DNA from: Planctomycetota bacterium | GTDB taxonomy: Bacteria > Planctomycetota > PLA2 | Direction: 5' to 3' | Length of the DNA stretch: 64,000 nucleotides | NCBI GenBank assembly: GCA_021776735.1 | Contig: JAJFFH010000049.1 | Span: 5,523 to 69,522, forward strand | Notes under the pieces: generated by a model | What the model saw: the letters and a program-made list of their open reading frames with translations, nothing else | Databases searched by the model: none | Told to the model about the DNA's origin: nothing | Program-made: the position numbers and the translations under genes | Part shown: positions 1 to 64,000 of the stretch, piece by piece | Numbering within the stretch: position 1 is the stretch's first letter | Layout: the number at the start of each line of letters is the position of its first letter

Positions 1-386
1 GCCGCCGCCTCACGGCGAAAGCGCTCGACATGGCGCGGCGCGAGCAGCAAGAACGGATGCAGCACCTTGATCGCGACCGGTTGGTTCGTGCGCGTATCGA
101 GGGCGTGATAGACCGCGCCCATGCCGCCCCGTCCGAGTTCGCGGCGCAGCTCATAGGCACCCAACCGCCCCGAGAGCGGCGGCAACGGGTCCGGCGGCCC
201 CCCCTGCGCTCCCGGCGTCCCGAGGAGGTCGCGCGTCGAGATGGTCTCCTCGAGCAGACGGCGGGCCTTGTCGCGCAGGCCGGCGTCCGGGCACGCGCCT
301 TGCAAAAAGGCGTCGCGCTCGCCGGTCGGCAGAGCGCTGGCCTCCTCGACAAGCTCGTGAAGCCGCTGGTATCGCTCGGCGTCCAA
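1..386 (-). CDS. Ser/Thr protein kinase, N-terminal part (TTG start at 386..384, gene continues beyond window edge)
   Basis: Own reverse-complement translation: [111 protein letters not shown]. This carries the GxGxxG loop and VAIK lysine of Hanks-type kinases. An in-frame TAA lies immediately upstream. It is absent from the ORF track because no stop falls inside the window. Confidence 0.7.
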
Positions 387-420
387 AGCTTAGGCCCTGC
401 CCACTCTGTTCCCGCTCAAC

Positions 421-924
421 CTATCCACTGAGCCGTTCGGCCATCCAGGTCTTGGCCATTTTCCAGTCGAGTTCGACCGTGCGCAGCGCGGTCCCGAGCG
501 CCTCCCCGGCCTCCTCGTTGGTCAGCCCGGCGAAGAACTTGAGCTCCGCGAGACGCGCATGCCGTTCATTCACCGCCGCCAGCTCCTCGAGCGCCTCATG
601 GATCGCCAAGACGTCGAGGTCACGCCCCGGCACCGCCGCGTCGGCCAGCGTGACCCGCTGCGCCGTGCCGCCACCCCGCTTGAGCGCGGACCGATCCCGC
701 GCATGATTGACCAGAATCTGCCGCATGGCCTGCGCCGCCGTCCGAAAAAAGTGCGCCCGGTCGTTCCACCCCCCGGACCCCATCTTCAGATACGCCTCGT
801 GCACGACCGCTGTCGGCTGCAGGGTGTGCCCGACGTTCTGGCTGCTGAACAGCCGCCGCGCGTGCGCGTGCAACTCGTCGTAGAGCGCCCCAAACAGCGC
901 GTCCGCCTTAGCCGGGTTAGCCAT
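421..924 (-). CDS. ECF RNA polymerase sigma factor (TIGR02999-like subgroup typically paired with protein kinases)
   Basis: 167-aa ORF. Conserved sigma region 2 (HEAYLKM) and region 4 (LTNEEAGEALGTALRTVELDWKMAKTWM), a family signature recalled from memory. A kinase gene lies 35 nt downstream. Confidence 0.85.
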   Translation of the reverse strand: MANPAKADALFGALYDELHAHARRLFSSQNVGHTLQPTAVVHEAYLKMGSGGWNDRAHFFRTAAQAMRQILVNHARDRSALKRGGGTAQRVTLADAAVPGRDLDVLAIHEALEELAAVNERHARLAELKFFAGLTNEEAGEALGTALRTVELDWKMAKTWMAERLSG

Positions 925-984
925 CCCCCAAGTTTACCCAACCCGGCTTGCGGGTTCCGGCTCCGGACCGTGTTTTTTAGATCA

Positions 985-1473
985 ATGTGGCTCGACGGCA
1001 TCCTTGCCCAGGTTCCCGGTCTGAAGGATCGGCTGACCGCAGGCGCCAACGTATTCGCCGCAGTCGGCGCTGCCGCGAGTTCCGGAGCCGGTGATCTCAC
1101 CGACCTGGCCACCAGATTTCAGCGATCGAACTTCGTGGGCTTCTCCGGCTCGACCGGTTCAGCGGGTACAAGGCCGAGGCCGGAACGGACGGCGATTCTC
1201 TTGGCTCGCCGGGTGAATCTGCGCTGGGCCCGGCGCGGACCCGCGCACCTGGTCGATACCGCGCGTTTCGACCTCGTCGTGGTTGCGACCGCACTGGGCC
1301 CGGACCACGCCGAAGCCCTCTCCCGCATCCACGAAGCCCTGCGCCTCGGCGGCGTCCTGCTGCTGCGCGACCGTGCGGTGAAACTCCAAGCCCTGCGCGC
1401 AGCCGGCCTGCGCGAAGTTCACCCGAGAGCCGGATTCCTCGTCGCCCGCCGCCGCGCCGCCCGCAGCGCGTAG
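985..1473 (+). CDS. Class I SAM-methyltransferase-like fragment (motif I not recognisable; possibly degenerate)
   Basis: Only the 3' part of ORF 559..1473 is free of the antisense sigma gene. FDLVVVATALGPDHAEALSRIHEALRLGGVLLL resembles MTase motifs II/III. Contains one copy of the dispersed motif (1184..1199). Confidence 0.3.
   Translation: MWLDGILAQVPGLKDRLTAGANVFAAVGAAASSGAGDLTDLATRFQRSNFVGFSGSTGSAGTRPRPERTAILLARRVNLRWARRGPAHLVDTARFDLVVVATALGPDHAEALSRIHEALRLGGVLLLRDRAVKLQALRAAGLREVHPRAGFLVARRRAARSA
1184..1199 (-). repeat. Dispersed motif copy (AACGGACGGCGATTCT orientation)
   Basis: Core ATCGCCGTCCGTT. Inside coding frame, read as E-R-T-A-I-L. Confidence 0.6.
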
Positions 1474-1497
1474 GCCCGACCTCTGCCCCCGCGCCCC

Positions 1498-2418
1498 CTA
1501 TTTCTTACCCTTCTTGTTGGCGTTCTTGGCCGGCTTCATCACCTTGGCTTCTTTGCGCAGCTTCTCGATCAGCTTGGTGAAGGCCTCGGTCGTGATGCGG
1601 CCGGTGAAGTTGTTGAAGCGGACGACGCCCTTCGCGTCGCGGACGACGGTCCACGGCGTGCCGCCGGTGCCGTTCGTGGCCATCGTCGTGCTGAGTCGGG
1701 CGCCGTCGATGTGACCGTCGAAGCCGACCGGCACCGTCACGCCGTGACGCTTGGCCGCGGGCGGGCCGCGTTCGGGCGTGTTGGTTTGCGTGCCCTCCCA
1801 GACGGTCTGGAGATGCATGAACACGACGTCCTTGGCCTTGGCGAACTTCTGTTCCATCTCACGGTGGCGCGGGAACCCCACGCTGTGGCACCCCGGTCAC
1901 CAACTCTGGAACGTGTGCAGGACCAGGACCTTGCCCTTGGTGTTCTCCGGCGTCGGCGGCTCTTCGCCGTCCGCCACGTTGGCCCACTTGTACGCGTACC
2001 ACGGCAGCATCGCGTGGCCCGTGGGGCCGCCCGCGCGCGTGCCGCGCCGCTGTTGCGCGAGCGCGCCGCGATACGCCCGGCGCGCAACGAGCGTCGCCTT
2101 CACCGTGGCCTTCTTGCCTTTGCGCGTGTAGACCACGTCCACCTTGTCGCCGGCCCCGGCGGACCGCAGCGCCGCATCGACATCGGGCGCGCGCCTGATC
2201 GTCTTGCCGTTGATCTCGAGCAAGACATCGCCGTCCGTCAGCTTTGCCTTTTGGGCGGGCGAATCCTTGAGCACGTGCCCGATCACGACACCCTTTTTCG
2301 TCTCCGCCGAGACGATGCCGAGCAACGCGTCGTTTTGTGAGCGGTGATGGCCCTGGGCGAAGGCGACTTGGGCGAGAAGCAAAGAGGCCGTAAGCACACG
2401 GACGGCGATGTTTCGCAT
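1498..2418 (-). CDS. Exported PDZ + TlpA/redoxin-like thioredoxin-fold protein with in-frame UGA (1897..1899) read as selenocysteine (W-U-P-G-C)
   Basis: ORFs 1897..3375 (C-terminal part) and 1498..1881 are in the same frame and separated only by TGA. N-terminus MRNIAVRVLTASLLLAQVAFA is a signal peptide. PDZ-like stretch LLGIVSAETKKGVVIGHVLKDSPAQKAKLTDGDVLLEINGKTI. Thioredoxin fold KGKVLVLHTFQSW-U-PGCH...KDVVFMHLQ...HGVTVPVGFDG...TPWTVVRDAKGVVRFNN...EAFTKLIEKL. Hairpin 1867..1883 lies 13 nt 3' of the UGA. Confidence 0.75.
2393..2413 (-). repeat. Dispersed motif copy overlapping the start codon of the 1498..2418 gene (encodes M-R-N-I-A-V-R-V)
   Basis: AGCACACGGACGGCGATGTTT. Confidence 0.7.
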
Positions 2419-2468
2419 GCGATGAAGCCTAAACCCGCGTTGTCGGGCGTGCCACGCCCGTTTTGGGG

Positions 2469-3086
2469 CTACTTCGAGGCCGGGCGGCGGCGGCGTTTTT
2501 TTTGGGTCGGGGCCTCGTCGCCCCACTGGGTCCAGCCTTCGCGCGGGTGGCGGGCGAACATCTCCAGGTAGGGGCCGGGGCTGCAGGACTCCACGATGTC
2601 GTAGAACTCGTCGGGCTTGCGGCTGTGCTCGCGCTTGCGGGTGGCGAGCAGGTTCACCTGCCGGCGGCCGGGGGCCAGCGTGCGCATCGAGCCGCGCACG
2701 CCGAACAGGATCATCTCCGTGACGTTGCGGAAGTAAAAGCCGACTCCGCGCCCGTCCGGACCGCCGTCTTTGCGGACCTTGAACCAGACCAGGTTCGACT
2801 TGTACTTGAATCCCCAGGCGTCGAGCACCTCGAGCCCCTCGCGGATCAGCGCGTTGGGGCACCACAGGTAGAGGTGGCTTTTTTGGGCGGCGACCTCGGG
2901 CACGGGCAGCGCCAGGATTTCCTTGTGGGTCATCGTGCCGTAGCGCCGCAGCCGCTTGTGTTCGGGCGCCACTTTGCCGGTCCGGTTTTCGAACTGCCAC
3001 GGCGGATCCGCAAGAATCGTCTGAAACCCGTGCTCGCCGAGGGCGAGCAGGGTCCGGGCGGGGGCGTTTTTCCGGCGCGAGATCAT
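2469..3086 (-). CDS. MT-A70 family DNA N6-adenine methyltransferase (DPPW motif)
   Basis: 205 aa. ILADPPWQFENRTGK...YGTMTHKEILALPV...GFKYKSNLVWFKVRKDG matches the MT-A70/DPPW catalytic signature. Confidence 0.85.
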   Translation of the reverse strand: MISRRKNAPARTLLALGEHGFQTILADPPWQFENRTGKVAPEHKRLRRYGTMTHKEILALPVPEVAAQKSHLYLWCPNALIREGLEVLDAWGFKYKSNLVWFKVRKDGGPDGRGVGFYFRNVTEMILFGVRGSMRTLAPGRRQVNLLATRKREHSRKPDEFYDIVESCSPGPYLEMFARHPREGWTQWGDEAPTQKKRRRRPASK

Positions 3087-3142
3087 GGGAAGGCGCTAGT
3101 GGAGCATGCCGCACCCCCAAGGGGGCGCGCCAGAGCAGTGTT

Positions 3143-3847
3143 TCAGAGTAGCGTCGCCGCGCCGGTGGTCGTTTCCCCGTCGACGAGCGCTGCCGTGATG
3201 CCGAAGACCGCGATCGGGCAGCCGCCGCCCGCGCCGCCGCGCAGGCGGGGGAGGAGCCGGCCCATGTGGGTGGTCGCGGCGCCATAGCTGCTGTACTTGC
3301 CCAGCCGGCGAAACACGTCGTCGAGGTCGTCGGAACGTGTGACGATGACCCCGACGCTGACGACGTGCAGGTCAAACAGCAGCCGGAAGTTGTTTAGGTC
3401 GCGGTCGTAGAACGGATCCTTGTTGTTCCATTCGATTTCGAGCGCGATGCGGCCCTTGAAACAGTCGATCTTGTGCGTGGGGGACTCGTGGCGTTTGCCG
3501 TCCACGACGATGCTGGTGTCGAATCCGCGTTCCTCCCAGCCCAACGCCTCGAGCGCGCCGTCCAGCGAATGCGCGATCGCGCTCTTGTTCCCGCCGCCCG
3601 CGGCGATGTCTCTTTCCGCGAGCCGAAAGGCCGAAAGCACGCCCTCGATCTCCGCCCATTCCCGCGGAAACGCGCCGGTCAGGATCGCAAGCGCATGGCG
3701 CCACTCGTGCACCTCCCACCCGGGAAGCCGCGCGCGCACGTCTTCGACGTAGGTGCTCACCCCGAAAGAGTGCGCGCACGCGGCCCGAAACTCAATATTT
3801 GGCGCCGCTACCCGGTCTATTCGGTGCCGGTCGAACGTTCTTTCCAT
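3143..3847 (-). CDS. Putative Type II restriction endonuclease, BamHI-like PD-(D/E)XK fold
   Basis: Real start MERTFDRH inside ORF 3143..4558 (the upstream part is Arg-rich antisense junk). KIDCFKGRIALEIEWNNKD resembles the BamHI catalytic D...E-x-E segment. Directly adjacent to the MTase. Confidence 0.55.
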   Translation of the reverse strand: MERTFDRHRIDRVAAPNIEFRAACAHSFGVSTYVEDVRARLPGWEVHEWRHALAILTGAFPREWAEIEGVLSAFRLAERDIAAGGGNKSAIAHSLDGALEALGWEERGFDTSIVVDGKRHESPTHKIDCFKGRIALEIEWNNKDPFYDRDLNNFRLLFDLHVVSVGVIVTRSDDLDDVFRRLGKYSSYGAATTHMGRLLPRLRGGAGGGCPIAVFGITAALVDGETTTGAATLL

Positions 3848-4974
3848 TCGGGGGCGTGGCGGTCGTAGTCGCGCATCGCGCGCTGGACGGCCGATGCCAG
3901 CATCTGCGGCGAGCACATGTTGCGGCGGTCCGCGCTCTTCTTTTGGAGCTCGGCGTTCGGATACGGCGAGCCGGTGTCGGACGCCGCGGTCCAGGCGCGC
4001 CGCACAAGGCGGTCGTTCGGCCGGTTCTTCAAGATCCAGCCGAAGTGGAAGTTCGCCCAAGACATGGCGTCGAGGTGGTAGCACGCCTTGCCCGCCAAAA
4101 AGTGCAGCTCCGCCGAGAAACGAGTCGCCTCGTGCGCCTTGGCCGCCGGCTCGAGCATCTTGCGCGCGGCGGCCCACTTCTTTTGGTCCGTCAAGCGGTA
4201 GCCGTCCTCGACCGCGACGGGCGCGGCGTGTTTCTTGCCGGCGCGGAGCGGCGCGAGCAGCGCCTGTTGCGTTTTCCAGTCCTGGCGATAGCGCGCCAGA
4301 CGCGCCCGCGCGATCGCGTTGCCGTTCTTGGCGTACAACTTGTCCGCGTCGTCGTAGCGGCCGAGCTCGTCCAGCAGTCGCGCCGTCGCGGCGTCGCCCT
4401 TCACCAGGGCCTGTCTCTCGTCGGCCGTGGGCGCGGCGTACTGCGGATACTTCGCGAGCAGTTCCTGCAGCCAAACGAACACGTCGTTTTTGTCGGCGTA
4501 GATGCCGGTGCTCGACAGGTACTTGCCGTCCGGCGTAAACGCCGCGAAGAACGCCCACTTGTTGGGTACCTTCCCGCGCACGAAGTCCTTCGCCGCCTGG
4601 TCCTGTCCCTGGCCATGCGAACCCGTGGCGAAAAAGACCGGCACAAACCGGCGGTTGATCAGATCAATGACACGTTTTTCAGCGAAGGCACCTGCCCTCA
4701 TCGGTTCCGCGCCAGGTCACCAACTTCCCGCGGTGGCGCATGTAGCCCCCTTGGCATCGATCCCGAACGAGATTCCCTTGAGCACCAACAACCGGTTTCG
4801 CGCCTTCGCCGCCGCGCGCGCCTTGTCGAATTGCCCCGGCAGGAACCACCGAATCGACGACGTGTCGCTGGTCGTGTCGGCCTTCGGTTTTTGGGCCTCG
4901 GGAACATCAGCCGCAACAAGAAGCTGCACGACGGCGATGCACCCAACAATCAAAAACAAAGAAAAACGACGCAT
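3817..4974 (-). CDS. Exported Thioredoxin_7/DsbD-gamma-like protein with in-frame UGA (4717..4719) read as selenocysteine (S-W-U-P-G-A)
   Basis: ORFs 4717..4974 (signal peptide MRRFSLFLIVGCIAVVQLLVAA) and 3817..4701 are in the same frame and separated only by TGA. The read-through gives ...LLVLKGISFGIDAKGATCATAGSW-U-PGAEPMRAGAFAEKRVIDLINRRFVPVFF. This aligns with Thioredoxin_7 W-C-x-x-C followed by vfsdpevaellnenfvpv. Confidence 0.7.
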
Positions 4975-5061
4975 GGATCAGACCTCCACAAGCACTACGC
5001 GAACGAGGGAGTCCGCCTCCCGGTTGACGCAGTTTTTGACAGAGCGGGTCTCGCAAAAAAG

Positions 5062-5079
5062 CATCGCCGTCGGTTTGCT
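5062..5079 (+). repeat. Dispersed motif copy (1 mismatch), about 85 nt upstream of the 3817..4974 gene
   Basis: CATCGCCGTCGGTTTGCT preceded by an A6 run. Confidence 0.6.
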
Positions 5080-5113
5080 GTCCTTTGCGGGCCCAAGCCC
5101 GCAAGCCTTAACG

Positions 5114-5134
5114 AAAATCGCCCATGGCGATTTT
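5114..5134 (-). terminator. Perfect palindrome AAAATCGCC-CATG-GCGATTTT downstream of the HEAT-repeat gene
   Basis: 9-bp arms flanked by A/T runs immediately 3' of the gene ending at 5144. Confidence 0.4.
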
Positions 5135-5143
5135 CGCAGCGGC

Positions 5144-5897
5144 CTAACCCTTGCCCTTCTTGTCCCAGTCCTTGGTCCCGTTGTCCTTGAGCCAAGCCTC
5201 CCACGCCGCGGAGCTGTTCAGCTTTTCGCCGGTCAACGCGGTCAGGGTCTCGCCGAACGCGGGCTTGCAGATCTTGTAGCGCTTCATCTGCGCGGAATCC
5301 GCGGCCTTGCCGCCGGCGGCGAGCTCCACGCGCTTGAACTGCTTGGCGAGACCTTTCGCGATGATCTTGCGCCATTTCAGGGAGAGGGTCGGGAATTGGC
5401 CGCACGCGCGGATCGCGGCGGCGGCCACGTCCGGATCCTTGGAGATGCCGGTCATCTTCAGGAGGACCGGGGCTGCGTGGTTCGAGCCGCACTTGGCGAG
5501 CGCGTCGATGATGCCGACCTTCTGCGCGGCGGGGCGCTTGGCCTTGAAGCGCGTCATCAGTTTCGTGCGGCCCGTCTTGCCGCCCGCCGCGAGCATGCGG
5601 GCCGTTGCATTCAGGAACGCGGTGTCCAGGTCGTACTTCTTGCTGTACGCGCGATCGAGTTCGAACACGATCCGTATCTGGGCCTTCCTGCTCGCCTTGG
5701 GCAGGTGCTTCTTGATGCGCTCCTCGATGCTGCTCATGCTGCCGCTCGACATGCCGAGCACATGCCGGCGGAATTCGACGATCGCCCCCCATGCCTGGCG
5801 GGTGTCGGCCGGGCCGGCCGTGGCGATGGGGGTCCAGAGGAGCAGAATCCAAAAGACAAGGAGGGGGGCGGGGGCGGCGAGGCGGATGCGCTTCACG
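5144..5897 (-). CDS. Secreted HEAT-repeat protein (hypothetical)
   Basis: Signal peptide (V)KRIRLAAPAPLLVFWILLLWTPIATA. HEAT-like repeats VGIIDALAKCGSNHAAPVLL...DPDVAAAAIRACGQF. The N-terminal part of ORF 5144..6274 is antisense junk. Confidence 0.6.
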
Positions 5898-6969
5898 ATG
5901 ATCCTCCCGGAAGCAGAACGTGGTCGGTGCGTGGGCAGTACAGGTACCACGCACTGCCGGTGCTGATCAGCGTGACCTTGATCGCCGTCTTTCCGTCGGT
6001 GGTCTTCAGGTGCACCGTGGCCTTGGCCCACAGTCCGTGGTGGTCGATTTCCTTGACCGAGAACGACTTGACGAGCGGTCCGACGAGGGTCGCGTCCTTT
6101 TGGGCGGCCTCGCGAAAGCTCGTGAGCGCCTCGTAGGCGCCGCCGGTTCCGCGCAGGATCGGCGAGTACGACGCCCAAAACGCCTTGCGAAACTCGTGCA
6201 GGTTGATCAGGCGCCCGGTGCCGCAGCACTCCTCGCACTCCGTGCCGTCCGAGAACTTGCCTTCGCCGCGACACAGGGCGTGGCGGGCGGCGATCTTTTT
6301 GCGCGCTCCCAGCCAGCTCTTGATGCGGGCGCGGATTCGGCGACCGTCGCGCTTTTGCGTGCGCGCGGTGTCCTCGTCGTCCGGCGGCTCCGGCGCGTCC
6401 AGGTCCAGGGCGACGGGTACCGCGGGCGGCTTGCCCGCGTCAAACGAAACCGCGGCCACAATCTCGTTCGCGACGTCGTCCGGATCCGGCGGATTCGCAG
6501 CGTGGTCGGACTTGTCCTCGCGCGGCTCTTTCTTCGGGCCGGGTTCGGGCTTCGGCTCTTGTTTCGGGTCGGGCTTTGCGGGCTCCGGTTGGCCGCCGGA
6601 GTTTTTTCGCGCCTGCACTTTCTTGTGCTGTTTGAGCCAGAACAGGTGGGCGCGCATCTTGAACGCGTGGCGGGATGCGAGCGAGAGCCGCGCGCGAATC
6701 CCGGCGTGTTCCTCGATCTCAAGTGCCTTTTCAAACTGCGCGAGGCCCGCGTCGTACTTGGCGACGATCGTCTTGACCAGCGCCAGGCGTTCGTCGCCCT
6801 CGGGTTCGTCGAGAATCAGCTTCTTCCAGAGCTGATGCCCCTCCCGGCACAGCGCGACGCCCTTGTCGGTGAGTTTTTTGGCCTTCGGACCGAGCTCGCC
6901 CGCATAACCGGCGACCGCAACGATCCCCAGGAGCACGCCCGCCCGGAGGGCACGAATTCCCCATTGCAT
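5893..6969 (-). CDS. Secreted hypothetical protein with Cys-rich zinc-ribbon-like segment
   Basis: 358 aa. Signal peptide MQWGIRALRAGVLLGIVAVAGYA. Cys-rich segment CRGEGKFSDGTECEECCGTGRL. Pro/Lys-rich linker. Last gene of a sigma/anti-sigma operon. Confidence 0.65.
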   Translation of the reverse strand: MQWGIRALRAGVLLGIVAVAGYAGELGPKAKKLTDKGVALCREGHQLWKKLILDEPEGDERLALVKTIVAKYDAGLAQFEKALEIEEHAGIRARLSLASRHAFKMRAHLFWLKQHKKVQARKNSGGQPEPAKPDPKQEPKPEPGPKKEPREDKSDHAANPPDPDDVANEIVAAVSFDAGKPPAVPVALDLDAPEPPDDEDTARTQKRDGRRIRARIKSWLGARKKIAARHALCRGEGKFSDGTECEECCGTGRLINLHEFRKAFWASYSPILRGTGGAYEALTSFREAAQKDATLVGPLVKSFSVKEIDHHGLWAKATVHLKTTDGKTAIKVTLISTGSAWYLYCPRTDHVLLPGGSS

Positions 6970-7060
6970 GGCGTCAATTGTAGGGACTCGCCGGGATCCG
7001 CGTCCAACTTCTTGTCAACATCACGCGCGCGCCCGCGTCCACCCGCATTCGCTGGACCCT

Positions 7061-7312
7061 TCAGCTTGCGTCGGGGCCGTTCTCGGGGGCGTGCGCCTCA
7101 AGCAGAAGATCGATCTCTTCGCGGCACTCCGAACACACCCGCAGGTGCTGGGCGACCACGCAGAGCGTTTCGGGCAGGTCGTCCGGCCCGGCGGCGACCG
7201 CCTCGACGAACGCGGCCGCGCGGGCGAGCATCTCGTCGCAGTCGATTTCGTGCGCGGCGGTGTCGGCGACGAGCCGCGCCAGTTCGGCGAGTTGTTCGTC
7301 GGTCAGCATCAT
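7061..7312 (-). CDS. Zinc-finger (HxxxCxxC, ZAS-type) anti-sigma factor
   Basis: 83 aa. HLRVCSECREEIDLL motif. 4-nt overlap with the upstream ECF sigma gene. Confidence 0.75.
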   Translation of the reverse strand: MMLTDEQLAELARLVADTAAHEIDCDEMLARAAAFVEAVAAGPDDLPETLCVVAQHLRVCSECREEIDLLLEAHAPENGPDAS

Positions 7313-8037
7313 CGTTTCCGGTCTCCTCGCATCGGCGTTGAAGCCGTGTCCAGGAGCGTGCCCACACCCGTCGCGTCAAAACCGCTGCGCTCCAGTGCGG
7401 TGCGGAGTTTCTTGCGCGCGTCGTGGCCGACTTTGTAGACCGCGTTGGGTTTCGTATCGAGGCGCTCGGCCAGGCGTGTCAGCGGAATACCCGCCAGCTC
7501 GCCCAGGACGACGTGGCGCTGACGCTCGGTCAGTTCCGTGTCGATCGCATGACGCAATGCGGCGAACAGTTCGTTGCGTTCGACGCCTTGACCGGCCTTG
7601 TCCGGTTCCACCAGCGCGGCGTCCACCAGGGGTCCATCGAATTGGGCGAGTTGCGCGCTCGTGCGTTCGACGGACCAGCGGCGCTTGCGCAGCTCGGTGA
7701 GCGCGACGCGAATTGCCACGGCGGTGGCCCATGTCGAGAAACGCGCGTCCCCGCGAAACGAATCGAGTGACGCGAGGATGCGCAGGCACGCGTCCTGCGT
7801 GAAATCGTCGAGATCGGCAGCGGACACGTTGCCTCGTGGCCCGAGTACCACGCCGAGTTTTCGGCGGACGAGCCGGTGCAGCTCCGTGACCGCGGCGTTG
7901 TCGCCGGATGCAAGGTCCGCGATCCAATCGGGTTCGTGCCCAAGCGGCGCCACGTCGTGATCGTAGGCGCTGGCCCGGTGTGCCGACAAGAAAACCGAAA
8001 AAAGCAAACGGACGGCGAGGTAAGAGGCGGCACGCAA
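7309..8037 (-). CDS. ECF RNA polymerase sigma factor (start codon uncertain)
   Basis: Region 2 (LDDFTQDACLRILASLDSF) and region 4 (ERQRHVVLGELAGIPLTRLAERLDTKPNAVYKVGHDARKKL). The 5' end contains a dispersed-motif copy (8003..8020). Confidence 0.85.
   Translation of the reverse strand: MRAASYLAVRLLFSVFLSAHRASAYDHDVAPLGHEPDWIADLASGDNAAVTELHRLVRRKLGVVLGPRGNVSAADLDDFTQDACLRILASLDSFRGDARFSTWATAVAIRVALTELRKRRWSVERTSAQLAQFDGPLVDAALVEPDKAGQGVERNELFAALRHAIDTELTERQRHVVLGELAGIPLTRLAERLDTKPNAVYKVGHDARKKLRTALERSGFDATGVGTLLDTASTPMRGDRKR
8003..8020 (-). repeat. Dispersed motif copy at the 5' end of the ECF sigma gene
   Basis: AGCAAACGGACGGCGAGG preceded by CCGAAAAA. Confidence 0.6.
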
Positions 8038-8097
8038 GACGCGTCAAGGGGGCGGCAGGCACGAGTCAGCCTGCATGGATCGCAATCAGGAGACACC

Positions 8098-8499
8098 ATG
8101 GCCCACATCCGGCTGTTTGAAGAAGACGGCGACGAGCGAGCGCGCGTCCTGCAACAGGGCCTGCGGAAAGCGCTTGGGTTCTTGCCCGGGACGTACCAGG
8201 CGATGGGACGTAGCGGCCGTTTTCTCGAGCCTTTCCTGCGCCTCGAAAACGCCGCCGGCGCCAACCTTGACCGGAAGGCGCGCGAACTGATCGCGATCGC
8301 GGTCAGCGCGGCGAACGGTTGCGGCTACTGCGTCCACGCGCATCGCTCGCTGGCCCTGAAGGCCGGATGCTCGGAGGAGGAGATCACGGGAGCGATCGAG
8401 GTCGCGGCCGTGATCAGCGCGAGCAACACCTTTAACAAGGCCACCGGCCTGACCCACGACATCACACCCGAGGTCGTCGGCGTCGCTGCCGAGGGCTGA
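8098..8499 (+). CDS. AhpD-like / carboxymuconolactone decarboxylase-family peroxidase-related protein (CxxC)
   Basis: MAHIRLFEED...GCGYCVHAHRSLALKAG. AGGAGA RBS 7 nt upstream of the ATG. Confidence 0.85.
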   Translation: MAHIRLFEEDGDERARVLQQGLRKALGFLPGTYQAMGRSGRFLEPFLRLENAAGANLDRKARELIAIAVSAANGCGYCVHAHRSLALKAGCSEEEITGAIEVAAVISASNTFNKATGLTHDITPEVVGVAAEG

Positions 8500-8568
8500 T
8501 TCTCCCCTGCCCCCGAACCCCCTCAACTGGCCCCGAACCCCCTCAACCCAATTGTAAGGAGTCTTTCC

Positions 8569-9438
8569 ATGAGTCGCTTCACCCGAAACTCTCTTCTCGC
8601 GGTCGTGCTGGTCGCCGCCGTCGTTGATGCCGGCGATACCTACGTGGGCGCGGATCGCGCGCGTCCCTACACGCTCACCGTTGCGATGAGCGGCTACAGC
8701 CCGGTCTCTTATCTCGACCAGAACAAGGCCGAGCCCGGTTCGCCGCGCTTTGCGGCCAAGCACGACGGCCTGACGTACTTCTTCACCTCGGCGCGTCAGC
8801 GGCGTGCGTTTCGCGACAACCCCGAGCGGTATCTTCCGGCGTACGGCGGCTACTGCGCGTACGGGTGCGCGGTCAAGGCCAAGGTCGTCGTGGATCCGCG
8901 GAACTTCAAGATCGTCAACGGGCGTACGCACCTGTTTTTCAAGAACGCCAAGGTGGACACGCTTGAGCTGTGGAACAAGGGCAGCGAGTCCGAGTTGACC
9001 GCCAGGGCCGATCGGTACTGGGCGACGCAGGGCGTCAGCCGGGCGTATCTCGGTGCGCGCTATTTGCCGGCGAGCGGCGTCGCGCTGGACGGATACAGTC
9101 CCGTGTCGTACTTCACGCGCGGTCGCGCCGAAAAGGGCGATGCGCGCTACGCCGTCGAGCATCAGGGCGTGACCTACTACGTGGCGTCAAAGGGCCAGGC
9201 CAAGCTGTTCAAGAAGAACCCGGACCGCTACGTGCCGCAGTACGGCGGCTGGTGTGCGTTCGGCATGGCGGTCCGAGACAAGTTCCCGGTCGATCCGACA
9301 TCATTCAAGGTCGTCGATGACAAGCTGTACATGTTCTTGAAGAACACGTCCGTTGACGCCAGAATGCTCTGGAACAAGGGCTCCGAGCGCGAACTCATGA
9401 AGAAGGCAAGCACCCACTGGAACAAGGTCTCGGGCTAA
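8569..9438 (+). CDS. Secreted tandem YHS-domain protein
   Basis: Two repeats of GYSPVSY...YFF(T)S...R..F..NPERY.P.YGG.CA.G. Signal peptide. AAGGAG RBS. Confidence 0.8.
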   Translation: MSRFTRNSLLAVVLVAAVVDAGDTYVGADRARPYTLTVAMSGYSPVSYLDQNKAEPGSPRFAAKHDGLTYFFTSARQRRAFRDNPERYLPAYGGYCAYGCAVKAKVVVDPRNFKIVNGRTHLFFKNAKVDTLELWNKGSESELTARADRYWATQGVSRAYLGARYLPASGVALDGYSPVSYFTRGRAEKGDARYAVEHQGVTYYVASKGQAKLFKKNPDRYVPQYGGWCAFGMAVRDKFPVDPTSFKVVDDKLYMFLKNTSVDARMLWNKGSERELMKKASTHWNKVSG

Positions 9439-9583
9439 CCCAGACTCCGATTCGACCTGTTCCGTTCGTCCCGCACGGGCGGTGCCGCTTCACGCGGTGC
9501 CGCCCTTTTTTCGTGGGCATCCGCGGGTTCGGGTTCGGGCTGCGGTTGTGTCATGGTTTCTCGAATGGGCAATTCTCCGCGTA

Positions 9584-9657
9584 TTCAGCAAGCGCTACGT
9601 CAACGTGAACCTCATTCGCGAACGCGAACGGCGGGATCGGGGTTCGGGTTCGGAGTC
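9584..9657 (+). repeat. Direct repeat copy 1 flanking the four-helix-bundle gene
   Basis: TTCAGCAAGCGCTACGTCAACGTGAACCTCATTCGCGAACGCGAACGG...GGTTCGGGTTCGGAGTC. About 85% identical to 10137..10199. Confidence 0.7.
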
Positions 9658-9661
9658 GGGA

Positions 9662-10090
9662 TCAACCCGAATCCGCCAGTCGCTGCTCGCGGCGGATGAG
9701 TACCGTGAGCATCGCCGCGACTCGCCCGGCGGTACCCTTGAGCGACTTGACGCCCGCGGCGGATGCCAACCCGCAGAAGCACAAGAGATCCAACGCGCAC
9801 GCACACTCCCCGCATTCTCCACGGGCGATCACGAACCGAGATGCCTTGTCCTTGTGGTGCCGGCGATTCGCACCCTCGCCAATGTTAAGGACCGTGGATG
9901 CAGCGCAGCGTCGAAGCTGTTTGAGAAGATCAACGTGCCCTGCCGGTGCCTCGCCGACGATCTCCTCAACACCAAAAAACAGCCGCAGCGCGACACGATA
10001 GACGTCGACTCTTTCGTGAGCGAACGACGTACGAGAATTGTTTATCTGGGATTCCTCCAGGCGCCCTCCCGCCTGGAGACCCACGAACAT
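9662..10090 (-). CDS. Four-helix-bundle protein (23S rRNA intervening-sequence protein / DGR Avd family)
   Basis: YRVALRLFFGVEEIV...HVDLLKQLRRCAASTVLNIGEGANRRHHKDKASRFVIARGECGECACALDL matches the family pattern L..QLRRAA.S...NI.EG..R.....F..IA.GS..E....L. Confidence 0.7.
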   Translation of the reverse strand: MFVGLQAGGRLEESQINNSRTSFAHERVDVYRVALRLFFGVEEIVGEAPAGHVDLLKQLRRCAASTVLNIGEGANRRHHKDKASRFVIARGECGECACALDLLCFCGLASAAGVKSLKGTAGRVAAMLTVLIRREQRLADSG

Positions 10091-10136
10091 TCAAGCGCTG
10101 ACCAGGGGCGCGTTGATCCGCCCCGCGGTCGTAGGC

Positions 10137-10199
10137 TTCAGCAAGCGCGACGTGAACGTGAACGTCGATCGTGAACGAGAACGGTTCGGGTTCGGAGTC
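10137..10199 (+). repeat. Direct repeat copy 2 flanking the four-helix-bundle gene
   Basis: TTCAGCAAGCGCGACGTGAACGTGAACGTCGATCGTGAACGAGAACGGTTCGGGTTCGGAGTC. Confidence 0.7.
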
Positions 10200-10267
10200 C
10201 GCCGCCGTCCTGCGGGCTATGGCGGACCAGGCGGCGTCGGCGTCGGGTACGGGGTTGGGCGTGACAC

Positions 10268-10287
10268 GGACATCGCCGTCCGTTTGC
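10268..10287 (+). repeat. Dispersed motif copy
   Basis: GACATCGCCGTCCGTTTGCT. Confidence 0.75.
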
Positions 10288-10309
10288 TGTTTTGCTGGGC
10301 CTCTCGTGA

Positions 10310-13300
10310 TTACGACGACGGGTTGCGCGTAATCAGGGCGCGGAGATCCATGACCAGACGGAAGAAGGTCGGGATGACGAACAGCGTGAAGACCGTGGAT
10401 ACGACGAGGCCGCCGAGCAAGACGCTGCCGAGGCCGCGGTACAGTTCGCTGCCGGCGCCGGGAAACAGTACGAGGGGTAGGAGGCCGAACACCGTCGTGC
10501 ACATCGTCATGAAAATCGGGCGGATGCGCGTGCCGACGGCTTTGGGGATGGCGTCTTGTGGGCTCAGGTTTTCCTGGCGGATGTATTGGAGTGCCTGGTG
10601 CACGATCAGGATCGCGTTGTTGACGACCGTGCCGATCAGGATGACGAAGCCGAGCATCGTCAGGACATCGAGGGGCTGGTTCACGAAGCGGTTCAGGGTC
10701 CATAGGCCCAGGAATCCACCGACGGCGCCGAGGGGGACCGTCAGCAGAATCACGACCGGGTACAGCCACGATTCGAACAACGCGGCCATGAGCAGGTAGG
10801 TGATCAGGAGGGCGAGCGCGACGTTGAAGCGCAGCGCTTCCCACGTGGCGTCGAGTTTGTCCGCGGTGCCCGAGAGTGCGATGCGGTAGCCGCCGGTCAA
10901 TGCGCCTTGCTCCTGGAGCGGGCCGACGATGTCTCGCCGGATGCGGTCCATCGCGTCTTCGAGCGGCATCGCCGGCGGTGGGGAGACTTCGATCGTGACC
11001 GCGCGCTGTCGTTCGCGGTGGTTGATCTGTTCGGGGCCGCTATTGAGGACCACGTTGGCGATCGCGCGCAGCGGTACGACCGGGCCCTCGGGTGTCGCGA
11101 TCGGAAGATCCTCGAGGTCTTGCAGGTGCGCGGCGAAACGCTTCGCGCCCACCAGCGTGATGTCGATCTTGTTCGCTCCCTCGAAGTAGTCGCCCGCGTA
11201 CGCTCCGTCCACGAGCGAGTCCACGGCGTACCCGAGATCAGCGGCATTCACGCCCAGCGCGGCGGCGCGGTCCCAGCGCGGCAAGACATGCACCTCGGGA
11301 CTCGACAGGTCGAGGCTTGGCACCGGCCGCTGCTGCGCGCCCGGAATACTGCCCGCGACCATGCCCATGACGCGCCCGCCGAGGCCGACGAGTTGCGGCA
11401 GTTCAGCGCCTGTGATCTCGATGTCGATCGTGCGGCCGGCGGTCAGTCCCTGCTCGAACAGGCTCGATTGTTTGGCGACCGCAAACGTGCCGGGTAGGCC
11501 GAACCCGATCCGTTGGATGAGCGGCACCAGTTCGCCGCAGCGCAGTGGGTCGATGGCGCGCACGCCCAAAAACACCGAGCGGCCACGGGCGACAAAAAAG
11601 AAGTCCCGGATCGCGGGATAGTCGAGGTCGTCGAGTTTCGGGTCGTCGGGATCGATGTCCCAGTACGGCTTCATCGCCGTCTCGATCCGCTCGCCGAGCG
11701 CGACCAGCTCGTCGAGGTTGTAGCCCGGCGGCGGCAAGATGATGCCGAACACCAGGTTGCGGTTGCCTGTCGGCAGGTACTCCACCTTGGGAAAGAGCCG
11801 GAAAGTGCCCCAAACGGCGGCGGCCGCAAGGAGCGCGACCGATACGACCTGGCGGATTCGGCCGGCCTGCAGCCAGGCGTTGCCGCGGACGATGAATTGG
11901 TGGATCACGTTGCCAAAAGCGCGGGCGGGCCAGGTCAGCACCGACAGCCACCGAGGCGCGGGACGATCGCGGTGTTCCGAGCGCGGCAGAACCCGCGCGG
12001 CGGTTGTCGGAATCAGCGTGACGGAGACGATCAGCGAGAGGCCGACAGAGAACGAGATCGCCAGGGCGATGTCGCGAAAGAGTTGTCCGGCTTCTTCTTG
12101 CACGAACAGGACCGGCAAGAACACGGCCAGGGTCGTCAGTGTGGAAGCGACGACGGCGCCCCAGACCTCGCGCGTGCCATCGATGGCCGCGGCGACACGC
12201 CGCTTGCCTCCCTGATAGTGGCGATAGATGTTTTCGAGGACCACGATGGCGTTGTCGACCAGCATGCCGACTGCGAACGCGAGGCCGGCGAGGCTGATGA
12301 CGTTGAGCGAGCGGCCCATCAGGTGCAGCAGCAGGAACGTGCCGATGATGCTCGTCGGGATCGCGAGGGCGATGATGAGCGTCGAGCGGCCGCTGCGCAA
12401 AAACAGCAGCAAGACGAGAATCGTGAGCGAACCACCGAGCAGGATGTTGCGCTGCACCAGCCCGACCGCGGAGTGGATGTAGTCGGTCTCGTCGTACACC
12501 TGTTCAAGCTGGAGACCGCGACTCTTCAGGACTCCCTCGTCGAGTTCGCGCAGGGCCGTGCGCAGCCCTTCCATCACATCCATCACGTTCGCGCCCGTCT
12601 CGCGCTGGGCGTTGATCGCGATACACGTCGCCCCGAAGTTGCGCACGGTGCCGTCCGCTTTCTTGAAGCCGACGCGTACGGTCGCGACATTGCGCAGGTA
12701 CACCGTGCCGGCCTCGCCGCGACGGACGACGACACCCTCGACCTCCTCCGGAGAGCGAAAGCGCCCGAGAGTGCGCACGACGTAGCGGCGCTTGCCTTCC
12801 CAGTAGTCGCCGCCCGAAGTGTCGCGGTTGCGACCTTGGAGTGCGCTTCGAACGTCCTCGATTGTCAGTCCGCGGCCCGCGAGGCGCTGGGGATCGACAA
12901 CGACCTGCAGTTCGCGCTCGCGACCGCCGAGCACGTTGCTGTTGGCCACCCCCTTGACCCGTTCCAGCCGCGCCTCGATCACGTCCTCGGCGAACTTGCG
13001 CAGTTTTTGGACCGAAACATCGGGCGGTTGGAGTGGGGCGAGCTCCGCGTCTTTCTCGATGGCGCCCAGCAGGCGGCGGTAGGCGAGACCGGTGTTGTGC
13101 GCGCGCAAGACGGGCGCGAGCGCGTCCTTTTTGTCCGGGTGCTCCTTGAGAAACGCACCGAGAGCCGCCTTGTCGGTCATGCGGGGGCGCAGGATGAACC
13201 ACGCGATCGGCCGATCACCGGAATTCGCCGTCGTGAGCACAGGTTCGTCGGCTTCCGCCGGATACTCGCGCACCTGCTGGAGCCGTGCGTTGACCTTGAG

Positions 13301-13651
13301 CAGGGCCGCACCCATGTCCGTGCCGACCGCGAACTCCATGACCACGCGGCCGGTCGAATCCATGCATTCGCCGGTCATCTTGCGCACGCCTTCGACGCCC
13401 TTGAGCTGCTCCTCCTGCTCCTGGACGATCTCGCGCTCGATCTCCTGCGGGCTCGCCCCGGGCCACCGCGTCTCGATGGTGATCGTCGGCGTCTGCACCT
13501 CGGGCGTGAGCTGCATCGGCATCCGGTCGAGCGCAATCAGCCCGAACAGGCAAGCGAGCAAGACACCGACGGCGACCTTGACCGGGTTGCGCACGATGGC
13601 GCCGACCAGTCCGGTGGATACGGGTGTCTCGCGAGCGGCGTCTTGTTGCAT
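10310..13651 (-). CDS. RND efflux transporter permease (AcrB/CzcA superfamily)
   Basis: 1113 aa with 12-TM RND architecture. Conserved blocks such as AIPTSIIGTF, VGMLVDNAIVVLENI and LGTVVNNAILIV. Confidence 0.95.
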   Translation of the reverse strand: MQQDAARETPVSTGLVGAIVRNPVKVAVGVLLACLFGLIALDRMPMQLTPEVQTPTITIETRWPGASPQEIEREIVQEQEEQLKGVEGVRKMTGECMDSTGRVVMEFAVGTDMGAALLKVNARLQQVREYPAEADEPVLTTANSGDRPIAWFILRPRMTDKAALGAFLKEHPDKKDALAPVLRAHNTGLAYRRLLGAIEKDAELAPLQPPDVSVQKLRKFAEDVIEARLERVKGVANSNVLGGRERELQVVVDPQRLAGRGLTIEDVRSALQGRNRDTSGGDYWEGKRRYVVRTLGRFRSPEEVEGVVVRRGEAGTVYLRNVATVRVGFKKADGTVRNFGATCIAINAQRETGANVMDVMEGLRTALRELDEGVLKSRGLQLEQVYDETDYIHSAVGLVQRNILLGGSLTILVLLLFLRSGRSTLIIALAIPTSIIGTFLLLHLMGRSLNVISLAGLAFAVGMLVDNAIVVLENIYRHYQGGKRRVAAAIDGTREVWGAVVASTLTTLAVFLPVLFVQEEAGQLFRDIALAISFSVGLSLIVSVTLIPTTAARVLPRSEHRDRPAPRWLSVLTWPARAFGNVIHQFIVRGNAWLQAGRIRQVVSVALLAAAAVWGTFRLFPKVEYLPTGNRNLVFGIILPPPGYNLDELVALGERIETAMKPYWDIDPDDPKLDDLDYPAIRDFFFVARGRSVFLGVRAIDPLRCGELVPLIQRIGFGLPGTFAVAKQSSLFEQGLTAGRTIDIEITGAELPQLVGLGGRVMGMVAGSIPGAQQRPVPSLDLSSPEVHVLPRWDRAAALGVNAADLGYAVDSLVDGAYAGDYFEGANKIDITLVGAKRFAAHLQDLEDLPIATPEGPVVPLRAIANVVLNSGPEQINHRERQRAVTIEVSPPPAMPLEDAMDRIRRDIVGPLQEQGALTGGYRIALSGTADKLDATWEALRFNVALALLITYLLMAALFESWLYPVVILLTVPLGAVGGFLGLWTLNRFVNQPLDVLTMLGFVILIGTVVNNAILIVHQALQYIRQENLSPQDAIPKAVGTRIRPIFMTMCTTVFGLLPLVLFPGAGSELYRGLGSVLLGGLVVSTVFTLFVIPTFFRLVMDLRALITRNPSS

Positions 13652-13663
13652 CGGGTGCGCCCG

Positions 13664-14884
13664 CTAGCGATCCACGAAACGGACCATCGGGGTTCCGCGC
13701 AGCCGTTCGTTGCCGCGGACAACCACCTTGGCCCCGGCCGTGAGGCCGCCTGCGATCTCGACCATGTTGCCGACCGCAAGTCCGAGAACGACGGGCGTCG
13801 GCCGTGCGGTCATGGTCTTTTCGTCCACGACCCACACAAGGGGCCGAGGCCCGCCGAGCGAGAGCGCATCCTTGGGCACCAATATCGCCGTCCGTTTGCT
13901 TCCCCGGTCGATGTGTACTCGCGCCAACATGCCCGCCTTGAGCAGCGGCTGGTTGTCTCTCACCGAGTTGCGGAGGCGCAGCTTGACGGGGAACGTGCGC
14001 GCGCGTTCATCGCCCTGCGGCACGATGGCAATGAGCTTGGCCTGGAACGGTCGACTCGGCAGTGCGTCGATCGTGACGGGAACGACGAGGCCCGGTTTCA
14101 GGTCGCCGACGAAGTCTTCGATGACGTGGACGACGATGTCCACCTCGTCGAGAGCGGCCAGAACAGCCACGGATTCGCCGGTGCCGAGCCAGTGGCCGAC
14201 TTCGGTGCGTTCCTCGATGATCCAGCCGGCGAAGGGCGGCTTGATCGTGTGACGGCGTTTGTCGCTTTCGAGGCGGGCGACTTCGGCGGCCTGGGCGTCG
14301 AGACGGGCGCTGGCCTGTTCGATGCGCTCTTTGCGCGTGCCGGCGAGCAGGAGCGCGAGGGACGCCTCTTGTTGTTTCAGGCGCTGGGCGGCGACGCGAG
14401 CGAGGAGGCGCGCATCCTGCACTTCATCTTCGGTGACCGTCTTGTCGGCAAAGAGCCGCTCCGCCGTGTCGCGCTTCCACTCGCGGGTCTTGACTTCGGC
14501 CTGGGCCTGGCCGACCTGCGCTCGGCCGACCGCCAGCTCCTCCTCGCGCGTTCCGTTCTTTGCTTCGGCGAGTTCGTGCTCGCGCAGGCGGGCGACGGCG
14601 CGCGCCGCGGCGAGGCGGCTGTCGATGGTTGCGGTCCGGAGCTTCGCGAGCGTGTCTTCGGGGGTGACGCGGCGCCCCGCGCGTGCCGAAAACTCGATGA
14701 CCTGTCCCTCGACCTCGCTTCCGAGCACGGCGATCCGTGTCGGGCGTACCGTGCCGACGAATGCACGCCGCGCCGCGACCGGTCGACTTTCGGCGACGGC
14801 AACCACGACGGGTACTCCGCGTGCGGGGCTCTGGCCGGGTGCGAGCCGGGCGAGAAGCCCAAGAATCAGCAGGCAGCGAGTGGT
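13664..14884 (-). CDS. RND efflux periplasmic adaptor (membrane fusion protein, HlyD family)
   Basis: Signal/TM MTTRCLLILGLLARLA. Coiled-coil region and beta-barrel motifs. Ends 12 nt before the RND gene. Confidence 0.9.
   Translation of the reverse strand, partial: TTRCLLILGLLARLAPGQSPARGVPVVVAVAESRPVAARRAFVGTVRPTRIAVLGSEVEGQVIEFSARAGRRVTPEDTLAKLRTATIDSRLAAARAVARLREHELAEAKNGTREEELAVGRAQVGQAQAEVKTREWKRDTAERLFADKTVTEDEVQDARLLARVAAQRLKQQEASLALLLAGTRKERIEQASARLDAQAAEVARLESDKRRHTIKPPFAGWIIEERTEVGHWLGTGESVAVLAALDEVDIVVHVIEDFVGDLKPGLVVPVTIDALPSRPFQAKLIAIVPQGDERARTFPVKLRLRNSVRDNQPLLKAGMLARVHIDRGSKRTAILVPKDALSLGGPRPLVWVVDEKTMTARPTPVVLGLAVGNMVEIAGGLTAGAKVVVRGNERLRGTPMVRFVDR
13882..13900 (+). repeat. 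Dispersed motif copy inside the MFP coding sequence (antisense to motif; encodes S-K-R-T-A-I-L)
   Basis: ATATCGCCGTCCGTTTGCT. Confidence 0.7.
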
Positions 14885-14993
14885 CATGCGGCGTCCTTCC
14901 GCGGACCATGGTAGCGACGCCGTCAACGCCGTTGCCGCGGCGGATGCCGAATCTTGAAACGCGGGGGGATGTTGCTCCGTCTACCCTGCACTC

Positions 14994-17900
14994 ATGGACG
15001 ACGCGCCCGAGGTGGAAGCTCTGCTGGCCCATGGCCGCTTTCTTCGTGCTCTTGCGCGCGACATTCTGCGCGACGCGCATCAGGCGGAGGACGTCGTGCA
15101 GGAGGCGTGGTTACGCGCCAGGAATCGAGCGCCGCGCAAGGCCGGAGCGATGCGGGCATGGCTCGCGCGCATCGTGCGCAATCTGGCGCTCGATCGGGTC
15201 CGCGCGGAACAGGCGAGGCGCCAGCGGGAAGTAGCCGTGGGCCGGGCAGCCGTGCGTCAGGGACGGACGGCGATGTCTGTGCCGCCGCCGGATGTGGCCG
15301 CACGGTTCGAGGTGCAAAAACGCACCGCCGACGCCGTTCTGGATCTTCCCGAGCCGTATCGATCGACGATCCTGATGCGGTACTTCGAAGACCTCGCGCC
15401 CCGAGAGATTGCGCGGCGGGTCGGCGTGCCGGGCGCGACCGTGCGCACGCGTGTCCGGCGCGGCCTGGCGATGTTGCGCAAGGCGCTGGACGAACGGTAT
15501 GGCCGGCGCGCGTGGCCCGCACTACTGGTCGTGGGAGGAGGCGTGATGGCGAAACTCAAGGGAGCGGCTGTTGTTGCCGCCGTTCTGGCTGTGATTGCGT
15601 TGACCGTGTGGCGGGTGCGGGCGGACCCGGAGCGGACCCGCGGACGTTCCTCGGAGGGGCGCCGGGCCGCCTCGACATCATCCGGATTGACGTTGGCAGA
15701 CAGCGCCGGCGACACGGTGTCGCATCGGTCGCGTCGCATCCTGAGCGGCGTCGTTCTCGAGACGTCCGGCCGACCCGCGTCCGGGGCCGTCGTCCGCTGG
15801 CGGCTGCGGCAGCCCGACCTCGGTTGGCAGCCCTTTCGGCATTCCGCTTTGCACAGCGGCTCGGCGACGTGTGACGACGCCGGGCGATTTCGGCTCTCGG
15901 TAGATCGTCGTGCCGGATCCCTGTCCGCAGTCAAGGACGGCGATGTCTCTCCGGACTGGGAGGTCGGAACCGGCGATCCCGGCGCTGGCCTGGTGCTGCA
16001 CCTGCGTACACCTGTTTCGGTCGTGATCAGGGTGATTGAAAATCGCGATCGACCCGTCACCGGCGCCCAGGTTCGCGTGGCGCCAACTCTGCTCGGTCCC
16101 TTCGCCGGCGACGTGCACGACGGGGCGACGGATTCGAGCGGTCGCGTGCGGATCGCAGGAGTGCAGCCCGGGTTCGCGTCGGTCGTCGTTCGTGCCGCTG
16201 GGTATGTGACGGCGGTGCGGCGTGCCGTGCGATTGCCCGGGAATGACGTCGTCGTTCGTCTGCGTCGGGGCCGTCCATTCTTTGGCATTGTCTGCGATGC
16301 CGGCGCCGTGCCGGTACAAGACGCTCGTGTGCGTTGGGTCTCGGCGCATGAACACGCCCTGGGCGGTGAGCAGCGCACCGACGCCGGGGGGCGGTTCTTG
16401 GTTCCCGCGCTACCGGCTGGGAGGATCGCGTTTTTCGTGGAGGCCGGTGCGACAGGGCAGGCGTATCACGTCTGTGCGCGGCCGGCGGGCCGGAGCGTGG
16501 GGGAGCGGCAACGATTCGCGCTGGATCCGCCCGTCGGGCTCGAGGGGCGCGTGTGGATGGGCGAGAAGAGCGCGCGGCGGCCGCTGGTGGGAATCCCGGT
16601 ACGGGTTTCCGGCGCCGAGTTTTTTCATGTGACGAACCGCGGCACGTTCGGTGTTCGCGTCATTCGTTTCGGGTCTCTATCGCGGCGAGCCGTCACGGAC
16701 GCCGACGGTCGTTTTGCATTCGCCGGACTTTCGCACCGGGCCACGCAACTCAGCCTTGCGCCGCCGTTCTACGTTGTGAAGCGGCTTGCCGGCGGCGACG
16801 TGCAGGCGGCGCGTGCGGGCCGGGTGCACGGGACCGTTCGCGACGAAGCTGGTCGTCCGGTCGCCGGCGCGGTCGTCTTGCGTCCCGGCGGCGAGGGTTA
16901 TCGCAACATCACCAACGCCAAGGGACAGTATGAATTGTCCCTTGTTCCGGGGGCGAAACGGGCCGTGCGTCTCGACGTGTTCAAAGACGGATTCACGCGC
17001 GTGCAGCGAGGCGTCTCGTCGGCCGGAGCGATCGACTTTCGGTTGGCGCGAGTGTCTTCGATCGACGGCCGCGTTGTATCCGCCGCCGGGCGGCCTATTC
17101 TCGGCGTGAAGGTCGGACCCGTGCGCAACACGGTCTTCACCGATCGCGATGGTCGGTTTCGTTTCTTCCGAAGCCCGGAAACGACCAGCGTCCCGTTCGT
17201 CCACGAATCCTACGAGTATCGGAGCGTGGAGCTTTCGGACGAAGCGACAGTCGTGCTCTCGCCGGCCCCGGTCCGTGTCTTCGTCCGGGGGCGGGTTCTG
17301 GACACGAAGGGAGAGCCGATCGGAGAAGCGGACGTGACCTGGCGATCCGAAGGGAGGCACGAGGCTGCCATAACCGACGGCCGCGGCCGTTTCGAGCTCG
17401 GCCTCGCGGCGGGTGCCTGGACCGTCGTGGTCGAACGCGACGGCTACGCTCCGTGGCGGCGCGAGGATGTCGATGTGCCGCGGGCCGAGCTCCTGGAGAT
17501 CATCGTGCGATCGGGCTCGTCGATTGCCGGTCGCGTCGTGGACGCAGGGGGCGCCGCCGTCGCGGGAGCGACCGTGATCGTTTCTGGTCCCCGCGACGCT
17601 GGCAAGGCACGAAACTGGCGCGCGACGACCGGTGTGGACGGCGGCTTTCACGTGGACGATCTGCCCCATGGACAGTTCGCGGTCATTGCCGCCGGCCCGA
17701 GCTCGGCGGCCGGCCACGACCGGGCTCATGACGTAGCTGCGGACACGGTCGACCTGGAGCTGCGTTTTGCCGCGTCTCGAGCACTGAGCGGCCGCGTGTT
17801 CGATCCGGATGGCCGGCCGTGGCCGGGCGTCGGGATCGTCGTGCGCGTCACCGACGCGGACTTGCGGCGGCACCGACTGCGACGTGATCGTGTCAGCGCG

Positions 17901-18380
17901 GTAACGGACGGTGACGGCCGCTTTCACGTCAAGGGGCTCCACGGTACCCACGCCACGATCGCAGTTGACACGAATCGCGGCTCACGCGCGGAGACCTACA
18001 TGCAGCAGGATCTGCGCGTGGAGCCGGGACAGCGCGACATCGAGATTCGGGTGCGGACCGAACGGACGATCACCGGTCGCGTGCTGGATCCGAAGGGGGC
18101 GCCTGTCGCTGGCGTATGGGTCTCGATCACAGATGTCGCGACCAGCAGCGGCGCGCGGCTGACCACGGACGGCGATGGGCGGTTCCGATTCCATGGCCGG
18201 AGTCGGGCGACCTACGAGTTTTCCGCGTCCGCCCGCCGCATTCCGTTTGGCCCCGGCATGTGGGGCTTCGCGTGGGCAGGCAAAACGACCGCCGGTGCCG
18301 GGACGAATTCGGTGACGGTCGCGTTGCAGGTGGATCAAAACGCGGTTCGGATGGCGGAGCGCGCCCGCCGTGGCCGGTGA
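14994..18380 (+). CDS. ECF sigma factor fused in frame to a TM helix and about 900 aa of CarboxypepD_reg-like repeats
   Basis: N-terminal 180 aa carry sigma region 2 (EDVVQEAWLRA) and region 4 (LDLPEPYRSTILMRYFEDLAPREIARRVGVPGATVRTRVRRGLAMLRKAL). This is followed by TM helix MAKLKGAAVVAAVLAVIALTVW. Then come repeated GRVVDAGGAAVAGATVIVSGP / GRVLDPKGAPVAGVWVSI / TDGDGRFRF units. There is no stop codon between the parts. Confidence 0.8.
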   Translation: MDDAPEVEALLAHGRFLRALARDILRDAHQAEDVVQEAWLRARNRAPRKAGAMRAWLARIVRNLALDRVRAEQARRQREVAVGRAAVRQGRTAMSVPPPDVAARFEVQKRTADAVLDLPEPYRSTILMRYFEDLAPREIARRVGVPGATVRTRVRRGLAMLRKALDERYGRRAWPALLVVGGGVMAKLKGAAVVAAVLAVIALTVWRVRADPERTRGRSSEGRRAASTSSGLTLADSAGDTVSHRSRRILSGVVLETSGRPASGAVVRWRLRQPDLGWQPFRHSALHSGSATCDDAGRFRLSVDRRAGSLSAVKDGDVSPDWEVGTGDPGAGLVLHLRTPVSVVIRVIENRDRPVTGAQVRVAPTLLGPFAGDVHDGATDSSGRVRIAGVQPGFASVVVRAAGYVTAVRRAVRLPGNDVVVRLRRGRPFFGIVCDAGAVPVQDARVRWVSAHEHALGGEQRTDAGGRFLVPALPAGRIAFFVEAGATGQAYHVCARPAGRSVGERQRFALDPPVGLEGRVWMGEKSARRPLVGIPVRVSGAEFFHVTNRGTFGVRVIRFGSLSRRAVTDADGRFAFAGLSHRATQLSLAPPFYVVKRLAGGDVQAARAGRVHGTVRDEAGRPVAGAVVLRPGGEGYRNITNAKGQYELSLVPGAKRAVRLDVFKDGFTRVQRGVSSAGAIDFRLARVSSIDGRVVSAAGRPILGVKVGPVRNTVFTDRDGRFRFFRSPETTSVPFVHESYEYRSVELSDEATVVLSPAPVRVFVRGRVLDTKGEPIGEADVTWRSEGRHEAAITDGRGRFELGLAAGAWTVVVERDGYAPWRREDVDVPRAELLEIIVRSGSSIAGRVVDAGGAAVAGATVIVSGPRDAGKARNWRATTGVDGGFHVDDLPHGQFAVIAAGPSSAAGHDRAHDVAADTVDLELRFAASRALSGRVFDPDGRPWPGVGIVVRVTDADLRRHRLRRDRVSAVTDGDGRFHVKGLHGTHATIAVDTNRGSRAETYMQQDLRVEPGQRDIEIRVRTERTITGRVLDPKGAPVAGVWVSITDVATSSGARLTTDGDGRFRFHGRSRATYEFSASARRIPFGPGMWGFAWAGKTTAGAGTNSVTVALQVDQNAVRMAERARRGR
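15261..15278 (-). repeat. Dispersed motif copy inside the sigma-fusion gene linker (encodes G-R-T-A-M-S)
   Basis: GGACGGACGGCGATGTCT. Confidence 0.65.
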
Positions 18381-18404
18381 CCCGCCCTGCGGCGCCGGCG
18401 CTTT

Positions 18405-19304
18405 CTACCTGCTCAAGTGGCGTAGCGCGAAACGGCAGGCCTCGAGCAGCGGCTCGTCTTGGGTCTCCGCCGCATACGGGCCGACGGTCGCGGTGTGACT
18501 CAGCGCCCGAAACCGTGCGCGCCGACGCGTGTTGTCGTCGACTGAGCCGTACGCGTCGAACAGTCTGTCCCGCGCGGTCGCGGGCAGCAACACATACGCG
18601 ATCATCAGATCGACGGCCGGGTCGCCCCGATGGACGTCGCCCCAGTCGATGACGCCGGACAGGGCCGCGTTCTCGTCGAGGATGATGTGGCGTGCGTACA
18701 GGTCGCCGTGGCAGAGAACGCCCGGACCGTCAAAGGGCATGAGCCCCTTGGCCAGCGGACGATACTCGTCTTCGTTGTCGATCAGTCCCACACGAGTGAG
18801 CTCGGCGAGCTGATCCGGAATCCGGGCCGTTCTTTTGGCCAAGTCCATGCGCCCGATCACGTCACCGGGCAGACCGGCGTCGAAGTCGAGGCCATGCAGC
18901 ACCCCTAAAAAATGTCCGAGCGGCGCCGCCAGGGCAGCCCGTGCCGACTCGTCGAACGGGACGCGGCAGGCGGTCTCGCCCGGCACGAGCGAGTAACCGG
19001 CGAACGGCCACGGGTCGTCGCCGGCGGGCGGCGCGAGATAGCGCGGCTCGGGTATGCGGACGGGCAGCGTCGCCGCCAGGGCATTGAGCACACGGCGCTC
19101 GAGTGCAACGACCTCGGCCCCGAACGGACGCCGCGGAAACCGGAAGACGTATTTGTCATCGACCAGGAAACAGGTGTTGTCCCAACCGGCCCCGAGCAGC
19201 ACAACGGTGTCGGCTCGCACTTCGGGCAGGCGGGCGTGCAAGAGCGTCCGTGCGCCGTCGGCGTCGAGGGTGCGTTGCGGTTCCCACTTCTGCACGGGAG
19301 TCAT
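18405..19304 (-). CDS. Phosphotransferase (APH/choline-kinase-like kinase family)
   Basis: HGDLYARHIILDENAALSGVIDWGDVHRGDPAVDLM is the Brenner/APH motif. Start taken at MTPVQKW. Confidence 0.8.
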   Translation of the reverse strand: MTPVQKWEPQRTLDADGARTLLHARLPEVRADTVVLLGAGWDNTCFLVDDKYVFRFPRRPFGAEVVALERRVLNALAATLPVRIPEPRYLAPPAGDDPWPFAGYSLVPGETACRVPFDESARAALAAPLGHFLGVLHGLDFDAGLPGDVIGRMDLAKRTARIPDQLAELTRVGLIDNEDEYRPLAKGLMPFDGPGVLCHGDLYARHIILDENAALSGVIDWGDVHRGDPAVDLMIAYVLLPATARDRLFDAYGSVDDNTRRRARFRALSHTATVGPYAAETQDEPLLEACRFALRHLSR

Positions 19305-19331
19305 CGTAGCGACGACTGATAGTCTCTGGGC

Positions 19332-20405
19332 GTGAACCAACGAGAGCAAGACGCCGTCCTCGGAGCGCTCACGGCCGATGCCGCCGCACTCGGGCTGCAT
19401 TGGATCTATGACACGGCGCGCATTCGCGATGTCGTCGGCTCCGGGGCTCCGGAATTCGTCACGCCCGACATCGACAACTATCGCAAGACCCAGGCGTACT
19501 TTGCGCATGCAGGCAAGCGCGTCGGCGACTCGTCGCATTACGGCGCGCAGGCGATGGTCGCCCTGCGATCGCTATGTGCTTGCGACGGAGCACTCGACAT
19601 CGCGGACTACGACCGGCGCTACGTCGCGGCCTTCGGGCCCGGCGGAACGTGGGTCGGTTACATCGACTATGCGACCCGCGAGACGCTGCACGCGATCGAC
19701 GCCGCCGGACGCGCCGCACTCGAGGCCGCGCGTGACTTCGATCTCGGCGAGCACGAGAACGAACGCGCGCTGATCCAAGCGAAAGTCATGGCCAACGCGG
19801 GCCGTTGGCAGGGCCCGGAACTCGACCGGGCGATGGAACGCGCGGTCCACATCACCCACCCCGGCAACGCCGCGCTCGTGAGGACGGCGCAGGCGATGGC
19901 GCACTCGGTGGTGAAGGCGCGAGCCGGACCCCATGGTTCGGACGACGTGCAGTTGCCGGCAGTGAGTAGTCTGCCGGCCCTGGGCGCGGCCCTCGACGCC
20001 GCCCGTGTGGAGTCCGCCGTTCGGATCACACATCACAACGACGAGGCGGTGCGCTGGGCCGAGACCTGTGCCGCGATGCTGCGCGCGGCGCACGCGGGCG
20101 CGACATGCCGGGAAGTCGCCGAGGCGGCGGACCAGCCGGCGTTCGAGGAGTACGCCACGGCCGCCGAGGCCGTCCAGAAACACGGGACCGCCTGCAACCT
20201 TGACGCCGCCGTGCCGCTGATGACCGTGCTCTTGCGCGACGCCGCGGACTTCAAAAGCACGATCCGCCAAAACATCCTGCTCGGCGGGGATTCCTCGGGT
20301 CGCGGCATCCTGCTCGGCGCGGTGCTCGCGCTCTGTTTCGGGGTTCCGGACGACTGGCTGAAAAGGACCCACGCCGCCCGCGAAGCCGAACGTTTGTTCG
20401 CGTAG
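19332..20405 (+). CDS. ADP-ribosylglycohydrolase family protein
   Basis: GALTADAAALGLHWIYD...SHYGAQAM...GGDSSGRGILLGAV are family motifs. Confidence 0.85.
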   Translation: MNQREQDAVLGALTADAAALGLHWIYDTARIRDVVGSGAPEFVTPDIDNYRKTQAYFAHAGKRVGDSSHYGAQAMVALRSLCACDGALDIADYDRRYVAAFGPGGTWVGYIDYATRETLHAIDAAGRAALEAARDFDLGEHENERALIQAKVMANAGRWQGPELDRAMERAVHITHPGNAALVRTAQAMAHSVVKARAGPHGSDDVQLPAVSSLPALGAALDAARVESAVRITHHNDEAVRWAETCAAMLRAAHAGATCREVAEAADQPAFEEYATAAEAVQKHGTACNLDAAVPLMTVLLRDAADFKSTIRQNILLGGDSSGRGILLGAVLALCFGVPDDWLKRTHAAREAERLFA

Positions 20406-20434
20406 CGTTCCCGGGATTCCGCTACGATGCACGT

Positions 20435-20848
20435 ATGGCGGAAGACAACGGATTCGATGGGTCTTCGCGACCCGTGTACCTGTTCGCGTTCCTGGTCGGC
20501 GCGGGCATCGCGATCTATCTGTACTTCGTGAAGTTCGACGAGCTCTCGGAAACGCAACTCGTCAACTACTCCGGAGTCTGGTTCCTGATGTTCGTCTTCG
20601 GCGGCACCGGCCTCGCCCTCGAAGCCGCCGCGACGCTCGTCGCCAAGGGCGAGGTCGAGAATCTGTCGAAGGGCATCGTTCGGCACGGCTGCGGTACCGC
20701 ACCGATCACCTGGCTCTTCTTTTTTCCGCTTCTGTTCTACAACGCCGCGAAGAACGCCAAGAAAACACTGCCGGTCGCGATCTACATCACCGCCGTCTGG
20801 GCGGCGCTGTTCTATTTCTTCATGGCCGTCGTGTTCCCGGCCCTGTAA
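20435..20848 (+). CDS. Small integral membrane protein (3-4 TM), hypothetical
   Basis: 137 aa. Hydrophobic segments. Locally lower GC. Confidence 0.55.
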   Translation: MAEDNGFDGSSRPVYLFAFLVGAGIAIYLYFVKFDELSETQLVNYSGVWFLMFVFGGTGLALEAAATLVAKGEVENLSKGIVRHGCGTAPITWLFFFPLLFYNAAKNAKKTLPVAIYITAVWAALFYFFMAVVFPAL

Positions 20849-20850
20849 GA

Positions 20851-20909
20851 ATCGCCGTCCGTTTGCTGTTTGACCGACATCGGACCGTAAGCAAACGGAC
20901 GGCGATGTT
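20851..20909. repeat. Inverted pair of the dispersed motif (ATCGCCGTCCGTTTGCT ... AGCAAACGGACGGCGATGTT)
   Basis: Two copies in opposite orientation 22 nt apart. They lie between the stop of the membrane-protein gene and the start of the FG-GAP gene. Confidence 0.8.
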
Positions 20910-20948
20910 TGCCCGACCGTGGCCGCTGTCGCGTATATGCTGGCAGAC

Positions 20949-22196
20949 ATGAAAACGGGCGTCATCCTCCTCTTGCTCGGCGGCCTCGTGATGGCCCAGA
21001 GCAATCGCTTCGAAAAGCCGGTGCGGCTCAAGGCTGCCGGGAAGGTCATTACGACCGAGGTCGGCCACTCCGCGCCGTATGTGTACGATTGGGACGGCGA
21101 CGGCGTGCGTGATCTGTTGGTCGGGCAGTTCGGCCAGGGCAAGCTGCGCATCTTTCGCAATGCGGGCACGAACAAGGCGCCGCGCTACGAGGAGGGCGTG
21201 TGGTTTCAGGCGGGCGGTGCGCTGGCGACCGTTCCCGCGGGGTGATGCGTCGGTTTTGGTCCGCAGTTGGCGGACCTCAATGGCGATGGGCACGACGACG
21301 TCCTGAGCGGGTCGTACTGGCCCGGGAACATCTTTGTCTTTGACGGCGAAGGCAAAGCGATGTTTGCCAAGCGCCGGGCGCTCGTCGATGAATCGGGTCA
21401 AAAGCTGCACGGGGCGACGCCGTGGCCGGACGAGAAGACTCCCAACATGGACAGCCTCGCTGCGGCGCCGTGGCTCATCGACTTCGATGCCGACGGCGAT
21501 CTCGATCTCCTGATCGGCAACATCGCGGGGCGCGTCATCTTGATCGACAACCTGGGGTCGAAGAAGGCGCCGAAGTTTGCGCGTACGCGCGTGCGGCTGC
21601 AGGCGGGCGGCAAGGATATCCGCGTGCCCGGAGGAGATGCCGGTCCGACGACGGTGGATTGGGACGGCGACGGAAAGTGGGATCTGCTGGTCGGCGCCGG
21701 TGATGGATCGGTCTGGTGGTATCGCAATGTCGGACGCAACGGGGCGCCCGAGTTCGCCGCCGGTGTGAGGCTTATTGACGCGCCGGCACGGGGCGGCGGA
21801 CCGGTGCCGTGGACGGACGAGCCGAAGGAACACGGTTCGCGCACCAAGGTTCATGCGGTCGATTACGACGGCGACGGGCGCCTCGATCTGCTGGTGGGCG
21901 ATTTCAACATGCTCAAGCAGGCCGAGCCCAGGCTGAGCGAGACGCAGACCCAAAAGCGCGACGCGTTGCGTGCGGAGCGGTCCGAACTGCAGACGCGGCT
22001 CAACGACGTGTTCAAGAAGTACAAAACCTTGGAGGACAGGGCCAAACGTGAAGCGGCGATGAAGCCGATCACCGCGCGGTTCACCGCGATCTTCAACGAG
22101 CTGCGCCCCTTCGAGGCCAAAAACGACCCGACCGGATGGGTCTGGCTGTTCGTGCGCAAGACACCTGCCGACTCGAACGCGCCTGTGGGCGAGTAG
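20949..22196 (+). CDS. Secreted FG-GAP/VCBS-repeat (beta-propeller) protein interrupted by in-frame TGA at 21243..21245 (candidate Sec codon or pseudogene)
   Basis: ORFs 20919..21245 and 21267..22196 share a frame and are separated only by TGA. The repeat unit continues across it (...ATVPAG-U-CVGFGPQLADLNGDGHDDVL). A perfect 7-bp hairpin GGTCCGC-AGTTG-GCGGACC (21258..21276) lies 12 nt 3' of the TGA. Confidence 0.55.
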
Positions 22197-22217
22197 GACC
22201 GAGCTCCACCGACTCAC

Positions 22218-22263
22218 ACCTCCGGACCGGGATCACCTACAATCCCGGTCCGGAGGTTTTTCT
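22218..22263 (+). terminator. Rho-independent terminator (14-bp perfect stem + T5)
   Basis: ACCTCCGGACCGGGA-tcacctacaa-TCCCGGTCCGGAGGTTTTT directly after the FG-GAP gene. Confidence 0.8.
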
Positions 22264-22264
22264 T

Positions 22265-24082
22265 ATGAAGCTCGGTGGTTACGCGAATCGCATCGGACAT
22301 GTCGATCTGACGGCTTGGACGGTCGAAAACAAGCCCATCCGCGAGGAGTGGGCTCGAAAATACATCGGGGCGCGCGGCCTGGGCGTGCGCTACCTGCTCC
22401 AAAACGGGCCCGATGTCGATCCGCTCTCGCCCGACAACCTCCTGTGCTTCATGAACGGGCCGTTGACCGGCACGGCGGCGACGATGAGCGGTCGGCTCGC
22501 TGTTGTCACGAAGTCGCCGTTGACCGGCACCGCGACGGACAGCCATCAGGGCGGCTGGTCGGCGGCGCGGTTGCGTTGGGCGGGCTTTGACGGGCTCGTG
22601 ATTCGCGGCCGGGCGGACAAGCCGGCGTACCTCTACGTGTCGGACGACACCGTTGAGATTCGCGACGCCTCCGACGTGTGGGGCCAAGGGGTTCACGACA
22701 CCGTGGCGCACTTTCGCGCGAAGTACGGCGAGAAGGATCTGACCGTCATCGCCATCGGGCCGGCGGGCGAGAACCAGGTCCGTTTTTCGGCGTGGATCAA
22801 CGAGAACGATCGCGCGGCCGGGCGCGGCGGCACCGGCTGTGTCGGCGGCAGCAAGAACCTGAAGGCGATCGTCGTGAAGGCGAAGAAGGTGCTGCCGCAG
22901 CCCGCGGACAAGGACGCGTGGAAACCGGCGCACCAGCGCGCGCTCAAAACGATCATGGATCCCGGCAACGTGACCGCGCCAAACAAGGGCGGTCTGTCGG
23001 TCTACGGCACCAACGTGCTGATGAACATCACCAACACGATGGGGGCGCTGCCGACGAACAACTCCCAGACGACCTCGTTCGGCGAAGGCGGCGAGAAAAT
23101 CAGCGGCGAGTACGTCCGCGAGCACATGCTCGTCGAGGAGCCGACGTGCCACGCGTGCCCGGTCGCCTGCAAGAAGATGGTCGAGGTCAAGGACGGCCCG
23201 TTCAAGGGCGTGCGCATGGAGAGCTTCGAGTACGAGCCGGCGTGGTCGCTCGGCGCGAACTGCGGCAATGACGACGCGAACTCGATCGCGAAGATGATCG
23301 ATCTGGCCAACGACCACGGCTTCGATGCAATCGAGATCGGCGGCATCCTGTCGGCGTACATGGAAGCGACCGAACGCGGCCTTGCGGGCGACAACGGGCT
23401 CGCCTGGGGCGACGTGCCCGGCATGATTGCCACCATCGAACAAACCGTGCGTCGTGAGGGCATCGGCGACGTGCTGGCGAACGGCATCGAGCCGACCGCC
23501 ACGCATTTCGGCGCGCCCGAGACCGGCATGCACGTCAAAAACCAGGGCCTGCCGGCCTACGATCCGCGTGGCATGAAGGGCATGGGCCTGGCGTACGCCA
23601 CCTCGAACCGCGGCGCGTGTCACCTGCGCGCGTATACGCCGGCCAGCGAACTCGGCCTGATCCCGATGAAGACCGACCCGCTCGCCTGGAAGGGCAAGGG
23701 CGATCTCGTAAAACTGATGCAGGACCTGCACGCGTTTTCCGACAGCCTCGACCTGTGCAAGTTCAGCGCGTTCGCCGAGGGGGCGGAAGAGTACGCCCAA
23801 CAGTACTCGGCAATTGTCGGGGTGCCGTTCACGGTCGACGACGTGTTGCAGACCGGCGAACGCATCTACAACCTGGAGCGCCGCTACAACAACCTCGCGG
23901 GTTTCGGCGAGGGCGCCGACACCCTGCCGAAGCGCTACACGAGTGAAGCGTCCACGATGAAGGGCTCGGAAGGCCACGTCTGCGAGCTGAACGACATGCT
24001 CAAGGAGTACTACACCGCGCGCGGCTGGACCGACGGCGGCGTTGTGCCGGACGAGAAGCTGGCCGAGCTTGGGGTGACCTAA
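22265..24082 (+). CDS. aor: Aldehyde:ferredoxin oxidoreductase (tungsten-type AOR family)
   Basis: 606 aa. N-terminal AOR domain (GGYANRIGHVDLT...GARGLGVRYLL). Cys motifs EPTCHACPVACKKM. C-terminal AOR domains. Confidence 0.9.
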   Translation: MKLGGYANRIGHVDLTAWTVENKPIREEWARKYIGARGLGVRYLLQNGPDVDPLSPDNLLCFMNGPLTGTAATMSGRLAVVTKSPLTGTATDSHQGGWSAARLRWAGFDGLVIRGRADKPAYLYVSDDTVEIRDASDVWGQGVHDTVAHFRAKYGEKDLTVIAIGPAGENQVRFSAWINENDRAAGRGGTGCVGGSKNLKAIVVKAKKVLPQPADKDAWKPAHQRALKTIMDPGNVTAPNKGGLSVYGTNVLMNITNTMGALPTNNSQTTSFGEGGEKISGEYVREHMLVEEPTCHACPVACKKMVEVKDGPFKGVRMESFEYEPAWSLGANCGNDDANSIAKMIDLANDHGFDAIEIGGILSAYMEATERGLAGDNGLAWGDVPGMIATIEQTVRREGIGDVLANGIEPTATHFGAPETGMHVKNQGLPAYDPRGMKGMGLAYATSNRGACHLRAYTPASELGLIPMKTDPLAWKGKGDLVKLMQDLHAFSDSLDLCKFSAFAEGAEEYAQQYSAIVGVPFTVDDVLQTGERIYNLERRYNNLAGFGEGADTLPKRYTSEASTMKGSEGHVCELNDMLKEYYTARGWTDGGVVPDEKLAELGVT

Positions 24083-24221
24083 CGCCAGCTAGTCTAGTCG
24101 TGGTCAACGGACACGGCGGAATCGCCTGCGGCGATTTCCGTTAGCTCATGAGCCAGCCGGAGGAAGTCGGAATCTGCATTGGGGGCTCGGCGCGCGGGCC
24201 GGGCGGAGGTTCCGCGGACCG

Positions 24222-24566
24222 CTAGTTGGTCCCCGCCGCCAGCGGCCGGATGCGCTGGGCGATTTCTGCTCCAACGGTTTGTCGGGCCAAACGCAATTCG
24301 TAGTCTGCCTGTAGGCCGATCCAGATGTCTGCGGACACCGCGAAGTAGGTGCCGAGCCGCAGTGCCGTGTCGGCCGTGATTGCGCGCTTGCCGTTGACGA
24401 TTGCGCTGATTCGTCCGGGCGGCACGCAGAGTTCACGGGCGAGCCGGTTGATGCTGATGCCCAAAGGCTTCATGAACTCTTCCAAGAGGATTTCGCCCGG
24501 ATGAATCGGATCAAGTTGAGTCGGGCCGGCTCTCTTCGGGTGGGAACGCTTACGTTTCTGGGCCAT
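24222..24566 (-). CDS. higA: HigA-family antitoxin (XRE helix-turn-helix)
   Basis: HPGEILLEEFMKPLGISINRLARELCVPPGRISAIVNGKRAITADTALRLGTYF. Confidence 0.9.
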   Translation of the reverse strand: MAQKRKRSHPKRAGPTQLDPIHPGEILLEEFMKPLGISINRLARELCVPPGRISAIVNGKRAITADTALRLGTYFAVSADIWIGLQADYELRLARQTVGAEIAQRIRPLAAGTN

Positions 24567-24577
24567 GGTGAACTCCC

Positions 24578-24637
24578 TAGTGATCGTCGATAGTCTCCAC
24601 TTCGTAGGTGTCCTTGCAACGGAACGTCCGAATCATT
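24578..24637 (-). pseudogene. higB: higB toxin remnant (19 codons: MIRTFRCKD-TYEVETIDDH)
   Basis: Own translation. HigB-like N-terminus (MIRSFRHKG...) is fused to a HigB-like C-terminus (...AYDVDYVDYH). This is consistent with an internal deletion. The region is AT-rich. Confidence 0.5.
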
Positions 24638-24698
24638 CCAGTCGGATGGTATTATGTCTCGCGTAATACGTCAAGCGTAATGGTCGGGCCTGGGTTCC

Positions 24699-24956
24699 TC
24701 AGCCGCCTGCGCGCAGCAGTTTTTTTTCGAGGACCTCGTGCATGTGCGCGAGCGCGGCGGGTTCGCCGGTCAGCTGCACGCGCACGCGGCCGACCGTGAG
24801 CGACCCGACGCGGTGATCGGCGAGCGGCGTCAGATGCACCGTCCAACCCTCGCCCGCAACCGTGCGATCGTCCTTCGCGGTGCCGCCTTCCTCGACGAGG
24901 TACTCGCGCAGGAGCCAGAGCGGGATGCCCGTGACGTCGCGGGTAAAGTCAGCCAT
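24699..24956 (-). CDS. Small hypothetical protein ending in Gly-Gly
   Basis: 85 aa, non-biased composition, C-terminus LLRAGG. Function not recognised. Confidence 0.4.
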   Translation of the reverse strand: MADFTRDVTGIPLWLLREYLVEEGGTAKDDRTVAGEGWTVHLTPLADHRVGSLTVGRVRVQLTGEPAALAHMHEVLEKKLLRAGG

Positions 24957-24959
24957 GGC

Positions 24960-25229
24960 CTATCCGCCCGCCACCGCGGGAAAGACATCGAGAACATCGC
25001 CGTCCGCCAGCTTTGTCTCAAGGGCTTGCTCCAGGTAGGGAGCATCGCGGCCGTTGACAAACACATGGACGTGCGGCCACAACTCGCCGCGGTCGTTCAG
25101 CAACTCCGCGCGCATGCCCGGAAAGCGCTCCGCGATCGTGTCGATGACTTCGGCGACCGTGCCCGGTTCGAACTCGGTGCGCTTTTGGCCCGCGATCTCG
25201 CGCAGCGTTGCGTAGAAGTTGACGATCAC
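24960..25229 (-). CDS. MoaD/ThiS-family ubiquitin-like sulfur-carrier protein
   Basis: 89 aa. MIVNFYATLREIAG...GDVLDVFPAVAGG, a C-terminal GG beta-grasp signature. Confidence 0.8.
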   Translation of the reverse strand: MIVNFYATLREIAGQKRTEFEPGTVAEVIDTIAERFPGMRAELLNDRGELWPHVHVFVNGRDAPYLEQALETKLADGDVLDVFPAVAGG

Positions 25230-25273
25230 GGCGGCATTGTCGCATCGGGTTCGGGTCCGGTAAACTCGCGCGC

Positions 25274-26143
25274 ATGAAATGGAGAGGCCGTCGCCAGAGC
25301 AGCAACGTGGAAGACCGCCGTACGCGCGGAGGGCGCAGCATGGCGATGAAGGGGGGCGTCGGCGCCATCGTCATCGCGCTGATCGCCGCGTTCATGGGGG
25401 GGGATGTCGGGAAGCTGCTGAACCAGTTTACGAGTGGGGGGCTCGGGGGCGCCACGTCGTCCGGCCGGCCGCTGACCGCGGAAGAGAAGAAAGTCGGCGC
25501 GTTCATCAGTGTTGTGGTGGCCGATACCGAGGAGGTCTGGCAGAAGCTGTTTTCGCACGCCGGGCGGCGCTACGAGGAGCCCAAGGTCGTGCTCTATCGC
25601 GACAAGGTGAAATGGGCCGGCGGCACGGCCGACAAGGGCATGGGGCCGTTTTACAGTCCGACCGACAAGACCGTGTTCCTGGATCCGACGTTTTTCGAGG
25701 AACTCGCGCGCAAACTCGGGGCGCCGGGAGACTTCGCGCAGGCCTACGTCATCGCGCACGAGATCGGGCATCACGTCCAGAACCTGCTCGGTGCGTCGGG
25801 CCGCGTGCATGCGGCCCGGCGTCGCGTGAGCAAGATCGCGTACAACCGACTGTCGGTGCGTCTCGAACTGCAGGCAGACTTTTTGGCCGGAGTGTGGGCG
25901 CACCACATGCAGAAGAAACACCGGTTCCTCGAAGAGGGCGACATCGAGGAGGCGCTGCGCGCGGCAACGGCGGTGGGCGACGACACGCTATCGCGCGGTC
26001 GCGCCGCGATCGAGTCGTTCACCCACGGCTCGGCGAGACAGCGCGTCGCCTGGTTTCGCCACGGTTTTCGCACCGGCCGGCTCGAAGCGGGCGACACGTT
26101 CGACGACAAGGTGTTTCGCCGCGTAGACCCGGGCCCGCGCTGA
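25274..26143 (+). CDS. YpfJ-like neutral zinc metallopeptidase (Zn_peptidase_2)
   Basis: MKWRGRRQSSNVEDRR N-terminus. TM helix. HEIGHHVQN zinc motif. Confidence 0.9.
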   Translation: MKWRGRRQSSNVEDRRTRGGRSMAMKGGVGAIVIALIAAFMGGDVGKLLNQFTSGGLGGATSSGRPLTAEEKKVGAFISVVVADTEEVWQKLFSHAGRRYEEPKVVLYRDKVKWAGGTADKGMGPFYSPTDKTVFLDPTFFEELARKLGAPGDFAQAYVIAHEIGHHVQNLLGASGRVHAARRRVSKIAYNRLSVRLELQADFLAGVWAHHMQKKHRFLEEGDIEEALRAATAVGDDTLSRGRAAIESFTHGSARQRVAWFRHGFRTGRLEAGDTFDDKVFRRVDPGPR

Positions 26144-26237
26144 CGCGCGCCATCGCGAATAGGCGTCCGCGAAGCGGACTCTTGGGCACTACACTTGGTA
26201 GGGCTTCCGTTGATGGACGAGACCGGGATATCGCTGC

Positions 26238-28529
26238 ATGAGATACATACTCGCCCTTGCCCTGTTGGCCTCCGCCTGCTCCTCTTCGTCGCGTCTTGCC
26301 CTGATCGCCGTGGAGCACGACGGATCCCGCAACGGGATCGTCGTCATCCGCTTTGACCGGCCGGTCGATCCGGCGACGGTGAACGCGGCGAACGTGTCGA
26401 TTCCGGATGCCGTCGGGGCTCTGTCGGTCGTCGGCAACGAGGTGCGCTTTGAGCCGCGGCTGCCGGTGCTTGCCGATACGAGCGACGCCGGACTCGAACC
26501 CGACCGCGCGTACGAAGTCACGGTGTCAGCCGACGTGCGCGGACTCGACGGCAGCGGCATGGGTGGCACCTTCGCCGCGACAATCGCGACCGGTCCGGGC
26601 TTTTCGGATCCGGTCGAGGGCGCGCTGGCGGTGGCCTCCACGACGCCGGCTCAGGGCGAGAGCGGTGTGGGCACCATCGTTGGGATCGGGCCGGGTCCAT
26701 GCGCGGTCTTTGTTCGCCTCGACCCGATCGTGATCGAGTTCGACCAGCCGGTTGCGCCTCCGAGTGTGGCCGGCAGCGTGACCGTCAGAAACCTCACCGA
26801 ACCCGACTTTCGTCTGCAGGTCATGACGAAGCTGCTGCAGGGGGGGGCGGGGGCGCCGCGGATCGAGCTTGCGGTGGAGGGAGTAGACACGCCGTTCGAG
26901 AATGGTGTACTGCTCGGACGGTACGAGGTGGTGATCGATGGCTTGACCGATCTGGGCGGTGCGGCCCTGTCCTTCACGTTCTCGTTTTCCACTGTGGCCC
27001 AGGTGTCCCTGCCGACCGACGTGCGATTCTCGTTCGCCGACGATGACGCGGACGGTGGTGTCGATGTAGGCGGGCTGGCTACGGCGATCAACGATACCAA
27101 TGAGCTCCCCAGTCACGTCGGACCGTTCCTGGGCGGATTGCTGACGCGCCAGCCGGGGGTCGATCCGGCTTCGCCGCTCGCCGTCGAGACGACGGCCAAC
27201 TGGGGCGGCGTCGCGTACTGGACCGGCCGCGAGATGCGTTACAACAACGCGACCTCGATCGCGGCGTCGTTGCGTCTGCGCGGCGGTACGGTCGGTGCGG
27301 CGACTCCTGTCTTGTCTCCGCTCGCGGGGACCGGCGCCAACGGCGACCTCCTCCTGACCGGGACGGAGACGCGCGACCTGTTCACCGGCGACGCGACGAC
27401 GGGACCGATCGCGCACCACTTCCGCCGCATTCGCATCACCGCCACGGATGCAGGACGCCCGGTCTTGAAGGGCCACGGGCTCTTCCCGCTCGTGCTCTTC
27501 GCCGAGGAGGACGCCGTGATCACCGGCGACATCGACGTGCGCGGCGTGCAAGCCTCCGGCGAGGCGGGCGGAGCCGCGGGACCGGGTGGTGGACCCGGCG
27601 GGGACGCGAACGAGAGAGGTGCGTCTCCGCACAACGTGCACGGCGCGATTGCCGGCGCAACCAGCGGTCAGGGCGCGGCGGCTCTCGACCCGAGCGGCGA
27701 CTTTACCGATCCCGACGTGCTCGCGTGTGGAGGTGCAGGCGGACAAGGGGCGTTCGCAAATGGGGGGGGCGGGGGCGGCGGCCTCGTCTGTCTGGCCAGC
27801 GCGGGCGATCTCGTTCTGGCCGCGGACGGTCACGCGGCGTCGGTGCACGCAAACGGTGGCGCCGCGATCGGGGGCGCGCAGTCCGGCGGCGACGGCGGAA
27901 TCGTGCTCGTCAGTGGAGGCACGTTGACCCGCGGCGGTGCGACGCTGGACGTCGGATCCGGTGGGCGCATTTACCTGGCCGATGCGCCCGGCACCGGTGG
28001 CATTGAGGTGTACGGCGACGAGCCGCGCGAGCCCGGCTTCGGCCGCAGCCAGATCGTTTCGGAGTTCCTCGACATGTTCGCCGACGCGTCGACGCTGGAC
28101 AGCGTCCGGGTGTTGTCGAACGCGCCGCGTTTTCCGTACGACATCGCCGACGCCGCGCAGCGCACGATCCGCGTTTTCGTCGATAGCACGGACGCTCGCC
28201 CCGACGGCAGTCCTGATCTCGACGAGATCCGCACCATCGAGATCGATTTGCATGTACGCACACCCGATGGAGCCGCGACATCGGCCGCGCAGTTCGAGGC
28301 GTTCGCAATCGTGCCGAGCGACGCCGATCCCGCACGTTTTTGGCGTGTCCGTATCGTGTTCGACCTTGCAAATGTGGGCGATCCCGACGCCCTGAAGAAC
28401 ACGTTCGCGCTACCAGGAGCGGCCACCTTGCCGATCGCCCCGGACAACTCGTTTGCCGATCAGACCGAGGCCCCCGAAGGCGTCCCCGCCGTCAGCGAAA
28501 TCCGTCTACGAATCACGCCGGGTTGCTAG
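26238..28529 (+). CDS. Large lipoprotein with Gly-rich beta-helix-like repeats (hypothetical)
   Basis: Lipobox LALALLASAC. Gly-rich region GGAGGQGAFANGGGGGGGLVCLASAGDLVLAADGH... Confidence 0.75.
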   Translation: MRYILALALLASACSSSSRLALIAVEHDGSRNGIVVIRFDRPVDPATVNAANVSIPDAVGALSVVGNEVRFEPRLPVLADTSDAGLEPDRAYEVTVSADVRGLDGSGMGGTFAATIATGPGFSDPVEGALAVASTTPAQGESGVGTIVGIGPGPCAVFVRLDPIVIEFDQPVAPPSVAGSVTVRNLTEPDFRLQVMTKLLQGGAGAPRIELAVEGVDTPFENGVLLGRYEVVIDGLTDLGGAALSFTFSFSTVAQVSLPTDVRFSFADDDADGGVDVGGLATAINDTNELPSHVGPFLGGLLTRQPGVDPASPLAVETTANWGGVAYWTGREMRYNNATSIAASLRLRGGTVGAATPVLSPLAGTGANGDLLLTGTETRDLFTGDATTGPIAHHFRRIRITATDAGRPVLKGHGLFPLVLFAEEDAVITGDIDVRGVQASGEAGGAAGPGGGPGGDANERGASPHNVHGAIAGATSGQGAAALDPSGDFTDPDVLACGGAGGQGAFANGGGGGGGLVCLASAGDLVLAADGHAASVHANGGAAIGGAQSGGDGGIVLVSGGTLTRGGATLDVGSGGRIYLADAPGTGGIEVYGDEPREPGFGRSQIVSEFLDMFADASTLDSVRVLSNAPRFPYDIADAAQRTIRVFVDSTDARPDGSPDLDEIRTIEIDLHVRTPDGAATSAAQFEAFAIVPSDADPARFWRVRIVFDLANVGDPDALKNTFALPGAATLPIAPDNSFADQTEAPEGVPAVSEIRLRITPGC

Positions 28530-29161
28530 CCCGTTGTGTCCGGGTCCACGAGGTCCACGTTGACCGTTTCGGTTTGGTCTACGACCGGGGAGGAGCCGTC
28601 CGGGAACAGGCGTTCGATCTGGAGGCGGACCGGGAACACGCTCACGTTGTCTTCGGTGTCGCCGAAGAACGAGAACTGACTTGTGCGTACCGACAAGAAC
28701 AACAAGTTGTCGACGCCGTCTTCAAAGAACTGTTCGACGCTGATCTCGTCCACGAAAAAGCCCGTGCCGCCGGTCGGCTGGAAGAATGCGAGGCCGCTCG
28801 GGCGGCCCGCGCGCGGGTCGCCGTTGTTGAGAAACACGAGACTGCCCTCCGCGCCCTGCCACACGACGTTGTCCAAAATGACCTGGTACAGATCGCTGTT
28901 GAAGCAAAAACCGAGGCCCTCTTCGGCGACGAACACGATGCGGTCCGCGGTGCGGTAGGCATAAAACGCGTCGATGCGCGCGCAGAGCGTCCCGCCCGGA
29001 CCGAGACCCTGGCCGTGGATCATGGTGCCCGGCAGGATCTCGTCGGTCACGATCGTCACGGTAGCGACGAGGCCCTGGGAGCCGAAGATCAAGAGCGTGC
29101 TACTGGTGCCGCCGCCGCATCCGGCGAGCAGGGCGAGGAAGAGGATCAGGGTGCGGATCAT
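28526..29161 (-). CDS. Lipoprotein (hypothetical)
   Basis: Lipobox LALLAGCGGG. 211 aa. Confidence 0.7.
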   Translation of the reverse strand: MIRTLILFLALLAGCGGGTSSTLLIFGSQGLVATVTIVTDEILPGTMIHGQGLGPGGTLCARIDAFYAYRTADRIVFVAEEGLGFCFNSDLYQVILDNVVWQGAEGSLVFLNNGDPRAGRPSGLAFFQPTGGTGFFVDEISVEQFFEDGVDNLLFLSVRTSQFSFFGDTEDNVSVFPVRLQIERLFPDGSSPVVDQTETVNVDLVDPDTTG

Positions 29162-30381
29162 TTGTGGTCACCGTAACCGGCGCCGGAAGGACGGATGACC
29201 CAATCCGCCTCGTAGAACTCGAGCAGCGTCGGCGGAATTCTCACACCCGGTGACGCGAGCCTGAAGTAGAACCCGACCTTGCCCGGTTTGGGGTCCTTGC
29301 CGCGTCCGTCGTTACCCGTGCGGCCCGTACGCTTGCCGACCGCGATCACCTTGAAGGCGACAAAACGCTGCCGCTTCAGGTCGTATGAAACCGTGCCTCG
29401 CAGCGTCGCGTTCATCGTGCGCGGCCAGTCGCGGTCCGGCGTCCAATCCGTCTTTCCTAGGAGCCACGGGCCTTTGGCGACAGCCCTCGTTGTCCCCGAA
29501 ACGGTCAGCCTCAAGAGATCGCCGTCCGTACGCTTTTTTTCGAGGGTTATCTCCGCGTGCACGATCTCGCTCGCGGCGAACGGAAGTGTCTGGCCGCGTA
29601 CGTTGTCGATCAGGTGAAACCGCGCCAGGCGCAGCGCCAGGCTGCGCGGCATTTTCTTTGTCTTGTCGGTCTTGCCGGGGAGCAACGAATTCGCCTCGTC
29701 TTTCGTGAACCAGACGAAGTCGCGGTTCCAGCGGCGGTCGCCCCCCTTGATGTCGCGCACGAACCGCTCGAGTATCAGGCCGCCTTTCGGGTAGCTCTGC
29801 TCCCAGCGATGTTTGGGCGTGAACTTGGACCCGGGCGGGAGTCTCCTGTCGGCGGGTTCCAACGCCTTCCATTTTTTCTTCGCGAGATCGAGCATCGCCA
29901 CGATCTTTTCCACATTGCCGGTGTTCGCCGAGGCGAGCAGCTTGCCACTCGGTGCGATGACGTAGTAGCCCTGCTTGGTGCCGCCCTTGCCCTTGTAGTG
30001 GCCGAGGACGGCGAAGCTCTGGAAGAAGCGGCACTCCGGCCCGGTGCCGTTCTGCAGCCGCCAGGTTTCGTCGGCGGCGAGGGTGAAGTGTTTTTTCAAG
30101 AGCCCGCGCACAAGCGGGTCGCGAAAGACGGACCGCCGGCCCGTCACGCCGTTGTTTCACGTGCAGCCGAGTGGGTGGCCGTTCATGACCCACAAAAACA
30201 ACGGTTGCTGCCGTGCGTGCGCCGTCTTCAGGCCCTCCGCGAAGCTGGGGAACCACGGCAGGCGGTCGGCAGCGAGCTCCTTTTTGGTCGGAAGGATGTG
30301 ATCGCCGCGCGGGTACACGCCCGGCGGGTCTTGGGCGGCAACGACGGTGGTCAGGAAGAGGACCGCGATGACAGAGCGCAT
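29158..30381 (-). CDS. Exported Thioredoxin_7/DsbD-gamma-like protein with in-frame UGA (30157..30159) read as selenocysteine (G-C-T-U); paralog of 3817..4974
   Basis: ORFs 30157..30381 (signal peptide MRSVIAVLFLTTVVAAQ) and 29158..30147 share a frame and are separated only by TGA. Read-through gives ...QQPLFLWVMNGHPLGCT-U-NNGVTGRRSVFRDPLVRGLLKKHFTLA, which aligns with Thioredoxin_7. An 8-bp hairpin (30127..30145) lies 11 nt 3' of the UGA. Confidence 0.7.
29517..29542 (+). repeat. Dispersed motif variant inside the 29158..30381 gene
   Basis: GATCGCCGTCCGTACGCTTTTTTTCG. Confidence 0.45.
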
Positions 30382-30428
30382 CGTTGCAGGCTATCAAAAG
30401 CCGTCCGGTGCGTGCGCTACGCTTCGCG

Positions 30429-32373
30429 GATGGCTGCGCTCGATTGGGCTGCCGTTGTCGCGTACGTGCTCTTCGCCCTCGCCGTGGGGGTGTTCTACGC
30501 GCGCCGGGCGGGCAAGAACGTCGACGAATTCTTCTTGTCGGGGCGCACGCTGCCGTGGTGGATCACCGGCACGTCGATGATCGCGACGAGCTTCGCGTCG
30601 GACACGCCGCTCCTGATCAGCGGCTGGGTGCGCGACTTCGGCATCTGGAAAAACTGGGTGTGGTGGTGCTACGCCGTCTCCGGCATGTTCATGGTGTTTT
30701 TGTTCGCGCGGTATTGGCGCGCGGGCCGCATCATGACCAAGGCGGAGCTCGTGGAATTGCGCTATCCGGGCGCTGCGGCGCGCGCGTTGCGCGGTGGACT
30801 GGGCGCGATGCACGCGTTCATGATCAATCCGCTGATCCTGAGCTGGGTGCTGCTTGCCGCGGCGAAAATCCTCGGCGGACTCTTCGGGATCGACAAGATC
30901 GTCGGGCTGTCGCTCGCTTGCGGCCTGGCGTTGTCGTACTCGCTCATGGCCGGTTTCTGGGGCGTCGTGATCACGGACCTCGTGCAGTTCCTGATGGCGA
31001 TGGTCGGCGCGATCGTGCTGGCGATGCTCGCGTGGCGCGCGGTCGGCGGCACCGATGCGATCCACGACGCCGTCGCGGACGGAACGATCAGTAGCGGTAC
31101 GCTGGACATCATCCCGGAATTCGGCGCGAACGGAATGTCCGCCGCGTTCGCCGGCTTCCTCGTCTACCTCGGGGTTGCGTGGTGGGTTGCCGAGAACGCC
31201 GACGGCCCGACCGTGGCGGTGCAGCGTATCGCCGCGAGTCGCAACGAGCGTCACGGCATGCTGGCGAGCCTTTGGTTTCACGTCGGACACTATGCACTGC
31301 GGCCGTGGTGCTGGATTGCGGTCGGGCTGGCGTCGCTGCTCGTCTTGCCGCAGATCGAATGGAAAGCCCCGACGACGGGACAGGTTACGGCCGCGGAGGA
31401 GGGGCGGGTCGTCATCAAGCGCAAGGCCGGCGGGTCGATGGCGCTCTCGACGGATCCGGCGCGCGACTGGAAGCCCATTCCGACCGTCCAGGTGGGGGAC
31501 GACGTCAAGCAGGGCGACGTCATCGCGAAGACCGACAGCGAACGCGCGTATGTCGTCATGATGAAGCGTTACCTGCCCATCGGGCTGCTCGGCCTCGTGG
31601 TCGCTTCGTTGCTGGCGGCGTTCATGTCGACCGTCGATACCCATGTGAACCTGGCGTCGTCGTACTTCGTGAACGACCTGTACCGGCGATGGTGGAAGCG
31701 CGAAGCGTCGGACCGCCACTACGTCGGGATCGCGCGCATCGTCAGCGTTGTCGTGCTCCTCGCCGGCGGCCTCGTCGCCTGGCAGGCGGACTCAATTGCC
31801 AGGCTGTTCGAGTTTTTCCTCGCCTTCTTGGGCGGCGTCGGACCGGTCTACCTGATGCGCTGGTTTTGGTGGCGCGTGCGCGCTTCGACCGAGATCACCG
31901 CGATGGTCGCGTCGGCGATCACGGCGATCACGATCCAGCTCAAGGAGGGCCGGATCGGTCTCGATCTCGGCCCGCTCTCACCGGACGGCAAGCTCGGTCA
32001 TCCCGGCACGCTCTGCGTCGTGGCGGTCGTCTCGGTCGCCTGTGCGCTCATCGCCATGGTGCTCGCGCGCCGTCCCGATCCCGCCTCGCTCGTGCCGTTC
32101 TACAAACGTGTTCGCCCGATCGGCGCATGGGGCCCGGTGCGCGCGCTGGCCCGAGACGTCACGCCGATCGGCAACGTCGGTCTCGTGATCGGCGGCGCCC
32201 TGAGCGGTCTCGCGCTGGTGTGGGGCGGCATGCTCGGCATCGGCTACTGGATGCTGGGTTACGGTCAGGCAACGGCCGTGAGTTTCGCGATGTGCGCCGC
32301 CGGCGGCGTCGGTACCGCGTGCGCTTTGCGCCGGCTGGTGCCGAAGACCTCCGCAGAGCCCCAGCCCGAGTAG
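30429..32373 (+). CDS. Sodium:solute symporter family (SSF) transporter with a roughly 70-aa hydrophilic insertion
   Basis: 648 aa. Multiple TM helices with SSF-like blocks (SGRTLPWWITGTSMIATSFASDTPLLISG). Inserted segment EWKAPTTGQVTAAEEGRVVIKRKAGG...VGDDVKQGDVIAKTD. Confidence 0.85.
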
Positions 32374-32397
32374 ATCGTTCGGACCGACCCGGAAAAA

Positions 32398-32418
32398 AGC
32401 ACACGGACGGCGATGTCT
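32398..32418 (-). repeat. Dispersed motif copy between convergent genes
   Basis: CCGGAAAAAAGCACACGGACGGCGATGTCT. Confidence 0.75.
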
Positions 32419-32774
32419 CTATGTGCGCCGTGACCGGGGTGCCGGAATCGACAGAGTCCCAATCTAGCGAACGCCTTGCCGATCAGCGGCGGCGCGAAGG
32501 GCCGTGCGCTGCACCGGCTTGTTAGGCGGTCGCGCCCGGGAACCGGTTTTCAGCCACAGAGGACACCGAGATCACAGAGAGACTCGCTGAATGCCATCCA
32601 CCAATCGCGGACTGCCGAGGGCCTCCTCGTAGTCCGACTCCAAGGGACCGGGACCCATGTGGCGACGCACCTCGATCGCCCCGACGATGATCCGCTCGGT
32701 GAGCGGATCTCTCCTTCTCTGAGACCTCTGTGATCTCTGTGGCAAGAAGTTCTCATCGTCCGCCCAACACTCCG

Positions 32775-33614
32775 TCAGCGGATGGTTGGTGGCGTTGCTC
32801 GATTCTTCCGCCCGCGACAAAAAGGGCCGGGTTCGCCGCCTTCGCAGCGGCCGAAAAAGATCACCTCGGCGATCTCGTCGCCTTCCTCGATCATCTCGTG
32901 CCGAAAGCGCACGTACTCGCGTAGCGAATCCGGGTAAACCTCGTCGACGACATCGGCGAAGTCGTCGTCGTCCTCGCTGGACCAGATGCCGACGATGCCG
33001 CCCGGCGCAAGATGATCCATGACCTGGCGCTGCCCGTGCCAGCGATAAAAGGGAAGGCTTGCGTGGTCGAGCGGGTCGCTCGGCGCGTGGTCCACGTCGA
33101 TCAGAATGAGGTCCCAGCAATCCCCGTCCGCCGGGGCCGTGCCGAGAACCTGGGTGTACACGTCGCCCTCGACAATCGCGAGCCGTGGATCGCCGTTGAG
33201 CTTTTCGGAAAGCGGCAGGAGCCCCTCGCGCATCCAGCGAATGACGGTCGGGAGGCGATCCACGACCGTGAGTTGCGCCACGCGCGGATCGGCCAGCACG
33301 GCCGCCGCGGTGTAGCCGAGGCCGAGCCCGCCGACCAACACGCGGAGGTCGCGTCCGGGATGAAGATCAAGACCAACCGAAGCCAGGGCGCGCTCGGACA
33401 CCGAACAGAGGGTGCTCATCAGCATGCCCCCGGCCAGCGTGATTTCGATGACCGTCAGGCCACCGTCTTCGATCCGCCGCCGCAGCTCCAGGGTGCCCAC
33501 CGGTGTCGGAACGCTGTCGAGAACCTCATGCTTCTCGGACTCGGCTCGTTCGTCGCCGGGAAGGCTCGCAAGCCCCCCGTCCTCGGGTTGGGCTATCGCT
33601 GAGGTCTCGTCCAT
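32775..33614 (-). CDS. Spermidine-synthase-like class I SAM-dependent transferase
   Basis: VLVGGLGLGYTAAAVLADPRVAQLTVVD (motif I). ILIDVDHAP (post-II). Confidence 0.7.
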   Translation of the reverse strand: MDETSAIAQPEDGGLASLPGDERAESEKHEVLDSVPTPVGTLELRRRIEDGGLTVIEITLAGGMLMSTLCSVSERALASVGLDLHPGRDLRVLVGGLGLGYTAAAVLADPRVAQLTVVDRLPTVIRWMREGLLPLSEKLNGDPRLAIVEGDVYTQVLGTAPADGDCWDLILIDVDHAPSDPLDHASLPFYRWHGQRQVMDHLAPGGIVGIWSSEDDDDFADVVDEVYPDSLREYVRFRHEMIEEGDEIAEVIFFGRCEGGEPGPFCRGRKNRATPPTIR

Positions 33615-33669
33615 CGCGGAAGGATAGCCGAGAAGAGCGCCCCCAAGCTGTTTTGCGGTTCCGGAAGCG

Positions 33670-34183
33670 TCAATCGCCGTCCGTCCGCTCTTCGCGGGTC
33701 ACTTCCTGGCGTTGGTCGTTGCTTCGCAGACGACGCGGAACCCGACGGTCGATTTCGGCTCGTCGCCTCTCCGAGTCCTTGACCCTGTAGCGGCGCGTTT
33801 CATAGCCGGCAATCGTTGCAGTGGCGTCGGTCGCTTCGAGCTCGGTCCTGAAGTGACGCGCCCTGAGCGCGCGGACGTCCTTGTCCATGGTGTCCAGATC
33901 CGACACCATGCCCCATTCGCTCGTCTTGGCCCCGTAGTCGAGCCGCAGCGCCTTGCGCAGGCCGTAGCGAACGATCGCGCTCCCGTCGCTGAGTCCGCCG
34001 GCGTCGTCTTGCCGATACGCCGCGCGCCCGAAGTGGATCGTGATTTTTTGCGCCGCCAAGCCGCGAAACGCCTTGGCCTGCGCCCCCTCGGCCGACTGCT
34101 CGAAAACAATGCGGCCGGTGAAGTCCTCCTCGCCGGCCCACAGCGGCGCGGCGAGCAGCAACAAAACGAAGCGATGATGCATG
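33670..34183 (-). CDS. Secreted hypothetical protein
   Basis: Signal peptide MHHRFVLLLLAAPLWA. 171 aa. Flanked by two direct copies of the dispersed motif (33673 and 34243). Confidence 0.6.
33673..33689 (+). repeat. Dispersed motif copy at the 3' end of the secreted-protein gene
   Basis: ATCGCCGTCCGTCCGCT. Confidence 0.6.
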
Positions 34184-34242
34184 CGCGGTCTTGTAGGGGA
34201 CGGCAGGGACGCGAGAGTGGGTTTAGGGGGTCGGGGGGCAAG

Positions 34243-34269
34243 GACATCGCCGTCCGTTTTCTTTTTTGG
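34243..34269 (+). repeat. Dispersed motif copy about 60 nt upstream of the secreted-protein gene
   Basis: GACATCGCCGTCCGTTTTCTTTTTTGG. Confidence 0.75.
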
Positions 34270-34335
34270 TGTCTTGTCTGCCCGTGCGCCTGGGGACTGT
34301 CGGATCCCTGCGTATGCTGCACTTGAACCGCTGCA

Positions 34336-34768
34336 CGCAGACCGCGTGCTGTACCTGCTTGCGTTTCTGATTCCGTTCCTGCTCGGTGCTGCCTGGGCTC
34401 GAGGTGCTTCCCGTTGGCGGGTGGGGCGCCGCTTTGCGCGTGCCCGGCGGCGGGGGCGTCGAGGCGAACGGCGGGCGTGGCGACTCTTGCGGCGGCGCGG
34501 ATACCGGATCGTCGCGACCGAGGTCGAGGCCTTGGTGCGCGTGCGGGTGGACGGTGTCGCGCGGGAGTTCACCGTGCGCGCCGACGCGATCGTGCGCCGG
34601 TGGTTTTCCCGCTACGTCGTCGAGGTCAAGGCGGGGGCGCATGCGACGGTGGCGCACCGGGCGACGCGGCGCCAGCTCTTCGAGTATGCCCATGCGTTTT
34701 CGTGCCGCGCCCTGCTGCTGGTCGATGCCGACGCCGGAGCGATTCATCGGATCGAGTTTGCACGCTGA
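34336..34768 (+). CDS. Membrane-anchored PD-(D/E)XK nuclease-like protein (hypothetical; GTG start assumed)
   Basis: TM helix LYLLAFLIPFLLGAAW. Then GYRIVATEV...ADAIVRR...YVVEVKAG resembles YraN/NERD-like nuclease cores. The 5' part of ORF 34181..34768 is Arg-rich junk. Confidence 0.4.
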
Positions 34769-34880
34769 TGGGCTAACCCCGCATTATTCACGACCACGCG
34801 GGTTCTGGCCGGTCCATATCGCCGATCGCAGATAACGGAGTCACGGGTCTCTCGGGCTAAGGTCTCGGACCCGGCTCCAC

Positions 34881-35525
34881 ATGAACTCCACTCTGAAACT
34901 GTCGCTCGTGATGCTCGTTTCGTTCGCGAGCGCGCTCGCGCTCAACTTCGCGTTCGGGTGGTTCGCGCCCGACGACGTGCGGGCCTCGCTGGCGGGATGG
35001 CAGGCGCGGCCGGTGCGGGCCGGGGCGATCATGGTCGGGTTGCTGGCCGTGGATAGCGTGCTGGCGGTACCGACCCTCGCGACGCTGGTGGTCGGCGGAC
35101 ACCTGCTTGGACCGTTTTGGGGTGCGTTGTGCGGCTGGATCGGCATGAACGCCGCGGGCGCGATCTGCTACTACGGCGCCCGTTTCGGGGCCCGGATGTT
35201 CGCGTCCGACGAGGCGCTTGAAAGCGTGCGACGCGACGTGGGCGCCGCCGGACCGGTGCCGCTCCTGTTCGCGCGCGCCGTCCCGGTGTTGCCCGAGACC
35301 CTGAGCGCCATGGCAGGGCTCGGCGGACTGCCCGCGCGGCGATTCTTTCTGTACTTCGGCCTGGGCAACATCCCGTTCGCCGTCGTCGGGGCGTGGTCGG
35401 GCAGCGTCAGCTCGTGGGGCAATCCGTGGCCGGCCCTGATCGCGTCCGTCGGACTGACCGGGCTCGCGGCCCTGGGTCTGCGTTGGTTTCGCCGCCGCCG
35501 CGCGACCGGCCCCCGCGAATCGTGA
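34881..35525 (+). CDS. DedA/TVP38 family membrane protein
   Basis: 214 aa. Multi-TM with the DedA-type GxxxG-rich re-entrant region. Confidence 0.75.
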   Translation: MNSTLKLSLVMLVSFASALALNFAFGWFAPDDVRASLAGWQARPVRAGAIMVGLLAVDSVLAVPTLATLVVGGHLLGPFWGALCGWIGMNAAGAICYYGARFGARMFASDEALESVRRDVGAAGPVPLLFARAVPVLPETLSAMAGLGGLPARRFFLYFGLGNIPFAVVGAWSGSVSSWGNPWPALIASVGLTGLAALGLRWFRRRRATGPRES

Positions 35526-35561
35526 GGGCGGCGGCGGGGGATTTCCGTGTTCTCAAGTGCC

Positions 35562-36734
35562 ATGCGGAATCTCACCATTCTCCTCCTGCTCGCCGGCCTG
35601 GCGCTGGCCGAGGTCTCGATCACCGCTACCGAACTCAAGCGCAAGGACAAGCGCGCCGTCTCGGTCCGCGCGGCGTTCCGTGTCAAGGGACACGCGCATC
35701 GCCGGCTCGACGTCTATTTCCAGGTGCGGGGCCCGGACGCCAAGGCGCTCGTTGGGGCGGACAAGAAGCCTCTGCTGCAGAAATGGGGCGACGTGCTCGT
35801 CCCTGACTCGGGGCATGCCGTGTCGTGGTCGCAATGCCGACTCGATATTCCGCTCGCCTGGCTGGAAGCCGCGACGAACCTGCCCAAGGGCGTGTCACTG
35901 CTGAAGATCGTGTGCGACATCTGGGATCCGCTTCAGAAGAAATACCTGGCAGCGGGCCACGCCGTCGCCGCGTCCCTGTGGGTCAAGGTGGGCGCCGACG
36001 GCAAGATCGCGACCTACGAGTGCTTCTCGGTGCAGCCGACACCGCTGGTCCCGACGAAGTGGGGCGACAAAAAGGAGGCCGTGGTCTGCCGATTCGGCAT
36101 CCAGCATCTCAAGTTGAAGCCGAAGACGGGTGCCTATCGTTCGGTGGGCGAAAAGCACAACGTCTACGACATCCTTCACCTTCACCGCAACGTCGGCACT
36201 TCGCACGAGCAGGGCGAACTCGAGGATCTCTCCCGCGGCCACTTCTTCGTGCCGATCACGACGAAAGAGCAGGCCCGTGAACTCGCGCTACTGGCGCACT
36301 CCGGCGCGCTGGTCATCCCGACCCGCGAAGCGTACGACACCTGCCAGAAGTACCTGCGCGACAAAGGCTGGCAGAGCGCCATCAAGTCGAAGACGCCCCC
36401 GCCGACCTACGGCGTGAGAGTCCACAAGATTCCCGGCGCGGGCTGGCGCGTCTACGTGCTGCTTCAGGAACTCCACGGTTACAACCGCAAGCGCCAGGGC
36501 GTTGTCTGGTGGATCGACTATCACGTCGACCCGCAGGGCCGCATCGGCGAGACCCGTCGCGAAATCATCAACACCGGTGCGGACGTGTTCACCGGTGGCA
36601 TTGCCCAAGCCAAGCAGTGGCCGCGTGTACCCACATGGTTCAAGACCACGGACAAGGTCGTGAACATTCCGAGCCGCGGCAACGAGTCTCCGTGCCTCAA
36701 GGTCGCCAAGTGGCCCGAGGGCATGCGCGACTGA
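35562..36734 (+). CDS. Secreted hypothetical protein
   Basis: Signal peptide MRNLTILLLLAGLALAEV. 391 aa, unbiased composition. Confidence 0.75.
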   Translation: MRNLTILLLLAGLALAEVSITATELKRKDKRAVSVRAAFRVKGHAHRRLDVYFQVRGPDAKALVGADKKPLLQKWGDVLVPDSGHAVSWSQCRLDIPLAWLEAATNLPKGVSLLKIVCDIWDPLQKKYLAAGHAVAASLWVKVGADGKIATYECFSVQPTPLVPTKWGDKKEAVVCRFGIQHLKLKPKTGAYRSVGEKHNVYDILHLHRNVGTSHEQGELEDLSRGHFFVPITTKEQARELALLAHSGALVIPTREAYDTCQKYLRDKGWQSAIKSKTPPPTYGVRVHKIPGAGWRVYVLLQELHGYNRKRQGVVWWIDYHVDPQGRIGETRREIINTGADVFTGGIAQAKQWPRVPTWFKTTDKVVNIPSRGNESPCLKVAKWPEGMRD

Positions 36735-36761
36735 GCTGAGACCGAAGATCCACCCGAAAGA

Positions 36762-36782
36762 AGCGGACGGACGGCGATGTCT
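36762..36782 (-). repeat. Dispersed motif copy upstream of the small ORF / NTase pair
   Basis: CCCGAAAGAAGCGGACGGACGGCGATGTCT. Confidence 0.7.
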
Positions 36783-36812
36783 CCTCGGGACCGGAGGGTA
36801 GACTGGGCGGGC

Positions 36813-36983
36813 ATGCGAGCCGTTATCGACGCATACAAGAAGGACGTGGATCGCACGCTCCTGCGCGAGAACCTGAAGCTGACGCCGGAACAGCGGCTTG
36901 AAAAACTCATGGAGCTTCAGCGTTTTGCCGAAGAACTCCGCCGCGCGGGCCGCCGGCTCCGCCAAGAACGCCAAGTACAGTGA
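36813..36983 (+). CDS. Small protein, possible antitoxin-like partner of downstream nucleotidyltransferase
   Basis: MRAVIDAYKKDVDRTLLRENLKLTPEQRLEKLMELQRFAEELRRAG. Overlaps the next gene by 4 nt. A dispersed-motif copy lies 30 nt upstream. Confidence 0.4.
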   Translation: MRAVIDAYKKDVDRTLLRENLKLTPEQRLEKLMELQRFAEELRRAGRRLRQERQVQ

Positions 36984-37462
36984 CCGAATACCGCACGCTG
37001 CTGGAGATCCTCCATCGCGGTGGGGTCGAGTTCATCCTCGTCGGCGGCGTCGCCGCAACGCTGCACGGGTCGGCTCGCCTGACGCAAGACGTGGATGTCG
37101 TCTATGCCCGGTCGCCGGACAACATCGCCAGGATTGTGCAGGCACTGTCACCCTACCGCGCGTATCTGCGCGGTGCGCCGGCGGGGCTGCCGTTTGTCTT
37201 GGATGAGGCCACGATCCGGGCCGGTCTCAACTTCACGCTGACGACGACGCTCGGAGATCTGGACTTGTTCGGCGAGATCGCCGGGGGTGGCGCGTACGAG
37301 GCGCTCCTGCCGCAGACCGTGGAGATCGACGTGTTCGGTTTCAAGGTGCGTTGTATCGACCTCGTGACCTTGATCAAGGTCAAGCGCGCCGCGGGCCGGC
37401 CCAAGGATCTCGAGGCCCTCGCCGAACTCGAGGCGCTGCGAGACGAGTCCGAGTTGGAATAG
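36980..37462 (+). CDS. Nucleotidyltransferase-fold protein (possible TA-system toxin-like NTase)
   Basis: LVGGVAATLHGSARLTQDVDVVYARSPDNIARIVQAL is a minimal NTase GS...D.D motif. Confidence 0.55.
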   Translation: MTEYRTLLEILHRGGVEFILVGGVAATLHGSARLTQDVDVVYARSPDNIARIVQALSPYRAYLRGAPAGLPFVLDEATIRAGLNFTLTTTLGDLDLFGEIAGGGAYEALLPQTVEIDVFGFKVRCIDLVTLIKVKRAAGRPKDLEALAELEALRDESELE

Positions 37463-37496
37463 TGGCGCAGCACTCCGGTGCTGCCACGGCTCCCAG

Positions 37497-37516
37497 ACAT
37501 CGCCGTCCGTTTGCTT
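37497..37516 (+). repeat. Dispersed motif copy following a terminator-like hairpin (GCAGCAC-TCCG-GTGCTGC)
   Basis: GACATCGCCGTCCGTTTGCTTTCGTTCGG. Confidence 0.75.
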
Positions 37517-37548
37517 TCGTTCGGAGTTCGTTCGATGCGATCTCTCGC

Positions 37549-40440
37549 CTATTCCAGCGTGATCGGGGTTCTTACGCGGACGTTGGCACGGTGGACGCCG
37601 CCGATATTCTTGACCCAGATCGTGATCAGGTTGCCGCGACCCGCGTTGGCGTCGGTGCCGTCCCGGTTGCAGCCGCCCTGGAGGTCCACGAGCCAGCTCG
37701 ATCGGATGGGGTCGGGCGTGTCGTCATCGACGATGGTGGCGCCCGCGAAACTGTTGGCGCCCGCGGCCATCGAGTTGAAGTAGACGTGGCCGCCGCTCTG
37801 CAGATAGAGATCGACGGCGTCGCCGCCGGTTGCCGCGTGGATGTGGTCCACGTTCACCGGCAGGCCGTGGTCAGCGCGGTCGGGAACCTGGTCTTTCGAC
37901 GGATCGAAGTTCAGCGTGCCGGTGCCGAGGCGGCGGTAGTCCAGGACGATGGGGGAGCCTGCGTTCGAGTTGTGGCGGCACATGAAAACGTTGTGGAACG
38001 ACGGCGTGCTGCCGGCGACGCTGTTTTGGCGGACCGGAGTCGGCACGACCTTGAAGTTCTTGACCTGGAAAAAGTCGGGGCTGTTCACGCTGTCGCCGTC
38101 GCGCGAGATTTCCATGCCTCCGCCGTCCGGCAGATCGGCGTGCCAGAAGAAGAGGCGGACTTCCTTGAACGCCGCGAACGGATTGCCGGGCTCGAAGGGG
38201 CCGTCGCCGGGAACCGTGATCTGGATCGTCGTCAGCGGGCCGTAGCCGCACGCCGGGTGGCGCGAGACCGGTTCGAGGTACGGGCCGATGCCATCGATGT
38301 CGATGCCGCGCGTGCCCTCGAAAGGGCCGCTCGCGTGTACATGGAAGAAGGAGCAGCCGGGCTCGTCGCCGACCACGTTGTGGTTGTTGAGCCGGTCGAG
38401 AGCGATGATGGTGCCGGGCGAGAAGTTCGGGCCGCCGGCGATCGTCAGTGGGATCTCGAGCAGAAGCGCATCCGTCGCGGTGACCGTGTTGCCGCTTCCG
38501 TTGTCGCCCACCGCGGACGCGAGATTCTTGTGGTTGCCCTGGTTGAGGTAGTACACGCCAACGTTGCCCCCGCCGATATCGACCGCCTCGGCGTGGTCGA
38601 GGTTCAGCAGATTCGGGCACAGCGACTGCCAGGCGATATCGATCGTATCGACGCGCCGATCGGACATGACCTGGACCATGGGCGTCTTGGCCTGCCCGGA
38701 TTCCAGGCCGCCCAGGAAGAGGCCGACGCGGTTGTCGCTGACGTTCGCGCCGGAGCCAAAGTCGAACAGTTCTTGCGTGTAGAGAACGGACACGCGGGAG
38801 GGATCCGACTGGAACACCCCGTCGGTGCTGCAGCAGCCGTTGCCGAGCGTCTGGAACTTGAAATCGATCACGTTCCGGGCGCTTTCCTCCGGTTGGTCGA
38901 GGATGTCCGTGTTGATCCTCGTGGCGGTGTTGTTTTGCGTGATGTCGCCGGAAGTCGCGTCGTTCACCGAGGTGGTGATGTCGGGAAAGATCGCACGCAC
39001 GAACACCGACGAGGATCCGTTGGTATCGGCGGCCTGGGTCCATGCCGCGAAAATCTGCGGCGTGCCGCAGGTCAGCGTCGTGGTCAAGGAGCCGGGCACG
39101 ACCGGGGTCTCGTCTTCGTCCGCCGGGAACTCGTCGATCTCTTCCACTTCGGGGTTACGGCCCGAGAGGTCGAATCGCGTCACCATGACATCAACTGCCG
39201 TCGATGTATTGCCTTCGTCGAACCCGCCCTCTTGATAGAAAAACCAGTAATGGGGGAGCCCGTGATCATCCCCATAGAAGTTCTTGGCGTCGGGGAACGT
39301 GGGATCGACGACCTGGCCGACGTCGGTGTCGTTACGGGACACGAGCTGGGTGGGCCCGACGCCGCCCGGGCCGAACGTATTCGTGTAGAGAAAGGTCTCC
39401 TCCAGGCTGTCGAGGTCGCTCGTCATGAACGACCAGAGGAGCACGCCGTTGTGGGTGAGGAACTCGTTTCCGGCGGTGCCGCTCGCGCTCTGCAGTGGCC
39501 CGGGGAGATCGTTGCGGACTGCGGTTGCCAGGAGGTCGATCGACCCGTCCGGATTGAACTGCGTCGTGGTGCCCTGCAGGTCGAACCCGTTGTAGAAGAG
39601 CTGCCCCTCGATCTCAAAGGCGGCGAACGCGAACGTCGTATCGTCTCCCGACTCGGACTTGGACTCGTTGTCGTTGAATTCGGCGGAATAGACCAGGCCG
39701 TCCGAAACGAAGCCGAACGCTTCCACGTCCTGGTCCTCGTCTTCCGAGTCGCCGTTGACATCCGCATCGACGAATGTCGCCAGAGCCGTGAATCCGTACG
39801 TCAACGGGGCGCCGTCGGTGGCCGTCGATGCCGGGCGCCCGGCTTCCGAGTGGTCGAAGTAGAAGCTGTACAGACGCGTGTTGCCCTCGTCTTCCGGGTC
39901 GCCATCGCCGTCCCGGTCGATGGCCGTCCCGGACGAGCGGCGCTTGTAGAGAATGAGCGCGTCGCCGTCCCGGTTCTGGACCCCGTTCAAGAACAGTACC
40001 GAGGAGGTGGCCAGCGTTACCGGCGAGGTGTCGTCCTGCTGCTCGCCGACGATCTCGACCGGGGTACCGAAGACGCCGTTGGCGTAGTAGCTGGCCCACA
40101 GGTTGACGGGGATCGGATCATCGTCGTCGTCCGTCGGCGTGCCGGTCGTGAACAGCATGACAGCGTCGTTGTCTTCGCGGTCGATGAAGGCCCGCACATC
40201 GGCCACCGACGTCCCCGGCGGCGAGTACGCGATGCCGTCGGCGCTGTCGTCGGGCACGTTGTCCCGCGAAGGCGCGGCCGGAAAGCGGCTGAGCGGTTCG
40301 GCCGAGCCGTCGCCGAAGAAGAACCGGTTTTTCCCGTCGCATCCCCCGAGCACCGCAAGGGCGACGATCCCGGTCATCCAGCACCACCGCGTCCACCCGG
40401 CCGTCCGCAACGCCGTTATCCGGCACGTTTCTTGGATCAT
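37549..40440 (-). CDS. Large acidic lipoprotein (about 960 aa), hypothetical
   Basis: Lipobox IVALAVLGGCDG. Asp/Glu/Asn/Thr-rich. Several N-x-S/T sequons. Lower GC than its neighbours. Confidence 0.8.
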   Translation of the reverse strand: MIQETCRITALRTAGWTRWCWMTGIVALAVLGGCDGKNRFFFGDGSAEPLSRFPAAPSRDNVPDDSADGIAYSPPGTSVADVRAFIDREDNDAVMLFTTGTPTDDDDDPIPVNLWASYYANGVFGTPVEIVGEQQDDTSPVTLATSSVLFLNGVQNRDGDALILYKRRSSGTAIDRDGDGDPEDEGNTRLYSFYFDHSEAGRPASTATDGAPLTYGFTALATFVDADVNGDSEDEDQDVEAFGFVSDGLVYSAEFNDNESKSESGDDTTFAFAAFEIEGQLFYNGFDLQGTTTQFNPDGSIDLLATAVRNDLPGPLQSASGTAGNEFLTHNGVLLWSFMTSDLDSLEETFLYTNTFGPGGVGPTQLVSRNDTDVGQVVDPTFPDAKNFYGDDHGLPHYWFFYQEGGFDEGNTSTAVDVMVTRFDLSGRNPEVEEIDEFPADEDETPVVPGSLTTTLTCGTPQIFAAWTQAADTNGSSSVFVRAIFPDITTSVNDATSGDITQNNTATRINTDILDQPEESARNVIDFKFQTLGNGCCSTDGVFQSDPSRVSVLYTQELFDFGSGANVSDNRVGLFLGGLESGQAKTPMVQVMSDRRVDTIDIAWQSLCPNLLNLDHAEAVDIGGGNVGVYYLNQGNHKNLASAVGDNGSGNTVTATDALLLEIPLTIAGGPNFSPGTIIALDRLNNHNVVGDEPGCSFFHVHASGPFEGTRGIDIDGIGPYLEPVSRHPACGYGPLTTIQITVPGDGPFEPGNPFAAFKEVRLFFWHADLPDGGGMEISRDGDSVNSPDFFQVKNFKVVPTPVRQNSVAGSTPSFHNVFMCRHNSNAGSPIVLDYRRLGTGTLNFDPSKDQVPDRADHGLPVNVDHIHAATGGDAVDLYLQSGGHVYFNSMAAGANSFAGATIVDDDTPDPIRSSWLVDLQGGCNRDGTDANAGRGNLITIWVKNIGGVHRANVRVRTPITLE

Positions 40441-40557
40441 CGATTGCTCCCGTCCCTAGGCTGCCAGCCCGGCGCGCTCGCTGCGGATCGTTGTGGATGA
40501 GGCCTGCCGGGCAGTCTAGCCGGGACCGTGCACTGAGGTCAACGGAGCGGCCTTGCG

Positions 40558-42969
40558 TTGCCGGAAGTCGCATTCCATGATGGGGGCGTGAGGGCGTGGG
40601 CTGGACTACTTCTGGTTGTGCTCGCCGCGTCGCTTGCCAGGACGCTGCCGGCGTGGGACCACGTTTTCGTCGGTGAGCGTGGCATCCGGCTCCTCGGGTC
40701 GGACGCGTACTATCACCTGCGCCACGCCGGACACATGCGGACCGACGGTGCCCTGCGGCGCGACGACGTCTGGACGCACTATCCGACCGGCCAGCGTGCC
40801 ACGACCCCCGGACTCTTTGCCGTGGCCGTCGCCGCGCTACCCAACGCGGCCCTCCCCTTTGTTCCCCCCGCGCTGGGGGCCCTCGCGTTGCTGGCTCTTT
40901 TTGTCTTGTTGCGCCGCCTCGCCGGATCGGGAGCCGCGCTGCTTGGCGTGGCCTGCCTCGCTCTTTACCCGGGGCAGTTTCTCTCGCGGTCGCTGCTCGG
41001 TTTTTTGGATCATCACGCCGCGGAGGTTCTGCTCTCCCTGCTCTCGGTGCTCGGATTCTTGCGTTGCCTCGATCGCGCAGAGTCCGACGCGCCGCCGAAG
41101 TGGTGGCGCCCCGCTTTCCTCGAAGCGCTACCCATGGCGGTCTTTTTGTTCACCTGGTCGGGAGCGCCCGTCCACCTGCTGCTCCTGGCCCTGAGTGTCG
41201 CGGTCCTCGCCATCGTGCGGCTGGCGATCCACGGCGACTCCGGATGGCTGCCCGAGGCGTGCGCACGCTTTGGTTTCGGGCTCGTCCCCCTCGTGGCGAT
41301 TCCGGCCTGGATCGCTCCCTGGCTCGTGATGCGGCCCGACCTGTTCGCCGCCGTGCTCGCCGGGTGTGCCGCGTTCGCGTGCGCCGCGGCACCCGTGCTA
41401 TGGGCCGTCCGCCGTTACGGCCGTCCCCGCCTTGCCGCCGCGCTGTTGATGATTGCGATGGCGGCGGTCCTTGTGGCCGGCGCCAACACCAGCGCCGGGG
41501 CGCTGCTCTTGAGGACCCGGACGCGGCTCGTCTCCGAGCACCTGACCATCACGCCCGCTTCGGTTTTTGTGGACTACGGCACCATGCTCGTGCTCGCCGT
41601 CGGGGGACTTGCGGCTGCTGGAGTGTGCGTGCGCCGGGACCGCGGGCGACGCGTGTTCGGCACGACGTACGCCCTGTTGGTCGTCGCGCTGTGGTGGAAG
41701 ACGCGTGATTTTGCGTACATGGCCGGACCGTTCCTCGCGCTCCTGGCCGGGTTCGCCTGGTTGCCGACCCTGCGGCTCCTGCAGCGCCCGCGGAGGGCAA
41801 CCGTCGCGGGCGTCGTTACGCTTGCGTTGCTCGCCGGACCGATCTGGCCCTTGGGCCTGTCGCCGCGCCCGTGGCCGTCGCGGTCCTACGTGGATCGGAT
41901 CGTGGTCTGCACGGATGCCTGGGCCGAGGCTGTTTCCTGGCTGCGCACCAAGACGCCACCGCCTACGATCGATGCCGACAAGCCCGTCGCGCCGTTTGGG
42001 GACTTTGCGTATCCGACGGGAACCTACGGCGTGTGGTCGGCCTGGGACTATGCGAATCTCGTCAACGCGTTCGGCCGCCGGCCCGTAGTCTGGAGTCAGG
42101 GGGCGGCGCGCCATCCGGTGCAATGGATGTTGGAGCGCGACGAGAACGAAGCCCTCTCGCTGCTTCAGCAGTCGTGCCGGGGGCCGGAGCGCGTTCGCTA
42201 CGTCATGCTCGACGCGAACACCATGGGCGACAACTATCTCGCGCATCTGACGGCCGCCGGCCATGACATCGCGGCGCTGGGTCGCGGCCTCGTCGATCGG
42301 CCCGTCGGTCAGGCGACGTTCGGCGAGCGCCTGGACAACACGGTGGCAGCTCGCCTGTACTTTCGGGACGGCGATGGACTGCGGCGCTTTCGTCTGGTCT
42401 ATGCCACGACCCAGAGGACGTTCGTGGGCTACGTCGCGCAGACCCGTGGTGCGGGGGCGGTGATTCGCCGCTGCGCGATCCCGGCGGACGGTTTCGACAC
42501 GCGGATGCGACTCGAGATGATCGCCCAACGCGGCGGCGTGACCGAGGTGAAAGATGTCGGCTACGTCTACGGTGGCGTGGTGGAGCAGACCATCAAGGTG
42601 TTTGAGTGCGTCGAGGGCGCACGGGTGCAGGGCCGGACGCGCGCGCGTGCGGTCGTCACGGCCGGCCTCGACTTGATCGACGCGGCGAACAGCCGACGAC
42701 ACTACACGCAAGAGACCCGTGCCGGCGCCGACGGCCGATTCTCGATGCGCATTCCGTACGCTACCGACGCGCGCGCGGGGAGCGTTCGGGCGCGCGGCAA
42801 GCTGGCTCTCGTGGCGCGCGTCTCCGAGCGCAGCGTGATCGCGCGATCGGCGGTCCGGATCACCGAGCAACAGGTGCAGAGCGGCGGCATGGTCGAGGTC
42901 GATCTGCTGCCCACTCAAGCGCCCCCGACGCCCCCGACCCCGATCCCGCCGCCGAAAGGAGACGGGTAG
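40558..42969 (+). CDS. STT3/PglB/AglB-like oligosaccharyltransferase (multi-TM N-domain + periplasmic C-domain, divergent WWDYG motif)
   Basis: About 13 predicted TM helices. First loop SDAYYHLRHAGHMRTDG resembles the AglB/STT3 D-x-x-YH-R loop. C-domain YGVWSAWDYANLVNAFG aligns with the WWDYG block. Confidence 0.55.
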   Translation: MPEVAFHDGGVRAWAGLLLVVLAASLARTLPAWDHVFVGERGIRLLGSDAYYHLRHAGHMRTDGALRRDDVWTHYPTGQRATTPGLFAVAVAALPNAALPFVPPALGALALLALFVLLRRLAGSGAALLGVACLALYPGQFLSRSLLGFLDHHAAEVLLSLLSVLGFLRCLDRAESDAPPKWWRPAFLEALPMAVFLFTWSGAPVHLLLLALSVAVLAIVRLAIHGDSGWLPEACARFGFGLVPLVAIPAWIAPWLVMRPDLFAAVLAGCAAFACAAAPVLWAVRRYGRPRLAAALLMIAMAAVLVAGANTSAGALLLRTRTRLVSEHLTITPASVFVDYGTMLVLAVGGLAAAGVCVRRDRGRRVFGTTYALLVVALWWKTRDFAYMAGPFLALLAGFAWLPTLRLLQRPRRATVAGVVTLALLAGPIWPLGLSPRPWPSRSYVDRIVVCTDAWAEAVSWLRTKTPPPTIDADKPVAPFGDFAYPTGTYGVWSAWDYANLVNAFGRRPVVWSQGAARHPVQWMLERDENEALSLLQQSCRGPERVRYVMLDANTMGDNYLAHLTAAGHDIAALGRGLVDRPVGQATFGERLDNTVAARLYFRDGDGLRRFRLVYATTQRTFVGYVAQTRGAGAVIRRCAIPADGFDTRMRLEMIAQRGGVTEVKDVGYVYGGVVEQTIKVFECVEGARVQGRTRARAVVTAGLDLIDAANSRRHYTQETRAGADGRFSMRIPYATDARAGSVRARGKLALVARVSERSVIARSAVRITEQQVQSGGMVEVDLLPTQAPPTPPTPIPPPKGDG

Positions 42970-42970
42970 C

Positions 42971-44275
42971 GTGACTGCGCGACGTGCACTCCTCACGCGA
43001 CTGTTGCCGATCGCGGATCTGGCGGTGCTCGGGGCTGCGTTCGCTTTGGCGTACCGTCTCCGGTTCGGATCGTTCCCGGGCCCCGGAGACTTGCGGCACA
43101 CGGTGTCGCACCTGCTCTTGGGCCTGGCGCTTCTCGGCGCGTGGCTTCCGGGGTTGTTCCTGTTCGACCTGTACGACCCGGCCCGCTTTCGCGCGCGCGG
43201 CCGCCTCGCCGGCCAGGTCGTGCAGGCCGCGATACTCGTGGCGCTCGTGGCAGCGGCGGTGCTCTTTGGCACCAAGGCCACGCTGGCGAGCCGCGCGGTC
43301 TTTGGAATGACGCTGGTGATGGCGGCGGTGGGTGTGTGGCTGGTGCGCCTCGCCGCCTTCCGCTGGCTGCACGCAGGAACGCGCGAGCAGGCCATCTTGA
43401 TCGTCGGGGAGGGCGCCGATGCCGAGCGAATGGCCCAAGAGATCCCGGGCGCACGCCGGACGACGAGTGCCGCGCTTCGCGAGGTCCTGGACACCGAAGT
43501 CATCGATCGCGTCATCGTTGCGACCGCGTGGGACGACATCGCACCGTGTGTCGAAGTGTGCCTGGAGGTCGGCGCCGACGTCTCCATCGCGGCGCCGCTT
43601 CCCGGCCCGATCCTCGCCCGCGCCGTACCCGACCGCGTTTTCGGAACACCGGTCCTGCACCTGCACGGCTCGCCGCAATACCGCGCGGCGATGGTCGGCA
43701 AGCGCGCGTTCGACATCGTCGCCGCCTGCGTGCTGCTGCCGTTCGCGTTCCCCGTGTTCGCTGTCGCCGCCCTCGCCGTCCGTCTCTCGTCGCCCGGCCC
43801 GGTCCTGTTCGTGCAGGAGCGCGTCGGCCTCGCGGGCCGGCGGTTCAAGCTCTACAAGCTGCGCACGATGCGAACCGGCGCGGCGGCGGCTCCCGGCAAG
43901 CTCGGAAAGCTCGGAAAGCTCGGCGAGAAGGATCCGGACGACCCGCGCGTCACCCGCGTCGGCCGCTTCCTCCGCCGTTCGTCGATCGACGAGTTGCCGC
44001 AGCTCCTCAACGTGTTGCGCGGCGACATGAGCCTCGTCGGCCCCCGCCCCCCCCTGCCCGAAGAGGTCGCGCGTTACGACCGATGGCAGCGCCGCCGCCT
44101 CTCGATGCGCCCGGGCCTCACCGGACTGTGGCAGGTCTCCGGCCGCTCCGAACTCGGCTTTGACGAGTGCCTGCGGCTCGATCTCAAGTACATCGACAAC
44201 TGGAGCCCGTGGCTCGACGTCAAGATTCTCGTGCGCACGGTGCCTGCCGTTTTGAGTGGACGCGGCGCGCGATGA
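42971..44275 (+). CDS. Undecaprenyl-phosphate sugar phosphotransferase (WbaP/PglC-type initiating transferase)
   Basis: [20 protein letters not shown]...FKLYKLRTM...[28 protein letters not shown] is the bacterial sugar-transferase signature. Confidence 0.9.
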
Positions 44276-45093
44276 ACGACGTGCGGCGCATCGGACCCGG
44301 AAGGGGCAGCGTGATTGCATCGCTGCGTGAACTTTGGGGGGGGCGGGGGCTGCTGCGCGCGATCGCGGGTCGCGAGTTTCGGGTGCGCTACACGCAATCG
44401 ATCCTGGGCGTCGCCTGGGCGCTCGCACACCCGCTCGTCTTGATGGGGGTGTTCACCGTCGTGTTCGGCAAGATCGTCCACGTCGGCAGCGAGGGGCAGC
44501 CCTACCCGCTGTTTTCATACGCCGGCCTGTTGCCGTGGACGTTCCTCGCGACCGGTACGACCCTGGCGATGCGCAGCCTCGTCGCGCACGTCGATCTCGT
44601 CACGAAGGTGTACTTTCCGCGCGAGTTGTTGCCGCTGGCGAGCCTCGCGGCGTCATTGGTCGACTTCCTGATCGCCCTCGGCGTGTTCCTGCTCGTGTTC
44701 CTCGCGTACGGACGCGTGCCCGGTGCGAGCTGGCTTTGGCTCGCTCCGCTGATCATGGTGCAGGCGGTACTGGCCGTCGGCATCGCGCTGTTCACGGCGG
44801 CGCTCAACGTGCGGTTCCGCGACGTCAAGCACGTCATGCCGCTGATGCTTCAGGCGTGGCTGTACATGAGTCCGGTGATCTACCCGATGGCGTCCGTGCC
44901 CGACCGCCTGCGCGGCGTCTTCGCCCTGAATCCGATGGCCGGGCTCGTCGATGGCTACCGCGCCGTGCTGCTCCACGGCCATGCGCCGGACGCCGCGCTG
45001 CTCTTGACCTCCGCGGCGGTCTCGTTGCTGACGCTCATCCTGGGCTGGGCGTACTTTCACCGCGTGGAGGCGTACTTCGCCGATGTCATCTGA
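44272..45093 (+). CDS. ABC-2 type polysaccharide export permease (Wzm/KpsM-like)
   Basis: 6 TM. ABC-2 family blocks. ATGA overlap with the upstream gene. Confidence 0.85.
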   Translation: MNDVRRIGPGRGSVIASLRELWGGRGLLRAIAGREFRVRYTQSILGVAWALAHPLVLMGVFTVVFGKIVHVGSEGQPYPLFSYAGLLPWTFLATGTTLAMRSLVAHVDLVTKVYFPRELLPLASLAASLVDFLIALGVFLLVFLAYGRVPGASWLWLAPLIMVQAVLAVGIALFTAALNVRFRDVKHVMPLMLQAWLYMSPVIYPMASVPDRLRGVFALNPMAGLVDGYRAVLLHGHAPDAALLLTSAAVSLLTLILGWAYFHRVEAYFADVI

Positions 45094-45850
45094 AGCGCTA
45101 GGCCAGGACGAGGCGATCCGGTTCGAGGGGGTGTGCAAGCGCTATCGGCTTGGCCGCGGCGGCGCGTGGGCGGGCGACCTGCGCGACGAGGCGGGGGGAC
45201 TTCTAGGCCGCCTCTTGCGGCGCAATCCGGCACCCCCGACCGTCGATGCGCTGGCCGGCGTGTCGTTTTCCGTACGGTGCGGCGAGAACGTCGCGCTGGT
45301 CGGCGCGAACGGTGCGGGCAAGTCCACGGCCCTGAAGCTCGTCGCACGCATCACCGTGCCGACGAGCGGTACCGTCTGGGTGCGCGGTCGCGTCGCGTCG
45401 CTGATTCAGATCGGCGCCGGGTTTCACCGGGAGCTGACCGGCCGCGAGAACGTGTTCCTGTACGGCGCAATCCTGGGGCTCACGCGCGGCGCGATCCGCG
45501 ACCGCATCGACGCCATCGTGGAGTTCGCCGGGCTCGAACGGTTCATGGACACGCCGGTCAAGCGCTACTCGCGCGGGATGTTTTTGCGGCTCGGCTTCAG
45601 TGTCGCCGTGCACGTCGATGCGGACGTGCTCTTGATCGACGAAGTGCTGGCCGCGGGCGACCGCGAATTCCGCGAGCGCTGCTTCGACCGGATGCGCACG
45701 CTCGTGCAGAGCGACAAGACACTCCTGTTTGTCTCCCACCAGCGCGAACTCGTCGAAAAGACCTGCGACCGCGCGCTGCTCCTTGCAGACGGCCGGGTTA
45801 CCGCGGACGGTTCCGTCGCCGACATCTGGCGCACCTACGCCGCCTCATGA
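45083..45850 (+). CDS. ABC transporter ATP-binding protein (Wzt/KpsT-like)
   Basis: Walker A LVGANGAGKST. Signature and Walker B LLIDEVLAAGD. Confidence 0.9.
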   Translation: MSSEALGQDEAIRFEGVCKRYRLGRGGAWAGDLRDEAGGLLGRLLRRNPAPPTVDALAGVSFSVRCGENVALVGANGAGKSTALKLVARITVPTSGTVWVRGRVASLIQIGAGFHRELTGRENVFLYGAILGLTRGAIRDRIDAIVEFAGLERFMDTPVKRYSRGMFLRLGFSVAVHVDADVLLIDEVLAAGDREFRERCFDRMRTLVQSDKTLLFVSHQRELVEKTCDRALLLADGRVTADGSVADIWRTYAAS

Positions 45851-46914
45851 GCGCGCGGCGCAGGATTCTCTATGTGATCCCGTCGTTCGAGGCGGGGGGG
45901 GCGGAAGCCCAGGTCGTCGAGCACCTCCGTCGTCTACCGCGCGACCGCTTCTCGCTGGAGCTCGCGCTGTGCCGCCGCACGGGCCGCCACTTGGCGAACG
46001 TGCCGGATGACGTCGCGATCCATGGTCTGGGAGGGGGGCGGGGGCCGTGGCACTTGCCGTTTCGCGTGCGCCGGCTGCGGCGCCTGATGCGCGAGACGCG
46101 TCCCGACATCGTCGTGAGCCACCTTTGGTACGCCGACCTCCTGAGCCTGCTGGCCGGCGGTCTCGCGCGTCGCGTCTGCGTGCTGCACGCCGATCACGCT
46201 GCCGAGCTGTCGTCCCTGCGGCGCCGCCAGCGTCTCGGACTGCGCTTGACCGAGCGGTTGTACCGGCGCGCGGACGTCTTGGTCGGTCCGCCGTGGATCA
46301 TGTCGCGCTACGGCGGTGGCGCCACTCTCGGACTGCAAAACGGCATCGACCCCCGCAATCTGACCGCGCGTGCCCGTGCCGCTCCGCCGCCGGAGTGGCC
46401 CGGGCCGGGTCTGCGGCTGATGGCGATGGGACGACTGCATCCCGTCAAGGGCTTTGACGTGTTACTGGACGCGCTGGTGCTCGCACGCCAGCGCGGGTTG
46501 ACCGCGTCGCTGCTTGTCGCGGGCGAGGGACAGGAACGGACGGCGATGTCTGTGCGAGCGAAACGGCTCGGCGGCGTAGCCTTGCCGGGCTACTTGACCA
46601 ACCCCTATCCCGCTCTGGCGCATGCCGACGTATTCGTGCTCTCGTCGCGATCCGAATGCATGGCGACCGTCGTAAGCGAAGCGCTCGCGCTCGGAACCCC
46701 GGTCCTTGCCACACCGTGCGCGGCCCGCCATCTTGACGGCGCCGGTGTGGTCGTGCCGGCCGAAGATTCCGCGGCGCTCGCACAGGCGCTGCTGGACTTG
46801 GCCGCGTCGCCGGAGCAGCGCGCGGCGTTGGCCGAACGCGGGCGCGCCCGGGTGGAGCAGTTCGGTTGGGACCACGTCCTGCCGCAACTCGTGGAACTCT
46901 ACGAGTCGCTGTAG
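45847..46914 (+). CDS. GT4-family glycosyltransferase
   Basis: N-terminal ILYVIPSFEAGGAE. C-terminal GT4 EX7E region (SSRSECMATVVSEALALGTPVLAT). Confidence 0.85.
   Translation: MSARRRILYVIPSFEAGGAEAQVVEHLRRLPRDRFSLELALCRRTGRHLANVPDDVAIHGLGGGRGPWHLPFRVRRLRRLMRETRPDIVVSHLWYADLLSLLAGGLARRVCVLHADHAAELSSLRRRQRLGLRLTERLYRRADVLVGPPWIMSRYGGGATLGLQNGIDPRNLTARARAAPPPEWPGPGLRLMAMGRLHPVKGFDVLLDALVLARQRGLTASLLVAGEGQERTAMSVRAKRLGGVALPGYLTNPYPALAHADVFVLSSRSECMATVVSEALALGTPVLATPCAARHLDGAGVVVPAEDSAALAQALLDLAASPEQRAALAERGRARVEQFGWDHVLPQLVELYESL
46535..46552 (-). repeat. Dispersed motif copy inside the GT4 coding sequence (encodes E-R-T-A-M-S)
   Basis: AACGGACGGCGATGTCT. Confidence 0.65.
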
Positions 46915-48095
46915 CCGGCACGCGCGCCCGCGAGGACCATCAAGGTCACGAGCACCGACGCAAGGTTCAGCCCCGAGCCGAGGCAGTAGATCGGGATGAT
47001 CCACAGGGCGAGGAACATGGCCCGGTCGTTGGAGACACCGGCGCCGGAGAGCCAGACGGCGCGCAGGGTCGCTGCGGCGACAAGCATGAACAGGAGCGCG
47101 CCGATCACGCCGAGTTCGGCGAGAAGCCGGGGCGCGAACTGGTCGAGGCTGCGGATCCGCTGGTGGAACGCGAACCGTCGCGGCTCCCAGGGATCACGCT
47201 CATACAGCGGACTGTCGGTGCGCAGCGCGATGACCCCGCCGAACCGGCCCGGGCCCGCGCCCACGGCGCGATGGTCGCGCCAAACCGCCAGGGCGCGCGC
47301 GCGGGCATAGGCACGAAACGAGGGCTTGATCTGCGCCCCCGCCCCCCCCTTTTGCGGTTCTTGTTGCTGTTCTTGCAACGTGAAGCTGAACGTCGCGGCG
47401 AGAAAGGTCGCGGAGACGAGGACCGGTATCCACATCCAGCGCCGCCGGCACAACAAGAAAGCACCGAGCACTGTCGCAGCGGCGTGAACCATACGCGAAC
47501 CGGAGCAAAGGGCGGCGCCGTAGAGCAGCGCGATGCCGGCGTGCGGACGTGTCGTGCGCGCCGTCTCCATGAGAAAAAACGCGATAACATAGAGTCCCAT
47601 CTCGTTGGGATGGGACATGAGGCCGGAGACGCGGTACACACCGAAACGGCGCATGCCCGGGGCGCCGGCGACGAGACGGACGACTTCCTCGCCCAGTGTG
47701 CAGGCGGCGGCGAGCATCGCGACGAGGCGCAGGACGCCATACGCGCGGTGAAACCAGACCCGGTCGCCGCAGAGCACCGCGGCCATCCAGAAAAACAAGA
47801 ACGCCTTGAGGTAGTCGAATGTGCCGAGTGCCGTGATCCAAAGCGGGACTTCGTTCGCGAGACCCGACACGAGGCAGGCGCTGCCGAGTGCGGCGACCGC
47901 GACGGCAAACGCTCGCTCGCCCGCGAAGGCGGTCCGGCGCCGCCGAAGGATGGCCGCGAGGGGCAGCGCCGCAACGAGCAGGATTTCTTCCGCCCACGGA
48001 AGGCCGATGCGTCGTTGAAACGGCAGAAAGACGAGCAAGACGAGAAGAGCCGCGCGCGCAACTGGAAAGGCGTATCGGGCGCCGGCATTCAACAA
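46899..48095 (-). CDS. O-antigen ligase/polymerase-like (Wzy/WaaL family) membrane protein
   Basis: Multi-TM. HPNEMGLYVIAFFLME-like loop. TTG start assumed at the stop of the upstream gene; the 5' 120 codons of the ORF are junk. Confidence 0.65.
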   Translation of the reverse strand: MLNAGARYAFPVARAALLVLLVFLPFQRRIGLPWAEEILLVAALPLAAILRRRRTAFAGERAFAVAVAALGSACLVSGLANEVPLWITALGTFDYLKAFLFFWMAAVLCGDRVWFHRAYGVLRLVAMLAAACTLGEEVVRLVAGAPGMRRFGVYRVSGLMSHPNEMGLYVIAFFLMETARTTRPHAGIALLYGAALCSGSRMVHAAATVLGAFLLCRRRWMWIPVLVSATFLAATFSFTLQEQQQEPQKGGAGAQIKPSFRAYARARALAVWRDHRAVGAGPGRFGGVIALRTDSPLYERDPWEPRRFAFHQRIRSLDQFAPRLLAELGVIGALLFMLVAAATLRAVWLSGAGVSNDRAMFLALWIIPIYCLGSGLNLASVLVTLMVLAGARAGYSDS

Positions 48096-49246
48096 CGGGC
48101 TGCCTCGAGGATCGCGACGAGCTGTTTCGTGAAGCGCGCCGGATCGCATTCGCCTGCGATGAAGGCGCGCCCTCGCGCACCCAGTTCGCGGGCTCGATCT
48201 GCGCCGAGCGACTGGAGTGCCTGGGCGAGCGCGTTGGCGTCGCCCGCCGGGAACAGGAGCCCGCGCTCGTCCGTCCCGATGAGTTCGGGTAGGCCGCCGA
48301 GGTTGCCGGCGACGACCGGGAGGCCCATGGCGAACGCCTCCAGCACCGAGTTCGGGCAGTTTTCGAACCCGATCGAAGGCACGACTTCCGCGCGCCAGTG
48401 GACCCGTTCGCCGGCAAGCGCTTCCGGCCCGAGCCGTCCCAGAAGCGTGACGTTGGACGGCCAATCAAGACGGAGCGGACCGTCGCCTGCAATTCGAAAG
48501 GAGAGTTCGGGGGCGCGGCTGGCGGCATCGCGCAGTACATGAACGCCCTTTTCCTCGGACAGCCGGCCGGCGAAACCGAAGACCGCCGCTTCCCCCGGAG
48601 TGCCCGGCGCGACCAGGGGCACGGGATTGCGGAGCAGGCGAACAGGATGAGCAAAGCCCATCGAGGCGACCTTGTCGATCAGGAATCGGCTGGGCGCGAG
48701 AAACGTCTTCACCGTGCCAAGACGGCGCCGCTCGCGCCGCGCCGACCACGCGAGCACAAGGCCGCGGGCACGCGAGCCGCCGCACGCGTGCAAAAACGCG
48801 TTCCGAAACCGTCCGTCCGCGCAGGCCTCGCACAGCGAGCCGTTGCGCAGCAGGGTGTGCGCGGGACAGACCACGCGCATGTCGTGCAGGAACAGGACCA
48901 CGGGAATACGGCGTGCCGCAAGTTCGTCCAGCAGGCCAGGGAGACCGAGCTGGTGGTACGCGTTGTGGATCAACGCGACGTCCGGGCGCGCCGCGTCCAG
49001 CAGCCGGCGCAGGGGACGCCGCACGCCATAGCCGAGCGCGCGGGTCGCCGCGCGGAGCGACGGACGGTCGTGACCTACCGGCGTCAAAAAAAACGGGTCC
49101 CAACGCGACGGCTCGTTTCGCGGATCGTGCATCGAGAACGGGATGACCTCGTGGTCCTTGGCCGAGAGCAGGGCCGCCATGCGCAGCATCGACGTCTCGG
49201 AGCCGCCGCGCGGGTAGTAGAACTTGTTGACGAGGAGAACGCGCAT
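48089..49246 (-). CDS. GT4-family glycosyltransferase
   Basis: Start MRVLLVNKFYYPRGGSE. C-terminal ENCPNSVLEAFAMGLPVVA. Confidence 0.85.
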   Translation of the reverse strand: MRVLLVNKFYYPRGGSETSMLRMAALLSAKDHEVIPFSMHDPRNEPSRWDPFFLTPVGHDRPSLRAATRALGYGVRRPLRRLLDAARPDVALIHNAYHQLGLPGLLDELAARRIPVVLFLHDMRVVCPAHTLLRNGSLCEACADGRFRNAFLHACGGSRARGLVLAWSARRERRRLGTVKTFLAPSRFLIDKVASMGFAHPVRLLRNPVPLVAPGTPGEAAVFGFAGRLSEEKGVHVLRDAASRAPELSFRIAGDGPLRLDWPSNVTLLGRLGPEALAGERVHWRAEVVPSIGFENCPNSVLEAFAMGLPVVAGNLGGLPELIGTDERGLLFPAGDANALAQALQSLGADRARELGARGRAFIAGECDPARFTKQLVAILEAARC

Positions 49247-49256
49247 GGTCCTGGTC

Positions 49257-50330
49257 TCACGTCCCCGGTGCGGCGTAGATCGCCTCGAGTCGATCCACGA
49301 TGCGTTCCCAGTCGTGTTCTCGGTGCGCGTACGTGCACGCGGCCGCGCCGAGTGCGTCGCGCTCGGCGTGGGAAAGCGCCGCCATCTCGCGGAGGGCCGC
49401 GACGCGTTCGTCATGTGTTCCGGCCGGACGCAGCAGACCGCGACCATCGGCGAACAGTTCACGGTGGCCCGAGATATCGGATGCGAGGCACGCCCGGCCG
49501 TGGGCCATCGCCTCGAGGCAGGCGATGGGCAGGCCTTCGATCGCGGAGAGATTCACAAACGAGTACGCGTTCGCCAGCAGCTCGTCTTTGAGCACGCCCG
49601 TGACCGTACCCGGGAAGGTGCAGTTCGCGGCGGCGCAGCCCGGCGGGGCCCGTCCGCCCCCACCCCCCCCTGCCACGACCAATCGGAGTCCCGTCCCTGC
49701 GTCGGCAAACGCATCAATCAGCGCGGGCACGCGTTTGGCCGGGGACCACCGTCCCAAGAACAGCATGTAGTCGCCGCCATCCAGCCCGTAGCGTTTGCGG
49801 ATCAGGTTCGGCGGATGCGGTGCGGCCGGCTCGACGCCGTTGGGGAGGTACTCGATGCCGTGTCGCGAGGCGAGACTGCGCGAAACGGCGAGAACGGCGT
49901 GGCTGAAACGAAGGGCGCTGCGTTCGCCGGCGCGCAGGGCACCGCGCGCGACGAAGCTCCACTTCTCGCGTTCGTAGTCCGAGGCGTGGATCGTCGTGAC
50001 GACGCGGCGTCCCGCGAGCCGCGGAAGCCCGCAAAACAGCGCAGGGCCGATCGCGTGGTAGTGCACGACATCGAAGCGGCGCGACATCGCCTCCAGCGAG
50101 CAGCGCAGCGAATGCACGCCCGCTTCGGCGTGCTTGCCGACGGGTGCATGGCGGACCAGGAGGCGTACGCCGCGGTCCGTCTTTGCGCCGCGTGCTGCGT
50201 AGGGGGCGCGCACGAACGCCGCCACGTCATGGCCGCGGTCCGCGAGACGGGTGGCGATCGACTCGACGTGCGCTTCGACTCCGCCGCGCGCCGCAGCCAG
50301 CGCGCGCAGTCCCAAGAACGCGATTCGCAT
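49257..50330 (-). CDS. GT4-family glycosyltransferase
   Basis: MRIAFLGLRALAAARGGVEAHVESIA...NLSAIEGLPIACLEAMAHGRACLAS. Confidence 0.85.
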   Translation of the reverse strand: MRIAFLGLRALAAARGGVEAHVESIATRLADRGHDVAAFVRAPYAARGAKTDRGVRLLVRHAPVGKHAEAGVHSLRCSLEAMSRRFDVVHYHAIGPALFCGLPRLAGRRVVTTIHASDYEREKWSFVARGALRAGERSALRFSHAVLAVSRSLASRHGIEYLPNGVEPAAPHPPNLIRKRYGLDGGDYMLFLGRWSPAKRVPALIDAFADAGTGLRLVVAGGGGGGRAPPGCAAANCTFPGTVTGVLKDELLANAYSFVNLSAIEGLPIACLEAMAHGRACLASDISGHRELFADGRGLLRPAGTHDERVAALREMAALSHAERDALGAAACTYAHREHDWERIVDRLEAIYAAPGT

Positions 50331-50336
50331 GGCCCG

Positions 50337-51353
50337 CTATCTGACGTGCGCGCGCGCCTTTTCGGCCAGCGTACGCAACGCGATGCGGCCCGCGCGATGG
50401 CGAATCTGGGTCTTGGCCGTGCACACCATCCAGCAGGCGTGGCAGGCGCCGGCCTCCTTGCGCGCTGCGCTCGCGTCGGGCCCGTGCCAGATGTCGTCGA
50501 AGTTGTGCTCGCGCAGGCTGCCCATGCGCAGCGAACGGACGTGGCAGGCGTGTACGGTTGCATGCGAGTCGAGGTAGAAAAACCCCTCGCCCGCGTCGCA
50601 GGGGAGCGGTCGCGTGCCGCTGGCGAGGTATTCCACGAGACGGCTCTCGAACCAGCCGCGGATCCACGCCTTGGGGCGCGCGCGCCGGAACTCCCGGCGG
50701 ATGATCGGGTTCAGGGCGTCGCGCAGCCGGCCGATGTCGGTCGGGCGAAGCTGCGACTTCCCGGGACCGAAGTAGATCGGCGAATCGGTCGCGACCGTTG
50801 TGCTGAATACGAGTCCGTGTTCGCGCGTGAACTCGTACAGCGGACGCAGGGCGTGCAGGTTTTGCTCCAGGATCGTGACGCCGATGCCGAGGTCGCGAAC
50901 GCCCAGCGAGCGGGCGAGATCGAGTGTGGCGCGCGCGCGCTCGAAGCCGCCGGGCACGCCGCGAATGGCGTCGTGCTCCTCGCCGATGGCGTCCAGCGAC
51001 ACGCGCAGGCCGATGTCGGGCGCCGTCTTGAGAATCGGCGGCAGGAGCCGCGCGATCTTGTCCGTCATGAAGCCGTGCGACGAAATGACAAGCCGCGCGC
51101 GCGGGCAGGTCGAGCGCAGGACGGCGATGATCTCGGGCAGGTCGTCGCGCAAAAACGGTTCGCCGCCGGAGACATTGATGTCGCGGAGCGAATCGGGCAG
51201 GGTTGCGTACTCGCCGGGGGCCATCTCGCCCTCGACGGGCTCCTTCCAGATGTCGCACATGACGCAACGCGCGTTGCAGTTCAGCGTGACCGCGATGACC
51301 GCCGTGCGCGGTCCGCCCTTGACCTTCACGAATCGATCGTACGGCAGCCCCAA
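50337..51353 (-). CDS. Radical SAM enzyme with C-terminal Cys cluster (SPASM/twitch-like)
   Basis: CNARCVMCDIW matches CxxxCxxC. GGEPFL. C-terminal CHACWMVC. Confidence 0.85.
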   Translation of the reverse strand: MGLPYDRFVKVKGGPRTAVIAVTLNCNARCVMCDIWKEPVEGEMAPGEYATLPDSLRDINVSGGEPFLRDDLPEIIAVLRSTCPRARLVISSHGFMTDKIARLLPPILKTAPDIGLRVSLDAIGEEHDAIRGVPGGFERARATLDLARSLGVRDLGIGVTILEQNLHALRPLYEFTREHGLVFSTTVATDSPIYFGPGKSQLRPTDIGRLRDALNPIIRREFRRARPKAWIRGWFESRLVEYLASGTRPLPCDAGEGFFYLDSHATVHACHVRSLRMGSLREHNFDDIWHGPDASAARKEAGACHACWMVCTAKTQIRHRAGRIALRTLAEKARAHVR

Positions 51354-51371
51354 CGGCCGGGCAAGCGCGTC

Positions 51372-53144
51372 TCAGACATCGAAGTCCTGGAGCCGGGCAT
51401 GGCGGGGGAAGGGTCGCGTCGGCAGGTGGCGCCGGTAGTGCGACGGACGCGCCTGCCAGGTATGTTTCTTCGGGTCTCTGCGGACGATCGCGGTGCCGAA
51501 CCGGTCCGCGGAGAAGATCGGAATCCCCGCGCGGATGCAGTCGTCGAAAAACATCGCGTCCTCGGCGGTGGGGGCTCGCCGCCACGTCACATGTTCGCTC
51601 ACCCCGGGTCGATAGGCCATGTTCGGACCTCCGCAGCCCCCGTGAACGTATCTGTATTCGCTGTCGAGGTTGATCAGGATCATCCGGCCGGTCTGTTCAA
51701 ACAGCACGGGTCGACAGGCCTTGACAATCACGCCCGCGGGGCTCGCGGCGGCGTCAAGAACGAAGTCCTCGACATAGTGGGGGCCGTACCAGTCGTCGTC
51801 ATCGATGCGGATGACGAGATGGCCGCGCGCGTGATTCGAGGCAATCTGCAGGCTCTCGCCCTTCGGCATGCGCTGGGGGGTGTGGAAGACCGTGGTCGGT
51901 ATCGACAGCTCGGCGAGACGCCGGTCCACGTCGGCGCGGTCGAAGCGGTCGCCGTGCAGCATCAGCAGGAACTCGATCCGCGGGTACGTCTGGGCGGCCA
52001 CGAGCTCGAGGATGCGCGGCAAAAACGTCGGCCGATTGGTGCAGAGCAGGAGCGACGCGAGCGGAGGCGCATCGTCAAAGGGCAGGTCCATTGCACGGGC
52101 AATCACAGCGAGGCGTCGCGCGAAACACGCGTCGCGCCAGACACGCCGCAGCCGGGCCTTGCGACACCACAGCCGGCCTTCCCGCTCGTCCGCCCACGCC
52201 GGTGCCGCCGGTGTCGCGAGCGGCCGCCCGAGGATCGAGCCGACGCGCGCGCACTCGGACTCGTTGAGGTCCTGCGTACGCGCGACCTTTTCGAGGAGCC
52301 GCCAATCGCGCGGCAACGGATCGCCGTCATGTTTCCAGGACGCCGGCGACCCCGGACCGGCGTCCCAATGGCCGATCGGGTTTTGCAGAAGCGGTTGCAC
52401 CGCCGCCGCGAGTACGGCCACTTCGCGGCCCAGCGTCTCGCGCAGGTGAGCGGCGACATCCTCGTCCGCGGCGAAACACGCGTCCGCGGCGCGGAGCGTG
52501 TCCGTCCATTCCGGGTCGGGTACGCCATCGATGGCCCAGCAGACCAGTTTCCGATGGGGGGGAAGGGGGCCCGGGGGCGGGGGGGACCGGCTCTCCACGG
52601 CCAGCAGCAACGTGGCGGCCTCGCGCGGGAGTCCCTGAGCGCTCGCCATCGCAAGAAACCAGTCGGGACCGGCGCAGGCGATTGCAGGCGCGGCCGAGTG
52701 AACCGGTTGCGACGGAAGGGCGGCGGCGGGCGCGGGCAACGCTGCGCCGTACAACGGGTTGGACTTGGATCTGCGAAACATGCGCCACGGCGCACGCAGC
52801 AACCCGACGAGATGTTCGCCGCGCCGATACGCGGGACTGCGCCGGATCGCGTCCATTTCGTCCCATGTGCGCCGCAGCTCGACGAGCATCGGCGACTCCG
52901 CGTCCACGGAATCGAGGCTAAACGGGACACGATCGAACAGGATCGGTCGCCAGGGCGCCCGACCGCCGCGCAAGAGCCGCATAACGTCAAGAGACAGCCG
53001 CAAGAGACGCCACGGCGCCCCTTGCCACCGCAAGACCGCTTCGCCCAACCGAAACCGAATCGTGCGCTTGAGCCGATCGCGCTCCGCACGAACGAGACCG
53101 ATCTGCGCCTCCAGCATTGCAGACGAAATCCGCCAACCCAGCAC
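51372..53144 (-). CDS. Two-domain glycosyltransferase (unknown N-domain + GT2 C-domain with DDDD)
   Basis: LLLCTNRPTFLPRILELVAAQTYPRIEFLLMLHGD...IRIDDDDWYGPHY is the GT2 signature. Poly-Pro linker SPPPPGPLPP. Confidence 0.8.
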   Translation of the reverse strand: MLGWRISSAMLEAQIGLVRAERDRLKRTIRFRLGEAVLRWQGAPWRLLRLSLDVMRLLRGGRAPWRPILFDRVPFSLDSVDAESPMLVELRRTWDEMDAIRRSPAYRRGEHLVGLLRAPWRMFRRSKSNPLYGAALPAPAAALPSQPVHSAAPAIACAGPDWFLAMASAQGLPREAATLLLAVESRSPPPPGPLPPHRKLVCWAIDGVPDPEWTDTLRAADACFAADEDVAAHLRETLGREVAVLAAAVQPLLQNPIGHWDAGPGSPASWKHDGDPLPRDWRLLEKVARTQDLNESECARVGSILGRPLATPAAPAWADEREGRLWCRKARLRRVWRDACFARRLAVIARAMDLPFDDAPPLASLLLCTNRPTFLPRILELVAAQTYPRIEFLLMLHGDRFDRADVDRRLAELSIPTTVFHTPQRMPKGESLQIASNHARGHLVIRIDDDDWYGPHYVEDFVLDAAASPAGVIVKACRPVLFEQTGRMILINLDSEYRYVHGGCGGPNMAYRPGVSEHVTWRRAPTAEDAMFFDDCIRAGIPIFSADRFGTAIVRRDPKKHTWQARPSHYRRHLPTRPFPRHARLQDFDV

Positions 53145-53436
53145 GCCGCCAGTGTACGGACCCCCCAGAACCTCGCTCGATCGTGAAATCCGGGCTATGG
53201 GCGGTACAATTCTGGTCTAGTTCCTCGGGATGTGTCCGTGACCCGGCATCCCGAAGGGTTGCTGGCCTACCGGTCGATTCGGGGGCTGGCGCGCCCCATT
53301 CCACGCCTTGGTCGGACGACGTGATCGGACCATCGCGGGGGTGTTGTTCGGCGGGTCAATGACCGACCGGACTAGATATCCGGGCAGCAAAGGCTAGTTC
53401 TTGTACCGAAACTCGACGAAATCTCTCCGACTCTCA

Positions 53437-53482
53437 GGGGTACTTCTCTTTGGGGTACTTGTCCTTGGGGCACTTCCCCTCC
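53437..53482 (+). repeat. Three tandem 15-nt repeats GGGG(T/C)ACTT(C/G)(T/C)C(T/C)TT in the 5' leader of the RRM gene
   Basis: GGGGTACTTCTCTTT GGGGTACTTGTCCTT GGGGCACTTCCCCTCC. About 55 nt upstream of the start codon. Confidence 0.6.
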
Positions 53483-53537
53483 CCCCGCAGCCCCCCTCCC
53501 TCTCACTCTCGGGCTCCGCCCGTGATCGAGGTGCAGC

Positions 53538-54005
53538 ATGAGCCGCGGGCACTACTCCATGGGCAAGCGGCAGCGGGACCAGGAAAAGGCCCGCAAGAAG
53601 CGGCGCAAGGCCGAGCGCCGAGCGGTCAAGCGTGAGCAGGGGCCGGCCGAAATTCCGATCTCGACGCCCGAGGATGTTACGGGCGACCTGCTTGCGGCGG
53701 AGCGCGATGTTCGGGCGCAGCGGGCGAATGCCGAGGCTGGCGCTCGCTCGATTCCGGTACGCCTGTTTGTGGGCGGACTGAGTTGGGATACGACCGATGA
53801 CAGTCTGCGCGCCGCATTCGAGCGGATCGGGGCCGTGGCGGATGCTGCGGTCGTGACTGACCGGGACAGCGGCCGTTCGCGCGGGTTCGGGTTCGTGACC
53901 ATGGCGGACCGGCGCGACGCCAAAAAGGCGATCGACGAGATGGACGGCGCCGACCTCGATGGTCGGTCGATCGTGGTCAATACGGCTACGGAAAGGCGAC
54001 GTTAG
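53538..54005 (+). CDS. RRM-type RNA-binding protein with basic N-terminal extension
   Basis: RLFVGGLSWDTTDDSLRAAFERIGAV...RGFGFVTM (RNP2/RNP1). Confidence 0.85.
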   Translation: MSRGHYSMGKRQRDQEKARKKRRKAERRAVKREQGPAEIPISTPEDVTGDLLAAERDVRAQRANAEAGARSIPVRLFVGGLSWDTTDDSLRAAFERIGAVADAAVVTDRDSGRSRGFGFVTMADRRDAKKAIDEMDGADLDGRSIVVNTATERRR

Positions 54006-54017
54006 GCTCGCCGCCGA

Positions 54018-54042
54018 GGGCGCGATCAGCGCCCGGATTTTT
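54018..54042 (+). terminator. Rho-independent terminator
   Basis: GGGCGCGATCAGCGCCC hairpin followed by GGATTTTT. Confidence 0.6.
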
Positions 54043-54138
54043 CCTCTTCCCTCTCCTGACGATGTCGTGGCGCAAAGGCCGCGATTCCGTCGGGATCGGG
54101 ACCCTATACTTCCCCCAAACGATAACGATAACCAGACG

Positions 54139-55227
54139 ATGACGACACCGGCGAAGGTCACCTACAACCCCTCCAGCGAGTTTCAGCAGGCAATCCGCGC
54201 TCGCGTCGATCGCTACTTCCGCATGACGGGCCGGTCGCCCAAAGACAGCGTCCGGATGTACCTGAAGACGGCGACCGTCATTCTCGGGCTGGCCGGGCTC
54301 TACGTGCTGACCGTGTTTGTCGCCGCGGCGTGGTGGCAGGTGCTTCTTCTCTCGGTGGGCATGGGTGTCGGCGTGGCTGCCCTCGGTTTCAACGTCCAGC
54401 ACGACGGAAACCACGGCGCGTATTCCCGCGTCGGCTGGATCAACCGCATCACCGGCCTCACGATGGATTTGTTGGGGGTCAGCAGCTACATCTGGTCACG
54501 CAAGCACAACGTGCTGCACCACACCTACACGAACGTGGCCGGGCACGACGACGACATCGACCTCGGCCCGCTCGCGAGGTTCGCCCCCGAGCAGCGCCGC
54601 TTCCGCTTTCACCGCCTGCAGCACATCTACATGTGGGCGCTCTATTCGGTCATTGTTCCGAAGTGGCAGTTCCACGACGACTGGGCCCAACTCATCCGCG
54701 GCCGCATCGGGAGCCACAAGCTGATGTGGCCCAAGGGCTGGGATCTCGTGTGGTTCGTGGCCGGCAAGCTGGCCTGGATCAGCATCTTCTTCGTCGTTCC
54801 GCTCATGCTGCATCCGGTCTGGGCCGTGCTCACCTGCTACGTGATCACGATGGCCGTCGCCGGAATCGTCCTGAGCGTCGTCTTCCAGCTTGCGCATGTC
54901 GTCGAGTCGCGGCACTTCCCGGTTCCCGACCCGGAGACGGGCCACATCGACACGCCGTGGGCGGTCGAGCAGGTACAGACGACCGCGGACTTCGCGCGCG
55001 GCAACCGACTCCTGTCCTGGTTCGTGGGCGGCCTCAACTTCCAGATCGAACACCACCTCTTCCCGCGCATCTGCCACGTGCACTACCCGAAGATCGCGCG
55101 CATCGTCGAGAAGATGTGCAAGCGGTACGGCATCCACTACCACGCGTTCCCCAACGTCTGGTCCGCGATCCAGTCGCACTACCGCTGGCTGCGCGAAATG
55201 GGCCGACCGGTTCCCGCGACCGCGTAA
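54139..55227 (+). CDS. Membrane fatty-acid desaturase
   Basis: Histidine boxes HDGNH, HNVLHH, QIEHHLFP. 4 TM. Confidence 0.9.
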   Translation: MTTPAKVTYNPSSEFQQAIRARVDRYFRMTGRSPKDSVRMYLKTATVILGLAGLYVLTVFVAAAWWQVLLLSVGMGVGVAALGFNVQHDGNHGAYSRVGWINRITGLTMDLLGVSSYIWSRKHNVLHHTYTNVAGHDDDIDLGPLARFAPEQRRFRFHRLQHIYMWALYSVIVPKWQFHDDWAQLIRGRIGSHKLMWPKGWDLVWFVAGKLAWISIFFVVPLMLHPVWAVLTCYVITMAVAGIVLSVVFQLAHVVESRHFPVPDPETGHIDTPWAVEQVQTTADFARGNRLLSWFVGGLNFQIEHHLFPRICHVHYPKIARIVEKMCKRYGIHYHAFPNVWSAIQSHYRWLREMGRPVPATA

Positions 55228-55321
55228 GTGTGGTCGGACCGGATCTAAAGCAAGCAAAAGGGGGGCGCGGGGCGGCGTTCCCTCTTGCCGTGATCGACCG
55301 GTTGGGAGTAGGTTCGCGCGT

Positions 55322-56062
55322 ATGGCAACCGAGCTGCGCTTCGGCGGCGCCACGATACGCGCCGTGAGCCCTCCCCCGGTCTATGACCCGGGCGGCCCGA
55401 TGTGGATGGCGCAGGGCCGGGGCACGGCCGGCGATTTCGCCGCCGCGGAGGCCGCGGGACGCGATGCGGGCATCGTTCAGATCGTTGTCCCGAAGGGCGA
55501 CCCCGACGTGCTGGTCCCGCTCGGTTTTGCGCCGATGTCGGACTTTTGGGTAGGTGCGTTTTCCGGCGACGGAGACGCGGTCGTAGCGACCGAAGACGAC
55601 CTGGAGTTCATGCTGGATCTCGCCGAGGACCGGCGGAACGAATACGCCAAGGTCCAACCGGTCTTTTGGCGCGCCAGCGCAGAGGCTCGACCCAGGCAGG
55701 GCTTGTGGTTTCGGCATTTGCTGACGTTACAGCCGGACGGGCGTGCGCGGATCCTGATCAGCCGCTCCGAGGCGGGCGAGCGCGCGGGATTCCTGATCGC
55801 CTCGCCCGGCCTGGTCGACGCTCACGACCGGAACTGGAACGTCGATGACTTCATGGTCCTCCGTCCCGAGTTGTGGGCGACGGCTGGACGCCGGCTGCTG
55901 ACCTCGCTTGCGTGCGAAGTCACCGTCACCTGCGCGTGCCACGACGAACCGAAACGAGCACTCATGCGCGCCGCCGGCCTGCGGCCGGCGTTCACGTGGT
56001 TTCAAAAAACGCTGCGCGCCGCCCGTGCCCCCGGGCCCCCTGACCCTGCCTCCGAGGTCTGA
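55322..56062 (+). CDS. Hypothetical protein
   Basis: 246 aa from MATELRFGG. The upstream part of ORF 54890..56062 is junk. Confidence 0.45.
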   Translation: MATELRFGGATIRAVSPPPVYDPGGPMWMAQGRGTAGDFAAAEAAGRDAGIVQIVVPKGDPDVLVPLGFAPMSDFWVGAFSGDGDAVVATEDDLEFMLDLAEDRRNEYAKVQPVFWRASAEARPRQGLWFRHLLTLQPDGRARILISRSEAGERAGFLIASPGLVDAHDRNWNVDDFMVLRPELWATAGRRLLTSLACEVTVTCACHDEPKRALMRAAGLRPAFTWFQKTLRAARAPGPPDPASEV

Positions 56063-56076
56063 CTAGCCGAGGCTAA

Positions 56077-57744
56077 CTAATGCCGGTCGGGGTGGGCGAT
56101 GCGCGGGTACACGACGCGGCCGCCGATGCGGACCCCCTTGAGCGAGCCCATGATGCGCGAGACGTGTTCGCTGGCCACCGCGACGAACGTCACCTTGTCG
56201 AGGATCTTGATGCGGCCGATGACCGCACTCGGGAGTCCGGACTCGCCGGTGATCGCGCCGACGATCGAGCCGGGCCGAACATCGTTCCAGCTTCCGACCG
56301 GGATGACGATCTCGACCAGGTCGTCGTCGTGGTAGTGCTTGTCGTGCCGTTTTTCGTATTGCCCGCCATGCCCGCCGAATTTCTTTTTTCGTTTCGGCTC
56401 CGGTTCCGGCTCGGGGTCCGGCGCGACGTAGAGCGGTGACTCGCCCCAGGCCATGCGTACGGCCGCAGCCGCAAGGTCGGTTGCGTCGAGCTCCTCTTCG
56501 GTTGCCATTTCCTGGACCAGACTGCGAAACGCGTCGATGTCGCCGGTGATCAGCGCGCGCAGCTTGTCCTTGAGGCGCTCGCGCCGTCGATCGACGAGCT
56601 CCGCGCGGCCCGGAATGCGCATGGTTTCGAGGCGCTTGCCGCTGGCCCGTTCGATCGCGCGCATCATGTTGCGGTCGCGCGGCTGGCAGAGGGTGATCGC
56701 GCGGCCGGCGCGGCCCGCTCGGCCCGTGCGGCCAATGCGGTGGACGTAGACCTCCGGGTCGCGCGGCACGTCGAAGTTGACGACGAGACCGATGTGATCG
56801 ACATCGAGGCCGCGCGCGGCGACGTCGGTGGCGACGACAACCTTGGTTTGCTTGGCCCGCAGCCGCTTGACGACGACGTCGCGCTGCGGCTGGTTCATGC
56901 CGCCGTGGATGCACTCGGCCGGGTAGCCGCGCCCCTGCAGGTGCTCGGCGAGCCGGGCGGTCGCGAGTTGGGTGCCGGCGAAGATGAGAACGGCGTCGTA
57001 GTCCTCGGCCTCGAGCACGCGTTCGAGCGCCTCGGTCTTCTCCTTGCGGCCGACGGGCATCGCGTACTGCTCCGTGGTCGCCAGCGTCAGGACGCGCTGC
57101 ACGGTCTTCACGTCCACGGGGTCGCTGAGATGGCGCTTGGCAACGCGGCGAATCGGCGCCGGCATCGTGGCGGAGAAGAGCGCGATCTGGCGTTCGTCGG
57201 GCGCGTGCTCGAGGATGAACTCGACGTCGTCGATGAAGCCCATCTTGAGCATCTCGTCGGCCTCGTCGAGCCCGAAGAACCGCACGCCGGCGAGCGAGAG
57301 CGTGCCGCGCTGGAGGTGGTCGCGCACGCGCCCCGGCGTGCCGATGACGACGTGGACACCGCGGCGCAGCGCGTTGCGCTGGATGTGAATTGGCTGACCG
57401 CCGTAGATCGGCAGCACCGAGACGCCGCGCTTGCCGAGATGCTTGCCGTAGGAACGGACGGCCTCGCCCACCTGCATCGCGAGCTCGCGCGTGGGCGTGA
57501 GCACGATCGACTGCACGGTAGAATCGTCGATGTCGAGACGCTGCAGGAGCGGCAGCGCGAACGCCGCGGTCTTGCCCGTGCCCGTCTGCGCCTGACCCAC
57601 AAGATCGCGCCCTTCAAGCAGCGGCGGAATCGCCCCGGCCTGAATCGCGGTGGGCTGTTCGTACCCAAGCTCTTCGAGGGCGCGCACGAGCGGCGGGCAG
57701 AGCTCGAGGTCGTGAAACGAAACGTCGTCGTTGGAGTCAGTCAT
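56077..57744 (-). CDS. DEAD-box ATP-dependent RNA helicase with C-terminal extension (DeaD/CsdA-like)
   Basis: Q-motif. Walker A AQTGTGKT. DEAD. SAT. HRIGRTGRAGRAG. C-terminal RNA-binding-like tail. Confidence 0.95.
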   Translation of the reverse strand: MTDSNDDVSFHDLELCPPLVRALEELGYEQPTAIQAGAIPPLLEGRDLVGQAQTGTGKTAAFALPLLQRLDIDDSTVQSIVLTPTRELAMQVGEAVRSYGKHLGKRGVSVLPIYGGQPIHIQRNALRRGVHVVIGTPGRVRDHLQRGTLSLAGVRFFGLDEADEMLKMGFIDDVEFILEHAPDERQIALFSATMPAPIRRVAKRHLSDPVDVKTVQRVLTLATTEQYAMPVGRKEKTEALERVLEAEDYDAVLIFAGTQLATARLAEHLQGRGYPAECIHGGMNQPQRDVVVKRLRAKQTKVVVATDVAARGLDVDHIGLVVNFDVPRDPEVYVHRIGRTGRAGRAGRAITLCQPRDRNMMRAIERASGKRLETMRIPGRAELVDRRRERLKDKLRALITGDIDAFRSLVQEMATEEELDATDLAAAAVRMAWGESPLYVAPDPEPEPEPKRKKKFGGHGGQYEKRHDKHYHDDDLVEIVIPVGSWNDVRPGSIVGAITGESGLPSAVIGRIKILDKVTFVAVASEHVSRIMGSLKGVRIGGRVVYPRIAHPDRH

Positions 57745-57926
57745 CGGAACCTGCCATGGGAACACGCGCGGCCCGATTCGACGACATTCGGCGGGAACGC
57801 GCGTGCTGATTCTGAGACAGGATCAGGGGCTCGGGGGCAGGCGGCGGGGCGGAGCCGGCCGGTAGCGCCACGATTCGGCAAGCGAACGGGACAGCTTCTT
57901 GACAACGTCAGCTCGCGTCCTAGAAT

Positions 57927-57944
57927 CGTAAGTAGATACTTACG
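57927..57944. promoter_or_regulatory. Perfect 8-2-8 palindrome CGTAAGTA-GA-TACTTACG (putative TetR operator, autoregulatory)
   Basis: 5 nt upstream of the tetR start codon. Confidence 0.6.
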
Positions 57945-57948
57945 GATC

Positions 57949-58566
57949 ATGTCAAACACCGATCGTGCCACCGAACGCCGTCGGGCGTTTACTCCGCTCC
58001 TCGCGCGAGCATTTTCCGAGTTGGGTTACCGCCGTGCGACGACGGCGGAGCTGGCGCGCCGCTGCGAGGTGCGCGAAAACATCCTCTACCGCCTGTGGCC
58101 GGACAAGCGCGCGATGTTCATCGGCGCCATCGAGTACGTGTACGACCTGTCGACCAGGAAATGGGAGGAGTTGCTCGCCGGCAGCGGTGGGTCGGACGGC
58201 TCAAGTGCTGCCGAGCGGGTGCTGGCATACGAATCCAAGCATCACGGCGAGTTCGGGCTATATCGGATCGTTTTCGCCGGTTTGACCGAAACCGACGATG
58301 AGCAGATTCGCGAAGCCCTGCGCCGGATGTATGGGCGGTACCAGGCGTTCATCGAACGTCGGATCAGCGAGCACCGGCAGCGCCGAGGGGACTCCGATTC
58401 CGTGCCTGCGAGCGCCGCGCTGACCGCGTGGGCGATTGTGGGCATGGGAACGGTCACGAGCATTGGCCGTGATCTCGGGCTGCTCACGTCCGAGGACCGC
58501 GAACAGCTTTGGAGCCAGGTGGGACGCGTGCTGCTCGAAGGCGGCACGGACTCGGAGCCCCGCTGA
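57949..58566 (+). CDS. TetR/AcrR-family transcriptional regulator
   Basis: HTH TTAELARRCEVRENILYRLWPDKRAMF. Confidence 0.9.
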   Translation: MSNTDRATERRRAFTPLLARAFSELGYRRATTAELARRCEVRENILYRLWPDKRAMFIGAIEYVYDLSTRKWEELLAGSGGSDGSSAAERVLAYESKHHGEFGLYRIVFAGLTETDDEQIREALRRMYGRYQAFIERRISEHRQRRGDSDSVPASAALTAWAIVGMGTVTSIGRDLGLLTSEDREQLWSQVGRVLLEGGTDSEPR

Positions 58567-58582
58567 TTCTTTTTGTCTCAAA

Positions 58583-58600
58583 CGTAAGTGAATGCTTACG
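58583..58600. promoter_or_regulatory. Second operator-like palindrome CGTAAG-TGAATG-CTTACG
   Basis: Same half-sites as 57927..57944. 30 nt upstream of the lipoprotein gene. Confidence 0.5.
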
Positions 58601-58629
58601 GTAGGAGTTCTCAGGAAAGGAATGAAGTC

Positions 58630-59703
58630 ATGACCCACAAAACCAGAAACATCGCCATCCTTGGCTGTTGTTCGCTGTTGTTTCTTACGACCGCGTGCCA
58701 AAGCCGGGACGAACCCGATCCCCAGCAACCCGGGCCCGCGTCGGTGACGGTGTACCCGATCGTGCTTGCGGGGCGCCCCAGCGCGGATGTCGCGCGGGTC
58801 GTGGCGTTGATGCTGGAGCGCGGCGGCGCAACACAAATCGAATTCGGCGCGGCGGCGTTCGTGCCCAAGGCGGGTGCTGACTTCGATCAGCAATCGAGGA
58901 CGTTCGCGACCTTCGCGACCAAGCAGCCGCTGGATACCGACTACGCGTTGTACGGCGCCTACCTGGGTTCGCCGACGCGCGGTGTGGACGAGGTTCGGGG
59001 CGTGCTGGTCGATGCGCACGGGCGTGTTGTCTGGTCGGACCGCCAGCGCCCGGGCAACAGGGACTTCGATCGTCTGAAGCCGAGCAACCCGATGTCGTGC
59101 ACGAGGCTGTTGGTCGAGCGCCTGCGCAAGCCGCTGCATCTGGCGGATCCGTTTCGCAAGAACGCCCCGCGCGGCAAGCAGGCCGAACAGTTCAGACGCG
59201 AGTCGGGCATCCCGGACGATACGGAGCGCGCCGCGATGGCAGCGCGCCAGAAGAGCCTGCGCGCGGCGGCGCCGAAGGCGAACGTGGTGGTGTACCCGAT
59301 GCGCGTCGGCAACGACTATTCGCACGCCCGCGCCGAGGATTTGGCGAAACGCATCAACAAGAACGGACTGCTCGCGGCGCGAGTGGCCAAAGAGGAGCTG
59401 CGCTTCGATTTCGAGCCCAGCATGAACGAGCAAAAGGTGTTGTGGAGCGGCGCGCGGTCGATCCAGTCCAGGCTGCGCGCCGTGTCCCTGGACGCGGACT
59501 ATGCGCTGATCGCGCACTGCGTGACAACCGGCGCCGCCAAGGAGCCGTTCGCGATGCACCTGTACGTGCTCGACCGCCGCGGTGATCTGGTGGTCGTCGA
59601 TTTCCAGAACTCGCACCATTCGGACTTCCGGCGGTTGGTGCCGGGTACGTCGGACAGTCAAACGAAGCTGGCCGTGGCACGGCTGAGGAGGTACTTGAAA
59701 TAG
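58630..59703 (+). CDS. Lipoprotein (hypothetical), probable target of the TetR regulator
   Basis: Lipobox ILGCCSLLFLTTAC. AGGAAAGGA RBS. Confidence 0.75.
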   Translation: MTHKTRNIAILGCCSLLFLTTACQSRDEPDPQQPGPASVTVYPIVLAGRPSADVARVVALMLERGGATQIEFGAAAFVPKAGADFDQQSRTFATFATKQPLDTDYALYGAYLGSPTRGVDEVRGVLVDAHGRVVWSDRQRPGNRDFDRLKPSNPMSCTRLLVERLRKPLHLADPFRKNAPRGKQAEQFRRESGIPDDTERAAMAARQKSLRAAAPKANVVVYPMRVGNDYSHARAEDLAKRINKNGLLAARVAKEELRFDFEPSMNEQKVLWSGARSIQSRLRAVSLDADYALIAHCVTTGAAKEPFAMHLYVLDRRGDLVVVDFQNSHHSDFRRLVPGTSDSQTKLAVARLRRYLK

Positions 59704-59719
59704 GGGGCGCGGGGGCGAA

Positions 59720-60355
59720 TTACCACGGGCGTGTGTACCACCAGGGATCTGGGTGGACGAACTCGCTCTCGCAGGTCGGCCCGCTGATTCTGTCCGGCTT
59801 GTCCCATGCGCGAAAGGTCAGCCGTACGCCATCGGGCAGACTTTTCCAGTAGGTCGCCTGCCAGGGGTGCAGGCGTGTCTGCTCGACCTTGCTCAGGAGA
59901 TCGATCTGGTACCTGCACAGGTACGACAGGTATTCGTCGGCTACTTTCTCCGTGGCGGCTTGAAGCACGTAGCTCTTGTCTTCCGGGTCGCTGGACTCCT
60001 CGACGTACCGGCTCCAGTCGGGCATGGCCGCGTGCTCCCAGGCGCTGGCGCCCGCGTCGGTGAGGCCGTAGGCGATGCGTTTCCCCCAGCACTTTTCCGG
60101 GAAAGCCGCGAGAACGGCCTCCGGGGACATCCGCTCGATTGGAATCTCGTCCTGCAAGTCGTCGGAGTATCTCTGGGCTTCAATGAGCCCATTGTCGAGT
60201 AGTCGCGAGAGGGCGGCGGCCACCTCGGTGTCGGGTGCGTCGTGGCCTTCGACGTTGAACATCGGCCCGATGACGGGTTCCACGACGAATGCCATGGGGC
60301 TCCGAAGCTCGACCACGAGGTCGAGGAGGCAGTAGTCGAGTCGGGTGAGGTTCAT
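59720..60355 (-). CDS. Hypothetical protein
   Basis: 211 aa, unbiased composition. Confidence 0.55.
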   Translation of the reverse strand: MNLTRLDYCLLDLVVELRSPMAFVVEPVIGPMFNVEGHDAPDTEVAAALSRLLDNGLIEAQRYSDDLQDEIPIERMSPEAVLAAFPEKCWGKRIAYGLTDAGASAWEHAAMPDWSRYVEESSDPEDKSYVLQAATEKVADEYLSYLCRYQIDLLSKVEQTRLHPWQATYWKSLPDGVRLTFRAWDKPDRISGPTCESEFVHPDPWWYTRPW

Positions 60356-60385
60356 GTGCAGGCGGCCGACGAGAGAACGCTTTTG

Positions 60386-60628
60386 TCAAGAAGAACCGGT
60401 GCGTGCGGCCGCGACCGCTTCGTTCGCCAGTTTCAACGCCTGGTCGGCGGTGAGGCCGGCGTTCTGCTTGCGGATCTCGGCGACGGTGCGACGGAGGATT
60501 TCGGACCGGCATGCCTGCTCGACGAATGCCGACAGATCGGCCTCCGTCTGGCCCGAGCGGGAGAGGAAGGAGCGCACTAATCGGTCGGTCCGATCTTGGA
60601 TGGACAGATTCCAGCGAGGCATGGGCAT
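60386..60628 (-). CDS. Ribbon-helix-helix (CopG/ParD-like) small DNA-binding protein
   Basis: WNLSIQDRTDRLVRSFL (beta strand plus helix). Second helix TEADLSAFVEQACRSEIL. Confidence 0.5.
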   Translation of the reverse strand: MPMPRWNLSIQDRTDRLVRSFLSRSGQTEADLSAFVEQACRSEILRRTVAEIRKQNAGLTADQALKLANEAVAAARTGSS

Positions 60629-60737
60629 CTCATCATAAGGATTTCTTTTACCCGGGGATGCCCCGGCGGACGCGGGTCGGGCCTGCGGCGAACTCCTCGA
60701 CGGCGCCGTCGTCAGACGATTTTCGGGACACTATCGG

Positions 60738-60758
60738 TATGATATCATCCTGATATGA
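60738..60758. promoter_or_regulatory. Palindromic element TATGATATCATCCTGATATGA in the divergent promoter region
   Basis: Perfect 10-bp palindrome ATGATATCAT plus a second TGATATGA half-site. Lies between the RHH gene and the SPFH gene. Confidence 0.4.
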
Positions 60759-60786
60759 ACCAGGTCAGGTCCCGAGGAGACATGAG

Positions 60787-61671
60787 ATGACGACGACCGA
60801 GAACGTTCGCGGCGGGCGGCCGGGTCTGCCGATCCTACTGATCCTGATCGCGGCGATCGGGTTCGCGATCTACTGCTTGGCGCAGGCCGCGCAGCACGAA
60901 AGTCCGGCGTGGGGCATCAGCGGTTTGGTGGTCCTGCTGCTCGGTATCACGGGGATGCCGGGCCTGATGATGATCATGCCCAACGAGGCCAAGGTGCTGC
61001 TGCTGTTCGGCGCGTATCGCGGCACGATCAAGGACGAGGGCTGGTGGTGGGTCAATCCCTTCTACATCAAGAAAAAGATCTCGCTGCGCGTGCGCAACTT
61101 CGAGACCGAGCGCCTCAAGGTCAACGACCTCGACGGCAACCCGATCGAGGTCGCCGCGGTCGTCGTCTGGAAGGTGGTGGACACCGTCGAGGCCCTGTTC
61201 GAGGTGGACGACTTCGTGAACTACGTGCACGTGCAAAGCGAGTCGGCGTTGCGCAACCTCGCGACGCACTACGCCTATGACACGCATGGGGGCGACACCC
61301 ATGAAGGCAACGAAGTCTCGCTGCGCGGTTCGACCGACACGGTGGCCGAGAAGCTCCAGGAGGAAATCCAGAAGCGGCTGACCAAGGCGGGCGTCAACGT
61401 GCTCGAGGCGCGCATCACGCACCTCGCCTATGCCACCGAGATCGCGCAGGCGATGCTGCGCCGTCAGCAAGCGGGCGCGATCATCGCGGCACGCCAAAAG
61501 ATCGTGGAAGGAGCGGTCGGCATGGTCAAGCTCGCGCTGACCCATCTCTCCGCCGAAGGCATCGTCGACCTGGACGAAGAGCGCAAGGCGACGATGGTCT
61601 CGAACCTCCTCGTCGTGCTGTGTTCCGAGCAGGCCACAAGCCCGGTCATCAACACGGGTTCCCTGACGTAG
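60787..61671 (+). CDS. SPFH/band-7 (stomatin/prohibitin-like) membrane protein
   Basis: TM anchor plus SPFH core LLFGAYRGTIKDEGWWWVNPF... Confidence 0.9.
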   Translation: MTTTENVRGGRPGLPILLILIAAIGFAIYCLAQAAQHESPAWGISGLVVLLLGITGMPGLMMIMPNEAKVLLLFGAYRGTIKDEGWWWVNPFYIKKKISLRVRNFETERLKVNDLDGNPIEVAAVVVWKVVDTVEALFEVDDFVNYVHVQSESALRNLATHYAYDTHGGDTHEGNEVSLRGSTDTVAEKLQEEIQKRLTKAGVNVLEARITHLAYATEIAQAMLRRQQAGAIIAARQKIVEGAVGMVKLALTHLSAEGIVDLDEERKATMVSNLLVVLCSEQATSPVINTGSLT

Positions 61672-61682
61672 CGACAAACGAC

Positions 61683-61850
61683 GTGGCAAAGAAGAAGGCC
61701 TTCTTGTTGCGCCTGGACCCAAAGGTCCACAAAGCGATGCAACGCTGGGCGCAAGACGAACTCCGCAGCCTGAACGGCCACATCGAATTCCTCCTGAGGC
61801 GAGCGCTAAAAAAAGAGCGCCGCCTCAAGGAGGAGGAGCGGAGAGGGTAG
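61683..61850 (+). CDS. Arc-like ribbon-helix-helix DNA-binding protein (GTG start assumed)
   Basis: AKKKAFLLRLDPKVHKAMQRWAQDELRSLNGHIEFLLRRAL matches the Arc domain pattern. Confidence 0.55.
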   Translation: MAKKKAFLLRLDPKVHKAMQRWAQDELRSLNGHIEFLLRRALKKERRLKEEERRG

Positions 61851-61852
61851 GT

Positions 61853-62539
61853 CTACCGAAACACGGGAGATCCGATCGGCGGCTCGTGTTCTCCGCCGGC
61901 GATCTCACCGCCGAGTCGTTCAATCGAGAGCGCACGACGCCAATCCGCGCCGGAGCGGTGGATATGCGCGACCTGCGTGACCGCGTTGACGAGACCATAC
62001 AGCGTCATGTCTCCTGCGCGATCGAACTCCCGCTGAATCCGAGCGTGTTCATCGTCCGTGATCAAGCGTTGGGCGCTCAGGTGGAGGAGGTATTCGTACG
62101 GTGTACTGAGCATTTCCTCCACCGTCCGTCGGAGTCGCCGGGTCTGATCGTCGAGACAGCCGCCATCGAAGCTTCGGGCGACAACGGCGCCGAGTTTCTG
62201 CTTCCAGTCTTGCGGTGGCTGCGCACTCGAGAACTCGACGCGCTGTCCTTCGACTTCATCCACCAGTGCGCCGTTGCGGCACGCGACGCGATAGATCCGG
62301 ACACCTGCCTCGGTCACCGCGTCGGGCGCGTGGGCGAGAAAGAAACCGGCATAGACGTAGTCTCCGACATCGACCTGGTTCGCGATGCCGGGCGCGAAGG
62401 CGGTAACGTGGAACTCGCCATCGCTCCAAACGGCATGTTCGACGCGAAGGCGGTGACCGACGTTCGATAGCAGCTCACTTGTTTCGTCGAGAAGTTCCAC
62501 CGAGAAACCGCGGGCTTTGGCGCGAAGCTTTTGCAGCAT
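61853..62539 (-). CDS. Hypothetical protein
   Basis: 228 aa, unbiased composition. Confidence 0.55.
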   Translation of the reverse strand: MLQKLRAKARGFSVELLDETSELLSNVGHRLRVEHAVWSDGEFHVTAFAPGIANQVDVGDYVYAGFFLAHAPDAVTEAGVRIYRVACRNGALVDEVEGQRVEFSSAQPPQDWKQKLGAVVARSFDGGCLDDQTRRLRRTVEEMLSTPYEYLLHLSAQRLITDDEHARIQREFDRAGDMTLYGLVNAVTQVAHIHRSGADWRRALSIERLGGEIAGGEHEPPIGSPVFR

Positions 62540-62695
62540 GGGATTACCTCAAGACCAGTCTAGCCCTCCAATGCTACGAGCGGTCGTCAAAACGAAGAAC
62601 CGCTCCTAAGTCGTTTGTTCTTGCGGTTGTTGGATCGCTGGTTCGGTGGCGTACGAGAGTCGATGTCGCACGTCGCGCGCTCACGATCACCGCGC

Positions 62696-63400
62696 TCACG
62701 ATCCGCCGTAGGCTCTCCAGTAGCCCGAGAACACCAACGTGCTCCGCCACGCCTTGTCTTCGATCGGATCTTCGGACAGCGTCTCTGACGTTCTCATTGC
62801 TCCGACGGCGACGAAGAACCCGTCCAGGTCGTAGTGCAGCCACATCATGGGCCAGATCCCTGCGCCTATGTTGAACGACGTGGGCCTCGGCAACCGAAGA
62901 TCTCGCTCAATCTTGCCGACCGAGACCTCCGACGAGGGGTCGAGTTCGGCCAGGTAGGTCCAGTAGCGCGCTGGAACGCCGCGAGGCGGCAGCCGCGCTT
63001 GACTCGGCATGAGCCGTGACGCTCTTCGATGCCGGTCACGGTCGAACCTATGGGGTGCTGACTTCGCAGTGCGGATCTTCCAGACTCCGCACCACAGGAA
63101 GTCGCTGCGCCGCTCGGGGTGGGGACCGCCCGTTATGCGGTCGTCTTCGGAGACGCCCAGCTCAACGAGGCGACCGTCGATGTCATAGAGGAACCACCAG
63201 AACGGATCCGGGAAGCTGGGCGAGAGCACGTCCACCGGATTGCCCAGCCCCAGCTTGCTCTCGACGTCCTCCAGCGTGGCGTTCGTGTCGATTCCCAGGA
63301 GCAACCCCTCAAGGCCGCGCTCCCTCTCCGTCCGCAGGCCGGAGCACGAACAGACCGAGAGAGCCAGAACGACGTGGCTCCAACGCGTGCGCATCGGCAT
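62696..63400 (-). CDS. Lipoprotein (hypothetical)
   Basis: Start MPMRTRWSHVVLALSVCSCSG inside ORF 62696..63721. Confidence 0.55.
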   Translation of the reverse strand: MPMRTRWSHVVLALSVCSCSGLRTERERGLEGLLLGIDTNATLEDVESKLGLGNPVDVLSPSFPDPFWWFLYDIDGRLVELGVSEDDRITGGPHPERRSDFLWCGVWKIRTAKSAPHRFDRDRHRRASRLMPSQARLPPRGVPARYWTYLAELDPSSEVSVGKIERDLRLPRPTSFNIGAGIWPMMWLHYDLDGFFVAVGAMRTSETLSEDPIEDKAWRSTLVFSGYWRAYGGS

Positions 63401-63594
63401 GAATCCTAACTGCGCGCATTGACAACGTTGCCCCTGAGGGGCTTCGCCCCCAGGCCTCGCTACACGCTGCTTCGCCGCGCTTCGCCCGCCCCCGTACCCG
63501 GTCGCTAGCTCGAATCTCGCTCGCGGGAATCGTCTCAACAGCGTCAGTCGTTGAATCAGACCGTACGAGAGGGCGCCCCAAGGGACCCCCTCGC

Positions 63595-63622
63595 TGGTCG
63601 GGGTGACTAGATTCGAACTAGC
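63595..63622 (-). repeat. Partial duplicate (28 nt) of the 3' end of tRNA-Pro (att-site-like)
   Basis: TGGTCGGGGTGACTAGATTCGAACTAGC is identical to 63805..63832. Confidence 0.75.
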
Positions 63623-63804
63623 CTTCGCGATGCTGCGCTTCGCTTCGCAACGCTGCGGCAGCGGGCGCCGCGTCTTGTGGGGGCTCCGCCCCCAACCGGG
63701 CGCTCTGCGCCCGCCCCGCACCCGGTCGCTAGTCCGAATCTAGTAGACGAAGCGGATGAGCGCTGATTGACGGGAAGCCGCCGTGATGTCCGGCGGCTTC
63801 CAAT

Positions 63805-63882
63805 TGGTCGGGGTGACTAGATTCGAACTAGCGACCTCTTGACCCCCAGTCAAGCGCGCTAACCAGGCTGCGCTACACCCCG
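63805..63882 (-). tRNA. tRNA-Pro (anticodon GGG)
   Basis: Manual fold: acceptor CGGGGUG/CACCCCG, D-arm GCGC-AGCCUGGUUA-GCGC, anticodon stem CUUGA/UCAAG with loop CUGGGGG, T-arm GCUAG-UUCGAAU-CUAGU, encoded CCA. Confidence 0.85.
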
Positions 63883-64000
63883 GACTCTTTGTTTTCTAAC
63901 CGGGCCATTGGGCTTCGGTTTGGGGGATCGGAGTGTAACCGGGGTTTTGGGGGCTGCAAGGCGTTCTGGAACGGGCCGGATTCTTCTGGCTGGATTTCGT

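Follow-up and report, generated by a model that had tools for sequence, protein, structure and literature searches.

A clade-restricted, dispersed DNA word in a Planctomycetota genome, possibly a DNA-uptake type of signal

Short sequences that recur along a bacterial chromosome, in spacers and genes alike, raise the question of what keeps them there. We analyzed a 64-kb stretch of Planctomycetota DNA (the window), for which an over-represented, USS/REP-like motif had been proposed, and asked whether this repeat is real, how its copies arose, and what kind of factor might read it.

Copies of the word in the window

The consensus of the dispersed word is (C)AGAC-ATCGCCGTCCGT-TTGCTTTTTT-CGG, which is non-palindromic, spans about 30 bases and has an invariant core of 12 bases. 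Its over-representation was confirmed. There are 16 exact occurrences of the 12-mer ATCGCCGTCCGT, and 22 when one mismatch is allowed, compared with about 0.015 calculated for 64 kb from base composition. Allowing 2 mismatches to a 13-mer gave 31 matches, whereas the mean across 100 dinucleotide-shuffled sequences was 6.8 and the highest count 15. A sequence-only profile (E≤10) recovered 21 copies in the window and 5 in one relative; 105.5 kb of sequence from six further relatives yielded none. The repeat is real, and chance has no explanatory power. All 16 positions in the original prediction carry ATCGCCGTCCGT with 0 or 1 mismatch, although the coordinates were off by 0-5 nt, and copies at 2227, 15933, 18165, 24996 and 43772 had not been listed. 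The pattern given for the motif, CATCGCCGTCCGT(T/C)(T/G)GCT, is an 18-mer with only 3 matches, and the 12-mer is the invariant unit. Extensions of AGAC on the 5′ side and TTGCTTTTTTCGG on the 3′ side are present as described.

The 21-22 copies occur about once per 3-4 kb and split 11:11 between the strands, in keeping with the two orientations predicted. Table 1 lists them together with the sites in a syntenic relative, L004 (AcrB 83% identical; 23 kb compared). About 52% are genic. The full form of the word is 7-fold denser in spacers (about 1.4 per kb) than in genes (about 0.2 per kb). Copies at 32403 and 37499 lie between convergent genes, as had been noted, and the copy at 2398 does encode M-R-N-I-A-V-R at the start of a real signal-peptide gene. 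Other placements needed revision. Genic copies number at least 11, where copies in four ORFs had been counted, and the copy at 29518, thought to be upstream of a gene, is inside a conserved minus-strand gene. The copies at 33673 and 34246 are direct repeats, but we found no convincing gene between them at 33670..34183. The final 17.4 kb (46.6-64 kb) contains zero copies (P about 0.001 if uniform), and its tetranucleotide composition is the same as in the rest of the window.

Table 1. Copies of the word in the 64-kb window, spacer copies first
Position	Strand	Copy	Context	Relation to L004 or other copies
37494..37528	+	Extended; CAGAC ATCGCCGTCCGT TTGCTTTCGTTCGG; exact core; profile 34.1 bits	Spacer of convergent genes 36902-37462(+) and 37549-40440(-)	Inverted pair with 36750..36784 around a small-ORF + nucleotidyltransferase module
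32387..32420	-	Extended; profile match	Intergenic; begins 17 nt past SSF transporter stop (32373)	Spacer 400 nt in window, only 20 nt in L004
10266..10300	+	Extended; profile match	Intergenic; 10 nt past AcrB-like gene stop (10310, minus strand)	Orthologous site occupied in L004 too
36750..36784	-	Extended; profile match	Intergenic, past stop at 36734	See 37494..37528
34240..34274	+	Extended; profile match	Intergenic; ~100 nt upstream of YraN/PD-(D/E)XK-like gene (34346-34768)	
20846..20880	+	Left arm of inverted pair	Begins 2 nt past stop (20848) of 137-aa gene	Orthologous spacer also has a copy
20877..20912	-	Right arm of inverted pair	Upstream of FG-GAP gene (20919)	17-bp stem ATCGCCGTCCGTTTGCT with left arm, gap ~22 nt
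7995..8022	-	Extended; 1 core mismatch (CTCGCC...); profile match	Divergent spacer, ECF sigma gene (minus strand) / CMD gene (plus strand)	
5057..5091	+	1 core mismatch; L004-type head (AAAAGCATCGCCGTC); profile match	52 nt past stop of gene 5144-5890(-)	Orthologous copy at 20643
33668..33702	+	Copy; profile match	~25 nt upstream of 238-aa gene start (32775-33650, minus strand)	Inverted pair at orthologous site
29513..29547	+	Genic, full-length; profile match	Conserved minus-strand gene 29158-30147: CTC GAA AAA AAG CGT ACG GAC GGC GAT CTC (L-E-K-K-R-T-D-G-D-L)	
2386..2413	-	Genic, sense	Start of exported PDZ protein: ATG CGA AAC ATC GCC GTC CGT (MRNIAVR)	Orthologue begins MRSIAV, same CATCGCCGTC
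2222..2245	+	Genic, antisense	PDZ gene (K-L-T-D-G-D-V-L)	Window codons ACG, TTG fit own dialect; L004 has CAC, CTC
13881..13902	+	Genic, antisense	Membrane-fusion protein (MFP) gene: GGA AGC AAA CGG ACG GCG ATA	
46534..46553	-	Genic, antisense	GT1 glycosyltransferase gene 45847-46914 (E-R-T-A-M-S-V); rare codon TCT	
15262..15280	-	Genic, antisense	sigma70/CarboxypepD_reg gene (G-R-T-A-M-S-V); rare codon TCT	
15935..15949	-	Genic, 1 mismatch	Same gene as 15262..15280 (K-D-G-D-V-S); rare codon TCT	
18165..18178	-	Genic, core only	CarboxypepD_reg repeat (T-T-D-G-D-G-R); weakest case, could be a peptide-motif coincidence	
24991..25014	+	Genic, antisense, 1 mismatch	ThiS-like gene (K-L-A-D-G-D-V-L)	Orthologue has CATCGCCGTC at this position
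1184..1201	-	Genic core, antisense	Gene 970-1473(+) (E-R-T-A-I-L)	
43769..43785	+	Genic, sense, 1 mismatch	Sugar transferase gene (A-L-A-V-R-L); weak case	

The core is invariant and the flanks are degenerate, with flank changes that are specific to a lineage. A single T-rich tail lies directly 3′ of the core, and a second phased tract is absent. Folding 16 copies on both strands revealed no shared structure or stable hairpin, only 3-bp GAC/GTC complementarity. The one place where folding is conceivable is the inverted pair at 20846-20912.

It is very unlikely that the word is a promoter or operator, whether recognized by a sigma factor or bound by a regulator that controls a large regulon. 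Many ECF sigma factors are encoded here, some of their genes near copies, and both the window and L004 have some copies placed 36-100 nt upstream of a start. Equally many, however, face gene 3′ ends or lie in convergent spacers or gene interiors. The distance to starts is not fixed, spacing to putative -10 boxes read off the sequences varies (13, 20, about 40 nt), and we saw no shared -10 element. The 12-nt invariant core is also far more conserved than usual promoter elements, and the neighboring genes have no common functional theme. We therefore rejected a promoter, as the original prediction had.

Codons and origin of the genic copies

A signal tolerated inside genes at the DNA level had been proposed, and the codons bear this out. 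Synonymous-codon resampling of 53 CDS predicted 0.23 copies compared with 7 observed, an excess of about 30-fold (maximum 3 in 1000 runs), and shuffled proteins gave about 0.03. The same resampling of L004 gave 1.0 expected against 5 observed (P about 0.001). Rare codons preserve the flanks: TCT, which makes up 2.4% of Ser codons, appears in three copies, and GGA, AAA and CGT are used too. These results demonstrate that the genic copies reflect a DNA-level drive, not codon accidents.

Alignments show that the genic copies arose by substitution and not by insertion. Codon alignments indicating an origin without indels were obtained for the MFP, PDZ and ThiS genes and for gene 29158-30147. The MFP genes of the window and L004 both have GGA AGC AAA CGG/AGG ACG GCG AT, where four more distant homologs have unrelated codons of equal length without an indel. 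No gap interrupts the alignment of gene 29158-30147 with 16 homologs across the complete 30-nt copy, and the alignment to L061 and L062 is codon for codon. The genic copies occupy poorly conserved residues. Uptake-enhancing sequences within ORFs show the same substitution origin and lack of indels and sit at poorly conserved residues (PMC2817400, PMC1626085), as do USS copies (PMC2817400), and the genic share of known uptake sequences is 34-65% (PMC2817400).

A polar chromosome signal (Chi/KOPS), or mere codon or peptide coincidence (T-D-G-D, R-T-A), is hardly credible as an explanation and is refuted within the window. The reverse complement does read ACG GAC GGC GAT, all common codons. Coincidence is nevertheless rejected because the synonymous resampling yields so few copies, and relatives with the same protein families lack them. 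The density of the word is comparable to that of Chi, including E. coli Chi, and of the KOPS/AIMS polar octamers, which are likewise tolerated in genes. Those octamers show a strong leading-strand skew, whereas the word is unskewed in the window: its strand split is 9:8 within 8-46 kb. GC skew turns from slightly negative in the first 8 kb to positive over the rest of the window.

The mode of origin also bears on a REP/REPIN- or MITE-like mobile element, spread by transposition through a RAYT or an IS transposase. The word shares with RAYT-mobilized REP, BIME and REPIN sequences a length of about 30 nt, abundance, species specificity, frequent placement just downstream of stop codons and occasional inverted doublets. 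It is short and found mostly in spacers, each of the two genomes has one inverted doublet, and gene-content differences often adjoin copies. REPs, however, are imperfect palindromes that are strictly extragenic and spread by insertion, and the word is hairpin-free, often genic and born by substitution. At least 11 genic copies, the full-length one included, lack indels, and a Pfam scan of 58 window ORFs found no transposase or RAYT domain and no Y1 transposase domain. On either side, similarity between copies does not extend past about 30 nt, and no TIRs or TSDs were seen around them, which excludes a MITE or a solo IS end. Identical longer flanks, as in one mobile-element family, are absent. 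We consider transposition a far-fetched and largely refuted source, if marginally less so than a promoter.

An element acting in RNA is improbable as well, though less so than transposition. In that case its reverse complement (AAAAAAGCAAACGGACGGCGAUGUCU), present in coding regions or at the 3′ ends of mRNAs, would bind a protein, direct processing, affect stability or act as an unconventional terminator. The reverse complement is on the sense strand in 9 of the 11 genic copies and in all three informative tandem spacers of the window, shortly past stop codons, and it provides the called ATG of two L004 genes. Codon usage alone, however, predicts the genic orientation bias (roughly 1:3), and three of eight informative L004 copies are in the other orientation. 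ORFs that start at the embedded ATG mostly run for 5-28 codons, and conserved secondary structure is absent. Rfam 15 returned only tRNA-Pro at gathering score; at E≤5, no match overlapped a copy in 29-38 kb. None of the copies was flagged in a terminator scan, which also showed no enrichment of terminator-like sites (18 versus 14.7). With the hairpin absent and the T-tract usually opposite the adjacent gene's strand, an intrinsic terminator was rejected.

A sister genome with its own dialect

Conservation in relatives had been suggested as a check on the word. L004 carries 12 core copies in 23 kb, written in the dialect GAAAG-CATCGCCGTCC-N3-4-GCTTCG, and shares eight orthologous sites with the window. 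At the orthologous peptide GES(I/V)AVL, L004 writes its own dialect (GGA GAA AGC ATC GCC GTC CTT) and the codons of the window are unrelated. At the PDZ TDGDV site, the window and L004 each fit their own dialect. Each genome has one inverted pair; that of the window comes immediately after a stop codon, and L004 has its pair upstream of a gene start. Eight loci of other relatives with similar GC content (131.6 kb) contained zero copies at one mismatch or fewer. When GTDB species genomes, JGI metagenome contigs and viral contigs were scanned, only single coding or chance matches turned up. A single small clade carries the word, and the sister genome writes it as a dialect. Differences in gene content between the window and L004 often adjoin copies.

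The main alternative to an uptake signal is an array of binding sites for an abundant cytoplasmic, sequence-specific DNA-binding protein, which we regard as somewhat unlikely. Possible roles for such a protein are nucleoid organization, chromosome maintenance, and insulation or roadblocking at the borders of genes. Selection would keep each site, and dialects would reflect co-evolution with the protein. An invariant core with degenerate flanks that change by lineage is consistent with this model, as are the retention of copies in the same spacers of the window and L004 and their uneven distribution along the window. Copies are also strongly enriched at gene boundaries, often no more than 52 nt from a stop codon, and the A/T tract beside the core may bend DNA. 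A boundary or regulatory role, however, gives no obvious reason for genic copies that cost rare codons and altered residues. Nor did we find an orientation rule relative to genes or identify a candidate protein.

Comparison with uptake sequences

Tentatively, and at somewhat less than even odds, we favor a lineage-specific DNA-level recognition word that would act like a DUS/USS uptake tag. Over-representation, clade restriction with a dialect, substitution origin and synonymous-codon distortion support a DUS/USS-like reading, as does the absence of strand or replichore bias, of a hairpin and of mobile-element flanks. To our knowledge, uptake sequences occur only in Neisseriaceae and Pasteurellaceae, and we know of no such dispersed, both-strand, codon-overwriting pattern other than the "self-DNA" uptake tags of Neisseria and Haemophilus. 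Among the possibilities first offered, a USS/DUS-like signal fits, REP-type and Chi-like elements fail, and a nucleoid-protein array stays a live rival.

On the uptake model, pressure on the DNA itself would keep the word dense on both strands, in spacers and in genes, working by base substitution inside genes. A surface competence receptor would bind the word. Mutations that improve the match would spread by molecular drive, because "self" DNA fragments with good matches would be preferentially taken up and recombined. Co-evolution of word and receptor would then produce dialects in sister lineages. We infer from this pattern that a DNA-uptake receptor reads the word and that this organism undergoes transformation. 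No competence gene, receptor or pilin was seen in the window, and our literature searches found neither a description of the motif nor a link between Planctomycetota and natural transformation or uptake sequences.

We compared the word to the two known families of uptake sequences. The DUS of Neisseriaceae is AT-GCCGTCTGAA, with dialects, and its receptor is the minor pilin ComP. Both DUS and the word are short, non-palindromic, present on both strands and in genes and spacers, and form inverted pairs just past genes and lineage-specific dialects; by extrapolation, the word would also reach the hundreds to thousands of copies per genome that DUS do. The copy pattern is thus of the DUS type, at a density below that of Neisseria. 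The GCCGTCCGTT of the word matches the DUS 10-mer GCCGTCTGAA at 7 of 10 positions, which is a resemblance only. The word belongs to another phylum, has a longer conserved unit (12-bp core plus T-rich tail), is sparser (about 1 per 3 kb) and has no identified ComP. DUS are 10-12-mers with an invariant inner 5'-CTG-3' core (+6 to +8) and A at +10; inverted pairs are common, and dialects track phylogeny (PMC3630211). In the word the CTG reads CCG (+7 is C, not T) and +10 is T, not A, so by sequence it is not a DUS.

The USS of Pasteurellaceae have a 9-bp core, AAGTGCGGT or ACAAGCGGT, and helically phased AT-rich flanks. The word is alike in the A/T-rich flank that comes after a strongly conserved core, in having about half of its copies in ORFs, at poorly conserved residues and by point substitution, and in sister lineages with sub-types. 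By sequence it is not a USS, given its unrelated core and the absence of a second phased tract. It is also far more spacer-enriched, and its genic copies need rare codons, in contrast to USS reading frames, which correlate with preferred codons (PMC2817400). At the level of the class, the word has ORF copies gained by substitution without indels, dialects, and absence from distant relatives.

Other features point away from uptake. DUS and USS cores are shorter than the word, which in its full form is enriched in spacers; its genic copies, moreover, rely on rare codons. Its distribution is uneven, with the last 17.4 kb empty in a small sample of 64 kb (window) and 23 kb (L004). Retention in the same spacers of two diverged genomes could equally well be explained by a site-specific function.

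We also considered HIP1, the highly iterated palindrome GCGATCGC of cyanobacteria, which is 8 bp long and linked to methyltransferase sites. Like the word, HIP1 is over-represented in coding and non-coding DNA under DNA-level pressure, but it is an 8-bp palindrome, whereas the word is asymmetric and spans 12-30 bp.

The repeated word and its location

The repeat centers on an invariant 12-mer, ATCGCCGTCCGT, which occurs at 16 exact sites in the window and at 22 when one mismatch is allowed. Base composition predicts about 0.015 occurrences, and shuffled sequences never came near the observed count, in line with the over-representation claimed in the original prediction. All 16 positions listed there were real, but the literal 18-mer given as the repeat unit has only three matches in the window. 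Aligned copies yield the consensus (C)AGAC-ATCGCCGTCCGT-TTGCTTTTTT-CGG, and a profile built from the sequence alone and trained on 11 copies found 21 copies in the window. Copies are alike over about 30 nt only and diverge on both sides beyond it. A mobile element with longer flanks was rejected because the likeness stops there. The window has a G+C content of 66% and carries Planctomycetota-type genes (a PF07638 ECF sigma factor, sigma70/CarboxypepD_reg fusions, and an STT3-like transferase). Named relatives are 'Planctomycetota bacterium' MAGs with at most 70% identity.

Our gene map combines GC3 frame statistics, Pfam matches, and tblastn comparisons with relatives; gene boundaries are our own calls. 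Ten copies lie in spacers, with tandem, convergent, and divergent spacers all represented, and 11 or 12 (~52% of all) lie within genes. Density is ~1.4/kb in spacers and ~0.2/kb in coding DNA. We found no rule relating copy orientation to neighboring genes in the window. Copy 29518, which seemed to precede the SSF gene, is really inside a conserved minus-strand gene (29158-30147). The last 17.4 kb contain no copies (P ~0.001 under uniform spread). A foreign origin for this region was rejected since its tetranucleotide signature is the same as that of the remaining window.

Several roles for the word could be set aside. Folding of 16 copies on both strands gave no shared structure and a terminator scan flagged none of them, which rules out the proposed REP-type reading along with a hairpin or terminator. 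Rfam returned no match to a known RNA family. The word does not behave as a promoter, as had been anticipated: its copies lie at varying distances from starts and from -10-like boxes, and many are genic or face gene ends. Sigma-70, ECF, and sigma-54 promoter geometry was rejected by inspection: spacing to the boxes TATCCT, TACAAT, and TACGAT is inconsistent, and the GG of a sigma-54 promoter is missing. A sigma-70 scan showed no enrichment. Copies split 11:11 between strands across the window and 9:8 within 8-46 kb, where GC skew is positive (it starts slightly negative and turns positive after the first 8 kb). This lack of strand skew eliminates the suggested Chi-like (or KOPS) role. Readings of the word as a promoter or as an RNA-level, REP-like, or Chi-like element are minor or refuted. 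Encoding of a signal peptide (IAVRLLFS) is real only for the exported PDZ protein gene at 2398; other frames have no starts or overlap stronger genes.

Codon choice and dialects at shared sites

With protein sequences held fixed, we drew synonymous codons anew in 1000 runs, at the frequencies found in the window itself. The 56 kb of coding sequence contain seven exact 12-mers, compared with 0.23 expected and a run maximum of 3; shuffled proteins give an expectation of ~0.03. Genic copies are not codon accidents. Rare codons preserve the flanks, with TCT (2.4% of Ser codons) in three genic copies and GGA, AAA, CGT, and TTG in others. The reverse complement lies on the sense strand in a 9:2 excess among genic copies. 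Codon usage predicts this excess, so it provides no evidence for an RNA role.

Alignments show that genic copies arose by substitution rather than insertion. The membrane-fusion protein (MFP) gene carries its copy in the codons GGA AGC AAA CGG ACG GCG ATA, and four more distant homologs have other residues, unrelated codons, and no indel at this site. A full-length copy in gene 29158-30147 (CTC GAA AAA AAG CGT ACG GAC GGC GAT CTC) aligns without gaps to 16 homologs, which excludes an inserted mobile 30-mer as its origin. Its codon-for-codon counterpart in L061, a relative's locus, reads CTG ACG ATC ACG AAG CGC GAC GGC CAT CGC.

We compared the window with eight relatives' loci totaling 131.6 kb (G+C 62-74%), six found through AcrB homologs (72-77% identical) and two through homologs of gene 29158-30147 (62% and 57% identical). 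This check of conservation found no copy of the word. L004, a JGI metagenome contig, differs. Its AcrB is 83% identical to that of the window, synteny extends over most of window positions 1-34 kb, and its 23 kb contain 12 copies of CATCGCCGTC with flanks of their own (GAAAG-CATCGCCGTCC-N3-4-GCTTCG). Its genic copies likewise exceed expectation, with 5 observed and 1.0 predicted by synonymous resampling. All statistics come from the 64-kb window and the 23 kb of L004.

The window and L004 share orthologous spacer copies at the 3' ends of the AcrB, 137-aa, and 251-aa genes and upstream of the 238-aa gene. They also share a copy at the PDZ start and copies inside the PDZ, MFP, and ThiS-like genes. 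The peptide GES(I/V)AVL is encoded by GGA GAA AGC ATC GCC GTC CTT in L004 and by GGC GAA TCC GTG GCT GTT CTG in the window. Codons at the PDZ T/H-DGDV site are ACG...GTC TTG in the window, matching its own ACGGAC...GTCT form, and CAC...GTC CTC in L004. Each genome has adjusted its codons toward its own dialect. The dispersed copies change in concert, as expected for many sites co-evolving with one reader.

Exact-pattern scans of GTDB species genomes and JGI metagenome contigs, without the source genome or a close motif-rich relative, returned only single-copy chance or coding matches. IMG/VR viral contigs likewise gave single-copy matches, all from one conserved phage gene. Literature searches on the sequence and topic found no mention of the motif, nor any account of competence or uptake sequences for Planctomycetes.

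Candidate roles for the word

The word is asymmetric and dispersed, with an invariant core and softer flanks. It is evenly split between strands, lies in spacers as well as genes, arises by substitution where residues are poorly conserved, forms inverted pairs beside genes, and has dialects in sister lineages. Taken together, these traits are the published signature of DNA uptake sequences (PMC3630211, PMC2817400, PMC1626085). We therefore rank first, tentatively, a self-DNA tag resembling the uptake sequences of Neisseriaceae (DUS) and Pasteurellaceae (USS). Biased uptake of word-bearing self DNA would maintain the copies by molecular drive. The window's ~52% genic share falls within the 34-65% of known uptake systems (PMC2817400). 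Judged by sequence, the word belongs to neither known family: seven of ten DUS positions match, but the DUS CTG core is CCG in the word, and the USS core is unrelated.

Other observations weigh against uptake. We found no competence gene or receptor within the 64-kb window and no report of transformation in the phylum Planctomycetota in the literature. The word is long and strongly enriched in spacers, its genic copies draw on rare codons, and the last 17.4 kb are copy-free though their composition is unchanged. The main rival, in which the copies form an array of sites bound by an abundant cytoplasmic protein, would account for copies retained in the same spacers but leaves the overwriting of coding sequence unaccounted for; we consider it unlikely.

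Neisseriaceae and Pasteurellaceae are the only groups with documented sequence-selective DNA uptake tags (PMC3630211; bioRxiv 10.1101/2025.10.24.684340). It is possible, though somewhat doubtful, that the word represents a third, independently evolved uptake-sequence family and the first outside Proteobacteria. The 12-bp core and T-tract would then mark 'self' within one uncultured clade of Planctomycetota, with sister lineages differing in dialect. Such a tag would mean that natural transformation, not known from this phylum, occurs there and is sequence-selective. An uptake tag would extend the phenomenon to a distant phylum, point to natural transformation there, and aid genetics in a hard-to-manipulate group. 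If the word is not such a tag, some other process is able to write a 12-30-bp word over coding sequence throughout the genome. Either way, a word of uptake-tag-like genomic behavior in an uncultured Planctomycetota lineage would be significant. The two dialects at orthologous sites offer a ready comparative system, and their words are concrete bait for the protein that reads them.

Other features of the window and L004

Coordinates of features in the window and, where indicated, in L004
Position	Strand	Feature	Remarks
2469-3750		MT-A70 methyltransferase gene adjoining BglII-like endonuclease homolog	Arrangement conserved in L004
9584-9660; 10137-10205		~70-nt direct repeats, TTCAGCAAGCGC...GAACGG...GGTTCGGGTTCGGAGTC	~85% identical; bracket gene 9662-10090, resembling an inserted cassette
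9662-10090	minus	23S-rRNA-intervening-sequence-protein gene	Four-helix bundle
10266-10300		Motif copy	Adjoins cassette
20846-20912		Inverted pair of copies	Sole foldable place among copies
22218-22257		Perfect 16-bp stem-loop	Just ahead of aldehyde:ferredoxin oxidoreductase ATG 22265; GGAGG Shine-Dalgarno in 3' arm, CCTACAAT in loop
29158-30147	minus	Conserved gene	155 database homologs
29461-32373		ORF	First ~300 codons (29461-30396) are a shadow frame of gene 29158-30147; GC by codon position 0.87/0.46/0.60
near 30397		Conserved SSF transporter start	
32554-32582; 32716-32742		Inverted repeats CCACAGAGGACACCGAGATCACAGAGAGA / TCTCTGAGACCTCTGTGATCTCTGTGG	Surround short minus-strand ORF fragment (...LTERIIVGAIEVRRHMGPGPLESDYEEAL); 400-nt spacer, just 20 nt in L004
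33611-33628	minus	GCTATCCT-N6-ATG ahead of 238-aa gene	Kept in L004 (~100-120)
36750-37528		Toxin-antitoxin-like pair: small ORF 36777-36983 and DUF2204/DUF6036 nucleotidyltransferase gene 36902-37462	Flanked exactly by two inverted motif copies, AGAC heads inward
46600-64000		Copy-free region: glycosyltransferase, radical-SAM and Wzy cluster, then RRM, desaturase, DEAD-box helicase, Band-7, tRNA-Pro	Includes ~3 kb spacer DNA
52556-52585; 56022-56055		G-run tract GGGGGGGAAGGGGGCCCGGGGGCGGGGGGG and partly complementary C-rich tract	3.4 kb apart
L004 13315-13324; 20643-20652		Dialect reverse complement (GACGGCGATGCTT)	Provides called ATG of acetyltransferase and BglII-like genes; starts 13-29 nt past preceding stop

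A general role for the reverse-complement ATG as start codon was rejected; it fits the two L004 calls, and the corresponding window ORFs are mostly 5-28 codons long. The MT-A70 and BglII-like genes are likely a restriction-modification pair. The ORF fragment between the inverted repeats is similar to small proteins of the GxxExxY/PD-(D/E)XK type. Ahead of the 238-aa gene, GCTATCCT looks like a -10 box positioned for a leaderless mRNA. The stem-loop ahead of the oxidoreductase gene may be a translational control element; in L004 the same CCTACAAT...CCGGAGG lies within a different hairpin.

What the first reader, a model, noticed from the sequence alone, without database searches (positions are those of the whole stretch)
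1498..2418. Unannotated selenoprotein: exported PDZ + TlpA/redoxin-like protein with UGA at the catalytic position (W-U-P-G-C)
The ORF track splits this gene into 1897..3375 and 1498..1881. Both ORFs are in the same frame and are separated by a single TGA (1897..1899). Reading through gives ...KGKVLVLHTFQSW-U-PGCHSVGFPRH..., which puts the UGA exactly where thioredoxin-fold proteins have the nucleophilic Cys of WCxxC. The sequence before and after it is one continuous TlpA/ResA-like fold (KDVVFMHLQ / HGVTVPVGFDG / TPWTVVRDAKGVVRFNN / EAFTKLIEKL). Without read-through the fold would be cut in the middle of its active site. A GC-rich hairpin (GCGUGGG-GUU-CCCGCGC, 1867..1883) starts 13 nt 3' of the UGA, where a bacterial SECIS element is expected. 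The N-terminus is a signal peptide plus a PDZ domain.
Basis: partly seen in the sequence, partly recalled or inferred. Interest (0 to 1): 0.85.

Follow-up and report, generated by a model that had tools for sequence, protein, structure and literature searches.

The report
Unannotated exported PDZ–thioredoxin-fold selenoprotein gene
A gene that annotation splits in two at a TGA "stop" almost certainly encodes one exported redox enzyme with selenocysteine at its active site, a solid but fairly ordinary new member of a known class of bacterial selenoproteins.

Summary
Window 1498..2418 (minus strand) is one 306-codon frame with a single TGA at 1897..1899. That TGA sits exactly where 82 distinct homologues have the first Cys of an invariant FQSW-C-PGC motif.

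- **Conservation of the TGA:** the same TGA-for-Cys substitution, with the frame open on both sides, occurs in 14 other sequences that are only 40-57% identical to this protein. They come from Planctomycetota, Krumholzibacteriia and Verrucomicrobiae MAGs and from metagenomes, and they fall at five or more separate places in the family tree.
- **SECIS element:** all 15 TGA forms carry a 7-bp hairpin with a GUU loop starting 13 nt after the UGA. Four of its seven pairs show compensatory changes. The hairpin is absent from Cys forms, including GC-matched ones, and it meets all four published bacterial SECIS criteria.
- **Fold:** an AlphaFold model (pLDDT 85) and PDB matches (3EYT, 3LOR, DipZ, ResA) show one continuous TlpA-like thioredoxin fold. 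The Sec lies at the N-terminus of the active-site helix, behind a signal peptide and a PDZ domain.
- **Not shown:** no selA, selB, selC or selD was found, because the rest of the genome was out of reach. There is no biochemistry.

UxxC TlpA/redoxin-like selenoproteins are already catalogued, so this is a new member of a known kind.

The parts
1498..2418 (-). Complete selenoprotein gene: 306 codons including Sec174, from ATG 2416..2418 to TAG 1498..1500
   Evidence: Single frame with one internal TGA. Annotation splits it into a 173-aa and a 119-aa gene (P0001). Full-length Cys and Sec homologues align end to end.
2356..2418 (-). Predicted Sec-type signal peptide, residues 1-21 (MRNIAVRVLTASLLLAQVAFA|QG)
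   Evidence: The sequence shows a basic n-region, a hydrophobic core and an A-F-A site. It forms an N-terminal helix 2-23 in the model. Orthologues have equivalent N-termini. No signal-peptide predictor was run, so this is an inference.
2092..2331 (-). PDZ domain, residues 30-109
   Evidence: Pfam PDZ_2 53.2 bits (cut-off 27), PDZ 40.6, PDZ_6 39.4. Foldseek matches the PDZ domains of DegQ, DegS and HtrA.
1537..1998 (-). TlpA-like thioredoxin-fold domain, residues ~141-294, with a U-P-G-C redox motif
   Evidence: phmmer against PDB: 3LOR E 8.5e-13 and 3EYT E 2e-11, both aligned across the active site. AlphaFold pLDDT 85, with strand 164-170 followed by helix 176-191. Foldseek TM 0.82-0.84 to 3EYT/3LOR, plus DipZ C-terminal domain, ResA and DsbE. 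Pfam Redoxin scores 23.0 bits, below the 26.6 cut-off.
1897..1899 (-). In-frame UGA = selenocysteine codon (residue 174), aligned with the first Cys of CPGC
   Evidence: There are 15 distinct TGA forms and 82 distinct TGY forms at this codon in the family.
1888..1890 (-). TGC, Cys177: the resolving cysteine of the UxxC motif
   Evidence: Nearly invariant in the family alignment.
1867..1883 (-). SECIS hairpin GCGUGGG-GUU-CCCGCGC. Its apex is encoded by the Gly181-Phe182-Pro183 codons GGG-UUC-CCG.
   Evidence: Present in register in 15/15 Sec forms, with 91.4% of cells paired, 4/7 pairs compensatory and 0/500 shuffles as good. RNAalifold predicts exactly this helix for Sec forms (-10.76) and not for Cys forms (-0.66). 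Sec forms average 6.4/7 pairs against 3.0/7 for Cys forms, p = 7e-10. It meets the bSECIS criteria quoted.

Best explanation
Window 1498..2418 (-) is one gene for an exported, about 285-residue mature protein. It has an N-terminal PDZ domain and a C-terminal TlpA-like thioredoxin-fold domain whose redox motif is Sec-Pro-Gly-Cys.

**How the UGA is decoded (inferred from the established bacterial pathway).** The UGA at 1897..1899 is read as selenocysteine. The 7-bp hairpin with a GUU loop, 13 nt downstream (1867..1883), acts as a bacterial SECIS. It would recruit SelB-GTP-Sec-tRNA(Sec) to the ribosome while the UGA is in the A site.

**What the protein does (inferred from the fold family).** It would work in the periplasm as a thiol/selenol-disulfide oxidoreductase. 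Sec174 attacks a substrate disulfide or an oxidised thiol. Cys177 then resolves the mixed selenenylsulfide. The oxidised enzyme is probably re-reduced by a CcdA/DsbD-type membrane electron shuttle. The PDZ domain probably tethers substrate C-termini or unfolded envelope proteins.

**Shown here:** the in-frame UGA/Cys pair, conservation of the TGA across divergent genomes, the covarying SECIS-like hairpin specific to TGA forms, and the continuous fold.

**Inferred only:** SelB-dependent decoding, export, substrate and reductant.
For: 1. **Sec/Cys pair.** The TGA aligns with the first Cys of the invariant FQSW-C-PGC-HSxGFP motif.
2. **Conserved TGA.** A GTDB-wide pattern scan found 10 species-level genomes with TGA at this codon and open frames on both sides. 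A metagenome scan added 4 more. These proteins are only 40-57% identical to the window protein, so the TGA has been kept over long divergence. All family-invariant residues downstream of the TGA (QTV.EG, TGGTPW and others) are retained.
3. **Spread across the tree.** Sec forms sit at five or more separate positions in an NJ tree among Cys forms.
4. **SECIS.**
   - The same-register hairpin is present in 15/15 Sec forms.
   - 91.4% of cells are paired, 4/7 pairs show double-sided changes, 0/500 shuffles do as well, and slid controls give 48-69%.
   - RNAalifold recovers it de novo for Sec forms only.
   - Sec forms average 6.4/7 pairs against 3.0/7 for Cys forms (p 7e-10). GC-matched Cys forms average 3.3/7 (p 3e-7).
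   - The Gly codon supplying the loop G is GGG in 15/15 Sec forms against 12/82 Cys forms (Fisher p 1e-10).
5. **Published bSECIS criteria met** (criteria quoted): a 3-nt loop, a 7-bp stem, G then U at the first loop positions, 20 nt from UGA to loop, and a hairpin MFE of -10.9 kcal/mol.
6. **Fold.** The PDB sequence and fold matches span the site, and Sec174 sits between strand 164-170 and helix 176-191.
7. **Standard code.** TGA is an ordinary stop for about 20 of 49 predicted window ORFs.
8. **Reproducible sequence.** An independent assembly has the identical sequence.
9. **Lineage plausibility.** Complete Sec-insertion gene sets are documented in several Planctomycetes (PMC4807772).
Against: - No selA, selB, selD or tRNA-Sec was found in the 64-kb window, in the 4.7 kb beyond it (L001), or in the 14 related loci. 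The rest of the genome could not be searched, so the Sec-decoding trait of this organism is unverified.
- The window hairpin alone is not more stable than shuffled GC-rich sequence (z +0.35).
- Rfam has no matching model.
- The hairpin apex overlaps the conserved Gly-Phe-Pro codons, so part of its conservation is protein-coding constraint. The contrast with Cys forms argues against this being the whole story.
- In the fixed register, five of the 15 Sec forms fall short of 7/7 pairs. L036 (4/7) and L124 (6/7) have a bulge or mismatch and a 17-nt hairpin MFE of only about -4.4, while L012, L065 and L090 form 5-bp stems at -7.9.
- There is no conserved gene neighbourhood to support a specific substrate or reductant.
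- There are no expression or selenium-labelling data.
Confidence: 0.9

Rival explanations
1. Pseudogene or sequence error: a TGC/TGT to TGA nonsense change, or a miscalled base, has inactivated an ordinary Cys-type TlpA-like gene.
For: It is a single-base difference from a Cys codon. NCBI and Logan gene calls treat it as a stop. No sel genes were found nearby.
Against: The same TGA is present in 14 other homologues that are 40-57% identical, always with an intact downstream frame and all invariant residues. A TGA-specific covarying hairpin accompanies it. An independent assembly gives the identical sequence.
Confidence: 0.02
2. Two separate products: translation really stops at the UGA, giving a secreted 173-residue PDZ-only protein, and the downstream 127-codon ORF (GTG at 1881) is translated on its own or not at all.
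For: This is how the gene callers annotate it. Sec insertion is usually inefficient, so a truncated PDZ product is likely to be made as a by-product, especially when selenium is scarce (general knowledge).
Against: The split falls inside the CxxC active site, between a strand and its helix of one compact fold. The five codons between the UGA and the GTG (PGCHS) are conserved family residues. The GTG codon is not conserved in other Sec forms. The C-terminal piece would lack both a signal peptide and the nucleophile.
Confidence: 0.03
3. SelB-independent recoding: the UGA is read through by a near-cognate or suppressor tRNA (inserting Trp, Cys or Gly), or the organism uses a reassigned UGA, with the hairpin only stimulating read-through.
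For: The Sec machinery was not observed. Downstream hairpins can stimulate stop-codon read-through in general.
Against: TGA ends about 40% of the predicted ORFs in the window, so there is no global reassignment. The recoded position is precisely the redox nucleophile whose homologues have Cys, which is the signature of Sec. The hairpin fits the bSECIS geometry, and its invariant loop G (followed by U, as the model commonly has it) meets that model's loop requirement. Carriers span three phyla with a standard code.
Confidence: 0.05

Closest known systems
[quoted passage not shown] 2005) and 'Redoxin family protein' (PF08534, UxxC; GOS 2008 / Peng 2016), as listed in the 2026 review PMC13188914
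   Same: Thioredoxin-fold TlpA-like domain, Sec as the first residue of a UxxC motif, widespread Cys homologues, and a SECIS immediately downstream within the coding sequence.
   Different: I could not retrieve their representative sequences (MGB1650493.1, HEU0032618.1), so identity with the FQSW-U-PGC subfamily is untested. No catalogue entry or paper I found mentions an N-terminal PDZ fusion of this type or this motif.
Trx7/PDZ domain-containing (seleno)protein, NCBIfam NF041199 ('MucD-like' PDZ fusion of the GOS studies)
   Same: A bacterial selenoprotein that combines a thioredoxin-like domain with a PDZ domain.
   Different: Only the PDZ region matches (34 bits against a cut-off of 300). 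That family has a CxxU motif and the PDZ lies in the middle of the protein (profile positions 199-272 of 390). Here the motif is UxxC and the PDZ is N-terminal. The window protein is not a member.
PDB 3EYT (SPOA0173, Silicibacter pomeroyi) and 3LOR (Corynebacterium glutamicum 'thiol-disulfide isomerase'): structural-genomics TlpA-like proteins with an FQMLCPGC motif
   Same: They are the closest solved relatives of the redox domain: E 1e-11 to 1e-12, 27% identity, TM 0.82-0.84. They share the FQxxCPGC...GxP...TVFE...GTP motifs.
   Different: They have Cys rather than Sec, no PDZ domain, and no assigned function.
ResA / CcmG(DsbE) / TlpA / DipZ C-terminal domain: periplasmic reductases fed by CcdA/DsbD
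   Same: Same fold class and an extracytoplasmic CxxC reductase architecture. They are the basis for the proposed mechanism.
   Different: Sequence similarity is only remote (E 0.007-0.1). There is no cytochrome c maturation or CcdA/DsbD gene context here or in the related loci.
E. coli fdhF/fdnG SECIS and the bSECISearch consensus model
   Same: A stem-loop inside the coding sequence just 3' of the UGA, a small apical loop starting with G-U, and a UGA-to-loop spacing within 16-37 nt.
   Different: The sequence is unrelated. The loop is a minimal 3 nt and most copies have no bulged U. The apex is hard-wired to Gly-Phe-Pro codons.

Membership tests
Bacterial selenoprotein gene (Sec-UGA plus bSECIS) | In-frame UGA aligned with a conserved, catalytically relevant Cys in homologues (a Sec/Cys pair) | tested here: met
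   The TGA at 1897..1899 aligns with the first Cys of FQSWCPGC in 82 distinct Cys forms.
Bacterial selenoprotein gene (Sec-UGA plus bSECIS) | TGA-containing homologues in other organisms with conserved sequence on both sides of the TGA | tested here: met
   14 further TGA forms from three phyla and from metagenomes, 40-57% identical to the window protein.
Bacterial selenoprotein gene (Sec-UGA plus bSECIS) | bSECIS model: apical loop of 3-9 nt, upper stem of 4-16 bp, G in the first two loop positions, 16-37 nt from UGA to loop, MFE <= -7.5 kcal/mol (PMC13188914) | tested here: met
   Loop GUU, 7-bp stem, 20 nt spacing, MFE -10.9 for the 17-nt hairpin. Covariation supports the helix.
Bacterial selenoprotein gene (Sec-UGA plus bSECIS) | Genome encodes selA, selB, selC (tRNA-Sec) and selD | not testable with these tools
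   None is present in the window, in L001 or in the related loci. Only 64 kb of the genome, plus 4.7 kb in L001, was accessible.
Bacterial selenoprotein gene (Sec-UGA plus bSECIS) | Selenium actually incorporated at the UGA position | not testable with these tools
   This needs 75Se labelling or mass spectrometry.
TlpA-like / redoxin thioredoxin-fold oxidoreductases (cd02966, PF08534) | Thioredoxin fold with the CxxC motif at the N-terminus of helix alpha-1 | tested here: met
   AlphaFold pLDDT 85, with strand 164-170, then W-U-P-G-C, then helix 176-191. Foldseek TM 0.82-0.84 to 3EYT/3LOR and 0.7-0.76 to ResA/DsbE.
TlpA-like / redoxin thioredoxin-fold oxidoreductases (cd02966, PF08534) | Pfam Redoxin (PF08534) score at or above the gathering threshold | tested here: not met
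   23.0 bits against a cut-off of 26.6 (E 7.4e-5), with U replaced by C. Homologues do carry precomputed PF08534/PF00578 hits. Membership therefore holds at superfamily and fold level, as a divergent subfamily.
Trx7/PDZ (seleno)protein NF041199 | Full-length match at or above the 300-bit cut-off, with a CxxU motif | tested here: not met
   34.1 bits, PDZ region only. The motif here is UxxC.
PDZ domain (PF13180 / PF00595) | Pfam score above the gathering threshold | tested here: met
   PDZ_2 53.2 bits (cut-off 27), PDZ 40.6 (23.2), PDZ_6 39.4 (27).

The most novel reading that the evidence does not exclude
The FQSW-U-PGC proteins, with or without the N-terminal PDZ, may be a selenoprotein family and fusion architecture missing from current catalogues and from NCBI's selenoprotein models, which would explain why it is systematically annotated as two truncated genes.

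Its SECIS apex is built from the family-invariant Gly-Phe-Pro codons (GGG-UUC-CCN). Any Cys form is therefore only a few synonymous and flanking changes away from a working SECIS. Such a 'pre-adapted' SECIS would explain why Sec forms appear at five or more separate places in the tree, and why a Cys form (L154) still carries a SECIS-like hairpin.
Probability: 0.35. Interest if true: 0.5.

Novelty: new member of a known kind. Interest (0 to 1): 0.42.

Why it matters
**Annotation.** The gene is mis-annotated in public records as a 173-aa PDZ protein plus a 119-aa orphan. At least 14 related genomes or contigs have the same in-frame TGA and would presumably be mis-split in the same way. An NCBIfam-style selenoprotein model for this subfamily would repair the annotation.

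**Biology.** It adds an exported, PDZ-tethered UxxC oxidoreductase to the selenoproteomes of Planctomycetota-like bacteria, and it marks these MAGs as probable Sec users.

**Evolution.** The set of 15 Sec and 82 Cys forms, with a SECIS laid over invariant codons, is a clean natural data set. It could be used to study how Cys-to-Sec switches and SECIS elements arise inside coding sequence.

It does not change any principle, because UxxC thioredoxin-fold selenoproteins are the commonest kind known.

Tried and rejected
- **Rfam.** Neither the gathering-threshold scan of the window nor the permissive scan of 1700..2050 gave a SECIS hit, only chance matches. Rfam has no general bacterial SECIS model.
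- **Single-sequence folding.** The z-score was +0.35, uninformative in GC-rich DNA.
- **Search for Sec machinery.**
  - ARAGORN on the window and on 15 loci found only tRNA-Pro.
  - Pfam scans of 29 window ORFs found no SelA, SelB or SelD domains.
- **Other TGA-interrupted genes in the window.** A scan turned up only gene boundaries and antisense frames.
- **Recovering the 86-kb NCBI contig or organism name.** The look-up of encoding contigs on the AcrB-like ORF found nothing on record. The cluster look-up gave no accession or name.
- **Gene-neighbourhood comparison.** Across 8 related loci there was no conserved partner and no CcdA/DsbD.
- **Literature.** A search for the motif strings found nothing relevant. 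The GOS and ISME papers do not describe this subfamily by name.
- **Rejected readings.** A reassigned UGA code is excluded by TGA stops elsewhere. Membership of NF041199 is excluded.

Full report
**1. The observation**

On the minus strand, 1498..2418 is a single reading frame of 306 codons. It runs from the ATG at 2416..2418 to the TAG at 1498..1500 and is interrupted once, by the TGA at 1897..1899, in the context ...KGKVLVLHTFQSW-TGA-PGCHSVGFPRH.... The upstream part of the long ORF is spurious, because it runs through the neighbouring MT-A70 methyltransferase gene at 2469..3086 in another frame.

Public gene calls make the same split, into a 173-aa PDZ protein (P0001, 100% identical, from NCBI and Logan) and a 119-aa downstream ORF. 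An independently assembled Logan contig (L001, SRR15505515) matches window 1..5138 with no mismatch, so the TGA is reproducible. The hairpin GCGUGGG-GUU-CCCGCGC lies at 1883..1867, 13 nt after the UGA.

**2. The protein**

With U replaced by C, Pfam finds a PDZ domain at residues 30-109 (PDZ_2, 53 bits). It also gives sub-threshold Redoxin, Thioredoxin_2 and AhpC-TSA matches that span residues 156-283, across the TGA.

The N-terminus MRNIAVRVLTASLLLAQVAFA|QG has the form of a Sec signal peptide. This is by inspection, plus the fact that it is a helix in the model.

A sequence search of the PDB aligns residues about 154-271 with two structural-genomics TlpA-like proteins: 3LOR (E 8.5e-13) and 3EYT (E 2e-11). 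CPGC aligns on CPGC.

An AlphaFold model built from the homologue alignment has a mean pLDDT of 85. It places residue 174 between strand 164-170 and helix 176-191, the canonical thioredoxin-fold nucleophile position. Foldseek gives TM 0.82-0.84 to 3EYT/3LOR, then the DipZ C-terminal domain, ResA and DsbE. The PDZ domain matches those of DegQ, DegS and HtrA. The fold would therefore be cut through its active site if translation stopped at the UGA.

**3. Homologues: a Sec/Cys pair conserved across phyla**

A search of the protein database returned many homologues with the invariant motif FQSW-C-PGC-HSxGFP...QTVFEG...TGGTPW. Among them are full-length PDZ+redoxin proteins (P0002-P0005), and the TGA aligns with the first Cys.

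I scanned the GTDB species-representative genomes for the DNA pattern F-Q-S-W-TGA-P-G-C. Of the 38 hits, 10 are true family members with open, conserved frames on both sides of the TGA. They come from:
- five Planctomycetota or Planctomycetales MAGs;
- two Krumholzibacteriia MAGs;
- one Verrucomicrobiae MAG;
- one unclassified MAG;
- one partial locus.

It added 4 more TGA forms and supplied the Cys forms, 82 distinct in all.

The TGA forms are only 40-57% identical to the window protein, so the TGA has survived long divergence. That excludes a nonsense mutation or a sequencing error. Ten of the TGA forms have the PDZ domain and four are stand-alone redox domains. In a neighbour-joining tree the TGA forms occupy at least five separate positions among Cys forms.

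**4. The SECIS element**

All 15 distinct TGA forms have a hairpin in the same register: 13 nt of spacer, a 7-bp stem and a GUU loop.

| Test | Sec (TGA) forms | Cys forms |
|---|---|---|
| Cells paired in the named structure | 91.4% | – |
| Slid-register controls | 48-69% | – |
| Shuffles reaching the observed covariation score | 0/500 | – |
| RNAalifold consensus energy | -10.76, predicting exactly this helix | -0.66 (all 82); -0.82 (24 GC-rich) |
| Pairs formed in the fixed register | 6.4/7 | 3.0/7 (p 7e-10); 3.3/7 for 25 GC-matched (p 3e-7) |
| Mean local MFE (kcal/mol) | -11.4 | -4.2 |
| Gly codon is GGG | 15/15 | 12/82 (p 1e-10) |

- Four of the seven pairs show double-sided (compensatory) changes, for example G-C, C-G, U-A and A-U at one position.
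- The apex is encoded by the invariant Gly-Phe-Pro codons. The third base of the Gly codon is the first loop nucleotide, which is why its GGG bias matters.
- The element meets all four constraints of the published bSECIS model: loop of 3-9 nt, stem of 4-16 bp, G in the first two loop positions (commonly followed by G or U), 16-37 nt from UGA to loop (here 20), and MFE <= -7.5 (here -10.9).

Caveats:
- The window hairpin alone is no more stable than shuffles of this GC-rich sequence.
- Rfam has nothing comparable.
- In the fixed register, five of the 15 Sec forms fall short of 7/7 pairs. L036 (4/7) and L124 (6/7) have a bulge or mismatch and a hairpin MFE of only about -4.4, while L012, L065 and L090 form 5-bp stems at -7.9.

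**5. What could not be shown**

- There is no tRNA-Sec in the window or in the 15 loci scanned.
- No SelA, SelB or SelD domains appear among 29 window ORFs or in the L001 gene calls.
- No other TGA-interrupted gene candidate is present in the window.
- The rest of the genome was inaccessible: the contig look-up failed and the cluster entry gave no accession or name.

TGA is a normal stop for about 20 of 49 predicted ORFs in the window, so the code is standard. Complete Sec-insertion gene sets are documented in several Planctomycetes (PMC4807772). The trait is therefore plausible for this GC-rich, Planctomycetota-like organism. The taxon itself is inferred only from the source names of the nearest homologues.

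**6. Mechanism**

Shown here: a UGA/Cys pair at the redox nucleophile, a TGA-specific covarying SECIS-like hairpin, and a continuous exported-type PDZ+TlpA-like architecture.

Inferred from established knowledge of bacterial Sec decoding: SelB-GTP-Sec-tRNA(Sec) binds the hairpin and delivers Sec to the UGA.

Inferred from the TlpA/ResA/CcmG/DipZ fold family:
- the mature periplasmic protein reduces or isomerises disulfides, or oxidised thiols;
- it does so through a Sec174-Cys177 selenenylsulfide;
- it is re-reduced by a CcdA/DsbD-type shuttle;
- the PDZ domain recruits substrates.

No conserved neighbourhood supports a specific partner. A truncated PDZ-only product is a likely by-product when selenium is limiting.

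**7. Comparison with what is known, and novelty**

The 2026 review of prokaryotic selenoproteomes (PMC13188914) already lists four related entries:
- 'Redoxin family protein' (PF08534, UxxC);
- a 'UGC-containing TlpA' family;
- a 'Trx7/PDZ' CxxU family (NF041199).

The first of these dates from the 2005 Sargasso Sea study. The window protein is not a member of NF041199: it scores 34 bits against a cut-off of 300, in the PDZ region only, and the motif orientation is different. No NCBIfam model captures its redox domain, which explains the missed annotation.

I found no paper mentioning this motif or an N-terminal PDZ fusion to a UxxC TlpA-like domain. I also could not compare it with the catalogue's representative accessions.

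The safest classification is a new, unannotated member of a known kind of bacterial selenoprotein. There is a moderate chance that the subfamily or fusion has not been catalogued.

**8. Verdict**

- Confidence that this is a genuine Sec-encoding gene is about 0.9.
- The residual doubt is the unverified Sec machinery.
- Interest is moderate (about 0.4). The case is clean and well supported, and useful for annotation and for studying SECIS evolution, but it would not surprise specialists.

Noticed in passing
window 40558..53144: An STT3/AglB-like oligosaccharyltransferase (40558..42969, Pfam STT3 2.9e-18, AglB_L1 3.7e-14) is followed by a Bac_transf sugar transferase (42971..44275), several GT4/GT2 glycosyltransferases and a radical-SAM/SPASM protein. 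This is an N-glycosylation-like cluster in a bacterial contig.
   Followed up: no
window 2469..3760 (-): A putative type II restriction-modification pair lies directly upstream of the selenoprotein gene: a BglII-like endonuclease (3143..3760) and an MT-A70 methyltransferase (2469..3086).
   Followed up: no
window 14994..18380 (+): A 1128-aa ORF fuses ECF sigma-70 regions 2 and 4 at its N-terminus to about seven CarboxypepD_reg repeats. This is an unusual sigma-factor fusion, or two genes merged by my ORF choice.
   Followed up: no
window 22136..24082 (+): An aldehyde:ferredoxin oxidoreductase (AFOR_N + AFOR_C, E 1e-123), normally a tungsten/molybdopterin enzyme of anaerobes.
   Followed up: no
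L154 (metagenome locus), 16-33 nt after the TGT at the active-site codon: A Cys-form homologue keeps a SECIS-like hairpin, GCCGGGG-GUU-CCCGGCG (local MFE -13.8), with the GGG Gly codon. It may be a recent Sec-to-Cys switch or a pre-adapted state.
   Followed up: partly
L010 ~1300..1440 (3' end of the Sec-form gene): The Verrucomicrobiae Sec form ends in a tail of tandem (E/G)(K/R)RRAA repeats before its stop codon. I did not check whether it is translated or is a mis-set stop.
   Followed up: no
window 421..924 (-) and L001 4753..8499; L036 5186..7327: An ECF sigma factor and a large Ser/Thr kinase with TPR repeats lie next to the selenoprotein gene in this genome. A Ser/Thr kinase with TPR repeats also lies near the Sec form in L036. 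This is probably coincidence.
   Followed up: no
P0004 (closest Cys-form PDZ homologue): The active-site motif is FQSK-C-VGC instead of FQSW-C-PGC, a variant of otherwise nearly invariant residues.
   Followed up: no

What the first reader, a model, noticed from the sequence alone, without database searches (positions are those of the whole stretch)
1498..30381. Selenocysteine recoding appears to be systematically missed: a family of exported thioredoxin-fold selenoproteins
Three independent genes in 30 kb show the same pattern: a signal peptide, a thioredoxin fold, UGA at the redox-active position, and a GC hairpin 11-14 nt downstream. TGA is otherwise used as a normal stop throughout the window. 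Two of the three are paralogs. All lie on the minus strand among exported proteins. The R-M pair is sandwiched between two of them. This suggests an organism with an expanded periplasmic selenoproteome, and an annotation that would report all of these as truncated pairs.
Basis: inference. Interest (0 to 1): 0.75.

Follow-up and report, generated by a model that had tools for sequence, protein, structure and literature searches.

The report
Four exported selenoprotein genes, mis-annotated
Within 30 kb this Planctomycetota-like genome carries four genes for secreted proteins in which an in-frame TGA almost certainly encodes selenocysteine, and public annotation cuts them (and whole families of relatives) in two; three of the four families match no curated selenoprotein family I could check.

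Summary
Genes A (1498-2418, -), B (3817-4974, -) and C (29158-30381, -) each have a signal peptide, one in-frame TGA and intact coding sequence on both sides. I found a fourth, D (20949-22196, +), an FG-GAP repeat protein.

- B: 6 of 6 loci keep TGA. B is a remote homologue of C, with U aligned on U.
- D: 6 of 6 closer relatives keep TGA-Cys, followed by a hairpin whose sequence varies but still pairs.
- A: a lone Sec form; all TlpA-like relatives have Cys at that position (FQSW-C-PGC).

TGA also ends 13 of 34 ordinary genes here, so the code is not reassigned.

Not shown: selA/B/C/D in this genome. Single-sequence hairpins are not above the GC-rich background. The "R-M pair" is only an MT-A70 methyltransferase. 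B, C and D match no NCBIfam selenoprotein model and none of the 119 families in a 2026 inventory.

The parts
1498..2418 (-). Gene A: exported PDZ + TlpA/Redoxin-like thiol:disulfide oxidoreductase, 306 codons, active site W-U-P-G-C (UxxC)
   Evidence: Translation. Pfam finds PDZ_2 (E 3.8e-14) and Redoxin, residues 156-270, spanning the TGA (E 7.4e-5, below gathering score). Homologues P0130-P0133 and TlpA-family proteins have FQSW-C-PGCH, and every invariant residue downstream of the TGA is kept in A. NCBI annotates only the 173-aa N-terminal fragment, P0129.
1897..1899 (-). In-frame TGA of gene A (proposed Sec174)
   Evidence: Sequence. It aligns with the first Cys of the CxxC motif in all 11 aligned homologues.
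1867..1883 (-). Hairpin after the TGA of A: GCGUGGG-GUU-CCCGCGC, core starting 13 nt after the codon
   Evidence: RNA fold. Within-gene rank 30/291. Not discriminating: the Cys-form orthologue L102 folds equally well after its TGC.
3817..4974 (-). Gene B: exported protein, 385 codons, motif GA-x-C-A-T-x-G-x-W-U-P; N-terminal domain remotely related to that of C; C-terminal domain of unknown function
   Evidence: Translation. Family alignments A1 and A7. TGA at the same site in L001, L002, L099, L100 and L101. hhalign against family C: 81% probability, E 1.2e-5. No Pfam or NCBIfam hit.
4717..4719 (-). In-frame TGA of gene B (proposed Sec86)
   Evidence: Sequence. Conserved in 6 of 6 loci.
4683..4700 (-). 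Hairpin after the TGA of B: UGAGGGC-AGGU-GCCUUCG, weak evidence
   Evidence: Each of the 6 family members forms a hairpin here with GG in the loop, but in slightly shifted registers. The consensus fold is only -3 kcal/mol with no compensatory pair. Within-gene rank 183/370.
20949..22196 (+). Gene D (not in the finding): exported FG-GAP/VCBS repeat protein, 415 codons, vicinal G-U-C motif
   Evidence: Translation. Pfam FG-GAP_3 E 1.3e-23. In-frame TGA followed by Cys in L083, L084, L085, L086 and L089, at 29-50% identity.
21243..21245 (+). In-frame TGA of gene D (proposed Sec99)
21258..21276 (+). Hairpin after the TGA of D: GGUCCGC-AGUUG-GCGGACC, starting 12 nt after the codon
   Evidence: Z -2.2 against shuffles. 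Within-gene rank 2/400. Relatives keep a hairpin at the same place with other sequences: GGUCCAC/GUGGACC, CAAUCGC/GCGAUUG, CAGUUGC/GUGACUG. All have G and U in the loop.
29158..30381 (-). Gene C: exported protein, 407 codons; N-terminal thioredoxin-fold domain with motif MNGHPLG-C-T-U-xNG (CxU); C-terminal beta-rich domain of unknown function
30157..30159 (-). In-frame TGA of gene C (proposed Sec75)
   Evidence: Sequence. 81/81 loci have TGA, never TAA or TAG. Aligned to Cys in 3 of 5 rare full-length homologues.
30127..30145 (-). SECIS-like hairpin of C: GACGGGCC-GGC-GGUCCGUC, starting 11 nt after the codon
   Evidence: Across 52 sequences 86% of cells are paired, against 31-52% when partners are slid. 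Four pairs show compensatory change, including C-G to U-A. The loop G is invariant.

Best explanation
The window encodes four secreted selenoproteins. In each mRNA one UGA is read as selenocysteine by the standard bacterial route: a stem-loop (SECIS) 11-16 nt downstream of the UGA, inside the coding sequence, recruits SelB-GTP-Sec-tRNA(Sec) to the ribosome. Translation therefore continues instead of stopping.

The products carry N-terminal signal peptides and are exported.
- A is a PDZ-TlpA-type thiol:disulfide oxidoreductase with a U-x-x-C centre.
- B and C are remotely related thioredoxin-fold proteins. Sec sits at the start of helix alpha-1, the classical nucleophile position. A nearby Cys (C-x-U in C; C-x6-U in B) probably forms a selenenylsulfide during turnover.
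- D is a beta-propeller-type FG-GAP repeat protein with a vicinal U-C pair.

Gene callers treat the UGA as a stop, so public records hold only halves of these genes.

Shown: conserved in-frame TGA, two-sided protein conservation, Sec/Cys pairing (A, C), hairpin conservation (C, D), thioredoxin fold (A, C).
Inferred: SelB dependence, export, selenenylsulfide chemistry, substrates.
For: C:
- 80/80 species-representative genomes plus the cultured isolate Phycisphaerae bacterium RAS1 have TGA in the invariant W-x-MNGHPLGCT-U-xNG.
- Mean pairwise identity is 62% in the 35 aa upstream of the TGA and 57% downstream.
- Only 26/81 loci have any start codon within 12 codons after the TGA, so the downstream part has no conserved independent start.
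- The stop is always TGA. Under this window's stop usage (13/34) and ignoring shared ancestry, the probability is about 1e-34.
- Hairpin: 86% of cells paired against 31-52% in slid controls; 15 cells in 4 pairs have compensatory changes; 0/500 shuffles reach the observed value.
- Rare full-length relatives P0370, P0376 and P0366 carry Cys at the U column.

B:
- All database homologues start just after the TGA.
- 6/6 loci from independent assemblies have the co-frame TGA in GA-x-CAT-x-G-x-W-U-P.
- Remote homology to C with U aligned on U.

D:
- TGA-Cys is conserved in 5 metagenome contigs at 29-50% identity.
- The hairpin persists with different sequences.

A:
- U aligns to the first Cys of FQSW-C-PGC in all relatives, and the downstream domain is intact. 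GC3 downstream of the TGA is 0.91.

General:
- TGA is an ordinary stop for 13/34 genes in the window.
- selA/selB/selD are documented in several Planctomycetes (PMC4807772).
Against: - No selA, selB, selD or tRNA-Sec lies in the 64 kb window or in 60 related loci. The rest of the source genome could not be reached.
- Single-sequence hairpins are not significant against the GC-rich background.
- B's hairpin has no fixed register and no covariation in 6 sequences.
- A has no Sec-containing orthologue, and the Cys-form orthologue folds as stably after its TGC.
- In distant D homologues the U column aligns with Gly, not Cys; only the following Cys is conserved.
- No Cys-form homologue of B was found.
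- There is no experimental evidence of selenium incorporation.
Confidence: 0.88

Rival explanations
1. The TGAs are inactivating nonsense mutations or assembly errors, and the genes are pseudogenes.
For: A is the only member of its family seen with TGA. Its closest relatives P0130-P0133 have TGC/TGT, one base change away. The source is a draft assembly contig of 86 kb.
Against: For B, C and D the TGA is at the same codon in 6, 81 and 6 independent assemblies, which random decay cannot produce. In A the TGA falls exactly on the catalytic Cys codon. The 132 codons after it have no further stop or frameshift, keep every family-invariant residue and have GC3 0.91. Three other Sec genes lie within 30 kb.
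Confidence: 0.05
2. TGA has been reassigned genome-wide to a sense codon, as in genetic codes 4 or 25 (Trp or Gly).
For: In distant homologues of D the TGA column aligns with Gly.
Against: 13 of 34 well-supported genes in the window terminate at TGA, followed by new start codons and signal peptides. In-frame TGAs occur once per gene and only at redox-type positions. A and C align to Cys. GC content of 66% is unlike known code-4 or code-25 lineages.
Confidence: 0.01
3. The TGAs are real stops. Each locus makes a short secreted N-terminal peptide and a separate downstream protein (split genes with translational coupling). Alternatively, the UGA is read through by a non-Sec mechanism, for example a tRNA-Sec-like tRNA charged with Cys.
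For: Gene callers find start codons shortly after the TGA in some members: GTG in the window's C, ATG six codons downstream in B. The Sec machinery is unverified.
Against: The thioredoxin fold would be cut between strand b1 and helix a1, at the catalytic residue. Only 26/81 C loci have any start codon within 12 codons of the TGA. The downstream fragments would lack signal peptides. The stop is exclusively TGA, never TAA or TAG. A hairpin is conserved at SECIS distance.
Confidence: 0.05

Closest known systems
[quoted passage not shown]
   Same: Gene A has the same fold, the same W-U-x-x-C centre and an exported location. Cys homologues are abundant.
   Different: A carries an N-terminal PDZ domain. 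Its nearest relatives (PDZ + redoxin, P0130-P0133) are all Cys forms. It is not the NCBIfam Trx7/PDZ (seleno)protein NF041199: 34 bits on the PDZ part only, against a cut-off of 300.
Thioredoxin_7 / DsbH / DsbD-gamma / AGR-type thioredoxin-like domains (PDB 3f9u, 2ju5, 1vrs, 3ph9)
   Different: The motif is C-x-U (C) or C-x6-U (B), not CxxC. No Pfam model reaches threshold. Each has a large extra C-terminal domain with no confident structural relative. Sec forms vastly outnumber Cys forms.
Selenoproteins with adjacent Cys/Sec pairs (CU in MerB-like SaoL, HgcA, KCU-star; GxUC in CopZ-family 2Fe-2S proteins; Table 1 of PMC13188914) and, from my own knowledge, the GCUG end of mammalian thioredoxin reductase
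   Same: Gene D has a vicinal Sec-Cys pair (G-U-C) that could form an eight-membered selenenylsulfide ring or bind a soft metal.
   Different: D is an FG-GAP/VCBS repeat protein. No such fold appears among the 119 listed families. No paper in the library pairs FG-GAP with selenocysteine in this sense.
Escherichia coli fdhF-type SECIS / SelB recoding (established knowledge; bSECIS model described in PMC12013277 and PMC2398784)
   Same: A coding-region stem-loop starts about 11-16 nt after the UGA, with G (often GU or GG) in a small apical loop.
   Different: The stems are short (5-8 bp) and GC-rich. Binding to SelB is untested.

Membership tests
Bacterial selenoprotein gene (SelB/SECIS-dependent UGA recoding) | A single in-frame UGA inside an ORF with coding signal and protein conservation on both sides | tested here: met
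   GC3 is 0.71-0.91 on both sides for A-D. Pfam Redoxin and FG-GAP domains span or flank the site. In C, identity is 62% upstream and 57% downstream.
Bacterial selenoprotein gene (SelB/SECIS-dependent UGA recoding) | The UGA is conserved in orthologues and/or aligned with Cys in homologues | tested here: met
   C: 81/81 TGA, and Cys in 3 of 5 full-length forms. B: 6/6 TGA, no Cys form found. D: 6/6 TGA; distant forms have Gly-Cys. A: Cys in all homologues, no second Sec form.
Bacterial selenoprotein gene (SelB/SECIS-dependent UGA recoding) | A SECIS stem-loop immediately downstream of the UGA, with conserved G in the apical loop, supported by covariation | tested here: inconclusive
   Met for C. 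Qualitatively met for D: different stems, same place. Not demonstrable for A or B.
Bacterial selenoprotein gene (SelB/SECIS-dependent UGA recoding) | The genome encodes selA, selB, selC (tRNA-Sec) and selD | not testable with these tools
   None are in the window. The source assembly could not be retrieved. The trait is known in other Planctomycetes (PMC4807772).
Bacterial selenoprotein gene (SelB/SECIS-dependent UGA recoding) | Selenium is physically present in the full-length protein | not testable with these tools
   Needs 75Se labelling or mass spectrometry.
TlpA/Redoxin thiol:disulfide oxidoreductases (gene A) | Thioredoxin-like domain with a W-C-x-x-C centre; recognisable family homology | tested here: met
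   phmmer-type hits to TlpA-family proteins at E 1e-30 to 1e-37. The alignment shows W-[U/C]-P-G-C. The Pfam Redoxin score of 23 bits is just under the 26.6 cut-off.
NCBIfam NF041199 Trx7/PDZ domain-containing (seleno)protein (gene A) | Whole-protein score at or above the curated cut-off (300 bits) | tested here: not met
   34 bits, PDZ region only.
Thioredoxin fold (families C and B) | b1-a1-b2-a2-b3-b4-a3 topology with the nucleophile at the N-terminus of a1 | tested here: met
   [not shown]
Pfam Thioredoxin_7 (PF13899) / Thioredox_DsbH (PF03190) | Score above the Pfam gathering threshold | tested here: not met
   Best E is 0.0029, in 4 of 20 C members. One weak DsbH hit each in C and B.
Any curated selenoprotein family in NCBIfam release 20 / Table 1 of PMC13188914 (B, C, D) | A match to the family's model or domain identifier | tested here: not met
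   No NCBIfam hit at E <= 0.01 for B, C or D. No Pfam hit for B or C; only FG-GAP for D. No corresponding row in the 119-family table.
FG-GAP/VCBS repeat proteins (gene D) | Multiple FG-GAP-like repeats above threshold | tested here: met
   PF13517: E 1.3e-23, 4 stretches, 83.8 bits against a cut-off of 26.9.

The most novel reading that the evidence does not exclude
B, C and D are three selenoprotein families that have not been described.
- C is a very large family: 1584 clusters at 50% identity, found in marine and soil Planctomycetota, in Marinimicrobia and in a cultured isolate. It is almost obligately Sec, so the standard Sec/Cys-pair searches would overlook it.
- D would be the first beta-propeller (FG-GAP) selenoprotein, with a U-C dyad.

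Four Sec genes in 30 kb further suggests that this lineage has a large, mostly extracytoplasmic selenoproteome that current annotation hides.
Probability: 0.5. Interest if true: 0.7.

Novelty: new member of a known kind. Interest (0 to 1): 0.62.

Why it matters
Selenoprotein catalogues are built mainly by looking for TGA/Cys pairs and by homology to known families. A family in which nearly every member uses Sec, and which has no curated model, stays invisible: it is deposited thousands of times as a truncated 'hypothetical protein'. If B, C and D are accepted, several things follow.

- They add three families, one very abundant in ocean Planctomycetota and Marinimicrobia, to an inventory of about 119.
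- They extend Sec use to a beta-propeller scaffold.
- They point to selenium-dependent redox chemistry in the periplasm or cell surface of a phylum whose selenium biology is barely studied.
- The C-family gene in the cultured strain RAS1 makes the prediction directly testable.
- In practice, annotation pipelines could rescue these genes with three new profile models.

Tried and rejected
- Rfam scan of the window: only tRNA-Pro. ARAGORN: no tRNA-Sec in the window or in 60 related loci.
- Pfam scan of about 30 other window genes for SelA, SelB or SelD: none found.
- Identifying the source genome failed. Exact look-ups of P0001 and the AOR-like gene found no contig. Cluster look-up gave no accession. 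The genome was not among the 80 genome-contig hits.
I worked around this with the post-TGA fragment and a natural Cys-form homologue.
- PDB sequence search with the B and C profiles: nothing significant. The best hit was AGR3 at E 0.44.
- hhalign of B or C against the TlpA alignment: not significant.
- Other co-frame ORF pairs separated by TGA (34836/35526, 51372/50337, 7771/8500) are ordinary neighbouring genes with their own starts and signal peptides.
- A restriction enzyme next to the MT-A70 gene was looked for and not found.
- A fixed-register consensus hairpin for B gave no covariation.
Full report
WHAT IS IN THE SEQUENCE

The window is 63-70% GC throughout. I called genes from third-position GC and from Pfam.

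The three genes in the finding exist as described.
- A: minus strand, 2418..1498, TGA at 1899-1897, context FQSW-U-PGCH.
- B: minus strand, 4974..3817, TGA at 4719-4717, context AGSW-U-PGAE.
- C: minus strand, 30381..29158, TGA at 30159-30157, context LGCT-U-NNG.

Each starts with a classical signal peptide, judged by eye. Each keeps a coding-type GC3 (0.71-0.91) on both sides of its single TGA.

D lies on the plus strand at 20949..22196, with TGA at 21243-21245 and context VPAG-U-CVGF. It also has a signal peptide. Other co-frame ORF pairs split by TGA are simply adjacent genes.

TGA terminates 13 of 34 confident genes in the window, so the code is standard.

IS IT MORE THAN CHANCE?

Not from the hairpins alone. 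All four TGAs are followed by a GC hairpin whose core starts 11-16 nt after the codon.
- Ranked against every other codon position of the same gene, the post-TGA window comes 30/291 (A), 183/370 (B), 21/392 (C) and 2/400 (D).

The decisive evidence is comparative.

FAMILY C

- A homologue search returned 233 clusters. None of the 120 listed covers the first 78 residues of the query; all begin just after the TGA.
- A scan of one genome per species returned 80 loci (Planctomycetota, Marinimicrobia/Neomarinimicrobiota and others). All 80 have an in-frame TGA inside the invariant W-x-MNGHPLGCT-U-[G/N/A]NG.
- The same holds in the cultured isolate Phycisphaerae bacterium RAS1, upstream of RAS1_40040. 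Metagenome binning artefacts are therefore excluded.
- The 35 residues upstream of the TGA are as conserved as the 35 downstream (62% against 57% mean pairwise identity).
- Only 26 of 81 loci have any ATG, GTG or TTG within 12 codons after the TGA.
- The stop is never TAA or TAG.
- In a 52-sequence alignment of the 60 nt from the TGA, the hairpin at columns 15-22/26-33 is paired in 86% of cells, against 31-52% when partners are slid. Four pairs show compensatory changes, including C-G to U-A. The loop G is invariant.
- A profile search of 1.84 billion representatives found 1584 clusters. Among the best 150, only about six have an N-terminal extension. Of the five I inspected, the residue at the U column is Cys in three, Ser in one and Ala in one. 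A Sec/Cys pair therefore exists, but Cys forms are rare.
- AlphaFold models: the post-TGA fragment has pLDDT 90. The natural Cys form P0370 has pLDDT 84.8 and pTM 0.86. P0370 shows b1 (54-59), a loop containing C68 (the U position), a1, b2, a2, b3, b4 and a3.
- The C-terminal domain of about 230 residues is beta-rich, with no confident relative.

FAMILY B

- Only eight database members were found. All seven homologues start at the Met six codons after the TGA; the eighth, P0001, is the window's own fragment.
- Five independent contigs plus the window all have a co-frame upstream ORF ending in TGA at the same codon, inside KG-[I/V]-[S/A]-FG-x-D-x-x-GA-x-CAT-x-G-x-W-U-P.
- hhalign of the B and C N-terminal domains gives 81% probability, E 1.2e-5 over 125 columns, with U on U. 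BLASTP alone does not detect this. B is therefore most likely a divergent thioredoxin-fold relative of C, which is an inference.
- Its hairpin is present in every member, with GG of a conserved Gly codon in the loop. But the register shifts, and there is no covariation in six sequences.
- No Cys form was seen.

FAMILY D

- Pfam finds FG-GAP repeats (E 1.3e-23).
- Among 16 metagenome loci, the five closer ones (29-50% identity) have TGA followed by Cys at the aligned codon.
- More distant ones have Gly-Cys there, once as C-G-G-C.
- All six Sec forms have a 6-8 bp hairpin starting 12-13 nt after the codon. The stem sequences differ but still pair (GGUCCGC/GCGGACC, GGUCCAC/GUGGACC, CAAUCGC/GCGAUUG, CAGUUGC/GUGACUG). 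The loop is rich in G and U.

GENE A

- Pfam PDZ plus a Redoxin/Thioredoxin_2 match spans the TGA.
- The closest relatives (PDZ + redoxin, 48-51% identity) and many TlpA-family proteins have FQSW-C-PGCH. All residues invariant across the family downstream of the TGA are retained in A.
- No other Sec form was found. The Cys-form orthologue L102 folds just as stably after its TGC.
- A therefore rests on three things: the exact hit on the catalytic Cys codon, the undecayed downstream domain, and the company of three other Sec genes. I put A at about 0.8, and B, C and D at 0.9 or higher.

ANNOTATION

The public record of this contig holds only halves: P0129, P0001 and P0009. Relatives are 'hypothetical protein' fragments, RAS1_40040 among them. 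This supports 'systematically missed'.

MECHANISM (inferred from established knowledge of bacterial Sec insertion)

A SECIS hairpin inside the coding region binds SelB carrying Sec-tRNA(Sec), and the UGA is decoded as Sec. The products are exported through the Sec pathway.
- A probably acts as a reductant or isomerase with a U-x-x-C centre.
- C has C-x-U and B has C-x6-U. In both, Sec sits at the nucleophile position of the thioredoxin fold, with a resolving Cys nearby.
- D has a vicinal U-C pair, suited to a selenenylsulfide switch or to binding a soft metal.

Substrates are unknown.

WHAT IS MISSING

No sel gene or tRNA-Sec lies in the window or in the fetched loci. I could not reach the rest of the genome. 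Sec machinery is documented in several Planctomycetes (PMC4807772).

COMPARISON WITH WHAT IS KNOWN

- A belongs to a known kind, the UxxC TlpA/Redoxin-like selenoproteins (Table 1 of PMC13188914). It is not the curated Trx7/PDZ family.
- B, C and D hit no NCBIfam model (release of June 2026). B and C hit no Pfam model above threshold.
- None of the three corresponds to a row of the 119-family inventory.
- The library holds no paper linking FG-GAP proteins with selenocysteine in this sense.
- Published discovery pipelines lean on Cys homologues (PMC12013277; PMC2398784). That would explain why an almost all-Sec family such as C was missed.
- I cannot exclude that these families are listed in a resource I could not read, such as the BSepDB tables or the Haft and Tolstoy 2025 paper.

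SIDE CLAIMS

The 'R-M pair' is only an MT-A70 methyltransferase (2469-3086). It is followed by 730 nt with no coding signature.

VERDICT

The recoding mechanism itself is textbook. The interest lies in three apparently uncatalogued selenoprotein families, one of them very large, and in the density of exported Sec genes.

Noticed in passing
Relatives keep the TGA and a hairpin.
   Followed up: yes
window 14994-18380 (+): A single 1128-codon ORF. ECF sigma-70 regions 2 and 4 at the N-terminus are fused to seven CarboxypepD_reg repeats and Ig-like domains.
   Followed up: no
window 40537-53216: A glycosylation cluster. It holds an STT3/AglB-like oligosaccharyltransferase (PF02516, PF18079), an initiating sugar transferase, an ABC-2 exporter pair, GT4 and GT2 glycosyltransferases, and a radical SAM/SPASM protein.
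   Followed up: no
window 7771-8499 (+) and 8569-9438 (+): An AhpD/CMD-like protein (GCGYCVHAH) and an exported double YHS-domain protein (YGGYCAYG, YGGWCAFG). Both families have Sec forms elsewhere (PMC13188914, Table 1); here they are Cys forms.
   Followed up: partly
window 3087-3816: 730 nt between the MT-A70 methyltransferase gene and gene B with no frame showing a coding GC3 pattern, and no Pfam or Rfam hit. No restriction-enzyme partner was found.
   Followed up: partly
L101 1688-2628: In one metagenome contig the B-family gene is followed directly by rhodanese and DoxX/MauE genes. This hints at sulfur or selenium trafficking or a thiol-redox context.
   Followed up: no
[not shown]
   Followed up: partly
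P0316, P0381 (family C homologues): Some rare full-length family C members have lost the redox residues: GHPLG-S-A-S in P0316 and C-T-A in P0381. They may be redox-inactive variants.
   Followed up: no
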